A DNA stretch of 63,852 nucleotides, filler included, from Chrysochromulina tobinii (GCA_001275005.1; 9 parts of 9 records of this genome joined end to end with filler, not necessarily neighbours in it), one strand, 5' to 3'; shown: positions 1 to 63,852, counted from the first letter of the whole stretch. Numbers and translations: made by a program. Notes: generated by a model from the sequence alone, not told the origin.

Positions 1-3000
1 CCCCCTTGCCTCCACCACCCTCACCACCTCCACCATCGCCCCCCCGACCGCCCTCGCCTCCAGCCTCGCATGGGCAGGTGCTTGCCACTGCTTGCCACTG
101 CTTGCCTCTGATTGCCTCTGATTGCCTCTGATTGCCTCTGGTTGCCTCTGCTTGCCACTGATTGCCTCTGATTGCCTCTGATGGCCTCTGATGGCCTCTG
201 ATGGCCTCTGATTGCCACTGATTGCCACTGATTGCCACTGATTGCCATCTCAATCTCGGCCTCGCATGGACAGGTGCCGTTCCTTCTCACGGCCACACTC
301 ACACGCCTCCATCGTGCCTTCGCTGGTGCCGCCGCCACCAGCGCCAGCGCCAGCGCCAGCGCCAGCGCCAGCGCCAGCGCCAGCGGTGCGTTCGTCCCCG
401 GCGCTCTGCAGGGCACCAGCAATGCAAGCGCCTTGGCTCAGTACAACCTGACTCGTCGCATCCTCGGCGACCTCGCCGCCTCTGCCGCCGCCGCCAGTCC
501 AGACGTCTTCGCCGCCGCCGACGCCGCCGACCCCATTGAAGTGGATGGCACCGGCGTTCGCGTTCGCGCCGGAACGAGCATGACGGGCGCCGTGACGAGC
601 ACGCCGGGCGCCGTGCCGAGCGCTCTAAGCGCCGTGCCGAGCATGGTGGGCACAGCGGTGGCGTTCGATGGGTTTCGGCGCGGCGTCGCCGATACTTTGG
701 GCCTCAGGCTGCGCCGAGTCGTCAATCGCACTGTGCCCGGCCTTCAACTGGTTGATGTCGGTGCGATCTTGCACACGCCTCACGATGCTCCCCACGGCGC
801 TGCCGCGAATGCTCACCACGGCGCCCCGCCTCTCTCTTCCACACGACTCATGAGGCTCTGCGCTGCATGCGAGTGCTCATCACGGCGCCCGGGCGCTCCT
901 TTCCCGTGCGCGAGCGCTCACCACGGCGCCCTCGCTCCCGCCCACAGGCCCGTTTGGCGCCCCATTTGAACGGGTGCTCGTCCAGATTCGGCTGAGCTTA
1001 TCCGCCGAGGCCCGCACACAAGGCGCCGGTACGGCGCTTGGGGCGGTCGCAGCTTTGGTCGAGGGGTACGCCGGCCGGATCGGTGTGCCAGACTTGGAGC
1101 GGACATTTGTCTCTAATTGCCTCTAATTGCCTCCCTCATTAACGTCTCTGATCGCCTCGAATTGCCTCCCTCATCAGGTGCGGCCGATTTGGAGGCGACA
1201 CTGCAGGCGCACGGGCTTGGGGAGGGAACCGTCCTGATGACGTCACGCATCGTGGACACGGGCGCGATTGCGGACACGTGGCGGATGCATGCAAGCGGGC
1301 AGATGACGCACGCCGCTCCGCCGGTGGGAGGCACCGACGGCGAGATCGGGGCCAGATCGCTGAGCTCGCTCGGGCTCGTCGCCATCGTGATTGCATGCGT
1401 GGTCATCCCCATCCTCGCGCTCGCCTACGCCGACCGCGACCGTCTCCGGCGCCGTCTCGGGCGTCTCGGACGCCTCCTCTTGCCCCCTTCGCTCCTCCCC
1501 CCGTCACTCCTCCCCCCGTCGACGGGCCCCCAGACGCCCACCAAGGCGCCCGCCCGAGACGGCGCCGACGGAATGGGTTCGCCCACGGACCGCTCGAGCC
1601 CTGGGCGCCGTGCCGGGCGCGCGCCGTCGTGGGCCGTGGACGAGCCTGCGGAATGGGAGACGATCGGATCGACGATTGGGTCTGTCTTTAGCCCCGCTCA
1701 GACGCCGAGGCAGAGGGAGAGGCGAAGAGAGGAGCGCGCCGGGATGAGCTCTTTCATGCCAAGCGAGAGGGACCTGACAGCGCGTAGCAGCGCAACGGCC
1801 TCGCAATGCGCCTACTCGCACCGCCACGGCGCCTCGCCACAATCCAAGCCGACATCGCCACAAGCCAAGCCGACATCCCCATCGCTAAGGCCCAAGCCGA
1901 CATCGCCATCGCTAAGGACCAAACCGACATCGCCATCGCCCAAGGCAACGTGCGTACAGTCGGAAGCGCGGCCGCCACGGCCAGCGATGGCGTCGAAGCC
2001 GCCGCCGCAGCAGCAGCCATCGCCAGAGCATCAGCCATCAGTGGCAATCAGAGGCAATCAGTACCATCAGTACCATCAGTACCATCGCCCCCCATCGCCA
2101 GAGCATCAACCTCCACCTCCGCCACCTCCACCTCCACCGCCGCCGCCCCCGCCTCCACCGCCCCCGCCGCCGCCGCCACAGCCGGCCGCCACCGACCTTT
2201 GGCTCACCGCTACGGACGAAACCACCGGCGGCACCTACTACTACAAGCAACACAGCCGACTGGTGCAATGGGAACGGCCGATGGACTTGAACGCCGACCC
2301 GACAGCCGGACCACTACGCGCCGGGCTGAGCGCGCGCCGTACCGGGCACACTGACGGTACGTCCATGGGGCAGGGGCCTGCTGGCTCGTCAGTGGCAATC
2401 AGAGGCAATCAGAGGCAATCAGGGACGTCCATGGGGCAGGGGCCTGCTGGCTCGTCAGTGGCAATCAGAGGCAATCAGTCGCCATCAGAGGCACTCAGAG
2501 GGTCTCAGGGGCCTGCAGATTCGTCAATGGCAATCAGTGGCAATCAGAGGCAATCAGGGACGTCCATGGGGCAGGGGCCTGCAGATTCGTCAGTGGCCCA
2601 ACGGCTTCGACGACCATCGACAGAGGAGCGGCTTGCACTTCTGCGCGCCCGCAGGCGGCCAGCGGGCTCTGCTGAGGATACCCGACTCGAAGGGGGGTCC
2701 GGGGGCAAGCCCCCCGGGGGCAAGCCCCCCGGGGGGAAGCCCCCCCGGGGGGAAGCCCCCCAGGGGGAAGCCCCCCGGGGGGAAGCCCGAGGCCCCGCGC
2801 GATCGCAAGCGTGGCGAGGCGCCACCGACGACGCCGAACACGCGACCGTCACCATCTCAAATCAGCCCAGAGATACCGTCGTACCAAATTAGGGCAGAGG
2901 CACCGTCGTACCAAATTAGGGCAGAGGCGCCATCGTACCAAATTAGGGCACGTGCCTCAGCTGAGCCAGCCACGCCCCTCTGCCCGCGCGCATGCCTCCG

Positions 3001-3658
3001 CTTACTGGACGAAATGGACGTCGATTCGATTGTCATCGGCTGTCGCAATCATGCCGCAATCTCGGCAGGTAAGGCATCGTCGCCGCTGAGGCGTGCGAGC
3101 TCAGGTTCAACGACGGAGGCAACGGCGACGTCGCCTCCGAGATGCTCGACGTCGCCTCCGAGATGCTCGAGGCCGGACTCGACGAAATCGACGGAATCGA
3201 CGGAATCGAGGCCTCCGAGATGCTCGAGATCGGCCGCTGATCTCAGTGGCCATCAGCGGTCCTCAGTGGCCCTCCGTGGTCCTCAGCGGTCCTCCGCGGC
3301 AAGCTCGGCGCCCATCACGGCGCCTAGGCCGCGCTCAAGAGCAGATGCGCCGAGGCCTGAGGGCGGGCGAGGCGTTCCACTTGCAGTACCACTCAGCGCC
3401 CAACACAGCGCGCATCTCATCGGCGCTCTGACCTCCTCGGAGTCGAAGCTCTCGTCGGCTGATGTGCCGCTCGAGAGCGATCGTCGGCCGCCGCGCGGGG
3501 CGGCGACGCCGCTCGAGCGACCGCCGCCGCGGGCACGGCAGCACCACGGGCAGCATTTGCCCCCTCGAGCTCGATTGGGACCGCAATCCCCTCGAGCTCA
3601 ATTGGGAGTGCGAGAGACGGCCGTCGGGGATCTTCACAGCCACGGCCTGGAGGCGTGA
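1..3658 (+). CDS. 5'-partial multi-exon type I membrane protein: Pro-rich ectodomain, one TM helix, Pro-rich cytoplasmic tail with a WW domain
   Basis: Exon 3-77 (PLPPPPSPPP...SHGQ) joins VPFLLT across GT-AG intron 78-273. Intron 1083-1177 joins YAGRIG to AADLEAT. TM: LGLVAIVIACVVIPILALAY. WW-like: LWLTATDETTGGTYYYKQHSRLVQWERP. The GGKPP repeat switches frame in a C7 run near 2740-2746, so the 3' end (2892, 3658 or 3686) is uncertain. An intron near 760-985 is unresolved. Confidence 0.6.
78..273 (+). other. Spliceosomal intron made of a 10-bp satellite (GATTGCCTCT/GATTGCCACT/GATGGCCTCT) with duplicated junction
   Basis: GT...AG, restores frame. GCCTCGCATGG[G/A]CAGGTGC occurs at 63-81 and 259-277. 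Confidence 0.8.
2692..2790 (+). repeat. About 15-bp G-run/AAG/C-run tandem repeat encoding GGKPP
   Basis: About six units of GGGGG(C/G)AAGCCCCCC, each self-complementary. Confidence 0.85.
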
Positions 3659-4220
3659 CGTGCACAGTCACCTTGACGGGACGTGAAACGCATGTATAGA
3701 CGCGTAGGGATCCTAGGGAAAGGATTTTCAGACCGCAAGCGGTCTGAGGCAGTGCTGCTTTTACGATTTTTAGTGTCAAGTCGAGTCGACTAGTTTCTTA
3801 GATAGGCGGGCGCCGCAGATAGCCCAGTGCCCACCAGGAGACCAGGTAGGTTTTTGGAACCGTGCCCGTTCAGGACGATCGGGACGTCCACCGCTACCCG
3901 GTTACCCGGTTACCACGTGAATATACGTGACCGAGTTAAAGGGAGCTCGGAAGCTTAACCGCGTGCACTGGGGCGAGCACGGGCAGAGAGACGGACAGAC
4001 CGAAAGAACTCCTGCTGAATCCCAAAAACCCTAACGGACAAAAACACGCGCCTAGAGAAACGGTCAGACGTTTCAGAGCCGACTAGTGTACATATGAGGC
4101 TCGCTCACTGACGCGTCTTATATGGGGTCATGTAAGGTGTGTGTCTTCTGAGCGGGCAGTTCAAGTGCCGCGTGTGAACGTCAAATTGCCAACCAATCGG
4201 CCGACCGCGAAAGCGCGCCG

Positions 4221-7200
4221 ATGGCGCTCATCCAAGGACTGGGGCAGAGCATCGACCGCTCGCGCTTGATATCCGCGGACGACGCCTACAGGGTTCTTGA
4301 GTTGGACCGCGGTGCTTCACTCCATGCTATCCGAAGGGCGTACCTGCGCCAGATTCTTCGCCATCATCCCGATAAGGCGGGTGCATCAGCAGGAGACCCC
4401 GATGCAGTCACGTCCGCAGCGTCTCGTACGATTCGCATCAATATCGCGTACGAAATGTTGCAGAGCGACAAGATAGCCACGCGCGACAGAAGCCAGGCGG
4501 AGCGCGAGGCCGAGTACCAGGCAGAGATGGATGAAATGGAAGCCGAGCTCAAGAACCTCGACGCGAAAAGAGCGCAGCGCGAGCAAAAGGCCAGGGCGGA
4601 GTTTGCGGCGCGCCAGCAAAACAGGTTGAGCCAGCTCAGCATGGACGTGCGAGAGGCCCAACAGAAGCATAACCACAAGGCGCCGCCGGCGGTGCAGCTC
4701 TACTTCCCGTGCTCCACCAGGACGTTGTTCCTCAGAGTGAGGAATCTCAATAATCCGTCCGATCTGACGTCCAAGCTGCCGTACGTGATCGCGGATAGGC
4801 GCTCCAAGCTGGTGTACCATCCGGCCAAACGAGGTGGCACGTTCGGCCACGTGGTGCCCGAGCCAGCGCCCGCTGAGGAGGCCGCTCGCATCGTGTGGGA
4901 CCATCCGCAAGGTCCTCGTGACGCGTGGTCCTTGGAGATGGCGATCTCCCTTGATGAGGGTGATGACGACCATCGCCCGGCATCGGCGCATGAGCTGCAG
5001 CAGCGCTGCCTGTTCGTGCTGGCCAGCAAGTACGTGTCTGATGGCCACTGATGACCTCTGATAACCTCTCTGATGACCTCTGATGGCCTCTGATGACCTC
5101 TGAAGACCTATGATTACCTATGATGGCCTCCCTCATCAGGTACCCTCACAACTCGGCAATGATTACCCTTGACGGCAATGATTACCCTTGATGACCTATG
5201 ATTACCCTCACATCAGGTACCCTCACAACTCGGCCGTCAAGGGAAAGTTCGTCTGGGCTCCTTGGTACTTGGAGTACCCGGTTTACACACGGCCTCGACG
5301 GCTCGATCTGATGCTCAGCCGCGGTGCGTACGGCTTCTTGATGACCGCTGAACCGCTAGCTGCCATTGATTGCCACTGATAGCTAATGACTGCCATTAAC
5401 TGCCACTGATTGACACTGATTGCGACCGATGGCCACCGACTGGCACAGGCGTCTTCGGCAAGGAGCTCGGGCGGTTACGCGAGGAGGCCGAGGAGCAAGA
5501 GCAGCGAGCAAGGCGGCAGAAGGAGGAGGCGCAACTGTTGGAGAAACTCGAGCGCGAGAAGCAGGTGTACGAGAAGCGGCGCGCCCGTGACCACTGATGA
5601 CCTCCGATGACCACTGATTGCCTTCCTCATCAGGTGTACGAGAAGCGGCGCGCCCGGCTCGCCAGGTGTGCAACGCGCCCGCCGCAACGCGCCCACCGAT
5701 CCCACAGTGCTTCAGCGAGTATACTGATTGCGACTGATTGCGACTGATTGCGGCTGATTGATACTGTTTGCGACTGTTTGCGACTGATGGCCGCGCAGGT
5801 TTGCAAGGCATCAGCCGACGCAGGTTCGTTTCCTCGAGTACACTCCCGTCGGTCGTGGCTCAGTCGATGCGGATGAGACGGTGCGTGCCGCTCAGAAGGC
5901 CGAAGAAGGTCACAGATGACCTCTGATGACCTCTGATGGCCTCCCTCATCAGGTGCGTGCCGCTCAGAAGGCCAAGGCGGAGGCGATGGAGTTGCGGCTG
6001 CGGGAGCTGTGGGAGGCCGGGCAGGACGATGAGGAGCTCGGTAAGGCGCTGGTCCGGGTGCGCTGCGAGCTGTTCCATCGTGTGCAGGTGAGTGCTCCTG
6101 AGTGCCACTGATTGCCACTGATTGCCACTGATGACTTCTGAGGACCTCTGATGACCTCTAATTGGCACTGATTGCCACCACGCGCAGTGCACCGACGCGT
6201 TTTGGGAGCACCCAAAGCTGATGCGCGTCTCCTTCTACGACAAGTTCCTCGACTTGAGCCGTGTACTGAAGGGCAGTGCTCGCCAGGCACTCGCCGAGGC
6301 AGCGTCGGCCAAGAAGCAGAGGGCGCTGCAAGAGAGGCAGCAGCTGCTGGACGCACAGCCGGGCGCGAGAGCCTATGCAAAAGTGGCGATGCGAGCGGCC
6401 GCTCTGGCCATTCCCCTCGTCCAGGTGAACAAGGGCCAACGGGTGGTCGTGGCTGGACTGACCAACGAGATCGGCAAGACCATCAACGGCTCCTTTGCCC
6501 AGGTTATCCGCCCTTCACACCGCCCTTCGCACCGTCCTTCACACCAAGGGGTGACGAATTTGGAAGGCGGAGATGAGACGAGATCGTCGATGGCACTGAT
6601 CGAGCTCGATCCGCCGTCGTCGTTTCAAATCAGCGTGCCGCTCGCGTCGTTATATGATGCCTCCGAGGTCATCCGGATCGCATGTGCAGCAGCGCCGCTC
6701 CCAGCAGCACAGCCTGGGGTGGTCGGCCCCTCGAGTGCGCCCGAGCCGCCGGACGTGATCGATGCGGAGGATCATCAATTCTCATCAAGGCTCGTCAAGG
6801 CTCATCAAGGCTCATCAAGGCTCATCGCCGTGATCGATGTGGAGGATGACCCTTCAGTCGATACCGGCGACCCCAAACCCAAACGGCCACGCACCGAACG
6901 GCTCACGAACCCGGTCCGAAGCGCCGTGGTGGGCGACGACTCGGACGGGTTCGGCTCCAGCCTGGTTGGCTCCAGCGAGGATGAAGAGGCGATCCACTAC
7001 GCCGGCCAGGTGGCCCCGGCGACTTCGCGCCGCGCGAGATGGCTTGCTCGGCGCGAGGTGCGCGAGGCAGCGCTCGCGCTGATGGAGGAGGGGGCGTCCT
7101 CAGACGGTAGTGACGAATCTGACGAATCTGACGAGGTGGAGTGGCTCGAGCCGAGCAGCAAGGTGCTCGAGGCAGCGCTCCTGCGGAAAGGCCAGGGGTC

Positions 7201-9015
7201 GCGGTCGGACGAATCTGACGAATCTGACGAATCTGACGAATCCGACGAATCTGACGAATCTGACGAATCTGGCCACGAGATCATGATCGATGAGAAGGAA
7301 GAACCGGCGCCCGCACTGCCGTCAGGTCTGTTGGCTTCCTCGCCTTCGGCTCCGCCGCGTGCGCCTGTGGGGCCTGCGGAAAGGCATCCCTCAAGCCAGT
7401 CAGCAAGGCAGGCGCCGGCTGCTCCCCTCCTCATTCACCCCTCAAGCCAGCCAGCAAGGCAGGCGCCGGCTGCTCCCCTCCTCATTCACCCCTCAAGCCA
7501 GCCAGCAAGGCAGGCGCCGGCTGCTCCCCTCCCTATTCGCGTCGTCGAACAAGAAGACGACGATGAACACGAGTCGAACTCGGACGACGACACGCCGCTC
7601 TCTGCGCTCATTCCGACCGTCATACACACGTCGGCGAGTCCCTTGGCCCTGTCGGGTCGTGCGCTGCTCGCACTCGCGCTGCTTGACCTCGAGCTCGCTG
7701 TGGGTTGGGCTCAGGTCAGCTGATTGCGACTGATTGCGACTGATTGCGACTGATTGCAACTGATTGCGACTGATTGCGACTGATTGCGACTGATTGCGAC
7801 TGATTGCGACTGATTGGGCTCAGGTCAGCGCCTCGTGGAACTACAAGCAGAAGGCCTGGCGCCTCCGCGTTGAGGCGCACGCCCACCCCACGCGCCGTGC
7901 TGAGCGCTCCACATCGAGGGAGCTCCAGATGGAGCGCCGTGTTGAGCTCCCGATCGATCCGCTCGAGTCGCTGCGCGAGTTGGCGATCATGCTGTGCGGC
8001 GCCATCAAGCCCAGGGCCCTCGCGGTGGCCTCGAGCTGGTTCAAGATCGACGAATGGCGTGCATCCGTTGCAGCGGCGTCCAATTTCCCGGCTCTGCATG
8101 AACTGGTCTCGGCGCTCAAATGTGCGCTGATCGGCGAGGACGAGCCACCAGCGAGGTTGCAAGCTGGGGACGAGCCACCAGCGAGATTGCAAGCTGGGGA
8201 CGAGCCACCAGCGAGATTGCAAGCTGGGGACGAGCCACCAGCGAGATTGCAAGCTGAGGACGAGCCACCAGCGAGATTGCAAGCTGAGGACGAGCCACCT
8301 TCCGCACCTGTCTCAATCAAGGGTGCGAACGGCGGCGTCGGCACGCTGCTGACGCGCTCACCACGGCGCCAGCAACCGCATCGCGCCACAGTGAAGACGG
8401 AGCCCAGTGTGAAGACTGAGCTCGATATTGTGAAGACGGAGCCCGATACTGTGAAGACTGAGCTGAAAGACTATGTGAAGCCTGAGCCAATCGTGAAGAC
8501 TGAGGCCACTGTGAAGACCGAGGCTGCACACCTGAGCCTCGAGGTCGAGCGCGATTACCGAGTTAAGCTCCGAGCCCGAGCTCAAGGCCGAGCTCAAGGC
8601 CGAGGGTCGACGGACGATCAGATGGACGAAACCCCGTCGCACTCGGACGACGCACTCACGGGCGCGGCGCTTAACTGGGCACGCCAACAGCTGAGCGTCG
8701 GGCAGTGCGTGCGCGCGCGCTTCCGGGCGACCACGCTCGGTCCGGCGAATGCTTTTTGGTTCTCGGGCGCTATCCGGTACGTGCTGATGAAGCTCACATC
8801 TGATGACCTCTGATGACCTCTGTGATCTGATGACATCTCATGATCTCTGATGATCTCTGATGACCTCTGGTGACCTCTGATGACGTATGATGACGAGCAC
8901 CATCAGGTACGTGCACGTGGACGGGACGGTTGATGTCGACTACGACGATGGCGACCTCGAGGAACGAGTCAAGCCCGAGTTTGTGCGGCCATGGGCAGGA
9001 AGCTCGTCAGCGTAG
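4221..9015 (+). CDS. Multi-exon protein with an N-terminal DnaJ (J) domain, low-complexity middle and C-terminal Tudor-like domain
   Basis: J domain with HPD (DAYRVLELDRGASLHAIRRAYLRQILRHHPDK). Introns 5030-5216, 5324-5448, 5565-5633, 5666-5798, 5881-5952, 6088-6187, 7715-7823 and 8777-8906 give one continuous frame. It ends with VGQCVRARF...WFSGAIRYVHVDGTVDVDYDDGDLEERV and TAG at 9013-9015. Confidence 0.75.
7715..7823 (+). other. Intron consisting of near-pure (TGATTGCGAC)9 between a 16-nt direct repeat
   Basis: TTGGGCTCAGGTCAGC at 7705-7720 and 7814-7829; splicing at CAG|GT restores WAQ-VSASW. Confidence 0.85.
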
Positions 9016-9122
9016 AGCGCCCGTAAATAATTGAAATTTGTGTGACTTAGACGTCGTAGTTTTTTTATGTCATCCGTCCTCGTGATTCCGAAGCCTCTCC
9101 CAAAGGCTCACTACCATGCTCA

Positions 9123-10283
9123 CTACGGATCCGTCGACTTAAAGTGGTCGTCGTCGATGGTGCTGTACATTTCGCCGACGTCGACGAGCCCCTGCACGAT
9201 GGAGCGCACCTGCGCCTCCTGCACGCCATTCGAGGCAAGCGCCTGGGCCGCCTCGAGCACCGTGCACCCCGCGTTGCTTGCGGCACCCTTGCTCTGGAAG
9301 AATTTGAGCACGAGGTCCTTTGCTTTCACCCCCAAAGGTCCCTCGATGGCTCGGAGCTCTGACTCTAGAGATGACTTTGCTGCGGCCGCCGCAGCTGCCG
9401 CGGCCTCGTAGGCCTCGTATGCCGCAGCGGCAGCCCTGGAGGCGCTCTCGTAGGTCGAGTGGGCCCTATTCAGGCTGAGAGCGGGTTGATGTTGTGAGGC
9501 CGCCTCGTCGTGCGCGCGCTGCTTGCGCCGGTCGAGTTCCGCCGCATCTATCTCATCGGCCGCGTACGCGGAAAAGTGTGGCTGTAGGAGAGCGCGATAC
9601 GCCGCGTCAACTTGTGGCTGCATCAGCGAGTGCGCCTTCGCCACGCGCGTGGTGAGGTCTGCGGCGTCGTCGGCCGCACGCACGCGTTGCGGAGGCGTGG
9701 TGACAGCGTCATCGTCCAGATCTATCGCGCGCTTGCGTCCTGCCGCGTCCCGTTGTTCACGCGTTCGCACACTGACCACCTCTACTTCCGCCTCCTCATC
9801 TCGCGCGTCCAGCAACTTGAGTGAGCCACCAATGATGAGTTTGAGGTTTATCTTTGAGTCTGTGAAGGGCACATGAGTCCCGAAGCAGGAGGCAGCGAAG
9901 GCGAAGCGCGAGGCGGAGAATGTCACAAGCAGGTGTGCCTCTGGGATCTTGGAAGCCGCAGACAACTCTGCTTTGCACGAGGACAGTTGAAAGACATTAT
10001 ATGGGATGATTGCCGAGCCGTACTCACCCCACACCACAAGTACCCCATTTAGACACCACCTCAGGTGAAGATGAATTGTAGCGTGCTGATGAATACCAAT
10101 GCTGGCAAGTGTCGCATCAAGATTGTCGCATATCTGTTTGCCATGATATACTATGCGCTGGATTGCTGGCCGAATTCCATTTCCTTTGTCCTGGATCTTG
10201 CATTTGAGCGAGTACAATGTTTCGCGAGGATCAACGTCACATGCCACCGTGCGACCGCAGTCCAGTCTCAAAAAGATCTGCAT
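9123..10283 (-). CDS. Ubiquitin-like domain fused to an RPA32-type C-terminal winged-helix domain
   Basis: N-terminus MQIFLRLDCGRTVACDVDPRETLYSLKCKIQDKG...QRIVYHGKQI...ATIHLHLR is ubiquitin-like. C-terminus VRSIVQGLVDVGEMYSTIDDDHFKST resembles the RPA2 C-terminal motif. Confidence 0.7.
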   Translation of the reverse strand: MQIFLRLDCGRTVACDVDPRETLYSLKCKIQDKGNGIRPAIQRIVYHGKQICDNLDATLASIGIHQHATIHLHLRWCLNGVLVVWGEYGSAIIPYNVFQLSSCKAELSAASKIPEAHLLVTFSASRFAFAASCFGTHVPFTDSKINLKLIIGGSLKLLDARDEEAEVEVVSVRTREQRDAAGRKRAIDLDDDAVTTPPQRVRAADDAADLTTRVAKAHSLMQPQVDAAYRALLQPHFSAYAADEIDAAELDRRKQRAHDEAASQHQPALSLNRAHSTYESASRAAAAAYEAYEAAAAAAAAAKSSLESELRAIEGPLGVKAKDLVLKFFQSKGAASNAGCTVLEAAQALASNGVQEAQVRSIVQGLVDVGEMYSTIDDDHFKSTDP

Positions 10284-10566
10284 GATCGCACGCGTCGAAA
10301 TGAAATTTTCCGGCCGCAAGATCGTTCACACACGAAACGGCCGGTCGTTCACGTGACCCGAGCCACTACGCGATCCAGAATCGATCTTCGCTCGTTTTTA
10401 CTGTAAGTAACACGGGTTCTTACGATCGTCCACACGGGTACCCGCGGTACTTCACACATTTCACCGTTCTAGGCGGGGCGCATCATAGCGCAGTCCATAC
10501 GATACAAATAGGTCGATACTCTCTTCCACGTCAGTTTAAGGTCACGCAAACGCGCCGTAAGGACAT

Positions 10567-13500
10567 ATGAGCCCCCCTCAGAAATTCCGCAAAGCTGTGG
10601 CTCGTGCCACGACGATTACCATGCGCGCTCTCCGCCGCCTCCCAGTAGGCCGCCTTCCAGTAGCGGCGGGCAGCTCGCGAGGGTTGTCGACCAAGCGCCA
10701 GTCGATCAACATCACCACGACCGGGCCGCGCACACTTTACGACAAGATCTGGGATGACCACGTCGTCACAGGGAAATCGGACGGCCAGGCCTTGATCTAC
10801 ATCGACCGCCACCTGGTGCACGAGGTGACGTCGCCGCAGGCCTTCGAGGGCCTCGCGGTAGCCAACCGGCCGGTGCGTCGCCCCGACTGCACGCTCGTGA
10901 CCGTCGACCACAACGTGCCCACCTTCTCGCGCAAAAAGTTCACCACGGTCGAGGAGTTTATCAAGGACGACCAGAGTCGGCAGCAGGTCAAGGCCCTGGA
11001 GCAGAACGTGCAAAAGTTCAACCTGCCATACTTTGGGATGGCGGACAAGCGACAGGGCATCGTGCACATCATCGGCCCTGAGCAGGGCTTCACTGTACCG
11101 GGATCCACGTGCGTCTGCGGCGATTCCCACACGGCGACGCACGGCGCCTTCGGCGCGCTCGCGTTCGGCATCGGCACGTCGGAGGTGGAGCACGTGCTGG
11201 CGACGTCGACGCTGAACCAGAAGAAGGCGCTCAACATGCTCGTCCAGGTCGACGGCGATCTTCTTCCGGGCGTCACGTCGAAGGACATCGTGCTGCACAT
11301 CTGCGGCGTCATCGGCACCGCCGGCGGCACAGGTGCGTCGATCGAGGTTGCCTCTGATGGGGCTCGAATGGCCTCTGATGACCGCTTGATTGCCTCCCTC
11401 GTCACCGCTGGCGGCGCAGGCGCGATGATCGAGGTTGCCTCTGATGGGGCTCGGATGGCCTCTGATGACCGCATGATTGCCTCCCTCATCAGGCGCGACG
11501 ATCGAGTTTGCGGGGTCGGCGATCCGCTCACTCTCGATGGAGGCACGCATGACGATCTCGAATATGGCCATCGAGGCTGGAGCGCGTGCGGGGCTGATTG
11601 CGCCCGATGAAGTCACATTTGCATACCTCAAGGGGCGTCCGATGGTGCCCGCCACGAGCGAGCCCGAATGGGAACAGGCCGTGGCGTACTGGCGTAGCCT
11701 CGCGACGGACAAGGGCGCCAAGTTCGACAAGGAGGTGTACATCGACGCCGCGGATATCGCGCCGACGGTGACGTGGGGCACCTCCCCGGAGCACACCGCA
11801 CCGATCACTGGCGTCGTGCCAGACCCCACCGACGAAGCTGATCCTGCGCGCCGCGCGGCGTACGAGCGTGCACTCAAGTGCGTGATGACCTGTGGATGAC
11901 CTCTGATGACCTCTGATGACCTGTGCTGACCTGTGCTGACCTGTGCTGATGACCCTCTGGCGACCTTCTGATGACCCTCCAATGACTCTCTAATGACCCT
12001 CTGATGACCTTCTGATGACCCTCTAATGACCCTCTGATGGCTACCGTCGCTCTCTGCATGCAGGTACATGGGATTGACGAACCACGTCAAGAAGCCGCTC
12101 GCGGAGGTACCTGTGGATAAGGTGTTCATCGGCTCGTGTACCAACGGACGCATTGAAGACATCCGCGCCGTCGCGTCCGTCGCCAAGGGTCGCAAGGTGC
12201 ATCCGAACATCAAGGAGGCGCTGGTGGTCCCTGGCTCGGGTCTCGTCAAGGAGCAAGCAGAGGAGGAGGTGAGTGATGTCCTGAGGAGTGCGGCTGATTG
12301 CCCACGATTACGTGAGGGTGCGACCAATGTTCACACCGATTGCTGTGCGCGCATATTGGCTTCCACACTGACTGCTGTGCGCGCGCAGGGCCTCGACACG
12401 ATCCTAATCGAGGCGGGCTTCAAGTGGCGCGAGCCGGGCTGCTCTATGTGCCTTGCCATGAACGCGGACAAGCTCGGGGAGTATGAGAGATGCGCGTCCA
12501 CCTCGAACCGCAACTTTGAAGGCCGCCAGGGAGCTAACGGTCGAACACACCTATGCTCGCCGGTGATGGCTGCGGCGGCTGCGGTCACGGGCATGCTGAC
12601 GGACGTTCGCAAAATGGCGCTCTCGCACATCCCGACGCCGGTACGTGAATGGCCTGTGATGGCCTGTGATGGCGTGTGATTGCCTGTGAGGGCCTGTAAT
12701 GGCGTCTGAAGGCGTCTGAAGGCGTCTGATGGCGTCTGATGGCGTCTGATGGCGTCTGATGGCGTCTGATGGCGTCTGATGGCGTCTGATTTCGTCTGTT
12801 GGGTCTGATGGCGTCTGGTTGCGTCTGCATGCAGGGTGTGGATGGGATGGCGCATTCCGAGGTGATTGCCGCGGACTGGCGCGGCGCGGTCGGGTCAGCC
12901 GGGCCGGTGATCCGCGATCTCGATGTGGCCTCGGGAGGTGCGGGCATGCCCAAATTTGGCAACCTGAAGGGCGTGGCCGCGCCCCTCGACATCCAAAACG
13001 TGGACACGGACATGATCATACCGAAGGAGTACTTGAAGACCATTAAGAAGACGGGGCTCGGCTTCGCCGCGTTCGCCGAGCTCCGGTATGAGCTTATTCC
13101 GCCCTCTTGCGCCAGATTGGGTCTGATGGCGCCTGATGGCGACTGATGGCGACTGATGGCGCCTGATTGCGCCTGATTGGCTCTCGGCTTCGCCGCGTTC
13201 GCCGAGCTCCGGTGTGACAACCCTGTTCGAGGTGGCCCACACCCTGCAAACAAGCGCTCACCTCGACGCCCTCGCTCCCCACAGGTACACGAACCCAGTG
13301 CAGGTTGCGCAGGCGGGCACTCCCGATGGGGTCGCGATCGAGGTCGCGGACTTTGTGCTCAATCGGCCCGAGTACCGCGAGCGCTCGGGGCGCGATGGAG
13401 TCGGCACCAAGATCCTTGTGGCGGGCGACAACTTTGGGTGCGGCTCGTCGCGCGAGCACGCGCCGTGGTCGATCTCGGGCATGGGGATCCGCGCCATCAT

Positions 13501-13972
13501 CTCGACCTCGTTTGCGGACATCTTCCACTCAAACTGCATGAAGAATGGCATGCTGCCGGTCACGCTGCCGCGCGAGCAGGTGCTCGAGCTGCTCAAGGAC
13601 GCGGGAGATCTCAAGGAGATCGAGATCGACCTCGCGAGCCAGAGCGTCATCCGGGAGTGCGGCACCAAGTACATCTTCGACATCGATCCATTCCGCAAGA
13701 ATTGCCTGCTGAATGGCCTCGATGACATCGGGCTCACCATGCAGCAGATGGACGCGATTCGCCGATTCGAAGCGGCGCGCTCGGAGCTGTACCCCTGGCT
13801 CGACGGCGCCACGACGCGCGTGCCGCGCCTGTTCGCGATGAGCGCCGAGAATATGCCCGAGAATACCCCGAGCCACAATCTCAACACTCCGACGCCCGAT
13901 GAGTGGAGAGAAGAGGTGCGCGCGCGCCGCGCCGCGAAGCAGGCGGGCGGCCAGCGCCAGGCCGCGCAGTAA
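10567..13972 (+). CDS. LEU1: 3-isopropylmalate dehydratase, fused large (LeuC) and small (LeuD) subunits, with probable N-terminal targeting peptide
   Basis: Motifs [66 protein letters not shown], then [10 protein letters not shown] and [13 protein letters not shown]. Introns 11333-11492, 11878-12063, 12269-12388, 12641-12834 and 13086-13284. The start may be ATG 10621. Confidence 0.95.
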
Positions 13973-14574
13973 CGGACGCATGCTCGATCAGGGCAGTAGC
14001 TGCAGCGCATTCGGTCGACAGCCTGCGAACGTGAACCATCGGTGGACAGTCTGTGGACGTGAACAGCCGCAGCGCGCAGGCACTTTGGTGCATGGTGGGC
14101 AAAGGCGCATGCGCCGCGCGATAGTTGCGCCAACACGGGTCGTCGCAGTGGGGTTACATGATCGTGTGTGTACTCATTCAGGGCATAACTTCGCTTTGTA
14201 CTGTCAGCGTGTAGCGGAGAAGCCCATTTCGTTTCGACATTTCGTTTTTCGAAGCAACGTAATCGATTTGATCAATCAGCCGCTCGTCACCGTGCTGTCA
14301 CGAGTTGTCACCGCGCACCGGTCATTCCGCACTCCGCGTTGCACAAAACACACTATGCAATTGACACTATGAGTCGTATGTGTGGCCCCTCGGTAACGCC
14401 CTGACAGGTCCCTTTCTTACTATCCAGCTCCTTTCTTTCACGATCGTGCAGTGCGAAGCTTCGCTCTCCTTCGCTCGCTCCCAGCTCATAACGGAGCGCT
14501 CGCTCCCAGAGCTCCCACAGCTGAGCGCTCCTCATGTTCCCCCCTTGCCCTTTGTGCACCGCCTAACGAGGCAT

Positions 14575-14828
14575 GGCTTTGCCATCGACACCAAACTCAG
14601 GGGTCGTCGAGGGGACTGTGTGGATGGTTGCATGCAGGGGAGCGAGGGGGGCGATTTATACGGGTTCGCCATCGGCCCCAAGCACGGGGAGGCCTGGGAC
14701 TGTGTGGATGGCTGCGAGGGGAGCGATGGGGACCTGCGTTGATACGGGTTCGCCATCGTCCCCAAACACGGGGAGGCCTGGGACTGTGTGGATGGCTGCG
14801 AGGGGAGCGATGGGGACCTGCGTTGATG
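14575..14828. repeat. 84-bp tandem repeat (two near-identical copies plus one degenerate) spanning the stop codon of the Cys-rich gene
   Basis: STQVPIAPLAAIHTVPGLPV.G.DGEPV twice, and a third diverged copy in the 3' flank. Confidence 0.85.
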
Positions 14829-16143
14829 GTTGCGTAGCGGAGAGGAAAGCTTCGTTCAGCCGCATGTCGTAAGGCGCCGCGGAAGCCACTTCCCGCAACT
14901 GGGTCCCACGCACATCGGCCTGTCTTGCTGTCTTTCTGCGGCGGCAGCAGCAAACCAGACCGCCGCACAAGAGGCAGACGGCAAGGATGCTCGCGATGGC
15001 GATGAGCGGTACGGTAGGCGCACACGTTCCGAGAGACTGATCTTCGATCTGAATCAAGGTGAGCAGTGGCGTGCAATCCATAAAAAGGCCAACCCAAGGC
15101 CATGAAGCTTGGCAAGCGCCGACGTACGCCCTCAGTTTGATGTTGTCCGCCTTTCGTGTCATGGTGATCAAGTAGTACAGACTCGCTTTCCCTTGACGAG
15201 CGCCGTATGGGAGGTTCACCCCTGTTGGGATGTTGTCACTGATCCCGGCGTTTTCTGGCTTCCCCTTCTGCCAGCCAGCACCTGGAATCATGACGCTGGA
15301 TGTGAAGGGAATATAAGACGAGTCTTCGGATGTGCAAAGCTGCATGTCCATCCGAAGACCAACGGCAAAGCCTGGGTCAGACGTCTGGGTTTTGCCTGCA
15401 ACTGCTTGAGCCACTCCCGGAGCCACTAAACCAGAGGTCTGACCCAGGCACTCCAGTTGCAGCCCGGTGGCGAAGGGCCAGCCGGTCGTTTTGCAAGTGC
15501 AGGTGCCACCTGAGCTGTCACTCAAGCCATCGAAAGCTGCGCAAGAGACACCCCAACCCGGAGGCGGAGATGGGGCGGACCTCTGTAGCGGAGGTGGGGG
15601 GGAGGCGGAGGTGCCTGGAACCGTGGACGAGCATCCAGGGCCTGGGGAGGTCGAGCAGTTTGTGCCGCAATCATAGGCCATTATTGTGTTATCCGTCGTA
15701 CGGCAAGCACCGCAGCATCCTTGGTTAGTCTGGTAGGGCCGCCAGGCCGGGCACGAACCGCTCGGACGACTCCCGGTATCGTCGGAGGGAAGCGCGTCAA
15801 AGTTAGCGGGGCACGAGATCGGGGTGCTCGAACAAAAGTCACCAAACGTGTACGCGAGGCACTGGCTAACTGCCGTGCCAGTAATCAGGGGATTACTGGC
15901 TACTGAGCAGGAGCCGCAGCAGTTCCCCGTGGTCTTGCACGAACGGGTCGCAGGGCACGACCCGGATGCTGGCACCGGAATGAAGTTGGCCAAGCATGTT
16001 TGGGATGACGAGTGCTGAACAGTTGTGATCATGAGCATGAGAGACAAGAACCGAGCTGTTATCGGCATGGTGCGTTCGCGTTTCGGTGGGCTGCGATGCA
16101 CAAAACTGTCGTCGGTGTGCGGGGCTGCGTTCTCACTCGACAT
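14656..16143 (-). CDS. Cys-rich type I membrane protein of unknown function
   Basis: 495-aa ORF; signal-like ARFLSLMLMITTV; two Cys-rich SGSCPA.R...T.G.CCG.C modules; TM LIAIASILAVCLLCGGLVCCC followed by RRRK. Confidence 0.65.
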   Translation of the reverse strand: MSSENAAPHTDDSFVHRSPPKRERTMPITARFLSLMLMITTVQHSSSQTCLANFIPVPASGSCPATRSCKTTGNCCGSCSVASNPLITGTAVSQCLAYTFGDFCSSTPISCPANFDALPSDDTGSRPSGSCPAWRPYQTNQGCCGACRTTDNTIMAYDCGTNCSTSPGPGCSSTVPGTSASPPPPLQRSAPSPPPGWGVSCAAFDGLSDSSGGTCTCKTTGWPFATGLQLECLGQTSGLVAPGVAQAVAGKTQTSDPGFAVGLRMDMQLCTSEDSSYIPFTSSVMIPGAGWQKGKPENAGISDNIPTGVNLPYGARQGKASLYYLITMTRKADNIKLRAYVGACQASWPWVGLFMDCTPLLTLIQIEDQSLGTCAPTVPLIAIASILAVCLLCGGLVCCCRRRKTARQADVRGTQLREVASAAPYDMRLNEAFLSATQPSTQVPIAPLAAIHTVPGLPVFGDDGEPVSTQVPIAPLAAIHTVPGLPVLGADGEPV

Positions 16144-16389
16144 GGGAACGGGACGTAAGTACAGTGTGGAATCCTATTGACGAAATCTGAATGCGGACCG
16201 TGAACGGAACGACGATGATTCCAAAAGAGAAAGGGGAAACTGGAACGTCAAAAACGAAGCGTCGACGGGACACCTCACGGGATCAAGCGCCAAGGGCGTC
16301 AAGGCGTCAACACTTTCTTCTACCACGCTCCTCCACTGCGACAACGCCCGTAGCCTCCACGTAGCCTCCACGTAGCCTCCGCGGAACCA

Positions 16390-19300
16390 TCACTTTTGCA
16401 AAACAAAAGGCGAGGCCCGGGGGATGAGCGCGCGAGCCACCAGATCCCGCCTGCATGTCGGGCACTTTTTCTCGATGGGCAAAGGGCTGCCTGATTGCCC
16501 GGAGCCTTGCAGCCACTGGCTCAGGCAGCGCTTGTGGTAGTAGTTTCCGCAGCAAGGAGTGTGCCCGCACGCGGCCTCGCCTCGAGAGCTGGCGCTTGCT
16601 GCGCTCAAGTTCAGGGCTTCGAGGCAGATGACGCAACGAGCTGCGCCAGGGTCATCGCCGCTCTTCGCTGTGAGCTGTGGCTGAAGGGCCTCCGCTCGTG
16701 GCACGCCCACCTCTGCAAAGGCCACTGCAACCGCTGGCCGCTTGCGCGAGGCGTGCATGGTCGTGGCAGCTGGTGACGGCGGAGGCAGCGCCGACGATGA
16801 GGACGAGCCTTGCTGACTGCGCTGGTCGTCGCGCATTGCTGTAAGCAGCAGGCGCCAGCAGCGGAGCGCCTCCGCCAACTCGACTTCGCTTGGAAAGGGA
16901 GAGGGAGGGGCTGGGTCGGGCGCTGGGGCGGGCGCTTTGAGCACAGGACGGTGGGGAGGGCGGCGACCAGGGATGAGCCAGCCGTCGACGAGGTCGCGAA
17001 TGTAGCGTGCGCGGGCGAGGGAGGCCTCCTCCGGCGTCGCGAAGCAGCCGAGGTAGCGCAGCACGCTATTCTCCATCATATTTGCGTAGTACTTGCCACC
17101 CAGCTTGCGCACGCCTTTGAAGCCCGTCTCATTGCTCGACGACGGTACCAGCTCGAGCTCCTCGGCCGCCGCGGCCGCCCTAGCCTCGTCGGCTGTGAGT
17201 GGCTGCCGCTTTTCCCCCCTCGCCTCCGCCGCCTCTGCCGCCGCTCGCTCCGCCCCAATGTGCCTCGCGTAGCACAAGGCCGCCTCCTCTGGCGTCGCGA
17301 ACATGCCGAGGTAGCGCTTCTTGCGAGTATCGTTGAAGCTCGCCTCGTACTTGGCTCCACTCTTGTACACGCTCTTGAAGCCCGTCTCACTGCTCGACGA
17401 CGGCACCAGCTCGAGCCCCTCGGCCGCCGCGGCCGCCCTGGCCTCGTTCGCTGTGAGCGGCTGCGGCCCTTTGCCCCTCGCCTCCGCCGCCTCCGCCGCC
17501 GCTCGCTCCGCCCCGATGAACCTCGCGTAGCACAAGGCCGCCTCCTCCGGCGTTGCGAACATGCCGAGGTGGCGCTGCTTGCGATTCTCGCAACTCTGCA
17601 CCTTGTACCCGCCTCGATTCTTGACCACGCCCTTGAAGCCCGACGCACAGCTCGATGATGGCACCAGCTCGAGCCCCTCGGCCGCCGCGGCCGCCCTGGC
17701 CTCATCCGCCGTAAGCGGCTTCGACACTGCGACCTCCGCCTCCGCCGCCGCAGGAGCCGCGCGCTCCGCCCCAATGTGCCTCGCGTAGCACAAGGCCGCC
17801 TCCTCCGGCGTCGCGAAGCTGCCCAGGTGATGCACCTTGCAATTCTCGCAGAATTGCGCCTGGTACTTCTTGCCAACATGCTTGTGAACGCCCTTGAAGC
17901 CTGTCCCGCTGCTCGTCGACGGCACCAGCTCGAGCCCCTCGGCCGCCGCGGCCGCCCTGGCTTCATCCGCCGTAAGCGGCTTCGACACTGCGACCTCCGC
18001 CTCCGCCGCCTCTGCCGCCGCTCGCTCCGCCCCAATGTACCTCGCGTAGCACAAGGCTGCCTCCTCTGGCGTCGCGAACATGCCGAGGAAGCGCTTCTTG
18101 CGAGTATCGTTGAAGCTCGCCTCGTACTTGGCTCTACTCTTGTACACGCCCTTGAAGCCCGTCTCACTGCTCGACGACGGCACCAGCTCGAGCCCCTCGG
18201 CCGCCGCGGCAGCCCTGGCCTCGTTCGCTGTGAGTAGATCCAGCCCTTTGCCCCTCGCCTCCACCGCCTCCGCCGCCGCTCGCTCCGCCCCAATGTGCCT
18301 CGCGTAGGACAAGGCCGCCTCCTCCGGCGTCGCGAACATGCCGAGGTGGTACCGCTTGCCACTGCTCTTAAGCTCCGCCCTGTACTTGTCATGATTCTTG
18401 CTTACACCCCTGAAGCCCGTCTGATTGCTCGACGACGGCACGAGCTCGAGCCCCTCGGCCGCCGCGGCCGCCCTGACTGCCGCCGCGGCCGCCCTGGCCT
18501 CATTCGCTGTGAGCGGCTGCGGCCCTTTGCCCCTCTCTCCCGCCGCCTCCGCCGCTGCTCGCTCCGCCCCAACGTGCCTCGCGTAGCACAAGGCTGCCTC
18601 CTCCGGCGTCGCAAAGATGCCGAGGTGGCGCGTCTTGCCATTATCGTCGAAGCCCACCCGATACTTGCCACCAGTATTGTACACGCCCCTGAAGCCCGTC
18701 TCACTGCTCGACGACGGCACGAGCTCGAGCCCCTCGGCCGCCGCGGCCGCCCTGGCCTCATCCGCCGTAAGTGGCTCCAGCCCTTCGCCCCTCGCCTCCG
18801 CCGCCTCCGCCGCCGCTCTTTTCGCCCCAATGTGCCTCGCGTAGGACAAGGCCGCCTCCTCCGGCGTTGCGAACATGCCGAGGTGGCGCCCCTTGCGCGC
18901 TTTGTACTTGCCACCATGCTTGGAAACACCCTTGAAACCCGACTCAGCGCTCGTCGACGGCACCAGCTCGAGCCCCTCGGCCGCTGCGGCAGCCCTGGCT
19001 GCCGCTGTGGCCGCCCTGGCCTCGTCCGCCGTGGGCGGCTGCGGCCCTAACTGCGGCTCTGCGCCCCTCGCCTCCGCCGCCGCTCGCTTTGTCCGAATGT
19101 GCCTGGCGTAGCACAAGGCCGCCTCCTCCGGGGTCCTGAATCTGCCGAGGTAGACAAGCTTGCCATTCTCCCAGGCCTCAGTCGTGTACTTACCGTCCCT
19201 CTTGTACACGCCCTTGAAGCCCGTTTCATTGCTCGTCGACATCGCCAGCTCGAGCCCCTCGGCCGCCGCGGCGACCCTGGCCTCGTCCGCCGTAAGTGGC

Positions 19301-19683
19301 TCCAGCCCTTTGCCCCTCGCCTCCGCCGCCTCCGCCGCCGCTCGCTCCGCCCCGATGAACCTCGCGTAGGACAAGGCCGCCTCCTCCGGCGTTGCGAACA
19401 TGCCGAGGTAGCGCTTCTTACCATTGTCCTGGATCCGTACCTCATACTTGCCACATACATGCTTGGTTACGCTCTTGAAGCCCGTCTCGCCGCTTGTCGA
19501 CGGCACCAGCTCGAGTCCCTCGGCCGCCGCGGCCGCCCTGGCCTCGTCCGGCAGCATCTCGCTTGACCCAGCGCTGCTCAACCCATAATGAATGTGGCGT
19601 GCAAGGGCCGGTGGCTCGTCGATACGAGGACGGCCGCTCCCGCCGGTGCCGCTGTCAGACAGAACCTTGAGTTTGCGCTGCTG
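16390..19683 (-). CDS. Tandem AP2-like domain array (10 units of about 86 aa) with a C-terminal RING finger; probably 5'-partial
   Basis: Repeated EARAAAAAEGLELVPSSS.ETGFKGV-x14-20-LGMFATPEEAALCYAR matches the AP2/ERF pattern (GV...LG.F.T.EEAA.AY). RING-like CVIC...CCGNYYHKRC...CPTC. The frame is open to the contig edge. Confidence 0.85.
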   Translation of the reverse strand, partial: QQRKLKVLSDSGTGGSGRPRIDEPPALARHIHYGLSSAGSSEMLPDEARAAAAAEGLELVPSTSGETGFKSVTKHVCGKYEVRIQDNGKKRYLGMFATPEEAALSYARFIGAERAAAEAAEARGKGLEPLTADEARVAAAAEGLELAMSTSNETGFKGVYKRDGKYTTEAWENGKLVYLGRFRTPEEAALCYARHIRTKRAAAEARGAEPQLGPQPPTADEARAATAAARAAAAAEGLELVPSTSAESGFKGVSKHGGKYKARKGRHLGMFATPEEAALSYARHIGAKRAAAEAAEARGEGLEPLTADEARAAAAAEGLELVPSSSSETGFRGVYNTGGKYRVGFDDNGKTRHLGIFATPEEAALCYARHVGAERAAAEAAGERGKGPQPLTANEARAAAAAVRAAAAAEGLELVPSSSNQTGFRGVSKNHDKYRAELKSSGKRYHLGMFATPEEAALSYARHIGAERAAAEAVEARGKGLDLLTANEARAAAAAEGLELVPSSSSETGFKGVYKSRAKYEASFNDTRKKRFLGMFATPEEAALCYARYIGAERAAAEAAEAEVAVSKPLTADEARAAAAAEGLELVPSTSSGTGFKGVHKHVGKKYQAQFCENCKVHHLGSFATPEEAALCYARHIGAERAAPAAAEAEVAVSKPLTADEARAAAAAEGLELVPSSSCASGFKGVVKNRGGYKVQSCENRKQRHLGMFATPEEAALCYARFIGAERAAAEAAEARGKGPQPLTANEARAAAAAEGLELVPSSSSETGFKSVYKSGAKYEASFNDTRKKRYLGMFATPEEAALCYARHIGAERAAAEAAEARGEKRQPLTADEARAAAAAEELELVPSSSNETGFKGVRKLGGKYYANMMENSVLRYLGCFATPEEASLARARYIRDLVDGWLIPGRRPPHRPVLKAPAPAPDPAPPSPFPSEVELAEALRCWRLLLTAMRDDQRSQQGSSSSSALPPPSPAATTMHASRKRPAVAVAFAEVGVPRAEALQPQLTAKSGDDPGAARCVICLEALNLSAASASSRGEAACGHTPCCGNYYHKRCLSQWLQGSGQSGSPLPIEKKCPTCRRDLVARALIPRASPFVLQK

Positions 19684-19783
19684 NNNNNNNNNNNNNNNNN
19701 NNNNNNNNNNNNNNNNNNNNNNNNNNNTTAATTAATTAANNNNNNNNNNNNNNNNNNNNNNNNNNNNNNNNNNNNNNNNNNNN
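19684..19783. other. Artificial contig-joining linker; also at 27983-28082, 33562-33661, 36945-37044, 47415-47514, 55677-55776, 60210-60309 and 62083-62182
   Basis: Identical N44-TTAATTAATTAA-N44, with stops in all six frames. Confidence 0.99.
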
Positions 19784-21504
19784 AAGGGGCGGGGGCGAGG
19801 GCGGCGGAAGCGGTGGCTGGGGTGGCGGCGGTGGCTGGGGCTAGGGCGGCGGCGGTGGCGGTGGCCTCCATGGCGGAGGCGCGAGCGGCCTCCTCCTTAG
19901 CCTCCTTGTCTTTGGCCAGCTTGCGTGCGGCTGCCTCCTCCTGAGCCTCCTTGTCTTTCGCCAGCTTGCGTGCGGCTGCCTCCTCCTGAGCCTCCTTGTC
20001 TTTGGCCAGCTTGCGCAGGGCCGCGTACCTTTCATACTCGGCCCACACCTCGCCCCACTCCGCACGCGTGCGCGGCTTGTAGCCGTTCTGCGACTCAAAG
20101 GCTACCTCGTACGTGTACAGCGTCGACTTCACAGCATCCAGCTGCTGCTGCACATCGTCCGTCGGCGCGAGCGATTTGGTGATGATCGGTGCCATCACGG
20201 CACCCAGCTTGCTGCGGGGGGACTGACTCACGTCGGCATGGGCCACTCGACGGGGCGGCGGCGGTGGCGGCGGCGTGGGCGGCGGTGCGACGCTCTTGGG
20301 AACCGGCTCATCAAGTACGACAGGCACAGCTTGGCCTGCCGAGCCGCTGGCAGTCGCAGCCGGTGGCGACGGCGGTGCTGCTGCCGGTGCGTCGCTCACG
20401 ATGTGTTCATTCCTGCCAAACGACTCGTTGCGTGAGCCGACGAAACCGACGTAACGCCGAGGGCTGCCTGAGATCGGCGGGGCTTGGTTGCCTGCCGCAA
20501 AGGACGTCCCGTCCAACGAGAAGAAGTTGGGCCCGACCGTGTTCCCTTTGCGCCCGTCATTGGCGATCCATGACTTGGTCGTGTCATAGACCTTGACCCT
20601 GTGCTGCCGCTCCAACGCGAATCGAATGGCGTCGGCGGTGGCGAAGTCGCGCCGCGCCTTGGCCTCCTGGCGCGCCTGCAGCTGCGCGATCAGGTCTGCG
20701 TTGCTGATCGTCGCGCCCGGCGGCGCCTCGCCCGTCGCAGCGCTCGGCGCGCTCGCCAGCGGATCCAAAAAGTAATCGGGGCCCGAGGTGTTGCCTCTGT
20801 GAGGGTCGCGGGGCAGAGGAGGAGGGGGATAAATGGAGGAGAGGGAGCAGGCGGCGGGGCGAGCGGGCGGAGGCACTGCTGCGGCTGCTCGCGCGTGCAG
20901 CGCACCGGCGCCCGTCGGCTGCGGCCCACGTGCCAATCATCCCCGGCTGGCGCCCGTCGATGATCTTGATGCCGTACCCGTCTAGTTGGCCCCAGATCGC
21001 ATCGGCCGCTGCAAAGTCACGGCGCGCCTTGGCCTCGGCGCGCGACTGGAGCAGGTGCGCCAGCTGCTCGTTCGTCAGTCTCGGCATCGGCGGGGCCGCG
21101 TGAGCGGCATCATCTGCGAAGGCCGGAGCAGCGGACGCGGCGGGATCTTGTGCTGCGGGCTCTTGGACAATGGGCGGCGGCGCAGACGCGGACGCGACGC
21201 CCGCGGCGGATGCAGCAGCTTCGGCGGTCGCGGCAGGGTCGACGGAAGCATTCGCGGCGGCTTCGTCCGTCGCTGGCGCAGCAGCCATGGGCGCAGCGCA
21301 AGCGAGGGACGCTGCTGCAAGTCCCTCGCTTGCGGTCAATATCTCGCCCGCTTCAGCATCAGGGCCATCCTGCGCGCTCGCGCTCTCGCTCGCGGCAGCG
21401 GAAGCAGCAGCGTCGTCAGCCGGCACCTCTCCTTCCTCCGGGTCATCCTCGCGGGCGCGCTTGCCCGCGCCTTCGGGCTCGTCGTCGTGTATTTCTCTCT
21501 TCAT
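19784..21504 (-). CDS. 3'-partial protein with two CysRS anticodon-binding-like helical repeats and a C-terminal coiled coil
   Basis: LQSRAEAKARRDFAAADAIWGQLDGYGIKIID and LQARQEAKARRDFATADAIRFALERQHRVKVYD resemble the CysRS C-terminal R..AR..KDF..AD.IR..L motif. Intron 20797-20905 joins the two ORFs (DGRR-GNTSGP). Confidence 0.65.
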
Positions 21505-21661
21505 GACGACGTGGTCGTGCGCGGCGCGTTCTCCTAACAAGAGACGCGAAGTTCCCGAGAATTGAATGTTACACAACCCAGGTAGACTCACTTTTAACGT
21601 GACCTATTTCGCGGGAACGGCATGCGGCGAAATTGCCGCGACTAAGGCCGACGACGCGCTC

Positions 21662-22624
21662 ATGCCCGCCTCCGACTACAGGCGGCACGAGCTGCTCGGC
21701 GAGGGAACTTTCGGCAAGGTTTACAAGGGCGAGGTCGTCGCGACTGGCCGCGCCGTCGCCATCAAGAAGTTGCTCAAGGTCTCCTCGCGCAAGGAGGGCG
21801 TGGAGCTCGCAACGCTACGGGAGATCATGCTGCTGCAGGAGCTCGTGCACGAGAACGTCATCGAACTCGTCGAGGTGCTGTGCGCTCACGGCGGCATCAG
21901 CCTCGTCTTCGAGTACTGCGTGACCGACCTCGAAGCGATCGTCAAGGACCGCGACGTCCTGCTCGACGCTGCACGCATCAAGGGCTACATGCTCGGCACG
22001 CTGCGCGGCGTGGCCTACTGCCACGACTGCTGGGTGCTGCATCGCGACCTCAAGCCGGGTAACCTGCTGCTGAGCGCGGAGGGTGTGGTCAAGGTCGCCG
22101 ACTTTGGCCTCGCGCGCTGCTACGGCTCGCCCGAGCGCAAGTACACGGGGCAGGTGGTCACACGCTGGTACCGCGCGCCCGAGCTGCTGTTCGGCGCCAA
22201 GTTTTACGGGCGCTCGGTTGACCTTTGGTCAGCGGGCGCGATTCTTGCTGAGCTGCTGCTGCGCGTGCCCTTTTTGCCGGGCAACTCGGACATCGAGCAA
22301 CTCTCGCGCGTGTTCACAGCGCGGGGTACACCGACCGAGGCGACGTGGCCGGGCGTCTCATCGCTGCCCGACTACATCCCCTTCCAGCCGCAGCCCGGCC
22401 GTCCACTACGCGAACTCTTCAGCGCCGCGAGTGACGAGACGCTCAGCCTGCTCGACGGACTCCTCACGCTCGACCCTGGCGCACGGCTCACGGCGCGCGC
22501 CGCGCTCGCGCACCCGTACTTTGTGACCGAGGCGCCGCCGCCCGCGCCGCCGGCGGAGCTTGCGCCACGCGCCAAGGATGGCAGCGGCGCACTCGCCATG
22601 CACCAGGAGCAGAAGCCAAGGTGA
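21662..22624 (+). CDS. CDK7: Cyclin-dependent kinase, CDK7/CDKD (CAK) type; intronless
   Basis: GEGTFGKVYK, EGVELATLREIMLLQEL, HRDLKPGNLL, DFGLARCYGSPERKYTGQVVTRWYRAPELLFGAKFYG. Confidence 0.85.
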   Translation: MPASDYRRHELLGEGTFGKVYKGEVVATGRAVAIKKLLKVSSRKEGVELATLREIMLLQELVHENVIELVEVLCAHGGISLVFEYCVTDLEAIVKDRDVLLDAARIKGYMLGTLRGVAYCHDCWVLHRDLKPGNLLLSAEGVVKVADFGLARCYGSPERKYTGQVVTRWYRAPELLFGAKFYGRSVDLWSAGAILAELLLRVPFLPGNSDIEQLSRVFTARGTPTEATWPGVSSLPDYIPFQPQPGRPLRELFSAASDETLSLLDGLLTLDPGARLTARAALAHPYFVTEAPPPAPPAELAPRAKDGSGALAMHQEQKPR

Positions 22625-24160
22625 CGAGAGTGTAAGACGGTACTACGTACTGAAGACTAGTCGGCTTGTAAGATGAAATTGTTGAATTACGGTCTTCTGT
22701 CTGGCGAGGGCGGAGGGCCTCCGTGGTCTCCACCCCCCGGCATGCCCCCGGACGCCGGAGGACGTGGGAGGCAGCGTCCGGTCCGTTAAACCCAGCACTC
22801 CTACACTTAAAGATCCTTATTGAAGGCCGTGCCTCCGGCCTTTGCGATAGCAGCCCCCTAGCGCGTTGTTTTATACGAAATCTGCCGTGGGCCGCCAACG
22901 TTTTCGAAGGTTTCCTAATGTGCATTTCGCTTTTCGCGCTCGACATCATGATTCACGCGCACGAAAACCGCGGCGTCCTCCGCGTTTTCCTCATTCTCTC
23001 GTCCGCGACATGCGCCGGTCTCTCGAGGCCAACGGCCCGATCTACAGAAACGGCTCCGAGTCCGACCCCCTCGCGCCCACATCTTCGTCCCCAGGTTCAG
23101 CGATGCCTTCCAAGGACCCGTTGCTCTTCTTGCCCACGACCATGTTTGGAAGCGCCCTCTCGTCGGTCAGAGCCGCTCGAGCCCTGCTCGTGCATGCAAG
23201 CCTCGGGGAGCTGGTTTGGGCGGCGCTCCTCGTGCTCGCTACCCTCGCCGGTGCCCTCGTCGGAACGATCGAGAAGAGAGGCTCCACGCACCATGGCAAT
23301 GGAACAGGCGAGAAGAGGGGCTTCGCTCATCAGTCATCTGGTTTGCCTGTTATGGAACGCTGATGACTCAAGATGAGAGGATAGGATGATGGGGTACCAC
23401 AAGGGTGTGGAACCACAGGCCTTCGGCAATGCTGATGGCTCATGATGAGAAGATGTTGTGGAACCACAAGGATGTGGCGCTTTGATGTGCACGGTCCACG
23501 GAGCACGCAGAGGTGAGAGGAGGAGTGCGCACTCAAAGGACTGTCGAACATGACCCCATACGCATACAGGACCCGGAACAGAGATGGCCATAATAGACAT
23601 CGCAGCACCGCCCAGCCCCTGCATTTCTGCCTACGTAGTACATTTTGCCCGGTATGTTTAAATACACAATGCCGAGGTGTGCTGTCCAGTTCGAAATGTT
23701 AATCGTCATGGTTAATGTGCTGTATTGAAAGGGCACGACAAGGACAAACAGGCAGACGTCAGATAGATAAATGTCGTAGAGCAGTCATTAACGCCATGCG
23801 AGACGGTCATAACGAAAATCAAACGAAACATGTCCTGGAAAGGTGTACGAGTCAAAGGAGAAAGGTAAAGGAACCCGCCCCGCTTTTCACTGCGGTCTGC
23901 GCTTTTCACTGCTTGCTGCCGCCCCCGAGCTTAGTGGTGATCGTCTGCAGTGATCGTCTCGATTTGGGACTGAATTGCTGCCGCCCCCGAGCTTAGTGGT
24001 GGTCGTCTCGTTTTGAGACTGAACCCGCGCCTTTGGTCGCCGGAAAATTCTGGAAGGCCGGTGGCATTCCAGTCCAGCAACTTGACGCTGCTGATGCTCG
24101 TAGTAGTAGCCCAAGCTGTCTCGGAGAGGACAATCCCTCTCCCACCCACGCGAAACTACG

Positions 24161-27134
24161 TCACCACCAATGCCAGGCTGCGCCGCCGCCGCGGGCCCGA
24201 TAGCTGCGGAGCGCCGTGATGAGCGCACCCACGGAGCGCCGTGATGAGCGGAGCGCCGTGATGAGCGCACCCGCGGCGGCTACCACGCCGCCGATGACGG
24301 CGAGAGTCGCGAACCACCTGACGAGTGGCGCCGTGGTGGGCGTGGTCGGGCGGAGGAGGGGCTTGCTCTGCTCGGCCCCGGCTGGTGCCCTCGCAGGCGT
24401 CGTGGTGGGAAGCGCCGTGGTAAGCAGCGCCGTGATGGGCAGCGCCGTGGTAGGCAGCACTGTGGAGCGTGGCGCCGTGGTGGGCGGCGCTGTGCGTGCC
24501 CCTTGTTTGGATTGCATGCGCCTCGCTTTGTTGGCATCGCGACGAGCCTTGCGTCGCGACATAGCGCCTTCCACAACCACGCCCGACACAGCGCGATTCA
24601 CAGCCACGCCCTGTTCTGCAGCCCCATCTGGCTCCACAGCGCCCCCGGGTTCCACAGCCGTGCCCGGTTCCACAGCCGTGCCCGGTTCCACAGCGCCCCC
24701 CGGTTCCACAGCCGTGCCTGGTTCCACAGCGAGCGCCTCGAGCAATTCAAACTTGGCAATAAAGAAGCCCTCGTGCCCATCACGTGGCTCGAAGCGCTGC
24801 ACGAGCGCACACTGCTCCACCATCAGTCCGCACCCGAGTCGATCAGACGCACTCAGCCGCACTCAGAAGCATTCAGACGCACTCAGACGCACTCAGACGC
24901 ACTCAGACGCACTCAGACGCACTCAGGCGCACTCGGGCGCACTCGGGCGCACGCAGGCGCACGCAGGCGAACGGCACCTGCTCCGCCGTCAATCCGCACC
25001 CGAGACGACCGCACGCTCCTAGCCGCGGCTCCGCGGGCAGCAGCCGGAGCGCGGGGAACTGCGTGAGAGCCCACGCGACCTGCATGCAATGAGGGAGGCA
25101 ATCAGAGGCTCATTAGTGCTCATCAGGGGAACTGCGCGAGAGCCCACGCGACCTGCATGCAATGAGGGAGGCAATCAGAGGCTCATTAGTGCTCATCAGG
25201 GGAACTGCGCGAGAGCCCACGCGACCTGTGCGAGCCATCAGGCGTCATCAGGCGTAATCAGTGCGAGCCATCAGGCGTCATCAGGCGTAATCAGTGCGAG
25301 CCATCAGGCGTCATCAGGCGTAATCAGAACGGAGGCTATCGTCATCAGAGGCCATCAGAGGCCCTCAGAGGGCCCTCAGAGGGCACTCAGAGGGCACTCA
25401 CCTGTGCCTCGTTTTCGGCGGGTGTGATCGTGCACGTCGAGTACACCAGCACGCCGCCCGCACGGAGCATGCGAACCGCACTCCATAGAAAAGCTCGCTG
25501 GTACTGCACAGCCCACTTCATCTCCGTCGCACACGCCGTCTGCACGATGCGGGGGCGCAGACCGAGCGCCGAGCAGGGCGGGTCGAGCAACACGCAGTCG
25601 AAGGAGGCCGGAGGCTCCGCGAGGGCAGGCACGCCCGACACGGCGTTTGAGCTCGAGACGGCGTTTGAGCTCAAGACGGCGCCGACGCCCGAGACGGCGC
25701 GGGTGCCCGAGACGGCGCGGGTGCGCGAGAGCGCCGCAATCGCCGTCGTGTCCGCGCGTACGCATTCAACACGCTGACGAAACAGTCACGCATGCATTCA
25801 GAGGCCATCAGAGGCAATTAATGGCACTCAGTGGCACTCCGTGGCACAGTGGCACTCCCGGCGCACATGCAGCCCGAAGGTGACGCGCAGAAGTTCGTGC
25901 ATCTTGGCCAACTTGGCGTGATTACGCTCGCATGCCACGAGCCGACTGCCGGGTGCGTCGCGTAAAAAGTTGCATGCAATGTGGCCCGCCTTGCTTCCGG
26001 GCGCCGCACACATGTCGAGCACGCGCTGTCCCGGGCGCGCCCCGAGCACGTGGGCCACGACCAGGCTCGGCAGCGCCTGCATGCAATGAGGGAGGCAATC
26101 AGGGAGTGAGCCACGACCAGGCTCGGCAGCGCCTGCATGACACACGTGCCGTCAAATCCGGACTCCACAAGAGGTCAACAGAGGTCATCAGAGGTCATCA
26201 GAGGTCATCAGAGGTCATCAGAGGTCATCAGAGGCCATCAGAGGTCATCAGTGGCCGTCAGTGGCCGTCAGAGGTCATCAGAGGCCGTCAGAGGTCTTCA
26301 GAGGCCATCAGACTGTGTCGGCCACGCCTCCGTCCATTGCGATTGCGGCCCTCTGTGCACCGCACCCGACTGCGACCCCGCTCGCACCTGCACGTAGCAT
26401 AAGCCCTCGAGGCAGGAGACGTCGCGCAGCGCGGGAAGGTCGCCTCCCAGGACGTGGCGCATACGCACGCCCAGCCCGCTCGCGAGCTTGAAGAGCGCAC
26501 TCCGATCGATCAGGCACTCACCCACACCGACGAAACGCGCCGTACCGAGCGACTCGCACGCCGAGCCCCGCGTGAGCCGCCCGGTAACGTCGACGTAGAC
26601 CGAGACGAAATCTCCAGCCGCGAGGCCCATCGAGGCGGCCCGGATGCCCTTGACGAAGATGTCGGCGCCCTTGAGGATCGCCTCGCCACAGATCCGGTCG
26701 ACGAAGACCTCGTGCGGCGGCAGACCCCGCCGTTTGCGCTCAATGAAGCGCTGTGGCGAGGTCACGCCGAGCGCGTTGAGCACAACGTACGGAGCCAGCT
26801 CGGGCGCGCTCGCTCGGCGCTGGATGGCGATGACGTCAGAGAGCCGTGGGTGGCACGTGATGGCATAGCCTTGCAGGCGCTCGTGCGCCAAGAGCAGCGC
26901 TAGCAGCTCCTCGCGCGAGCAGCGCTGCAGGTTGACGCGCACGTGCAGCGCGCTCGGCGGCGTGGCGAGCTCCTCTTCGAGCACAGTGATCTCGTCCTCC
27001 GTGTAGCAGGGCTTCAACAGTGCGCGCACTTCGGGGCTGAAGGCCGTCGCGTCCACCGGCCCCGCGCTAGTCGTCGCACCCCAGTCCATTTCTGCTCCGT
27101 GAACGCTCTCGACGACGCGTTTTGCGGAAACCAT
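24161..27134 (-). CDS. NSUN6: NSUN6-like RNA cytosine-C5 methyltransferase (PUA plus RsmB/NOP2 domain) with a low-complexity, hydrophobic C-terminal extension
   Basis: VFVDRICGEAILKGADIFVKGI (PUA), VLDMCAAPGSK, FDCVLLDPPCSALGLRP, LVYSTCTITPAENEAQVAWAL, GFFIAKF. Introns 26077-26387, 25774-25866, 25080-25401 and 24812-24977. Confidence 0.85.
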
Positions 27135-27503
27135 TCAGTAAAAACCAGACCTCTAGACGTACCCACCTCGTGACGCCCTGCGCCTGGCGCCACCCTGGGC
27201 ACTTCACTTCGTCCCGAGACCTACAATGTTACTACCGGGTAACCCCACCACAAAGCCTATCCACGGATGGCGCGGTCGACTGGCCGCTCTAGAAAACAGC
27301 TCCGCGGAGCAACTCAATTCTCGAAAAGTTGTTTCCCGGTATTCATCACGTCGAGTCGTTGTGGACTGTTTCGAAACTTGAAGTGAACTAGGCCCACAGC
27401 AGACGCGAAGCGTCCACCCCGGAAGGAACTCGAATAGCACTTCACGCCCCCTGCACCTCGCAGTGCTGTGCGCGCGCAAGAGCTGTGGCTTCCTATCGAC
27501 CGG

Positions 27504-27982
27504 ATGCGCAACGGCGCGGGCTGTAGATTGGTTGCAGGAGCGTGGTCTTCAGCCGCCAAACTCCTTCGGCTTGCCGCATTACTATCGCGAGCGAGTGCGC
27601 ACACGGACACGATTGGATTCGTCGTCGCCAACAGCGAACCCAACAACATTAGCAGCTCGGACAACTTGACTCACTTTGGCAACTCGATATACGCTATCAC
27701 CGGCCAAATGGATTTGACCGTCTGTGTGGCATCGTGGCACAGTGGCTTGACAGTTGCAAATGCGGAAGGTGGGTTGGCTCTGTACATCGTGCCACCGGGC
27801 GGCGATCCTAGCATCAGCGCCCACTTCACAGTGAAGGCTTATGGTGGGGGCGGAGTCGTGCGCAGCGTCACCAGTCCTTTCTTTCGCCGCTACAACGTCT
27901 TTGACAATGGCTACACTTACAACTCCACTTGTAACTGCATGCGCAACCACTTTGCACCTCCAATCCAACGACTCAACTGGAC
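27504..27982 (+). CDS. 3'-partial putative secreted protein
   Basis: ORF open to the contig edge; signal-like LLRLAALLSRASA followed by HTDTIGFVV. Confidence 0.4.
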
Positions 27983-28082
27983 NNNNNNNNNNNNNNNNNN
28001 NNNNNNNNNNNNNNNNNNNNNNNNNNTTAATTAATTAANNNNNNNNNNNNNNNNNNNNNNNNNNNNNNNNNNNNNNNNNNNN

Positions 28083-29376
28083 GCCGCCGCCTTCGCCGTC
28101 GCCGCCTTCGCCTCCTCCCTCGCCGCCGCCACCCTCGCCGCCGCCGATGTGGTGCACTAATACGTGCGCGCGCGCTCACAACCAAGTATGCCAGGACGGT
28201 GGCCCTGGCTCCCTGACTGCTCGGTTTGGCGCCGTGGCTCAGTGCGCCATCGGCACGGACTGCGCCGACTGCGGCGCGCGCTACATGTTCCCGCCGTCAC
28301 CGCCTCCGCCATCGCCCTCACCGCCGCCTCCCTCATCGCCTCCGCCGCCGATGTGGTGCGACGACTCGTGCACCTTCGCCACCAACGGCGGGTGCCAGGA
28401 CGGCGGGCCAGGCTCGCTCACAGACATGTACGGTGTGCCAGCGCAGTGCGACTTGGGAACGGACTGCTCCGACTGTGGCGCCCGCTATAAGTCTCCACCC
28501 TCGCCGCCGCCCTCGCCGCCACCTTCGCCACCAGCGATGAGTGTCATCCGATTCACCCTCGAGCTCGCCGGCGACGTCTCCTCGTTCACCCCGAGCGTTC
28601 AATTCCAGATCAAGAACGCGACCGCGGCTCTGGCGGGCGTCGACCCATCGGCGGTGGAGCTGACCATATCGCCGGGCAGCGTCATTGTCGGAGTGCGCAT
28701 CCTGACGCCGACGGCGACGGCAACCTCGGTGCAGTCGACGATGGCCATCGCGACGAGCAGCCCGAGCAGTGCCACCGCCATGCTCGCGAGCGTCCCTGGG
28801 GTCTCGATCGCCGTGCTCGCGGTTGTGACGCCGCCTACAATTGCAAGCGTCGCACCGCCACCACCGCCTCTGCTGATCGGTGCATTGGCAGTGGCGGCCG
28901 AGACGAGCGGCTCAATCGGGATCATCATCGGCGTCATCGTCGGTGTCATCATCGCTCTTGTCCTCGCCTTGGTCTTCACGCGCCGTCGTCGCCATCTCAA
29001 CGAGAAGCGCCGCAAGAACATTAGCTTGCAAGTACCGAATGGCCAGGAGGCTCAACTGGACGAGAAGGAAACCGCAACTCGGAAAGCCAAAGCTGAGAGT
29101 GCTGATGAGATGGCGGCCCCAGCCGTGCCCAGACCCACAGGCGCATCCAAGGCCCCGAAGCTCCGACTTGCAGTCGAAGAAGGATTTGAGCTCCAGAACA
29201 CGCCGATTATCGATCTCCAGTCGATCTCCAGTCGAGCTCCAGTCGAGCTCCAGAACAAGCCGATCGTGCCCTCGATCCTGCAGACGTTCTCGCCAATGCC
29301 AGAGGGTTTTCAACATGTGTTCAGCTCTTTTCGCGCTGCCACTTCCCGGGCCGACGTCGGTGACTTGAATGCATAG
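28083..29376 (+). CDS. 5'-partial Pro-rich type I membrane protein with two Cys-rich C..DGGPG...C..GTDC.DCG modules
   Basis: 409-aa ORF; SPPPP linkers; TM IGIIIGVIVGVIIALVLALVF followed by RRRR. Confidence 0.75.
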
Positions 29377-29982
29377 ATTTCTTCTGGGCGGCGATTGGCA
29401 TGCGTGAGCCCATCAGCGCAATCAGTGCAATCAGCGCAATCATCAACGCAATCCTGAGTGAGCTCCGAGCGTTACGGGCTGTCTCGATACTCGGAACGGG
29501 ATCGGTAGGCGGGCACCTCGAGGCCGTTCTTGTGCACACGTAGTCGTGCGTAATCATGATTCATGTGGTCGCATGCCGAGGCACGGGCGGGTCCTGTGTT
29601 GCCATGCCTCGCCCGCGCGGAGAGAGAGAGAGAGAGAGAGGTGCATGAGGCTTGAGGAGCCGCGAGGACGAGTGAGGTCATGTAAATGATGTGCCGAGCC
29701 GAGCGGACCCGAGGTGCGAGAAGCGAGGGCGAAGTGTCTGGCCGTCTGTGACACGAATCCGAGGACACGAATGTCTAGGGGTTCGCCGGACATCGAACAT
29801 CGCTAAGTTTCTTGTTTTCGCGATTTCCTCTGTATAGTGTGCAGTGTGTACCGGACTGAGCGGCAGAGAGAAATTTACGTTTCGCGGGAGGTTGCGCAGG
29901 AGGGAGGAGCGCCGTCGCGGCGCGTCGGTTTGAATTTGGGTTGTGGCACTTTTTCGTCACCCGGGTCCAAGTTGATGAACTC

Positions 29983-30391
29983 TCAAGTCGCGAAGCACAT
30001 GCCCAGCTGCGGCGGGCACGCAATCGCCGCGGCTCGCTCTTTGGGCTCCACCTTGAGCCCAAGACGGCGCCACACGCCGATCAGGCACTCGGACACTGGC
30101 CCAGCTGGTACTGAGATGGTCAGAGGAGCGGCGGGTCGACTCGGCGGGAGGGGGGGATTGGGGAGATGCGGGGAGGTGCGGGGAGATGCGGGGAGATGCG
30201 AGAGCGAGCTCCGACGCGGCAGGGGGGCGGGGGCGGCGGCGTGCTGCACGCCGCTCAGCTGCAGCGCGAACGAGTGCCGCCACGCGTTGTAGACTTCGTC
30301 CGAGTGCTTCCCGCGCACCAGCCGCGTCTCATTCAAACCCCAGCTCACCCCATGAGATCCAATCACGTGATTGGCGGGAACTCGTCGCTTG

Positions 30392-30424
<33 letters not shown>

Positions 30425-32092
30425 CGCGCATGCGTCGAGCCCTCCGTAGCGAGCTTACCCGTCCGTCCATTCACAGCGAGCTGGCCCGTGTCCCTCTCTG
30501 ACGAAACTCTCGTGCGTCCGTTCGCAGCGAGCTGGTCCGTGCCGCAAACGCGGGTGATCGCGGCGGCGCTTGGCAGGAGGGCACTGTGGCACTCGAGGTG
30601 TGAACAGTCGCCCGGCTTGAGGGCTTGGCAGCAGGTGAGAGCTGCGGTGCCCTTGAAGCGCTGTAACGGCAACTTGTGGTGAGATAGCATCTGGCGCACA
30701 TACCTGAGGCCATCAGGGGCCATCCGAGGCCATCAGAGGCCATCAGAGGCCATCATCAGAATGAGATCACGCGAGGTCGCATCTCGGGCGCACGTACCAC
30801 TCTCCGTTGAGCGACATCGTGTTGAGCACATCCCCCTGGCGCAGCTGATAGTCGATCTGGATCACTCTCCCATCGAGGATCGCGTCCCACCTGATGAGGC
30901 ACGCAATCAGACGTCATCAGAGGTCATCATAGGTCATCGAGGATGGCGTCCCACCTGATGAGGCACGCAATCAGACGTCATCAGACGTCATCAGAGGTCA
31001 TCAGAGGTCATCGAGGATGGCGTCCCACCTGATGAGGCACGCAATCAGACGTCATCAGACGTCATCAGAGGTCATCAGAGGTCATCAGAGGTCATCGATG
31101 ATGGCGTCCCACCGACGCAGGAAGAGCTCCGCAGCTGACCGGTTGAGCACTGCGTGACGGTCGTTGATGCCGTTGTAGAAATCGGAGCCTGGCGTGAGAG
31201 CGACGGTGAGAGAGTCATCAATGGCTATCAGACGCGCTCACAGACGCACTCAGAGCCGCAATCACACCTTCTGGGATAGCGACCGCCCGAGGGTCAAAGA
31301 GGCTGATGGGCGGGTGCGGTGCATGCCACTGGAGGTCGAGGCGCGTCGAGACGACGTGGGTATACCTGATGAGGCACGCAATCAGAGGTCATCAGAGGTC
31401 ATCAGAGGTCATCAGAGGTCGAGGCACGTCGAGACGACGTGGGTATACCGAAGGCCGCTGGCGCGCTCGGCGGCAGCAAGCACGTCCAGGCTCGCCGACA
31501 CGTCGCGCAGCACGATCAGGTTGTGCCCGTAGCTCGACGGGTTCGTCGCGAACACGGGCGACAGGTACGATCCCCAGACGTTTGTGCACCGGTACGGCGA
31601 GCGCCTCTTGTCGCGCCACACGTCGACGCGCGTGCACACCTTCGGATGGATGTTCTTGTTTCCTGGCTCGCGCAGCCCGCTGTTGAACGCGCGCACAATC
31701 CGCGGCCAGTGCGGCAGCGCCTCGAGCATCGTGACAAGCTCCTCAAGCGTCGGCGACGGCTCCAAGCGCAGCCGGCGGATGGTGCCGAGGAGCTTCGGCA
31801 ACGAACGGCGCACGGTCCGCAGGCACACACTCGCGAGCGGGCCGTTCAGGTCCACGGACTCGGCGAGCGGCGCTTGCGATGCCGCTTCGTCCGCGCGAGA
31901 GTTGGTGGGGCAATCGCCGGCGCCCTCGTACCGAAGCGCGAGAAGGAGGTCGGCGTTGCCCAGTGGCCCAAGCAAATGCCGTCGAATGCTCGCACCGCCG
32001 TCCTGCACGCCACCCTTCATCGTGCCGATCCATCCGCCGATGCAGACGCCGACGCGCGCAGGCGGCACGGCGGCGACGGAGCTTTCGGCCAT
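29983..32092 (-). CDS. Multi-exon protein with a glycosyltransferase-like motif (YTHVVSTRLDL...PHPP...IPEG.D..GINDRHAVL.R)
   Basis: Introns 31366-31448, 31189-31267, 30891-31112 and 30704-30797 give a continuous frame. The function is inferred only. Confidence 0.6.
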
Positions 32093-32374
32093 CACGGCGC
32101 GCCGCGTCGGGCGCCCGATCTTCTCGAAGATGAGGACCAGAGGGCCCCTCGCCTCGCCTCGCCGATTCGTTGGCCAGCTAGCATCTAATGTATTCCACAC
32201 GGACAGGGTGCATCACTGAGGACCTCCACACGCGCGACCCGAGGCGTTCGAAAGGCGTTCGTGTTCAACCCCGCCAAGGTGTAACCACACACGCGCAGTC
32301 CTAAACGTCAAACTCAATTTCACGCGCGTCGCATCTCGTCACATCTCGTCAGCTGCCCCCTCAATTTGTTGCGC

Positions 32375-33337
32375 TCAATCCGACGCGCCTTTGCTGACGA
32401 TGGCCATCGCGGCGCGCTCCCACACGGCCGCGCACGCCTCAAGCGCAGAGCGCTCACCGAGCATCACCCGCGCCGCCAGCCGCGCTCGCTCCGCCTCGGG
32501 AGAGTTCCGGGAAGCTTCCATCGAGGTTTCGTCAGAGGTTTCGTCAGACGTGGGCGCGGCGAGCGGCGCGAGCTCGATCGCGGGCGGCAGAGCCTCGAGC
32601 GCGGCGCCCACGGCGGCGCGCACCTGCAATCAGACGCAATCAGACGCAATCAGGCGCAATCAGGCGCAATCAGGCGCAATCAGACGCAATCAGACGCAAT
32701 CAGACGCAATCGCACCTGCTCGGCCACTCGCGCCTCGACCGCCGCCCCGATGGGCCTCTGCAGCTTTTCCCACAGCGCATTCGGATCCGCCTTCCATTCC
32801 TGGAGCGCCGTCGCGAGCGCCGCCACGTCGGGCTCGAGGCCTTCCAAATTAGGTTGCAGCTGGGCGAGGCGAAGCAGCGGCGCCATTTGCATGCACTGCA
32901 CCGATGACGAAACTCGAGCTCGAGCTTGGTGAGTCCCAAATTAGGATGGGAGGCCATCGGGCGCAATCAGGCGCCATCCGGGGCAATCAGGAGCACTCAG
33001 CGGACCTGCTCCTTGACTGGCTTGAGATCGATCCACAATCAGACGCAATCAGAAGCAATCAGACGCAATCAGACGCAATCAGACGCAATCACACCTGCTC
33101 CTTGACTGGCTTGAGATCGATCCACGTGCCCTCCGAAGCGCCTTCGTGAGCGCCGAGCGCGACGAGCAGCGCGCGCTTCTGAGCGCTCAAGGGGTCCTCG
33201 GGCGCCACTCCGGCGAAGAAGATCGGGCGGCCGCCGCTCGCGAGCCACTGCTTGTGATCCTGGCCCGGCACGAAGCCATACGTGTAGAGCATCTCCCACG
33301 AGGAACGCCAGCCAGACTCGCCGTAATCGATGAACAC
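32375..33337 (-). CDS. 5'-partial SET-domain protein of the Rubisco LSMT family (C-terminal part)
   Basis: VFIDYGESGWRSSWEMLYTYGFVP, QKRALL, PLLRLAQL, RLAARVMLGERSAL. Introns 32624-32715 and 32896-33094, plus a truncated satellite intron at 33338-33561. Confidence 0.7.
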
Positions 33338-33693
33338 CTAATCAGGCGCAATCAGACGTGCTCGGAGCCACTCAGACGCCAATCAGACGCAATCAGACGC
33401 AATCAGAGGCAATCAGGCGCAATCAGACGTGCTCGGAGCCACTCAGACGCCAATCAGACGCAATCAGGCGCAATCAGAGGCAATCAGGCGCAATCAGACG
33501 TGCTCGGAGCACTTAGACGCGATCAGACGCAATCAGGCGCAATCAGACGTGCTCGGAGGCANNNNNNNNNNNNNNNNNNNNNNNNNNNNNNNNNNNNNNN
33601 NNNNNTTAATTAATTAANNNNNNNNNNNNNNNNNNNNNNNNNNNNNNNNNNNNNNNNNNNNACGCGTTTTGCGCTCTCTCATTCGTCGCGTGG

Positions 33694-34299
33694 TTGTGGC
33701 CGACCTTGTTGCGCGAGCAGCTCGCGGTGCAGCCCACCTTCCCGGACTTCATTGGGCCCACTCTGGTGGTCGCCGCCGGGCGAGCCTCGTTTGCGCGAAA
33801 CGCCCTCGGAGGCCTCCTCGAGGCGTGCCGTGCGGTGCCGCTCGAACATTTTTCGCCCGACGGCACGTGCAGCACTGCTGACGAGCTAGCGCGGTGGCGG
33901 CGATGCGCATCGGCGGACGGCAAGAGGCCCGCAGAGGCCCTGCCAAGGGAGGGTCGCGCTCAAGAATTTGATTGGGCGCGGACGGAACTGCCGCCCATTG
34001 ACATGGGGCAGGTTGGCGCGGCGGCAGCGGCCGCGGGTGCGCTCCGCAGCTGCGCAGGTGCTCGGCTGCGGGAAGGGGCGCGCGGGGGAGGCCAGAGGAC
34101 CACTGCCCTCTGGCCGGCCAAGATGCGAGCGGAGCCGCGGCCCGACTTTGTTCCCCTGCCCGCCGGCACACCGCGCGAGCTGCAGCTCGTCGGCGGCCTG
34201 CCAGCCCGCGTGCAGCTGCGGCGCTCGCCTGCCATAGCGGCGACGGCGGCCATGACGAGGGCAGGGCGGCAGCAGCGGTCGACATCTCGGCCGCCCTAG
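33694..34299 (+). CDS. Hypothetical protein fragment
   Basis: 201-aa ORF at a contig start, with no recognisable motif. Confidence 0.25.
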   Translation: MWPTLLREQLAVQPTFPDFIGPTLVVAAGRASFARNALGGLLEACRAVPLEHFSPDGTCSTADELARWRRCASADGKRPAEALPREGRAQEFDWARTELPPIDMGQVGAAAAAAGALRSCAGARLREGARGGGQRTTALWPAKMRAEPRPDFVPLPAGTPRELQLVGGLPARVQLRRSPAIAATAAMTRAGRQQRSTSRPP

Positions 34300-34463
34300 C
34301 CTCGAACACTAATGAAGCAAAGAAGCCTGCGAGCACAAGACAGAGAGGACAGAGAGAGAGGCTGAGAAAAGGGGGGGAGTAACGGTGGGTAAGCGATTCG
34401 GAGGCAAGTGCGCGACAGTGTTCGTCAGAGTTTCGTCAGGGGTTCGTCAGTATCATGAATCAA

Positions 34464-36944
34464 TTAAAATCTCGTGAAACCATATATGCGAGCAGCAGCA
34501 GCGACTCCTGGACGACAGTGTGCATGAAGGAGAGTGTGAAGAGCATCCTGGCGCCAGGTGGCGTTCGAGGTGCCCGAGATCGCGTCCAAGTTATCCTGGG
34601 TGAGCCACGCGTACGTGCCGTTGAGGCCGGCGCGGATGCCCGCGGGCGCCTCGTTGGTCACCTTGATCGACGTGTGCAGCAGGCCGATCGCGAAGAGGGG
34701 GGTGAGGCTCGGCAGAAATCCAACAGCGGAACTCGTCGTGTAAGTCCTCGGGCTCAGCGTCTTCAGGTTGGTCGGCACTTCCTCGACGAGCCGCAGCCGC
34801 TGCTCCTCGAGCTCCAGCTGCTCCGCCATCACGACGCGCCTGAGCAGCTGCTGCTCGAGGCCAGCCATGGTCACGGCGAAGTTGATCACGGCCACCTGCG
34901 CGCACAGCTCCGGCGAGAAGTGCGGGTTGATCATGCGCGTGGTCATGTACATGTGGAACGTCTCCGTGTACTGACACTCCTTGTCGGCCGAGGCCGGCCT
35001 TCCAGCCGCGGCCGGAACGCTGGAGGAGCTTGTCGAGCACCGGGTCGAGGATCGGGTCGAGGACCTCCTTCACATTCTGAATGAGCAGCGGCTCGCCAAA
35101 GGCCATCGAATCCTGGAGCGCGTTGCGGAAGCGCTTCTCCGTGAGCTCGGTGATGCGTACTTCGTGTTGCGTACTTCGCAAAGTTCTGCATCACGCCGGT
35201 CATGAATGCCTGCACGAAGAAGAATTTGGGCATCTGGAAGACGGTGGGCGGCCCATCGTCGAGCCAGTGCTGGAAAAAGTCGAGCCGTTCGAGCAGCTCT
35301 GCAATGTACGACGAGAGCGGCTTGAGGGAGGGGTACGAGACCTTCATCCAGAGCAACGGCGTCTGGTTGTTGAGCATGTTCTTGGAGAGGCCCTCGAGGG
35401 CCGCGTCCATGACGACGAGGCCCTTGACGGCCTTCTGGAGCGTCTGCAGCGAGCCGCGCACGCGATCCAGCAGCTTGTTGAACTTGGCGAGCTCCTGGCA
35501 GATGACCGTGTTCTTGCACTCATCGTACCGGACAGGGTAGCGCTTCATGGCGACCTCCATGTCGAAGTTGGGCGGCAGCTTGGCCAGAATGTCCTTGGAC
35601 ATCTCCATCATGATCTCGTCAAAGGACTTGGCGCCAGCGCCACCGCCGCCGGCCGACTGCGTGATGAGCACGGTGGTGAGCGTCTGCGCCACCTCCTTGA
35701 GGTCCTTGGTGATGTCCGCGTTGTCGTTGAAGCCGAAGACATCTGGCGAGGGCATGAGCGGCCACTGGCGCACATAATCCACCGTCGCCTCGTGCGACTG
35801 CAGCTCGTCGATGGGCACGCGGTACGAGCCCGACGCGTTGAGGAAGAAGCCGTCCTGGAGGATGCCGGCGCAGTAAATGTTTCGGACGGCGGTCGTGAGC
35901 GTACGCCGGTCCTTGTCGTCGGTGACGCGCCCGCCGTAGTTGCACTCGGCCGTGAGGTAGTTGAGCGCCGCGAGCGGCACCTCCTCGTACAGATCGAGGA
36001 ACATCTGGAGCTGGCGCACGGAGATGCGCAGGTAGGACTCGTTGAATTCGTACGCGATGTTCCAGCCGAGCGGCCCGTACTTGCGCCGCTACTTGCGCCG
36101 CTCCTGCAGCCACGCGTGCAGGAAGCATAGCCCGAAGAGCATCTTGCGGAACGCATCCGGCTTGCCGCACTTGTTGAAGAACTCGGGGTCATTGATCGGA
36201 TCGCCCAGGTACGAGCCGACCATGTTGGCGCGCAGGCCCTTGGGCGGCTCGTTGGTCATCTTGACGCCGTTCTGGAGGATGCGCACGGGGAAGGCGGGCG
36301 ACGGGTACGAGGTGAGCCACAGCCGGAAGTTGGACGAGACGCTCTTCGGGTCCATCTCCTCACACAGCCGCTCGAGCGAGACCATCCAGCTCACGAACAC
36401 GTGGCAGTTCTGGAGCACGACCCACACTCCGTCCTTTTGGCCCTGCTTGACCATGCTCTCCGCATGGGGCCCCTGGCCCTGGCCGACCGAGATCGACTCG
36501 ACGCGCCGGCCCTCATTACTCGGCAAACTTGAGAAGGGAGAGCATCGGGTCGATGCCCGACGAGAGGATGAAGACGAGCGGCGAGGTGCTCGTCGAGTCT
36601 TTTAAGGTGCCCTCGAGGTCGAAGGGCGGCGGCTCACGTTCCGGTACAAGAAGGATAGGAAGAACGCGTTCAAGTTCTCCATGCGCTTCTCGAGGTCGCT
36701 GTTGGCCTCCGAGTCGGCGATCACGCGGAAGAAGAGGTTGGTGAACCAATCGAGCGAGTATTGGTACATGGGGTCGACGTCGGAGAGCAGCGCGATGCAG
36801 AAGTAGAGTAGCGACGTGCGTTATGCAACCGGCTTGTACCCGTTGCGCGCGATGTTGATCTTGATCTCAGTCTCGTCGGCAATCTTCTGCTTCTCGGCGA
36901 TCTCGTTGCCAAGCACCTTGGCGGCGCCGAGGATGTTGATGGCC
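34464..36944 (-). pseudogene. Disrupted, rearranged axonemal dynein heavy chain fragments
   Basis: Motifs [77 protein letters not shown] and NPHFSPELCAQVAVINF. In-frame TAA at 36821-36823, further stops and frameshifts, and out-of-order segments. Confidence 0.85.
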
Positions 36945-37044
36945 NNNNNNNNNNNNNNNNNNNNNNNNNNNNNNNNNNNNNNNNNNNNTTAATTAATTAA
37001 NNNNNNNNNNNNNNNNNNNNNNNNNNNNNNNNNNNNNNNNNNNN

Positions 37045-37235
37045 GGATACATGCAAGATACATCAAAATACATCAGGATACGTATCCGATAGGAAACCAC
37101 CCCCAAAAAGGATAGGAAACCCCCCCGCACCCCCCACCTCAGTGAGACAGTTTTCCGTCTCAGTGAGGCGGATTTTCCCACCTCAGTGAGACGGTTTTAA
37201 CGACTCAATGAGGCGGGAATCGTGGCTAACTGAGA
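37045..37235. repeat. Contig-end repeat cluster: ATACAT repeats, duplicated GATAGGAAACC and four CTCA(G/A)TGAG palindromes
   Basis: Palindromes start at 37138, 37159, 37182 and 37204. Confidence 0.6.
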
Positions 37236-37583
37236 CAACTTTGGGTTGGGTCTGTCCCTTTGGGTTGGTACCTCCGACCTTCCTACCCCGTTGGCTACAG
37301 GGGTATTCGGTTGCGCTGGTTTAGGAACTTGTGTGTTTCGACTAATTAGCTTGCTTGCTTGACACACTACAGGGCTGGAGTCATGTATTCATACAGTACT
37401 TCACGCTCCGCCACATGACCGTCGCGCCTACGAAAACGGGGGGTGACGAAACGCATTGACGAAACGGAAAGATTCGTCCGCAGGGAACGTCGTCAGTGAG
37501 CGCGTCGTCCGCGGTCTCCCTGACCATGTCAAAGGCTGTCGCAGTCCCAGCCTGTGTCTCTGACACGAATCAAAACACGAACA

Positions 37584-38948
37584 ATGTCGCCGACGTCGCT
37601 GGAACTCACCTTCGAGAAGAGCCCCCTCGAGAAGAGCCCCCTCGAGAAGAGCCTCTTCTCGGGCAAGCCGGCTAGCCGCGGTGCAGGCCTTGGAGTCGTC
37701 TTCATCGCTTTCCTCGTTCCATTCGCGCTTGCGGTGGCCGCATTGATCGTTTGCGGTACGATGCTCACGCGTATCAACGACCTCGAGGACCAATTGCGCG
37801 TATACACGCGCGCAGGCGCGGTCCTCAGTGAGTCGCCGATTGCACCGGCTGGCTTTACAACCACCTCGTCCCTTTCCACGGGTTCGGGAGGCTGGGCGCT
37901 TAGCCCGGACCTCATGCCCTCGCCTCGGTCGGACCTTCAAACTGTTGCGTGCAACGGCACGATCGTCGTGCTGGGCGGCCTCGATGCTAACGGTACCGTT
38001 CGTGGCGAGGTGTGGACGTACGACGCCGTCTACGAGACGTACGCCGCGGCCGCGCCCATGCCGAAGCCCCGGTTCCGGTTTGGTGCCGCGTGCCTTTCGA
38101 ATCGTGTCTACGTCGCGGGTGGCTTCGAAAATTCGACGGCGGGCGAGATGGGGTGGAGCCTCGCCTCGTGCGACGTGTACGACGTCGCTGCGAACTCATG
38201 GGCGGGCGCGCGTACCTGCCCCGATCTCCGCGTAGCCCGTGGCGACCTCGCCTTTGCAGCGACGGCCGGGCAGCTCCATGCCATCGGCGGTTACGATTGG
38301 AACTACAAAGCCCTGGATGTGCACGAGGTCCTGAGCGTGCACGAGGCCCATGTGGGCGCGTCGTGGGCCGTCGCGCCGCCAATGCCACTCGCCAAGGGCG
38401 ATGTACAGGCCGCCGTCGTGGGCAATCGCATCTTCGTGCCGGGTGGCTGGGGTGGTCCCGACATGACCTTTCTGAACGAGCTTGCGGTGTACGACCCTGC
38501 GAGCGCGGCGTGGGAGGAGCGCACTCCCATGCACGCGCCGCGTGGCGACCATGCGGTCATTGCGCTCGATGGGCGACTCCTCGTTCTCGGCGGTGAGCGC
38601 TGGTCGGGCGAGGAGCTGCCCGCCTCGTGTGCGTACGCATGGGGGCCCGAGTGTAACGTCAACCTGATCCCGATGCATGGCGTTGAGATGTACGACGTCG
38701 AGGATGACACGTGGACGGAGCTCTGCCCCATGCCCTCCTCGCGCTTTCGGTTCGGGGCGGCGCCCGTTTCCGCCGACTCTGTGTTCGGCGCCGCGACCCC
38801 TACCGGCTTTCACCACAGCCCATCGGAGGGCGCCATCCTTACGTTTGGTGGGCATGAGCACGGCGAGCTCGCCGTCAGCACCAATTGGAACTTCCACTAT
38901 GTCCGCCGCGCCTCCCTCTACGTTCATAGCACCGTCCCGCGCGAATAA
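37584..38948 (+). CDS. Kelch-repeat beta-propeller protein with an N-terminal membrane anchor
   Basis: About six Kelch repeats (MP.PR...IVVLGG, VYVAGG, LHAIGG, IFVPGG, LLVLGG, ILTFGG); TM VVFIAFLVPFALAVAALIVCG. Confidence 0.9.
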   Translation: MSPTSLELTFEKSPLEKSPLEKSLFSGKPASRGAGLGVVFIAFLVPFALAVAALIVCGTMLTRINDLEDQLRVYTRAGAVLSESPIAPAGFTTTSSLSTGSGGWALSPDLMPSPRSDLQTVACNGTIVVLGGLDANGTVRGEVWTYDAVYETYAAAAPMPKPRFRFGAACLSNRVYVAGGFENSTAGEMGWSLASCDVYDVAANSWAGARTCPDLRVARGDLAFAATAGQLHAIGGYDWNYKALDVHEVLSVHEAHVGASWAVAPPMPLAKGDVQAAVVGNRIFVPGGWGGPDMTFLNELAVYDPASAAWEERTPMHAPRGDHAVIALDGRLLVLGGERWSGEELPASCAYAWGPECNVNLIPMHGVEMYDVEDDTWTELCPMPSSRFRFGAAPVSADSVFGAATPTGFHHSPSEGAILTFGGHEHGELAVSTNWNFHYVRRASLYVHSTVPRE

Positions 38949-39538
38949 CGGTCGGGAGCCGCGCGCCAGCGACACGTGCGTCCGAGGGGCGGCCGTGGGG
39001 GCGGCGAGGGCTGTGGGGTGAGGCGCTATGCTGGAAGCAGGGGTGGCAAGTGACCGCAGGGCCAAGCCGCTCGGCGCCACCATGGGGGGAGGAGGGTGCA
39101 GGGCGAGCGGAGGGGCCAAGGCTCCGCTCGTCACCGAGCCATGGGGCACGGTGGTCACATGTAACTACGGAGGTTACATGTAACTACCGTCTGTGGCGAT
39201 ACCTCCCGAGTCAAGTAGCTACGGGGCGGCGAGTCACATGGTATGATGGAGTCGACGGAAGTGGAAAGAGCGGCGACGCGCGCGACGCTCCCGCGAGACA
39301 CGCGCGACGAGAGGTAGAAAGGCGGACCAGAAAGCAAACCAACCCCCATTTCGTTTCTGAGAACAGAGAAAAGACCATCCTCGAGACAGGAGACACACAG
39401 CGGGGAGACACGACACGCGACTGGCGAGCTGCAAGTCGGCTAATCACGCGATCGTCTCAAGGCCCATGGAAAGCATCTAGCCGAGCATGGAAAATAAGTA
39501 TGGTGGCCCTCGTGATGGCTGCCCTTGCCCCGCAGACC

Positions 39539-40756
39539 TTAGAGCGAGAGCATCCACAAGTTGAACTCCAAGGACCATTTGGGTAGCGCCTTTTTAGCGC
39601 GCCGTCGGATGGCTGGCTCGTGACGGATGATCGCCATCAGCAGCACCCTCCCCATGTTCCAGATGCAGAGCGCCGGCGCGGGCGTGCGTGTGAGTTGCTC
39701 GACGATCAACTCGATGCAGCCCGCCTGTGCCGCCTGGTGCCGTCCCTCGGACACGTCGTCGTCGTCGCCATCGACGAAGCCAAAAAGGGCGAGGTAGGCG
39801 GCGTGCAGCACGGGCGTGTTGTCTGCATGAAGTCGCATCGCACTCCCGAGAGCGCTCACGACACCGCTTCGGTAGGCGCGCGTGCGTAGCCGTTGCGACG
39901 AAGTTGGACCGGTTGGTTGCACCTCGCGCATCGCCGCACGCGATGTCGCATCGAGGTGCGCGTCGCCCCCCCGCTCGGCGTCCAGACCGCCCCGTACGAG
40001 CTCGAGGCTGATGGAGGCGAGCAAGGTACATGCAAGCTCCTGCACATCAGCGCTGGATCGCGCGAGCTGCATCGCATGCACCAATACGTCCAGAATGTGC
40101 GCCTCGGGCCGCGGCAGCAGAGGCGGCACCGACAATCCGTGGCCGCCCGCACCACTGCTGCCGCCTTCGGCTTCGGACAGGGCTAGCGCGAGCGCGAAGT
40201 CCGAGGACGTGTCCGGCACCAGCGGCAGCGGCGTGGGCGGCGGCACCGCAGAGGCGCCAAGAGCCGTCGACGTCATCATCGTCGTCGTCATCCGCTGCTT
40301 GCCCGTGCTCTTCGCCGAGCTGTTGCCGCTGGGGTCCGCAGCTTCACCCAAATTTTCGACGCCTGCAATCCGTGCGGTGGCCATGTCCCATTCAGGCGCA
40401 CGCCACGTTGTCTGCTCATCCGCGGACTCCGAGCTGCCGCCGAGTGCGGGCATCTCGGCGATCAGCGCTCGGATGGGCATACTACGCAAGAGCCACAGCG
40501 AGGCGAGCTGAATCGTGACGTCTTCCGGTGCGTTAAGCATGTCAGTGAGTATGGATTGACTCGAACGCGCCTCCTGAAACGGGACCAGCGATGGCGGTGG
40601 CGTCGGGCTGATGTTCATGAGCTCGAGCGCCTCGAGCGCACGCTTTCGCAGCTTGTCATCGGTCGCGGTTGAGGTGCTGCGCTTGATCCTGCCAACAGCG
40701 CCAAGAGCGCGGACCTGCAGCACGGTCATGATGGCCCTCGTGTAAGCCTCACTCAC
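39539..40756 (-). CDS. Hypothetical ARM-like helical-repeat protein
   Basis: 405-aa ORF with ILDVLVHAMQL...VQELACTLL and GVVSALGSAMRLHADN..VLHAAYLAL; start uncertain. Confidence 0.5.
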   Translation of the reverse strand: MSEAYTRAIMTVLQVRALGAVGRIKRSTSTATDDKLRKRALEALELMNISPTPPPSLVPFQEARSSQSILTDMLNAPEDVTIQLASLWLLRSMPIRALIAEMPALGGSSESADEQTTWRAPEWDMATARIAGVENLGEAADPSGNSSAKSTGKQRMTTTMMTSTALGASAVPPPTPLPLVPDTSSDFALALALSEAEGGSSGAGGHGLSVPPLLPRPEAHILDVLVHAMQLARSSADVQELACTLLASISLELVRGGLDAERGGDAHLDATSRAAMREVQPTGPTSSQRLRTRAYRSGVVSALGSAMRLHADNTPVLHAAYLALFGFVDGDDDDVSEGRHQAAQAGCIELIVEQLTRTPAPALCIWNMGRVLLMAIIRHEPAIRRRAKKALPKWSLEFNLWMLSL

Positions 40757-40931
40757 ACGAACTTGAGAAAGAAGCCGTCGGCGCGGCGGATCGCGTATTT
40801 CTTGAGCCCCCCAAAAGTTTGGAAGGCACGGCAGCCCCGTACAAGTCCCGCCACACCCCCCGGTCGCACAGGATCCCCCGGGCTTTCGTCATAGGTGCGC
40901 ACTGAGATATCGCCCATGACAGCGCGCGTGT

Positions 40932-43585
40932 TTGCTCAGAACGGTCGTCGTCACAGCAGTCGAACAACCTTTTGGCCGGCTCCGCTCCGCGGCAGGTTGG
41001 AACGAACCTTCGAACGGACCCTGCCAGCTGATGGCTGCCGAAAGTTTGCTCAAGTTGGCGGTGCCTGTGTCTTCTGGCGACCAGTTTGGATGCTCCATCG
41101 CCTTGGACAATATGGATTTTGCGCTCATCGGAGCCCGTAACGACACCGTGCGGTCTGGCGCTGTTGGAGCAGGTGTTGCATACTGGATGCGATTGCGATC
41201 AAATACAGTGAACGCCAGCGCCGTTTTGCTCCAAGTGCTGCGCGCACCGGACGCCGTACCAGGCTCACAATTTGGGGCCGCCGTGGCAATCAAGGATGGC
41301 TACATGGTCGTTGGCGCGCCGCTGCAACTCATCGATCCGTTCTACCCGAATTCTGTATCACCTGTATCACCGCCCGGCGTATGGCGAGTCGCCGGAGCTG
41401 CGTACGTGTGGCGGTACACGACCGGCCCGCCGTCCACGTATGTGCGACGCCTCACGTCGGATGCGCCCACGGCCGACTATCGCTTCGGCTCTGCCGTCGC
41501 GATCAATGCAGGGCGCGTCGTGGTCGGCGAGAGCCCAGAGTCCTATCCTGCGGGTAGTCCGCTTCCATCTCACAATGGCAACGTGTACATCTTCAATTTG
41601 ACAAGCGGCGTGCTGCTGGCCAAGCTATGGCCCGTAGATCCGGTGAACGGCACCCAGATCACGGGCTGCTTCGGCTTCGGCGCGGCGCTTGCATTCACGG
41701 ATGGGCTGCTCGCCGTCGGCTCGCCTCGGGCGAAGGCCCCTTGTGCATATGGTGCGCGATGGGGTGCAGTGTGGGTCTTCGAGACAGCTGGTTGGAATCA
41801 GACCGCCAAAATCTTGCCTGCGAGGAGCGAGGGCGCCCTCCGCAGCGAATTCGGCTTCTCGATCGCGTGGCAGCGTCGGTCGGACGGCAACGGGTTCTCG
41901 CTGCTCGTCGGCGCCCCAGGGCTCTTGGACATGGGCGCCGTGTACACGTTCGGCCCCTTTGACAACCAAAACTCATCGCAACACGCTCGCGTTGCCTCCG
42001 AACCCTGGGGCTCCGAGAACGCGTCCCAAACTCGTCCGTGGGCTCCGCGTCTGCTTGGCGACACCGTTGGCGCCGGCCGCTTCGGCCACTCCATCTCCAT
42101 CGATTCCGATAGCGGCGTCGCGCTCGCATCCGCGACGACGCGCTTCACGGCGCAAGGCCCCAACACTGGCGGCGTCAACCTGCTTCGGCACTGGGTGGTA
42201 GGTGGCTGCGAGACGACTGCGGCATCGCAACCAACGTGTACTTTTGGGGACTGCGTGCTCATCTCCGATCCGAACAGCCCCGTGAATAGCCGCTCCTCGC
42301 CACCCTGGCCTCCGGCAAGTCCCCCTCCGCCAGCCGCACCCCCTGGCTTGGGCTGCGTGCGCATGCCATTGCCGCTGTCGCACGTCATGCCACGTCCGCT
42401 ATGGGGCACTGATACCGAGGATCTCGACGAGTTTGGGACGAGCGTAGCGCTGAATAGCAATGGCTTGGGACTCGTCGGCGCAAGTAAGCATGCAGGCACT
42501 GGCGCCCTCTATCTATTCGTGCCGCCTCCGTTCGCCCCCCCCCCCGGAACCTGCCCCCGCCGCCACACAGTAGGCCGCCACCGAGCCCTCTGCCGCCGAT
42601 GCGCCCGCCCGCCCCGCCCGCGCAAATCAACGACTCACTCACGATGATGTCTGTTGGGATAGCGGTGGGCACGGTGTCCTCAATCGGCGCCGTCCTCGTC
42701 CTGATGAGCATCCTTTCTGTCCTCCGGGCCAGGGCGCGAGCTGCGGGCGCGCGTGTCCAGCCTCCGGCCAACGGTAAGCACCGGCGCGTCCATTTCAGCG
42801 AGGAGCGTGTGGAGAAGCAGGTGCAGGAGCCCAGCCCAGGGATCCTGGTCGTGCTGCCGGCGGCGCCGGGCGCCGAAGGTGCCGAGGTTATAGACGGCGT
42901 CCACGTTTACATTTGGAGACAATATGTCGACCCAGCGTCCGACAAGTCGTACTACGTGAATGCGAAGGGCCAGACGACGTGGGACCTCCCCGACGCGGAT
43001 GCAAAAAAGCCGCGCGCACCAGCGCGAGCGGAGCCTGTGCGAGAACGGGCATCGACCCCCCCGAGCTCACTGCTGACTCCCGATCTCGCCAAATTGCCTG
43101 GTGCATCAGAAATTTTGCCTAAATTTGAGCCCTTTGCTCAACAAGCAGATGCGCAGTGGGAGGCCTTCCAAGCGAAGCGGAAGGCCCCTAGAAGTAGACC
43201 AGGGACAGCCGTCGCCAAACCCCCTCTCGTCTCTGAACCGCGGCCCACGACGGCGCCGAGCGTGTGCCAGAGCTCGCCCGGCGGCTCGTCCGTACGGCAG
43301 CGGTTGCGCAGCACCGTGGTCGACTTTGTCCAGCCGCCATCCGCTGTGATCGCATACATGCAAGCAAAGACGGAGCGCATCTCGAGGAAGCCCGGCACGA
43401 GCCGGCCAATTATTGTATCTGCCCCGGGCGAGGACGCTGCAAGAATCGATCATTTCCCACAGGCACCCGTGGGTGAGGGCCTAGACGAGGCGGCTGCAGT
43501 TATCGATCATGTCCGACAGGCTCCCGTGGGTGAGGGGGGACGAGGCGTGGACGAGGCGGCGGCGACGGGCGATCGAGGCAAGTGA
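40932..43585 (+). CDS. FG-GAP (integrin alpha-like propeller) type I membrane protein with a cytoplasmic WW domain; one frameshift in a C11 run
   Basis: Seven FG..(V/I)(A/S) repeats (FGCSIAL, FGAAVAI, FGSAVAI, FGAALAF, FGFSIAW, FGHSISI, FGTSVAL). Frames join at 42535-42545. TM VGIAVGTVSSIGAVLVLMSILSVL; WW WRQYVDPASDKSYYVNAKGQTTWDLP. Confidence 0.75.
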
Positions 43586-44445
43586 GTAAGGCGGGTGCTG
43601 TTGAGAAGGTGCTAGGTGGGCGCGCTGCCGCTAAGGAGGTGCAGATGACCAAAACCCGAATCGGCTGCTTCGCCATCAGCGCGGCGATCCGTTCGTACCC
43701 TAACCTCTCAGGCCAACCCCCGCCCACATAACGCACCTGTCCAGGACGCGGCCTCAGGCTCAGCCACGCCCTACCGTGGGCCAGCATTTTATGCATTTCG
43801 CTTTTCGGGTTTTGGCACCCCCCAAAACGAACATCGTGTGTTGGTTGTAAGTACTGTATATTCTCTGACCCCCCAATGTCTCACTGGGACCCAGGTCGGA
43901 CCCGCCCGCCGCCCGCGGACCGACCGGACCGCCGGACGATTCACGAAAACGTACCGGCAATTCCGGGATTCATACATTCATGCGTACTTGGGTTCCGTTC
44001 CCCTCGTTAGCCTTACAGCCGATCGCCCCACCTAAGGTGAAGCGGTCGCACCTACAGCTCGCGTACCCCGTTGCGCTCACTATGTTGAAACACCATACCG
44101 TGTGAAACCGGACCATAGAGGATAGAGCGGAGCACCGTACGGGGCAACTACCTGTGTTGCCCGATGTTGGAGTGCGGTGCGAATCGACGCGGTTTATGTA
44201 CGCGCCACATTTTTGCGTTCGTATGTACTGTAATCGATCTGACAAGACATGCAAATATTGCCTCTCATGATTTTATGTGCGGCCGTCGTGCAGACTCGAG
44301 ACTCAGAGGTGAGACTCGGCTGCATCGTGCTCCTTGAGTCCCTTGCTTTATCATGTGGCCTGAGTACTTAGTGAATAGCTGAAACCCGCACGCTTCCTGC
44401 GTGCGCCATCCCTCGCGTCGCGGCTATCTGCTTCATCGTCGAGGA

Positions 44446-46995
44446 TCAGGAATACATGAGATTGCGCTCCAAAGCCCAGTTGATGAACTGATTGAAGAGC
44501 ACGTGCTTTGCACGGCCGCCGGTAAGCGCGAGCCACTCGTCCTCTGCCTCGTCTTCACTGAGGCTGATGCCCCACTGTGCCAGCCTCGGGAGGGCCGCCT
44601 GGAACTCGACGCGGTCGACCCGCTGGTCGCGGTTCGTGTCCATGCGCGCGAAGGCCACATAGAGTTCAAAGTAGCGCAGCAAATAGCCGAGGAGCAACTG
44701 GAACTCATCCATCTCCACAAAGTCATCGTGTCGCTTCTTAGCGGCGGGAAGCCACTCGCTGTTGGCGGCCTTGGCATGGCTGAAGGCCTTTCGGAGCACA
44801 TGCTGCCACGAGTTCGCCCACCCGTAATTCTTGGATTGCATAAAGTCCGTGATCACACCGTCCATGAGCTTCCGCAGCGCAGTGGCTACCTCGTTGCAGC
44901 CGAGCGCGCCATTGCCGTTCAGGTCCCACTGCGCAAACATCGCCTTCCGCTTGTAAGCGGACTCCTCGTCGTCGCCCGCCGGGAGCGCAGCGCGTATCTT
45001 GCTGAAATCGAGGTTGTCGAGGAGCGCCGCCGCCTTGGCCGCCGCGTCCTCCTCCTCTTTTTGCGCCGACCAGGCTTTGCCTCCCCTGCCGCCGCCCGAC
45101 TGCCCGCCGGTAGCGCCGCCCTTGCCGCCGCCCTTGCGATTGGCAACGAAGGCCTTCCGCTGCGCCTCGCTCATGCTCGCGTATGCCGCGCGATCGGCGG
45201 GCGACATCTTGTCGTACGCCGCGCGCTGCTCGGCCGTCATCGCCTCATACGCCGCGCGCTCCGCCGGCGACATGTTCTGGTAGAGCGCGCGCTGCTCGGG
45301 CGTGAGCTTCACTAGGCCTGGCAAGTCTTCCACACCCATCGTGTCCCTCATGTAGGCAGCGCGCTGCTCGGCCGTCATGCTCGCATAGCGCATGCGCTCC
45401 TCCTCACTCATCGAGGCGAAGGCCGCGCGCTCGGCGTCGCTCATATTCTCGTACAGCCGCTTCTGATCGTCGGGCAGCGCGGCGAGCGCCGCGGCCGAGA
45501 GGGGAGGGCCCACCACGCCCTGCTGGCGCATCAACTTGGCGCGCTCCTCGGGCGACATGGCCGCAAAGGCCGCGCGCTCCTCTGCACTCATGGCCGCAAA
45601 CACTGCCTTCTCCGCCTCGCTCATGCTCTGGTACAAGGCCTTCTGCTCCGCGGGCAGCGCCGCAATCGCCGCAGCCCCGAGCGTCTCGCCCACGACGCCC
45701 ATCTGTCGCATCATCTTCTTGCGCTCATCAGGGCTCATGGCCTGGTACGCCGCGCGCTCCGCGTCGGTCATGTTCGCAAAGGCCGCCATCTCGGCTTTGC
45801 TCATGCCCGCCATCGTCGCGAGAAGGGCTGCCTTCTCCTCGTCGGACATGGACTCGAAGGCCTTCCGCTGCTCGTCGCTCATGCCCGCGTACGCCGCTTG
45901 CTCCTCGGGCGACATCTTCTCGTACATCGCGCGCTGCTCGGGCGTGAGCTTCTCGAGCTCTTCGTCCGAAAACCCGCTCGCTGCGCCCCGCTTCGGACGG
46001 GGCGCGCGCGGCTGCTTCATTCGGGCGGCGGCGGCTTTCTGCCTCGCCATCTCCTCCCCTTGCTCCCTCGCGAGCGCGTCGGCGGCGGCTTGCGCCGCTT
46101 CTCGCTTCTGCTGCTGCTCGAGCTCCCGCTGCTGCTTCTGCTCGTCCCACTGCAGCCGCTGCCGCCGCTGCGCCTCTGCCTGAGCCCTGCCGAGGCTCGC
46201 GTTCGCCGCGATGCTGTCCGCATGGGCCTCGGCGCTCTTGCGAAGGGCGGCGAGGGCGGCGGGGTCGACCCGACCTGGGCGCGCGTTGTGCTCCTTGAGC
46301 TCCCGCAGCGCTCGCTCGCGTGCCCGCCGCTGCCGGACGTGGAACGGTGTGTCGTAGGAGAGGAGCGCCGCCCACGAGCCGGCGCTATCCGAGGCGCTGT
46401 GCCGCTGAGGGGTGACCAGACCTTGGCGGGGCTCCACGAGGGGGTTTGCGGTCGCGCGGTGCGCGCCGAGCGACCGGGCGAGCGGCAAGCGCGGCAGGGT
46501 TGGCGAAGGCGGCTGAGAGTTGAGCCTCCAGGCGAGCGGCGATCGGGCGCTCGGCCGGAAGGTTGGGCTGCTCGAGGATGGTCCCAAGAGTGGCTCGAGT
46601 TGCTTTCGGTGCGCGAGCGGGTTGGCGTCGAGGTCGTAGCTTAAGAGGCCGAGCCGCAACAGCGGTGCGCGTGGTAATGTCAGAGGGGAGGCGTTGACGT
46701 GGGTCAACGCGCCCTCAGGGCTCAGTCGGTCGAGCTGGCTTGCAGGCGATGGAGACGGCTCGGAGGCTGTACGCCTTTGGCCGCTGTGGTCCTTGATTGG
46801 CAGGAACGGCAGCGATATTGACCGGTCGGACAGGGCGCGCGTAAGCACGGGCGCAATGGCCACGTGCGAGGCCATGGGACCCGGGTCGGTGAAAGGCGGC
46901 GGCCACCAAGGCTGCAGGCCCACACTGGAATCGACGAGGCGATTGAGATGTAACGTGAACGCATTCGCGCTACCAAGTTTTAACGAAACTGTCAT
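44446..46995 (-). CDS. Protein with a coiled coil, 11-residue MS.EERAAY..-type repeats and a C-terminal calflagin-like EF-hand domain
   Basis: KRKAMFAQWDLNGNGAL, DDFVEMDEFQLLLGYLLRYFELYVAFARMDTNRDQRVDRVEF and VLFNQFINWAL resemble the flagellar calcium-binding protein family. Confidence 0.75.
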   Translation of the reverse strand: MTVSLKLGSANAFTLHLNRLVDSSVGLQPWWPPPFTDPGPMASHVAIAPVLTRALSDRSISLPFLPIKDHSGQRRTASEPSPSPASQLDRLSPEGALTHVNASPLTLPRAPLLRLGLLSYDLDANPLAHRKQLEPLLGPSSSSPTFRPSARSPLAWRLNSQPPSPTLPRLPLARSLGAHRATANPLVEPRQGLVTPQRHSASDSAGSWAALLSYDTPFHVRQRRARERALRELKEHNARPGRVDPAALAALRKSAEAHADSIAANASLGRAQAEAQRRQRLQWDEQKQQRELEQQQKREAAQAAADALAREQGEEMARQKAAAARMKQPRAPRPKRGAASGFSDEELEKLTPEQRAMYEKMSPEEQAAYAGMSDEQRKAFESMSDEEKAALLATMAGMSKAEMAAFANMTDAERAAYQAMSPDERKKMMRQMGVVGETLGAAAIAALPAEQKALYQSMSEAEKAVFAAMSAEERAAFAAMSPEERAKLMRQQGVVGPPLSAAALAALPDDQKRLYENMSDAERAAFASMSEEERMRYASMTAEQRAAYMRDTMGVEDLPGLVKLTPEQRALYQNMSPAERAAYEAMTAEQRAAYDKMSPADRAAYASMSEAQRKAFVANRKGGGKGGATGGQSGGGRGGKAWSAQKEEEDAAAKAAALLDNLDFSKIRAALPAGDDEESAYKRKAMFAQWDLNGNGALGCNEVATALRKLMDGVITDFMQSKNYGWANSWQHVLRKAFSHAKAANSEWLPAAKKRHDDFVEMDEFQLLLGYLLRYFELYVAFARMDTNRDQRVDRVEFQAALPRLAQWGISLSEDEAEDEWLALTGGRAKHVLFNQFINWALERNLMYS

Positions 46996-47514
46996 CAGTG
47001 CTGAAACTTTTCAACACAACACTACGGACCCTGACGAGCAAACATCTCGTCTTCCCACAGCCCGCGGAAGCAGAAGTGCGTCCACAGCCATGAGTGAGTG
47101 AGTGAGTTATTGAGACACAGACACACCGTGGAACAATACGGGGTACATGTATCCGGATACGGGTCGAGATACCCACTGAGGCTCCTACTCACTCACTCAC
47201 TCACAGCCATGGTAAGTGTCCTGTGGGGTGCTTCACTTCCGTGTGGTGGTTACAAACAGTGGTTACAAAAAAGAGGGGGGGCGGCCCCCCCCGAGGGGGG
47301 GGGCACTTACGTCGATGAGCGTGTGAAGCGCACGCTCGCGAGACACCGGAACAGGTCGGTGTAGGTGAAGGAAGCCTTCGTACAATAAAACGAACAACCC
47401 CAACACCGATACGGNNNNNNNNNNNNNNNNNNNNNNNNNNNNNNNNNNNNNNNNNNNNTTAATTAATTAANNNNNNNNNNNNNNNNNNNNNNNNNNNNNN
47501 NNNNNNNNNNNNNN

Positions 47515-48404
47515 CGCCACCGCCCTCGCCACTTCCGCCCTCGCCACCGCTGCCGCCGCCGCCCTCGCCGCCGCCACCCTCGCCCTCGCTGCCGCCGCCG
47601 CCCATCGTCGCCGCCGTCTCGATGGCCGTCGTCGTGACCGGCAGCGTGTCCGACTTCACGCCTACGGCTCGTCTCGAGCTGCGCACCGCCGTTGCAACCC
47701 AAGCGAGCGTCGCCGTTAGTGCCGTCACGCTCGACGTGACGCCCTTGCCCAATGGCACGGCGAGCGGGCGTCGGAAGCTGCAAGGCAGCGCAGTCAAGCT
47801 TACCTTCACGATCGTCGTCGAGTCGGCCGCGACGGCGGCGACGACGGTCAACGCGCTCGGCGCACGCCTTGCGAACGCGACGACGGCGAGCACGTTCCTC
47901 ACCACAAGCTCCTACACGGCCACAGTCCTCACAATCGCCAGAGCGCCCATCGCGGCCTACCCGCCGCCACCGCCACCGGCAGGTCTTTGCCTTGAGACTT
48001 GCATGGTGGGTAACATCCCCTATGCCTCGGATGGCATCTGTGACGACGGTGGCCCCGGAGCTGAGGTCTCAGCGTGTCCGCACGGCACCGACTGCGCCGA
48101 CTGCGGCGTTCGGGTGTTGCCGCCTCCGCCGCCGCCCCGAGCCCCAAGACCGAAACCCATCGAAGGACCCTTTTTCAGCGGTCTCACGCCCGTTGCCATC
48201 GGCCTCATCGGCGTCCTGAGCGCGGTCTTCGCCTGCGCCCTCGGATACGCGTTCTTCCGAGCGCTCTTCACACGAGACGGTGTGCCTACGGGTAGCCAGG
48301 AGCGCAAGCAAAATGGACGCAGCACGGGCTTGACAGCACCTGAGGGCGGTGAATTGATTCTCGGAGTTACTGCCGCCGGTTCTAGAACTGTCGCATCTAT
48401 TTGA
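47515..48404 (+). CDS. 5'-partial Pro-rich type I membrane protein with one Cys-rich CDDGGPG...C..GTDCADCG module
   Basis: Same module as 28083-29376; RRKLQ motif; TM VAIGLIGVLSAVFACALGYAFF. Confidence 0.7.
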
Positions 48405-48604
48405 CAATAGATGGACTCAGCTTTTCATTTCAGTTCATTTCAGTGTGTGTCAAGTGCAGCTCGGAGGACTTTCAGTGGGATACTGAAACACTGTCGTGTA
48501 AAGCAGTTGGTTAACCGTGGAGTGTCGTGTCTGTTGACCAATCTGTGTCCGCTATTCCTAACTGTGACGGTGTTAGTGCATAACGGTTTTTCTTCTTGTT
48601 TTTC

Positions 48605-50356
48605 TCAGAATGTATTGCGGCCTGGTGCACTGTGCACTGAGTTGAAGAGGCCAACTAGAGCTAGCTCGAGAGCGCGCCCCGTGCACATCGCATCGACCAC
48701 ATCACGCACGCCGATCGCGGCGGAGTCGGGCGGACAGCTCTGCTGCAGCTCTCGCAAGGTTGCAACGGCCATCCCTTCGAGCAGCTCCGCGCTGTGGTCG
48801 TCGTGACTTCGTCTGCGCTTCGTCTGCCGCTCGGCTGTGCCATCACCCCGCCCAGCATGCATGTGCTCACCACGACGCTCGGATGTGCCATCACCCCCGC
48901 TCTTGATCGCACTGCCGCTCCTGCCCTCGCCGCCGCCCTCGCCCTCGCCCTTGCCCTCGATCTCGCCGTCACTCTCGCCGTCACTCTCGCCTTCATGAGC
49001 AGTCAGCAAGGCAGCAGTGACTAACCGACCGAGAGGCGCACTCACGCACTCAACCCATGCCAGCTCAGACACCGCGTCGGGCGCCGTTTCGGGCGCCGTT
49101 TCGGGCGTCGCCCGCCGCAGCGCGAGGCGCGCACGCAGTGTCATCGCCGCCGCTGCGAGGCAAATATCCGAGCACACTACGCTGGCCACTGCCGGCCACT
49201 GGAGCGAGGTTTTGAGCGCGCCGAGACGAGCGTCGAGCTCGTCTGTGAAGTCGACCCGCGCCTCGGGCGTCGGCCTGCCTGCTAGCACCGCCGCCCGCCC
49301 CACCGTCACCTCCACCGCCTCCTCCACCTCCGCCTCTACCTCCGCCTGGCAGAGCCACTGAGCAAGTGCGAGGAGCAAGGCGCTCAGCCGCTCGCTACGG
49401 CACCAAGTCGTCTCTGTGGGGTTGATCCAGCCGCCGCGCGGGCGCTCGCTCGCGCCTTCACCTGCCGCCCACGACGGCGCGTCCCAAATTAGTCCGCTCA
49501 CGAGCGCGCCCACTACGGCGCGCACGAGCGCCTCCCGCACTCGATCTTCGTCGTCGTCGGGGGACTCGAGCCACGTGTTCACGCTGAGCGCGTACCCACG
49601 CGCCGTGCCGGGCGTGCTCACGCGATGCCACCAGTGCTTCGGCACGAAGAGCACGTCACCAGGCTGTAGCTCGACAGTGGCGCCTCCTGGCGCGTCAGCG
49701 TCGGGCGCATCAGCGAAGACAGAGCTCTCCTCGTACGGCACGCGGCTCGGCCACAGCCCTGCACTCGACGGCGGGTGCAGTCGCCATCGCTTGACGCCGC
49801 AGATCTGAGCGACCACGTTATTGCCGTACGTGTCGTAGTGTGTCGGCGTGTGCGCGCCCGTGGTGCCTAGTCAGAGGGTCGTGTGCTCGCCGCTGCGCGC
49901 GACGCCGGTGAAAGACCAGTCGATGGAGGCCAGTGCGCTCGGCGCGTCGGCAAACACAGCCGCCATGTCTTGGTAGTCCGAGTATGCAACAAAGGCCTCG
50001 GGAGGGTAGCGCTCTGCGAGGGAGGTCGCAGCACTGGCATCGTCGTCGCCAGGAGCGCCGCCAGCGGCGTCGCCAGCGGTGGCGGCGGCGCCCAGGCGAA
50101 GCCACGCGCAGAAGCAAGCCAGCGTCATCGACTCGTACACGCATTCGCCCTCGTAGAGCTCGCCGGCCGCACGTGGGTGCAGCCTCACGCATACCTTCGC
50201 CGCTCCAAAGTCGCGAGCAAGCGACGTGAGTGACCACGCTCGCGCCTTCCAATGGCGAATCGCACCGCGCAGCACAAAGGGCTCGGAAGAGTCGCTGATC
50301 CAGGCTTCGGCTGGGGAGCTGCATAAAGGAACGTCGATCGTCCGAATGAGCGTCAT
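48605..50356 (-). pseudogene. HSPBAP1-like JmjC (cupin) protein interrupted by one in-frame TGA
   Basis: PFVLRGAIRHWKARAWS, YEGECVYESMTL..F, YSDYQDM, TTL*LGTTGAHTPTHYDTYGNNVVAQICGVKRWRLHPP, SRVPYEESSVF, LQPGDVLFVPKHWWHRV; TGA at 49871-49873. Confidence 0.75.
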
Positions 50357-50682
50357 GGCGAGGGCTGCCTACGGACCCCGAGCATGCCCGAGCGGCCGTG
50401 AACCACCGTGTGAAGAGACAGAGTCGCGCTCACCAGGAGCCTCCGCAAGTTTCAACACGCGACCAGGTTTACATCGTGTTTCGCTCACATTCACAGGATT
50501 CACACCTTCACCTAAATAAACACCGGCGGGTACCGCACGGGGGCGGTGCGTCGCTGATTCCTACCTTTGCTTATGAACCCCTTATGTCGCAGCTTCCTGT
50601 GTGAAGCCGGAGTGGAACGTGGGACAGGATCCGATGGCGAACACGTTGTTCTAAATTTGGAACGTTGTTTAGAATCCCTCTC

Positions 50683-53226
50683 ATGTCGGATCGCGAATAT
50701 CTTGCCGCGAACGGCGTCCAGGAGGCGTTGGCCGCGGCGGTGCTCGAAGTGCTGCAAACACGCCCCGCCCAACCCCTTCTGGCAATCTGCAAATTTCTGG
50801 CCTCCAAGGAGGCGGCACAGGAGGGACAGGCGGCTGCAGCTGCGTCGGCCGCTGCTGGCGGCGGCGGCGCGGCAGTCAGCCACGCCGAGCGCTTCCTCCA
50901 GCTCTTCCAGCCCAAGCCATTACCGAGGCCACGTGCTCGAGCTGCCATTGTGGATGCAGTCACGGAGGCCACGCTGGACGCACTGTTTGATGCAATTGAC
51001 ACAGACCACAGTGGCACGCTCGATGCCAACGAGCTCCTTGCAATCCTGCTCAAGATGGGCTTCTCCGGTCTCGACGAGGAGGCGTGTAACGCACTGATTC
51101 GTGAGGTCGATTTGAATGGTGACAGCTTGGTGCAGCGCGAAGAATTTGCGGCCCTTGTTACGCCAACGGCGCCGCTCGATGGCGCGCGCCCGCATCTGGT
51201 CCTCCACTTCGATGTCAACATGACGGTGATCATGCTTGACAGTGCCATCGGCGGAGACTCGGCGAAGATCCTCAACATGGTGCTGTCCAACTGCGTGTGG
51301 GGCAAAGTGACGCCCGCCGAGCCTGAGCCCACGTGGGAGCTCGTCAGCGAGATACCCTCTCCCACGGCGCCGGAGATCGGGCTGCAGACGTACGCTGAGT
51401 ACGTGATGAGCGTGACCGACGTCAAGGGCATGAGCGACGTGACGAAGATTAGGGAGACCAAGGCACGACGGCGTAAGGCGCTGCAGAATTTCACCTCCGC
51501 CGGAGCGCCCGGCGCGGCGCTCGCTGCGCTGCTGCGGAGCATGGCCGATGCGCTCAAGTTGCCCAAGCAGCTGATCTCGGACGAGCAAGCCGATGAGCTC
51601 AAGCGCCTCGGACTCGACGGCGGCGTGTGCGTGCTGCTGCCTTCGTTCCTTCACTTGCTGCGCGAGCTCAAGAAGACGGGCCGCAGCTTCTCCATCTGCT
51701 TCCGTACGTTTGGCTCTGACCTCCCAAAGATAGCCGCCGAGTATGTACCCCATCCCGCGCCCCGCCCTGTGCTGCCCACGCCCTGTGCTGCCCACGCCCT
51801 GTGCTGCGCATGCCCTGTGCTGCCCACGCCCTGTGCTGCGCATGCCCTGTGCTGCCCACGCCCTGTGCTGCGCCACCCTGTAGCCACGGGCCTGCCCAGC
51901 ACCCCAACATGCAATCCTACACCACATCTGTAACGGCCACACAGGTACATTGCTCTCTGCATGCATGCATGCAATCCTACACCACATCTGTAACGGCCGC
52001 GCAGGTACAATGCTCTCTGCGAGGGGACGCACCCGCTCTTTCCGGGGCGCGACGTCGTTCTCGACGGCTCCGACGGCGGCCCCGACATGCGCATCGACAT
52101 GGGCCAAGTTGATAAGTGTGGCACGTTCGTGCGCGACGGCGCAGGCAAGATAGCGCTTGTGCTTGGGACGATCGAGCAGCCGGATCGCGCGCAGGCGAGC
52201 TCGTACGACGAGATTGCCAAATTCTACGCGGCGTATGACCCGCCGGTACGTGTGATGCCGGCCATCGAAGCGGCCAACACGCTCGATTTCCTTCTGGGCC
52301 CGGCGGCACCGCGCACTCTCGCGCTGCGAGACTATTACAGCGGCTGGGAGGCAGTCGGCTGCCAGGCCCATGGGGGCAAGCCCCTGCTGCTCAAGTCGTC
52401 GCCTACGGAGCTTCAGATTTTCTTTGACGGTGAGCTATGCACGAACCGCTGCCGCCCCTCCATTCCCCACCCCCTTCCCTCCCCCTTTCCCTTTCCCTCC
52501 CAACCCCTCCCACACCCTTCCCCCCTACCCCACCCACACACTCGGCGACGTCCTGGAGCCCCCCTTGGACTACCCTCGGACAGATCACATCACCTCGCAT
52601 GACGCCCACATCATCGACTGCCGCCGTGCCGCTGACCCGGATGCAGAGCCTCTGCCGATCGCTGCGACGCTCGGGATCCACTTGGTCAAAGCCGAGCCGG
52701 TACGCTCAACACCGACGACCATGTGCCAGTGTGCGCCTTCGCACGAATGGAGTGAAGCGCATGGATCCATGTCCCCGATGGTCAGCGCGGATGTATGATC
52801 GATACGCCATACTCCGTCCCCATGCGCGCGCTCATCTGCATGTTAACGGCCACTGCATGGCAGGCTCATGAAGCCCTCTGGGCTAGCGAGCCCCGCCCTT
52901 GATCCCACGCCATCCCGCTGCCCTTCCGGTCGGTCCAGGTGCTCTCAATCTCCCAATCCTCTTACTTCGTCGACTGCATCGCTGAGGCCGAGAAGAAGTG
53001 GCGCATTCAGGCGGCGCGACGTGCAACGCTCGCCGAGGCGCTGCGCACATGCACGATCGACCTCAAGGGGTGGGCGCTTGTCAAGGCAGCAATCTCCGCG
53101 ACCGTCGCGGCACCCGGCGTGGCGCCCGCTTACAAATACGTCCCACATACGGCGACCGAGGCGGTGCTCAAGTCATCGACGTACAAGGCCGACCACGACG
53201 ACATGGTCCTGCTCGATTCCTGCTGA
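50683..53226 (+). CDS. Protein with a Dpy-30/RIIa-like N-terminal motif, an EF-hand pair and a HAD-like domain
   Basis: EYLAANGVQEALAAAVLEVLQTRPAQPL; EF hands DTDHSGTLDANE and DLNGDSLVQREE; LVLHFDVNMTVI, FRTFGSDL, IFFDDHI. Introns 51741-52004, 52430-52583 and 52700-52938. Confidence 0.7.
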
Positions 53227-54350
53227 CCTGATGGCTGATACTTGGGCCGCAAACGCAAACCCGTAGTGTTGGGACAATCATCGAGTATCGACTCTCTCTC
53301 TCTCTGTCTGTCTCTCTCTCTGTCTCTCTCTCTCTACCACAGAGCAGACAAACAATACTCGTACTTTACTCGTACTCATACACGCTCATGCAGTATCAGT
53401 AGTACTTTGAGGGTGAGGGGTTCCATTTCCAGGATCTCCTGCACCCGCTGCACCATGCGCTGCACGTGTGTTCGAGGGCGATCGAGTTTAATCGTCGTTA
53501 ATTATTTAATTCTGAACTGGCAACTGCCGGCTGTATGATTATTCAAGAATTGTGAATTCATTCAGTCTCAGAAGTTAAGAGGCTTAAGACGCCATATAGT
53601 CAAAGAGCCCAAGCCCATAATAACGAGGCGCCATATTAAATATAATTCAGAAACTTCGCTTTCTACGACGTAAAATGTCTTTTCAGTCTTTGTTCACATC
53701 ACACATGGCGAGCGAGTACAGTACTCAGATTCTCAGAAGTACTTGTGTTGACCGAGGGGTGCGGAGCCGTCCTTTGAGACAGTGATGTGGTGAGCGCGGG
53801 GGACCGTGACGAAATTTACTGACTGACTGATCACACATGGCCGACCGTTGGCTGCGTACAACTTTCACCCTCGTGATCGGGCCCATGCCCAGGATTCCAA
53901 ATCATGACTTTGTCTTCAACTAGCTTTTCGAAGATGTATCCCAGACCGTGGTCAAGCCGTAGTGGCATCACGCCGAGGCTGCGCGGGCTTCGACACGCGA
54001 CGCGGACCTCGTGGTCATAATTAACTCCGTAAATTCACGTTGACTGCAGAAAAATTCTTCCCCACCCCCGTTGGAACACCGGGAGGGAAGCCTCTGAGAT
54101 TAACCGCCCGCGTGAAAATAGCGCGCGCGCGACCCGATAGGTTTTGGCCGGCGGACCCATTTTTTTGCGTGTCCGTGTGTGTGTGTGAATTTAAAACAGG
54201 ACCACACAGTACAGCGGCGCTCATGCAGGCGCGTCCCCGGGGGGGCGCGCTTACATGACTACTGGCAACAGGCCAGCAAGCGGGGCGCCGCTAAGGAGGT
54301 GAGATTTCCTGGATGTGAATAAAAAAGCACAGCACCAAGTTTTACTTGGT

Positions 54351-55562
54351 TCAGACAGACTGAATGGCTGGGTGCCCCTGCCAGATAGACGCCTTTTGTA
54401 TCAGCGGGGTAATGTCGCCTGAATCTATAGCCGCCTGTATCAGCAGCTCGTGCATCGCGCGCTGGTTCAGCCGCTCGGCGAGATCAGCCGCGGTCTCGCC
54501 GTTGGCATCGAGCGCGCTGATGTCGGCGCCAGCGTCAATGAGCATGTGGGCGCACGTGATCGCGCCGCGCGCCGCGGCCCAGTGAATCGGGGAGCGGTCG
54601 CCGTCGACGTCACGACGGTTGACCGAGATTTGCTCCCTGATCCGCTCATCTTTCTCGACGATGTACGCGCGCAGCATGGACTCGAGCTCGCGCGGCTCGT
54701 TCCGCATGCAGAGCTGCGAGATCGCACCCTCATAGCCCGTCACCTTCTTTTTATCTTCGAGGGGCGGGCCGTAGTTGATGATCTTGTAGATCTCGGGCTG
54801 GTCGCACTCAAGTGCGAGCTCGGCCGGCGTGCGCCCTTGCTTGTCGCGCGCCTTCCTGTCCGCGCCCGCCTCGAGCAGAATGAAAACGATCTCACGATGG
54901 CCGCGCGCTGCCGCCCAATGCAGCGGCGTGCGGTCGTCGTCCCAGTCGAGCTTGTTGACGTTGTTGCCGAGCGCGATCTCCCCTTTGAGCTGTTTTGGCT
55001 GGTTGAAGGCCGCGCGAAGCGACAGGCCAACGAGCTCCTCGCACACTTGCTTCGGGTCGTTGTGCTTCGTCACCGTGAGAGCGTCGCTCACTTGCTTCGG
55101 GAACAGACCACTGATCGTTTGCCGCGCGGAGGTGAGAAGGCGCGACGAGAGCGGCGCGACTATATTGAGCGCACGCGCGCTCAACATGCGGAATGAGTTG
55201 ATGGTCGTGCCGATGGCGGGCTGGCTTTGAAGCACAGAAGGCCGCCGCAGAGGCGGCAGCGCGGACCGTGCACCTTGCGGCGGCGACGCGATTCCTTCGA
55301 ATGGCCTGCCTCCCTTCCGCGTCACATCCATTCGGTCACCCACTAAGCTTCGGTCAGCCACTTCGGCCTCCATGCGGCTCAGCTGCGCCGAGAGGGCCTG
55401 CATGGTGGTCAAGTAGGTCCCATTGATCTCGGCCAAAGGCGGCTTCTTTTCCATAGCCTCTGAGGCCGGAACATTGGGCGGAGAGTCTGCTGACGCGCTC
55501 GCTCCGGTGGGAGAAGCGTCCAGCGAGTCCGGGGCCGCCTCGGTCGACTGCTCCGCTCCCAT
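54351..55562 (-). CDS. Ankyrin-repeat protein with an N-myristoylation-like start (MGAEQS)
   Basis: RTPLHWAAARGHREIVFILLEAGAD, GRTPAELA, RSPIHWAAARGAITCAHMLIDAGAD, GETAADLA. Confidence 0.9.
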   Translation of the reverse strand: MGAEQSTEAAPDSLDASPTGASASADSPPNVPASEAMEKKPPLAEINGTYLTTMQALSAQLSRMEAEVADRSLVGDRMDVTRKGGRPFEGIASPPQGARSALPPLRRPSVLQSQPAIGTTINSFRMLSARALNIVAPLSSRLLTSARQTISGLFPKQVSDALTVTKHNDPKQVCEELVGLSLRAAFNQPKQLKGEIALGNNVNKLDWDDDRTPLHWAAARGHREIVFILLEAGADRKARDKQGRTPAELALECDQPEIYKIINYGPPLEDKKKVTGYEGAISQLCMRNEPRELESMLRAYIVEKDERIREQISVNRRDVDGDRSPIHWAAARGAITCAHMLIDAGADISALDANGETAADLAERLNQRAMHELLIQAAIDSGDITPLIQKASIWQGHPAIQSV

Positions 55563-55916
55563 AAATTGACCCGGACCAAAAATAGATCGCCGTTTCGGCC
55601 GAGGTTTCGGCCCTCCAAGTTTCCTTGAGTGGTCTCCAACGGGGAACTGCCCATTGGGGGGGGGGGGGGGGGGGGGNNNNNNNNNNNNNNNNNNNNNNNN
55701 NNNNNNNNNNNNNNNNNNNNTTAATTAATTAANNNNNNNNNNNNNNNNNNNNNNNNNNNNNNNNNNNNNNNNNNNNTGGCGATTCGCCGAGGCAGCTCGG
55801 ACGTGCTGCGGAGTGAGAGCGAGCGGAGCGTCGCCTCAGTGGGCTACTGCCCTTACCTGCCGCGTGCTGCCATCGCCTCGCCATCGTCGCCGTCGATGCA
55901 GTGACTCTGACGGTGT

Positions 55917-58900
55917 ACCATCGCCATCCGGCTCGATCTCGGCGCGCTCGAGCTCGCACCGATCGTGCGCGCCGACGCAAGCGTCTTCGAGCTCTCACTG
56001 GGTCGAGATCGACTTTTTGGGCTTGGGCGAGCCCTCGCCGCTCGCGACGGCGCGTGAGCCCAAGGGCGCGAGCGCGACGCTCGAGCTCGAGTACAAGCAC
56101 ACGATCGCCGTGCCGCCCGGCTCACGCCAGCAGGCGACGCTCAAGACGGCGCTCGTGGGCAAGACGGCCAAGAGCGCGGACGTGTACGTGACCCTCAAGT
56201 CCGCACCGCGGCGTGGCGAGGAGAGGGTCGTGGGGCAGGGGGCGTTCAACCTCCGCTCCGATCTGCTCGGGAAGAAGCTCGACCTCGTCGACGCGCCCAT
56301 TGCTCTGCAGGGCCTCAAGGGGCCCGTGGGCACGCTGCGCATGAGCGTGATCGCTCTCGAGGCGCTCCGTGCGGCGCTGCCCACAAACGTGCTCAGCTCC
56401 ATCGAGGAGGAGAGCGCGCGCCTCGCTCAGGGCGCCGTCGCGAGCGCCGCGACGCCCCAGATGGTCCGCGTCGAGGTGGGCGCACTCAACCTGGCGTCGG
56501 CGCTCAAGTCGGATCCCGAAGTGGGCGAGGTGTGGATCGAGGTGGACCTCGTCGACATTGGCGACAAGGCCGCGCTCGTGACGCCGCACCTTCGCAAGAC
56601 GGCCGCACCCCTCGACTTCAAGTTTTCGCACTCGGTGTCGATCGCGCCCGGCTCGCGCGAGCAGGAGACGCTCAAGCAGGCGCTCGATGCCAAGGATGAG
56701 CAGGAGAGCGACGTGTACTTTGAGCTCAAGACGAGCGTGCGCGGTCAGGAGTCGGACGTGGCGCAGGGCTTTCTCAACCTCAAGAAGCTGCTCGACAAGG
56801 GCGCCGACTTGCTCAACCAACGTGTGCAGCTGAGCGGCCGCGACGGAGGCAACGCCGGCACGCTCACCTGCTCCATCGCTGCGGTCCAGGCCCTTCGTAA
56901 CGCAGTCGCCGGACCGTCGGGCGGTCGCGACGTCGCACGCCAGACGAGCATCAGCGTCGAGGTGGGCGCACTCAACCTGGCGGCGGCGCTCAAGTCGGAT
57001 CCCGAAGTGGGCGAGGTGTGGATCGAGGTGGACCTCGTCGACATTGGCGACAAGGCCGCGCTCGTGACGCCGCACCTTCGCAAGACGGCCGCACCCCTCG
57101 ACTTCAAGTTTTCGCACTCGGTGTCGATCGCGCCCGGCTCGCGCGAGCAGGAGACGCTCAAGCAGGCGCTCGATGCCAAGGATGAGCAGGAGAGCGACGT
57201 GTACTTCGAGCTCAAGACGAGCGTGCGCGGTCAGGAGTCGGAGGTGGCGCAGGGCTTTCTCAACCTCAAGAAGCTGCTCGCGGACGGCCAAGACATTCAG
57301 AACCGCGCGGTGGCGCTCCAGGGCCGCAAGGGGCCTGCCGGCACGCTCAAGGTGTCGCTCATCGCCCTCGACGCGCTCAAGGCACTCGACGGCCCAGTCG
57401 GCGTGGCGTCCGCGGCGGCGTCCCAAATCGGGCCGAGGCTACCGGCGACCCTGACGCTCGAGGTGGGCAAGCTCGTGCTCCCGACGGCGGTGCGGCAGGA
57501 CCTGGACGTGGGCGACGTGTTCGTCGTCGTCGATCTTCTCGGACTGGGTGGCAGCCAGGGCGCAAAGACCATCGAGACCCGCAAGGTTCACAAGATGAAG
57601 AGCCCTCTCGACTTTGCGTTCACCCGGGCCATCGAGGTCAATCCCGACTCAGCCGAGGCCTCCACAATCAAGGCGGCGCTCGAGGCCAAGGAGGACCAGG
57701 AGAGTGACGTGTACTTTGAGCTCAAATATGATGCGGGCGGGCGCGGCATCAAGGAGCTCGGATCGGGCTTTCTCAACCTCAAGAAGGCGCATAAGGACGG
57801 CGCGGACTTCGAGCAGGTGCAGCTGCCGCTCCAGGGCCCCGCCGGCGATGCAGGCACCCTCACAGTGTCCATCCGCGCCGTCGACGTGATCAAGGCCGTG
57901 CTCGCCCCGCCGCTGCGCGGCAGCGCGCGGCAGGAGGCGATGCCCCGCACCAAGCCGGCGGCCAGCGGCACGGGTCGGCAGCCCATCGACACCGTGCGCA
58001 TCGACGTGGGCCGTCTGGAGCTCGCACCGACGATCCGCTCCGACCCGAGCGTGGGCGAGCTCTTCGTTCAAGTGGACCTCCTCGACCTTGGGAGCAGCGG
58101 CGCGCTCAAGACGGCGCGATTGCCCAAGGGGGGCAGCGCGCTCGACTTCAAGTTTTCGCACTCGGTGTCGATCGCGCCTGGCTCGCGCGAGCAGGAGACG
58201 CTCAAGCAGGCGCTCGATGCCAAGGATGAGCAGGAGAGCGACGTGTACTTTGAGCTCAAGACGAGCGTGCGCGGTCAGGAGTCGGACGTGGCGCAGGGCT
58301 TTCTCAACCTCAAGAAGCTGCTCGACAAGGGCGCCGACTTGCTCAACCAACGTGTGCAGCTGAGCGGCCGCGACGGAGGCAACGCCGGCACGCTCACCTG
58401 CTCCATCGCTGCGGTCCAGGCCCTTCGTAACGCAGTCGCCGGACCGTCGGGCGGTCGCGACGTCGCACGCCAGACGAGCATCAGCGTCGAGGTGGGCGCA
58501 CTCAACCTGGCGGCGGCGCTCAAGTCGGATCCCGAAGTGGGCGAGGTGTGGATCGAGGTGGACCTCGTCGACATTGGCGACAAGGCCGCGCTGAGCACGG
58601 CGCACCTGAGCAAGCGTGCCGTCCCTCTCGAATTCGGCTTCGCGTACTCGGTGTCGATCGCGCCCGGCTCGCGCGAGCAGGAGACGCTCAAGCAGGTGCT
58701 CGATGCCAAGGATGAGCAGGAGAGCGACGTGTACTTCGAGCTCAAGACGAGCGTGCGCGGCAAGGACGAGCAGGTGGCACAGGGCTTTCTCAACCTCAAG
58801 AAGCTGCTCGTGGACGGCAAGGACTTTGCGAACGTGGCGGTGGCGCTCCAGGGCCGCAAGGGGCCTGCCGGCACGCTCAAGGTGTCGCTCATCGCCCTCG

Positions 58901-60209
58901 ACGCGCTTCGGTGGATCCAAGATCCGTCTGACATGGGATCGGCGGCCAGCTCGCGTGGGCGCGCGACGGCGCGCGGCGCGGCGCCCGCGCCCGCGCCGCC
59001 TGAGCGCCCGGCGGTGCGCGTTGAGGTGGGCGCACTCACGATGACGCCTCGGTTGCGCGACGACATCAACGTGGACGAGATGTGGGTCGAGATCGACATG
59101 ATCGACATGGGCGAGAAGGCGGCGCTGAGCACGGCGCACCTTAAGAAGCTGAGCGCGAGGGGCAAGCCACTCGATTTTGGCTTCACGCATGCCATCGAGG
59201 TCGCGCGCGGCTCACGCGACGCGAACGCCCTCAAGGCGGCGCTCGACAACCCGTCGGCGCAGGAGAGTGACGTGTACTTCATCCTGCGCTCGGTCGACCC
59301 CAAAGGGAAGGACTTCGACGTGGGCCAAGCGTACCTCAACCTGCGGAAGCTCGTCGACGAGCAGCGCGACGTGGTGCGCGCGCCCACGCCGCTGCTCGAT
59401 CCCCGCGGCCAATCGCTCGGCCAATTAACGCTCTCCATCTTCGCTCTCGACGCTATCCGGGAGGCCACGGGCGAGGCGCGGCGCGCTGGGGCGAGCGCCG
59501 GCACGAGCGATGCCAAGTCGCCCAGCAAGAGCGCGAGCAAGTTTGCGAGCAGCCTCGAGCCGTCTGCGACGTCGCCGCCGCGCAGCAAGAGCCCCACGCT
59601 CCGTGGCTCGGACCGCGAGCTCACCTTCCGTCTGGAAAGCCTCACCCTCGGAGGCGCGCTCCAGAACGATCGCTCGTTGCGCAAGGTGTACGTGTCGCTG
59701 AGCGTGCTCGGCGCGCCTTTCAACACGCCCGATTTGGACAAGGGGTCACCGAACCGACCGATCACGGTCAACTACTCCTTCCAAGTGCCCGTCGAGCCGT
59801 CGTCACGCACGGAGAATAGCCTCCTGAGCGCGATGCGCGCGAGCGAACGCGACCTGGCCAAGGCAAACGTGGTCCTTGAGCTCATGTTCCCCGAGGGCGA
59901 CACGGGACGCCCACTCGCGGTAGGTCAGCTCAACCTGCGCGAGCTCTACGACGCCAACCGCGAGCTCGTCTCCGAGCGCGTCGTGCTCCTCGACCAAGAG
60001 ACGAACGAAGAGGTCCTCTTGACGATCTCGACCAACGTCCTCCCGACCCTCGAGCGCATCATGGCCAGTGGCGCTTCCTCCGGATCTCGCGCATCTGTTG
60101 GTGCATCTGGTGGAGGCTCCCCCGCGCGCGCGACCGCGGTCACTGCCACCGCCGCCCGCCCGGCGGCTGCCGTTGCCACAGCGGCGCGCCCCGCCACTGC
60201 CCTCAGCTA
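55917..60209 (+). CDS. Partial protein with eight tandem C2-like domains resembling the RPGRIP1/RPGRIP1L C-terminal domain
   Basis: Unit: VRVEVGALNL...VWIEVDLVD...LDFKFSHSVSI...LKQAL...DVYFEL...VAQGFLNLKKLL..G.D....V.L.G...GTL.VS..AL.AL. The first unit has a 4-nt frameshift near 55995. Confidence 0.65.
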
Positions 60210-60579
60210 NNNNNNNNNNNNNNNNNNNNNNNNNNNNNNNNNNNNNNNNNNNNTTAATTAATTAANNNNNNNNNNNNNNNNNNNNNNNNNNNNNNNNNNN
60301 NNNNNNNNNAACTGGACAACCTCGACCATATGATGATCGGTTACAGACACCCACCACTATTCTACACATGAACACGGTTGTGTCACCCCCCCCGACGAGA
60401 CACTGTGCTCGGCGAGTGTTAAGGCGTAGAAGTCATGCCATGTAAGCATGCGTCTGGATGATCCCCCCACATCAGGCCGACATTTTCTCCTCGAAATGCT
60501 CCGATGTCGGCTCTTCCCCCCCGCATGAGGCCATCTCCTCTCCCCCCCCCCAAACAGCCGCGTCGAGACCTGAGCTGCG

Positions 60580-62082
60580 CTAGTCAGAGCTCTCGGCTGG
60601 GTGTGCCATAGAGGTGGTGTGGCTGAAGCGGAAGAGTGAGGCCGTGGCGTTGTAGAGGCGTGCCATGTAGTCGCGAAAGGTTGCCTTGGGTTCGATGTGC
60701 TTTGTCAGCGCGTCAGCAGGGTTCTGCTTGCCATCGATGTTGAGGAGTACTACGATCTTGCGCGTGACGAGCTCTTGAAGGAAGCGCACCCGCCGCGCGA
60801 TGTAGGCAAGGCGCTTGATCGACGAGGCGTCATTGGCAGCCATAACGGCGGCTTCGTTGTCGCACCAGATGCGAACCGTTTGATGTCCGAGGACGCCAAA
60901 GGAGACGAAGGCGAGGACGCTCGTGACGGAGACGAGGACAGCGCCGGCCACGGAGGCTGCGAACATTTCAGCGGCAGCCGTGTCGACAGCGGTGGAGTGC
61001 TGGCGTCTCGAGACGGCCTCCATGCAACCACCCGCGAGGGAGATCGTGTAGCCAAGCTGAGCCCGATGCGATTGCTTGTCGACGAACGTGGTGTCGTTGG
61101 CAGTGCGCGCAGGAAGGCCTTTGCCGGGAAGGTCCGAGTCGACCGTGCAGAAGAGCGAGAAGTCGCGGACGTCACCCATCGGGAGGAGGGCGTCCTTGGG
61201 CGGTGTAAGATCCGCTGCACTTGTCAGGTGCGAGGCGCCGTAGGTGACCCCGAGATCCGCACGGTGAGACAGCCAGGCGAGGATGCGTTTGGCCGCGGCG
61301 TAGGATTCGTGCGTCGGCGTGGCCATGTGCGCGCACACTCGGCTGACTCCGTGCGCGATGGCCGGATGGATCTGCTGAATGTAGATCAAGGACCCCTTAA
61401 GGGCGCGGGCGTTGGCGCGCCACGCGATGTGCATCGAGGCTTCGGCGGCCGTCTCCTCACCTGCAGGCTGCAAGTCCATGATGGTCCGCGCGGTGGGCGT
61501 GGGAGGGTTGAGCGTCGAAGCCACCTCGTCAACCAGGTGCATGCGAACCAAATCGCGGATGTGTCCGCCCGCGCTGATGGTGACGGTGCGGTTGACCAGG
61601 TCGCGCTTGGCGCCGAAGCCGAGGATCGTGTGCCACCCCCCCTTGTTGCGAGAAGGAGAAGCCGTGCTTGATGATCTCGGCGTACATCCACTCGAGGACC
61701 GCGGTAGTGGAGGCGCCGCCGATGCCGTCATCAACGTGCGTGGCGAGCACGATACGACCGAGCTTGTGGTCAAGGCGGTAGACAGCCTCATCGTCGAGCG
61801 AGACTTCGAAGCCGATGCTGACGAGCGCGGCACGGAACTTTTTGGTGAAGAGGCGCGCGGCCTGGACGGTGCCGTAGATCGCCTTGTCGAGCTTCATGCA
61901 CATGCGTTCGCCGTTTGGGCCGACGACAGGGTCAAGGCCGGCTGCCTGATCGACGTAGACGTCGGTATCGATGTTGGAGTCGAGGTAGGCGCCGTTGAGG
62001 TCGAAGTGGAAGTCGATCCAGCCTTCGACGACCGTGAGGATGACGACCATCTTGACGGAGGTGCCGCGCGCGCCCGAGGCGA
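60580..62082 (-). mobile_element. Ty1/copia retrotransposon pol fragment (RT-RNase H) with a frameshift
   Basis: FDLNGAYL, LDKAIYGTVQAAR, LATHVDDG, AAKRILAWL, VDSD, VSRRQHSTAVDTAAAEM, IWCDNEAAV, NPADALTK. Frame change in a G run near 61635-61642. Purine tract at 60533-60551 (minus strand) follows the stop. Confidence 0.9.
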
Positions 62083-62182
62083 NNNNNNNNNNNNNNNNNN
62101 NNNNNNNNNNNNNNNNNNNNNNNNNNTTAATTAATTAANNNNNNNNNNNNNNNNNNNNNNNNNNNNNNNNNNNNNNNNNNNN

Positions 62183-63852
62183 CGCGGCGCTCTTGGGCGG
62201 ACCTGCCTTGTGCTCGGGCGCTGGCGCCGTGGCCGAAGGCGCGCGCGGCAGCGGCGACAAGAAGACGGCGTGGTCAGTCCGGCTCTGGGCCACGACGGCG
62301 GCCACGTTGCTCAGCGCCCAGTAAGGCAGCGGTTCCCGCGGGGGGCCGCCGCCCGAGCTCGTTCACACACGTGCTCAAGATGGCGCGCAACGGTTCCGGC
62401 TCCGCGGAGCATGTAGCGCCTCGTCGAGCTCATGGACAACTGACGGATCGCGCACGCGGCCGACTGCTGCGTGAATCCTTCGATGCTCCCAAGCATCGCG
62501 ACGAGCGGCGGCAGCACGCCCGCGTCAAAGAGCACGTGGCGGCCGTGCTCGGTGTGCTGCGCGAGCCTCTCGACGGCTTGAGCGGCCGCGTACTGCACCT
62601 TGATGTGTGCCACAGCGCACAGCTTGACGAGGGGCTGCGCGGCGGCCTCGGCGAGCTGCGACGAGCGGGCGCAGCCGCTCGCGGGGCGCGCGAGGAGGAA
62701 GAGGAGGCGTGCGCAGGCGTACTGGAGCTCGGCCCCTCCGATGCCAGCGAGGCGCACCAGAGGCATCGCAGGCAGCAGCTGCAGGAAGAGCTGCGCGTGG
62801 GACGAGGTGGTCGACAGCTGGAGGATCGTGAGCATCGCGTGCTTCTTCACCTCGGCCTTGAGCTCCGACTCGCGCACGAGCTCCGCGCTCCTCCACTCGA
62901 CCGTCTCCGCCTCCTCGAGGGCGTCCGTGTCCGCATCCAAGGCGGTCAGACTCACAAGCGCTTGCAGCAGAGAAGGCTCCTGAAGCATGCGAGCGCGGTG
63001 CTCTTCCGACTCCCTCACCTGCCGCAGCGCCTGCACACCGAGAATCACCAGGTGCAACTCGGCGGACGCCGCGAGCTCGAGCCAACGGAAGAGGGCCTTC
63101 AGCTACGAGCGTGCCGCGCACCGACGGCGCGGATGTCAGCTGCAGCAGCGCGCGCGCGGCGAGCACACGCAGCTCGTGCTGCCACGCAATCTTGTCGACC
63201 TCGGCTGAAGCATCAAGGGCGAGCGATGCGTCCGACGAGGCGTCAAGGGCGAGGGCGAGGGCCTCCTGCGTGGCGGGCGGTGCGGCGAACGAGAGCAGCG
63301 GCTGGAGCACGCCCTGCTCGACGAGCGTCTTGCGGTCATGTGAGTGCGACGCGTGGATGACCAGCTCGCAGAGCGCCTGCGCCGCGTGCTGCGCGGCGTG
63401 CCGCCGGTGCGTCGCCGCCAGCTTGCCGTCGATCGCCGCCAGTTTGTCGTCGATCGCCGCCACGCCCTCAGGCGAGCCGGCACCTGAGACCCAGAGGGCG
63501 AGCAGCGGCAGCGCACCGCCAGCACGCAGCACCGCCGTTGCCCCCTCTGGGCTGTCGGAGAGTCGAACAAGCAATGCGGCGGCGCACATTTGGAGTGCCT
63601 CGGGCGTGTCGGCGCGCTCGCGCGCCACGAGCGCAATCACGTCGGCGAGGTCCGCGCGCGCCGTCTCATTGTCACGCACCGCGCGGTCACGATAGCGCAG
63701 CAGGTGGAGCAGCCGCAGCCGCTCCTGCTGTCGCTCGCACGCGTGCCGGCACCGATCGTACAGCTGGATCAAACGGTCGAGCGCCGCGCGCTGCTCCTCC
63801 TCGAGCGCGCGCGCGCGGTCCGCAAGCGCGAGCGCCGCTGTCAGCCGTTCAA
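62183..63852 (-). pseudogene. Armadillo-repeat protein fragment with apparent frameshifts
   Basis: ARM-like GGALPLLAL, GVLQPLLSF and AGVLPPLVAMLGS..GFTQQSAACAIRQLS lie in two frames that join near 63100; a further frame break occurs near 62350. Confidence 0.55.

Follow-up and report, generated by a model that had tools for sequence, protein, structure and literature searches.

Satellite patches that lie between 9-35-nt duplications of coding sequence in the haptophyte alga Chrysochromulina tobinii were probably copied from other introns, in most cases those of the host gene itself, when microhomology-primed repair closed staggered breaks, and were then filtered by splicing. As judged from sequence, such copying would be an ongoing route of intron gain in this haptophyte alga. 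The window, i.e., the whole stretch of DNA that was analyzed, comprises 63,852 nucleotides, with parts of nine records joined by filler. A quick tree (rows with GC <= 0.55 or <150 aa excluded) placed it among the prymnesiophyte haptophytes. Six genes (A, J/DnaJ, LEU1, NSUN6-like, G, and S) contain 26 complete introns, and of the window's 30 called introns, 24 have at least two CTGAK units. Forward patches appear to be kept as introns and backward ones as in-frame protein inserts, to go by the predicted frames.

The initial annotation listed ten direct repeats around such introns, all of which were recovered, eight perfect and two with one mismatch (Table 1). Its consensus for the satellite, CTGAKKRCSN, fits 134 of the 175 10-mers that start with CTGA; all 158 occurrences of CTGAK run in intron sense, with 0 reversed. 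The variable length of the target duplications was borne out (9-35 nt), as was the non-identity of the satellite cargo, which measures ~20-180 nt, consists of differing units, and is foreign to the exon in 10/10 listed cases. Longest common substrings among cargos span 9-35 nt, with shared suffixes of up to 26 nt. To gauge the background, exon flanks of +/-40 nt were searched in each intron (score >=12). An intron's own flanking exon was copied inside it in 13/30 introns vs. 2/870 non-self (shuffled) pairings, which rules out the repeats as a chance product of the AG/GT consensus. Applied to LEU1 introns of other algae, from which doubtful calls and duplicates had first been removed to leave 51, the same scan found 1/43 distinct introns (locus L005 excluded; Fisher p 1.4e-5). 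Thus, direct target repeats around the inserts exceed both backgrounds. Within the window only, exon-flank duplication was seen in 12/24 satellite and 1/6 non-satellite introns (p 0.20). Several further or decayed repeats had been missed at first reading (1082/1177, 5134/5211, 5663/5796, 11330/11490, 25228/25082, 25008/24842, 31113/30891, and 30798/30704), along with three antisense exonic cases. Duplication quality ranges from perfect to 4 mismatches, as is expected of repeated events. Six units were folded without a common structure emerging (1/6 with z below -2), the units have no terminal inverted repeats (TIRs) beyond short CTGAT/ATCAG pairing, and Rfam gave 0 matches in positions 1-34000.

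Table 1. Satellite introns, added units, and reversed inserts in the window.
Feature	Position	Strand	Description
Gene A intron 78-273	63-277	+	19-nt duplication 63-81/259-277 (18/19) with CAG/GT, 177 nt satellite between; target provides donor and acceptor
Gene A intron 1083-1177	1082-1194	+	Decayed 18-nt duplication, 4 mismatches; GT from target, acceptor from tail CCTCCCTCATCAG
Gene A predicted exon, reversed satellite, 58 nt	2017-2108	+	In frame, between perfect target copies of 17 nt set 75 nt apart
Gene A predicted exon, reversed satellite and target	2359-2597	+	66- and 135-nt in-frame units
Gene J intron 5030-5139 and added unit 5140-5216	5030-5234	+	24-nt repeat 5134-5157/5211-5234; unit directly 3' of satellite intron
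Gene J intron 5565-5633	5562-5656	+	Perfect 26-nt duplication 5562/5631 (26/26), 43-nt cargo with acceptor tail
Gene J intron 5881-5952	5880-5973	+	Perfect 22-nt duplication 5880/5952 (22/22) provides GT; final 19 nt of cargo identical in intron 5030-5139
Gene J predicted exon, reversed satellite variant, 56 nt	6754-6847	+	In frame, between target copies of 19 nt (1 mismatch) set 75 nt apart
Gene J intron 7715-7823	7705-7829	+	Perfect 16-nt duplication 7705/7814 (16/16) with CAG/GT; CTGATTGCGA cargo, best match gene J intron 5666-5798 at both junctions
Gene J intron 8777-8906	8776-8914	+	9-nt duplication 8776/8906 (9/9); cargo provides acceptor
LEU1 intron 11333-11492 (codon 255, phase 1)	11330-11511	+	Decayed target duplication, tail acceptor; later 87-nt tandem duplication
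LEU1 intron 13086-13284 (199 nt)	13057-13284	+	Upstream exon-end copy 13057/13183 (31/31) with satellite, before ordinary intron
NSUN6-like intron 24977-24812	24812-25008	-	Acceptor from decayed 31-nt upstream exon-end copy
NSUN6-like intron 25401-25080	25053-25401	-	Satellite intron with two added units of 73 nt, both built as exon-start copy + satellite + tail
NSUN6-like intron 26387-26077	26050-26387	-	Ordinary intron and 56-nt added unit (CAG/GC), repeat 26054/26110 (30/30); 26-nt tail common to units at 25152
Gene G intron 30797-30704	30693-30798	-	Exon-start duplication, decayed
Gene G intron 31112-30891	30871-31113	-	Three stacked exon-start copy + satellite + tail units
Gene G intron 31448-31366	31332-31449	-	35-nt duplication 31332/31415, 1 mismatch (34/35); target end overlaps satellite unit by 6 nt; 21-nt tail common to intron 31112
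Gene S intron 32715-32624	32619-32719	-	9-nt duplication 32719-32711/32627-32619 (9/9) with CAG/GT
Gene S intron 33094-32896	32896-33125	-	Added unit 33094-33006, perfect 33-nt exon-end copy 33004/33093 (33/33), before ordinary intron; 46-nt match between its 5' junction and the 5' junction of intron 32715 (one mismatch, 6 nt exonic)

The first reading, which also concerned the origin of the splice sites, was partly supported. It had the duplication contain CAG/GT, which holds for 5/10 repeats (63, 5562, 7705, 32719, and 33004); the further claim, by which donor and acceptor would both derive from the duplication, fails in half of the cases. At 5880, 8776, and 31332 the duplication holds G/GT only and the insert tail supplies the A of the acceptor, and the 26054/26110 duplication holds CAG/GC. 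Nor is every unit a new intron, as 3/10 (13057, 26054, and 33004) are add-ons adjoining a second, ordinary intron. In LEU1, the 13183 copy was considered as a working donor and rejected: it gives a stop at codon 640, and the intron at 13086-13284 must therefore splice as one. That splicing restores the coding sequence exactly was supported, as six of six gene models give open frames; homologs align across 13 junctions (LEU1, NSUN6, and gene G), although for one junction there is just one such homolog.

Two features relevant to the mechanism, reversed in-frame exonic copies and same-gene donors, had been overlooked. The former are satellite inserts with target duplications in three predicted exons, such that both orientations are seen. 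In gene sense they contain 0 stops, while flipped they have stops in all three frames. Their exonic status rests on the open frames and one sub-threshold WW match downstream; a protein search recovered no homolog spanning them (for gene J, one weak match that does not reach the insert). They would contribute low-complexity peptides to the proteins. The gene A insert at 2017-2108 is also present in three other assemblies (L024, L063, and L076), and L076 has one extra 135-nt unit at the second gene A site.

Cargo likeness was compared among 33 segments of 6 genes, with hand-set cargo bounds. The share of common 12-mers was 0.090 within genes (88 pairs), 0.018 between genes of one contig (126), and 0.032 between contigs (314), a same-gene excess with permutation p ~0.0002 that persists with any one gene dropped (p <= 0.013). 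At 2-4 kb separation, the values were 0.128 within a gene (14 pairs) vs. 0.019 across genes (26 pairs). Suffixes of at least 15 nt in common joined same-gene segments in 4/5 pairs (0.167 expected, p 0.003), and at a cut-off of 12 nt in only 4/9 (p 0.048). Among 20 tested 3' junctions, 11 had a match of at least 18 nt, 9/11 of these in their own gene; the own-gene matches extend 1-6 nt into the target, and some form reciprocal pairs. Two gene G 5' junctions find their best match in NSUN6, and a 14-nt tail is common to genes A, J, and LEU1. Later gene conversion among the satellites of one gene could also yield the same-gene likeness.

The three additional assemblies are 99.9-100% identical to the window and cover positions 1295-19683 wholly or partly. 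They reproduce all contig-1 junctions that they cover, L063 and L076 with substitutions of their own. Empty alleles numbered 0 in these three near-identical assemblies; accordingly, we infer rather than observe that the inserts are recent. More distant comparisons did reveal empty sites. Site 255:1 is single-copy and empty in 5/5 closer intron-bearing orthologs among those listed (L086, L065, L054, L005, and L075), the nearest being 88% identical, so that absence dates the position only coarsely; the four LEU1 introns without exon-start duplication are likewise missing from these orthologs. At gene G site 31448, both homologous proteins read through. A parallel was found in L005, an Emiliania-like locus (identical at 279/299 residues with protein P0014 of E. 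huxleyi), whose LEU1 has the same layout with a different satellite in 2/8 introns. The duplications there are 27 and 26 nt, one stacked twice, at positions unseen at any other locus, and the introns contain 11-nt repeats; the bounds of two introns were reset manually, and after splicing codon 452 is still a stop. Viral contigs, scanned with four patterns, yielded 0, 0, 4, and 0 loci, the 4 being short intergenic phage repeats. In genome contigs, the tail pattern gave 0 matches and the satellite 47, nearly all prokaryotic short repeats; two contigs, L118 and L139, have the appearance of haptophyte DNA that strayed in.

A stepwise route can be proposed. The target would be opened by two nicks 9-35 nt apart, after which one end would pair with a satellite-bearing intron over a few bases and prime there, ~20-180 nt would be copied, the end rejoined, and the target duplicated by fill-in; the template may be DNA or the gene's own transcript. 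In sense orientation, the satellite would act as an array of branch-point-like CTGAY motifs with stops in most frames and few AGs, so that an exonic sense insert would last only if spliced out exactly. Splicing could then draw on a target GT and the AG of the copied tail, on a target AG/GT, or on an existing intron that the unit adjoins. A reversed, stop-free insert would persist only in frame (spacings 75, 66, and 75 nt). New introns would in turn become donors, and slippage would stack units.

One alternative is that old introns were remodeled in place, by one-sided spliced-cDNA recombination or splice-site tandem duplication, a flanking-exon copy entering an existing intron without any gain. 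Both single layouts are indeed equivalent to a spliced junction joined to a partial intron, and the duplicated piece ends within 2-7 nt of the splice junction in 5/6 cases at existing introns, closer than random nicks would lead one to expect. Pure tandem duplications over splice sites also occur, in LEU1 (87 nt) and in a non-satellite intron (60 nt at 51908-52020). Moreover, near intron 31112 of gene G, homolog P0124 leaves the alignment within two codons, which hints at a possibly greater age of that position, and the near-identical same-species assemblies lack empty alleles. However, the three reversed inserts with target duplications sit where no intron exists, the tails of added units differ from the adjacent intron yet are identical (26 nt) to a unit ~1 kb away in the same gene, and orthologs have empty sites at LEU1 255:1 and at gene G 31448. 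On balance, remodeling in place is unlikely to account for the patches.

We consider it rather improbable that a non-autonomous retro-element or excised intron RNA was inserted genome-wide by target-primed reverse transcription (TPRT), with a conserved 3' end as acceptor, 5' truncation, and LINE-type target-site duplications (TSDs). The variable duplication lengths would suit this reading, as would 5' starts that vary within the satellite and a conserved tail, CCTCCCTCATCAG, whose end coincides with the AG both in three window genes (A, J, and LEU1) and in L139, an unrelated contig. Against it, a tail is missing from roughly half of the units and from each of the three reversed ones, which end within the satellite, no poly(A) was found at the units, donors are biased to the same gene, the tailed intron of L139 has no long duplication, and the L005 cargo is unrelated. 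It is very improbable that the repeats are short-read assembly artefacts around satellites: the assembly is fragmented, and a second assembly covers neither contigs 2 and 3 nor site 63/259, but every covered junction recurs in the three other assemblies, two of which have their own substitutions, many repeat pairs differ by 1-4 substitutions, the layout recurs in a second haptophyte, and most units restore open frames.

Within the favored reading of copying into staggered breaks, cargo similarity tracks gene bounds and not distance. On this ground, we tentatively suggest that haptophyte genes might breed their own introns, breaks in a transcribed gene being repaired on its own pre-mRNA with a selfish branch-point satellite that seeds introns and in-frame inserts, with other satellites in Emiliania too. 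Read et al. are said to have described, in 2013, strand-biased 10-11 bp intronic repeats in Emiliania huxleyi, read as a possible splicing aid; that study is not known to have tied them to target duplications or to intron gain. The present satellite resembles these in period, strand bias, and intron location, and own-gene seeding, if true, would account for them.

To our knowledge, most newly gained introns have no established source, and in published repair-born introns the donor is rarely traceable. Here, the target duplication, donor, junction overlap, and non-intron survivors can be read in about half of the satellite introns and in two haptophyte lineages. Since all parts are readable from sequence, break-repair and own-transcript models of intron gain can be tested genome-wide with existing assemblies. 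Introner screens by sequence similarity would overlook such introns, and splice junctions in affected genes are ambiguous for annotation. In the literature consulted, largely open-access main texts, the layout was not found described in haptophytes; the Introner families tabulated in the supplements of PMC9860276 and PMC12130899 may be relevant to Chrysochromulina.

Introns gained in Daphnia at staggered breaks, with direct repeats, have been described (PMC3443670 section 9; PMC4202315), and templated insertions at 3' overhangs are known (PMC7407515). As in those introns, filler DNA lies between target direct repeats, selection retains spliceable inserts, and further repeats are stacked by repeated staggered breaks. 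Their filler sources, as far as the accessible text goes, were mostly untraced (mitochondrial or rRNA in single cases), whereas here the filler is a branch-point-like satellite mostly traceable to same-gene introns, with repeats of up to 35 nt and reversed in-frame exonic survivors. The AG/GT tandem genomic duplication outlined in PMC3443670 is matched in that duplicated CAG/GT gives both splice sites in 5/10 listed cases; unlike in that account, the intron body is foreign satellite and the cargo sometimes provides the acceptor. The transposition of introns through reverse splicing or RT template switching, as summarized in section 6 of the same paper, likewise yields new introns that resemble other introns, with a possible own-transcript origin and frequent landing at existing intron positions, but the partial intron copies, long target duplications, and reversed copies seen here set the two apart. 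The non-LTR (TPRT) insertion pattern fits the tailed units, whereas tail-less and reversed units do not fit.

Introners, in the portions of the surveys available, have class-specific TSDs of 3-9 bp (PMC9860276) and form families of similar elements, often with TIRs; the surveys include Polarella classes 4/5 and, from a Chrysochromulina sp., a family whose TSDs measure 4 bp (PMC9860276, PMC12130899, bioRxiv 10.1101/2020.10.14.339549). Judged against that material, the likenesses are splice sites drawn from target duplication, insert, or both, the possibility of either orientation, and a LEU1 255:1 position absent from orthologs (5/5 listed, nearest 88%; coarse dating), while 9-35 nt duplications, ~20-180 nt cargo, and same-gene donor bias differ. 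The initial annotation was right to separate the two: with variable lengths, no end-to-end similar family, and no TIRs, the system is not a classical Introner. New here are the reversed in-frame exonic copies, the same-gene cargo bias, the Emiliania-like parallel, and the LEU1 site that is empty in orthologs.

Units in which a satellite cargo lies between two copies of its target are a real feature of these genes, well above chance; other assemblies reproduce them, as does a second lineage of haptophytes. The ten direct repeats listed in the initial annotation were all recovered at their positions (eight perfect, two with one mismatch), and its satellite consensus, CTGAKKRCSN, fits 134 of 175 satellite units. 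At a score of at least 12, a copy of the intron's own flanking exon was present inside 13 of 30 introns, compared with 2 of 870 non-self pairings, and three further introns have repeats of 9-16 nt anchored at a junction. The same score is reached by 1 of 43 distinct LEU1 introns from other algae. Within introns the satellite is strand-locked (158 sense vs. 0 reversed), and sense arrays contain stops in most frames. Its CTGAT agrees with the branch-point consensus CURAY. A single repeat family spans both splice signals, with the variant CTGAGT near intron 5′ ends and branch-point-like CTGAT toward 3′ ends.

The intron calls number 30 across eight genes; the six genes considered here account for 26, and removal of whole introns leaves open frames in A, J (whose product carries a DnaJ domain), LEU1, G, S and the NSUN6-like gene. 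All five LEU1 junctions agree with an alignment to 51 homologs, the four NSUN6 junctions with three homologs, and the four of gene G with two homologs, two of these four with one homolog only. The best LEU1 matches are haptophytes (Chrysochromulina MMETSP0287, Prymnesium parvum and Emiliania), with which the window LEU1 falls in a 12-row clade in a quick tree. GC content over the nine contigs is ~63.6%; for Chrysochromulina tobin, 63.4% is given in the available part of one source (PMC4580454).

Every unit consists of target, cargo and target, in four arrangements. In layout (a), the target begins with G|GT and the acceptor comes from the cargo tail, e.g., CCTCCCTCATCAG. In layout (b), AG lies within or at the end of the target and the cargo is tail-less, and in layout (c) the unit adjoins another intron. 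The duplication had initially been credited with supplying both splice sites. A working splice site in the second copy at intron 13086 was rejected, as this copy provides no acceptor, and use of its donor leads to a stop at codon 640; the claim is therefore limited to 5 of the 10 listed cases and fails in the rest. In layout (d), a reversed cargo, antisense to the gene, lies inside a predicted exon. All three such inserts have a target spacing that is a multiple of three, are stop-free in gene sense and have stops in all frames if flipped. They are predicted to be exonic from these open frames and from a WW match, below threshold, downstream of the first of them. Layout (d) is what is expected as the residue of orientation-blind insertion filtered by selection.

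Unit layouts (introns named by start coordinate) and further features of the window
Feature	Position (strand)	Detail
Layout (a)	5881, 8777, 31448, 31112	
Layout (a), decayed	1083, 30797, 11333	
Layout (a), variant	5565	CAG shared as well
Layout (b)	78, 7715, 32715	
Layout (b), decayed	24977	
Layout (c), unit after other intron	5140, 26132, 25225	
Layout (c), unit before other intron	33094, 13086	
Layout (d), case 1	2017/2092	17-nt target, spacing 75
Layout (d), case 2	2359/2425	66-nt units
Layout (d), case 3	6754/6829	19-nt target, spacing 75
CTGAGT satellite variant	6088, 24977, 25401	one change from donor GTGAGT
Satellite arrays beyond called gene models	3236-3300, 29407-29442	without evident flanking duplication
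Non-satellite intron, EF-hand gene	51908-52020 (+)	60-nt tandem duplication across 3′ splice site with 3 mismatches, comprising 37 nt of intron and 16 nt of exon; stacked GT..AG unit, almost no cargo
Coding-repeat array	17089-19550 (-)	~9 copies of 258 bp, which we take to read like AP2-type DNA-binding units
Dynein heavy-chain-like fragment (by eye)	33662-36944 (-)	apparent frameshifts; 12-nt tandem duplication near 36079-36102; either pseudogene or assembly error
Ty1/copia-like reverse transcriptase + RNase H fragment (by eye)	60310-62082 (-)	possible RT source in this genome

A metagenome search with a LEU1 motif yielded 97 loci, including three near-identical, same-species assemblies: L024 (99.995% identity, covering 1295-19683), L063 (99.9%, 1295-19477) and L076 (99.9%, 1430-12775). 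Of the three contigs with units, the check thus covers contig 1 beyond site 63/259, and each unit within the covered ranges is reproduced. Differences are confined to a few substitutions, a single satellite unit and an additional 135-nt exonic unit, and no empty allele was found over these ranges. In the databases, two contigs in bacterial MAG records (L118, L139) contain this satellite together with the intron tail and resemble stray haptophyte DNA. Phage and bacterial records (L145, L146, L148, L107, L117) have short runs of these 10-mers between genes, which are likely unrelated iteron-like repeats.

The empty sites that the initial annotation proposed to seek in orthologs were found in part: LEU1 255:1 (codon 255, phase 1; intron 11333-11492) is intronless, with a single target copy, in the intron-bearing orthologs L086 (87.7% identity, covering codons 143-308), L065, L054, L005 and L075, all from other algae. 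Apart from the three same-species loci, none has an intron at 255:1, 383:2, 536:0 or 619:2, and that at 452:0 recurs only in the distant L064, so that LEU1 intron positions turn over between lineages. The same is true of duplication-free introns, and the turnover gives no date for the event. For gene G, the two homologous proteins continue without a break across site 31448; the homolog P0124 departs from the alignment at most two codons from site 31112, a hint that this intron is not novel. The gene G homolog P0125 has at residues ~448-480 a 29-residue insert between copies of a five-residue motif, resembling at the protein level what another alga would show if it translated a target-duplicated intron in frame.

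L005 is an Emiliania-like locus, its first exon being identical to an E. huxleyi protein at 279 of 299 residues. Two of its eight introns show exon-start duplications of 27 and 26 nt, one of which follows a GC donor and is stacked twice, and are filled with other repeats of ~11 nt; the layout is thus independent of this satellite and species. In another haptophyte lineage, a third satellite of ~10-13 nt is common to LEU1 introns 288:1 and 711:0 of L054, L065 and L086, without long duplications.

The source of the cargo was sought with 33 satellite segments from which target copies had been removed by hand. Shared 12-mers averaged 0.090 for the 88 same-gene pairs, 0.018 for 126 pairs from different genes on one contig and 0.032 for 314 pairs from different contigs, a same-gene excess with a permutation p of 0.0002 that stays at or below 0.013 with any one gene left out. 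Of the five pairs that share a suffix of at least 15 nt, four are same-gene (p 0.003); at a 12-nt cut-off it is 4 of 9 (p 0.048), the weaker result being due to a 14-nt tail common to genes A, J and LEU1. When each of 20 units was searched against the whole window, 11 had a 3′ junction match of at least 18 nt, 9 of these in their own gene, some reciprocal, and each extending 1-6 nt into the target. Gene S offers the clearest donor case: introns 33094 and 32715 agree at their 5′ junctions along 46 nt, of which one is mismatched and 6 are exonic. The donor comparison argues for a local source of the cargo over a dispersed one. Gene conversion among satellites of one gene is a possible alternative source of the same-gene similarity. 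At 2-4 kb, satellite similarity is 0.128 within genes vs. 0.019 across genes, which, from few pairs, hints at a transcript as template.

All four layouts are most simply explained, in a reading that we cautiously favor, by templated insertion at staggered breaks, primed through microhomology. A staggered break in the target would be filled by copying from a template mostly in the same gene, and selection would then keep inserts with exact splicing or an intact frame. Existing splice sites may be favored landing places because CAG|G or CAG|GT is common to them and to donor junctions. Remodelling of old introns in place would account for the tight junction anchoring and for pure tandem duplications; it leaves layout (d) and the tails common to different sites unexplained, and we consider it unlikely. 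Somewhat less likely again is retro-insertion of a dispersed element, which would give the tailed units but explains neither the tail-less and reversed units nor the same-gene bias.

Intronic repeats of 10-11 bp were reportedly described in Emiliania by Read et al. in 2013. None of the papers listed in a literature search describes such a layout for haptophytes. According to the available part of one source (PMC9860276), Introners have TSDs of 3-9 bp and copies that are alike, and a Chrysochromulina Introner family has 4-bp TSDs. The units here have neither short TSDs nor similar copies, so the initial view of them as unlike classical Introners stands; they resemble Introners in the manner of splice-site recruitment. 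The feature is read as repair-linked intron gain, the gain itself being only coarsely shown. Its closest known kind is the break-repair intron gain of Daphnia, whose donors are mostly untraced in the available parts of two sources (PMC3443670, PMC4202315), whereas here the donors are traceable and lie mostly in the same gene.
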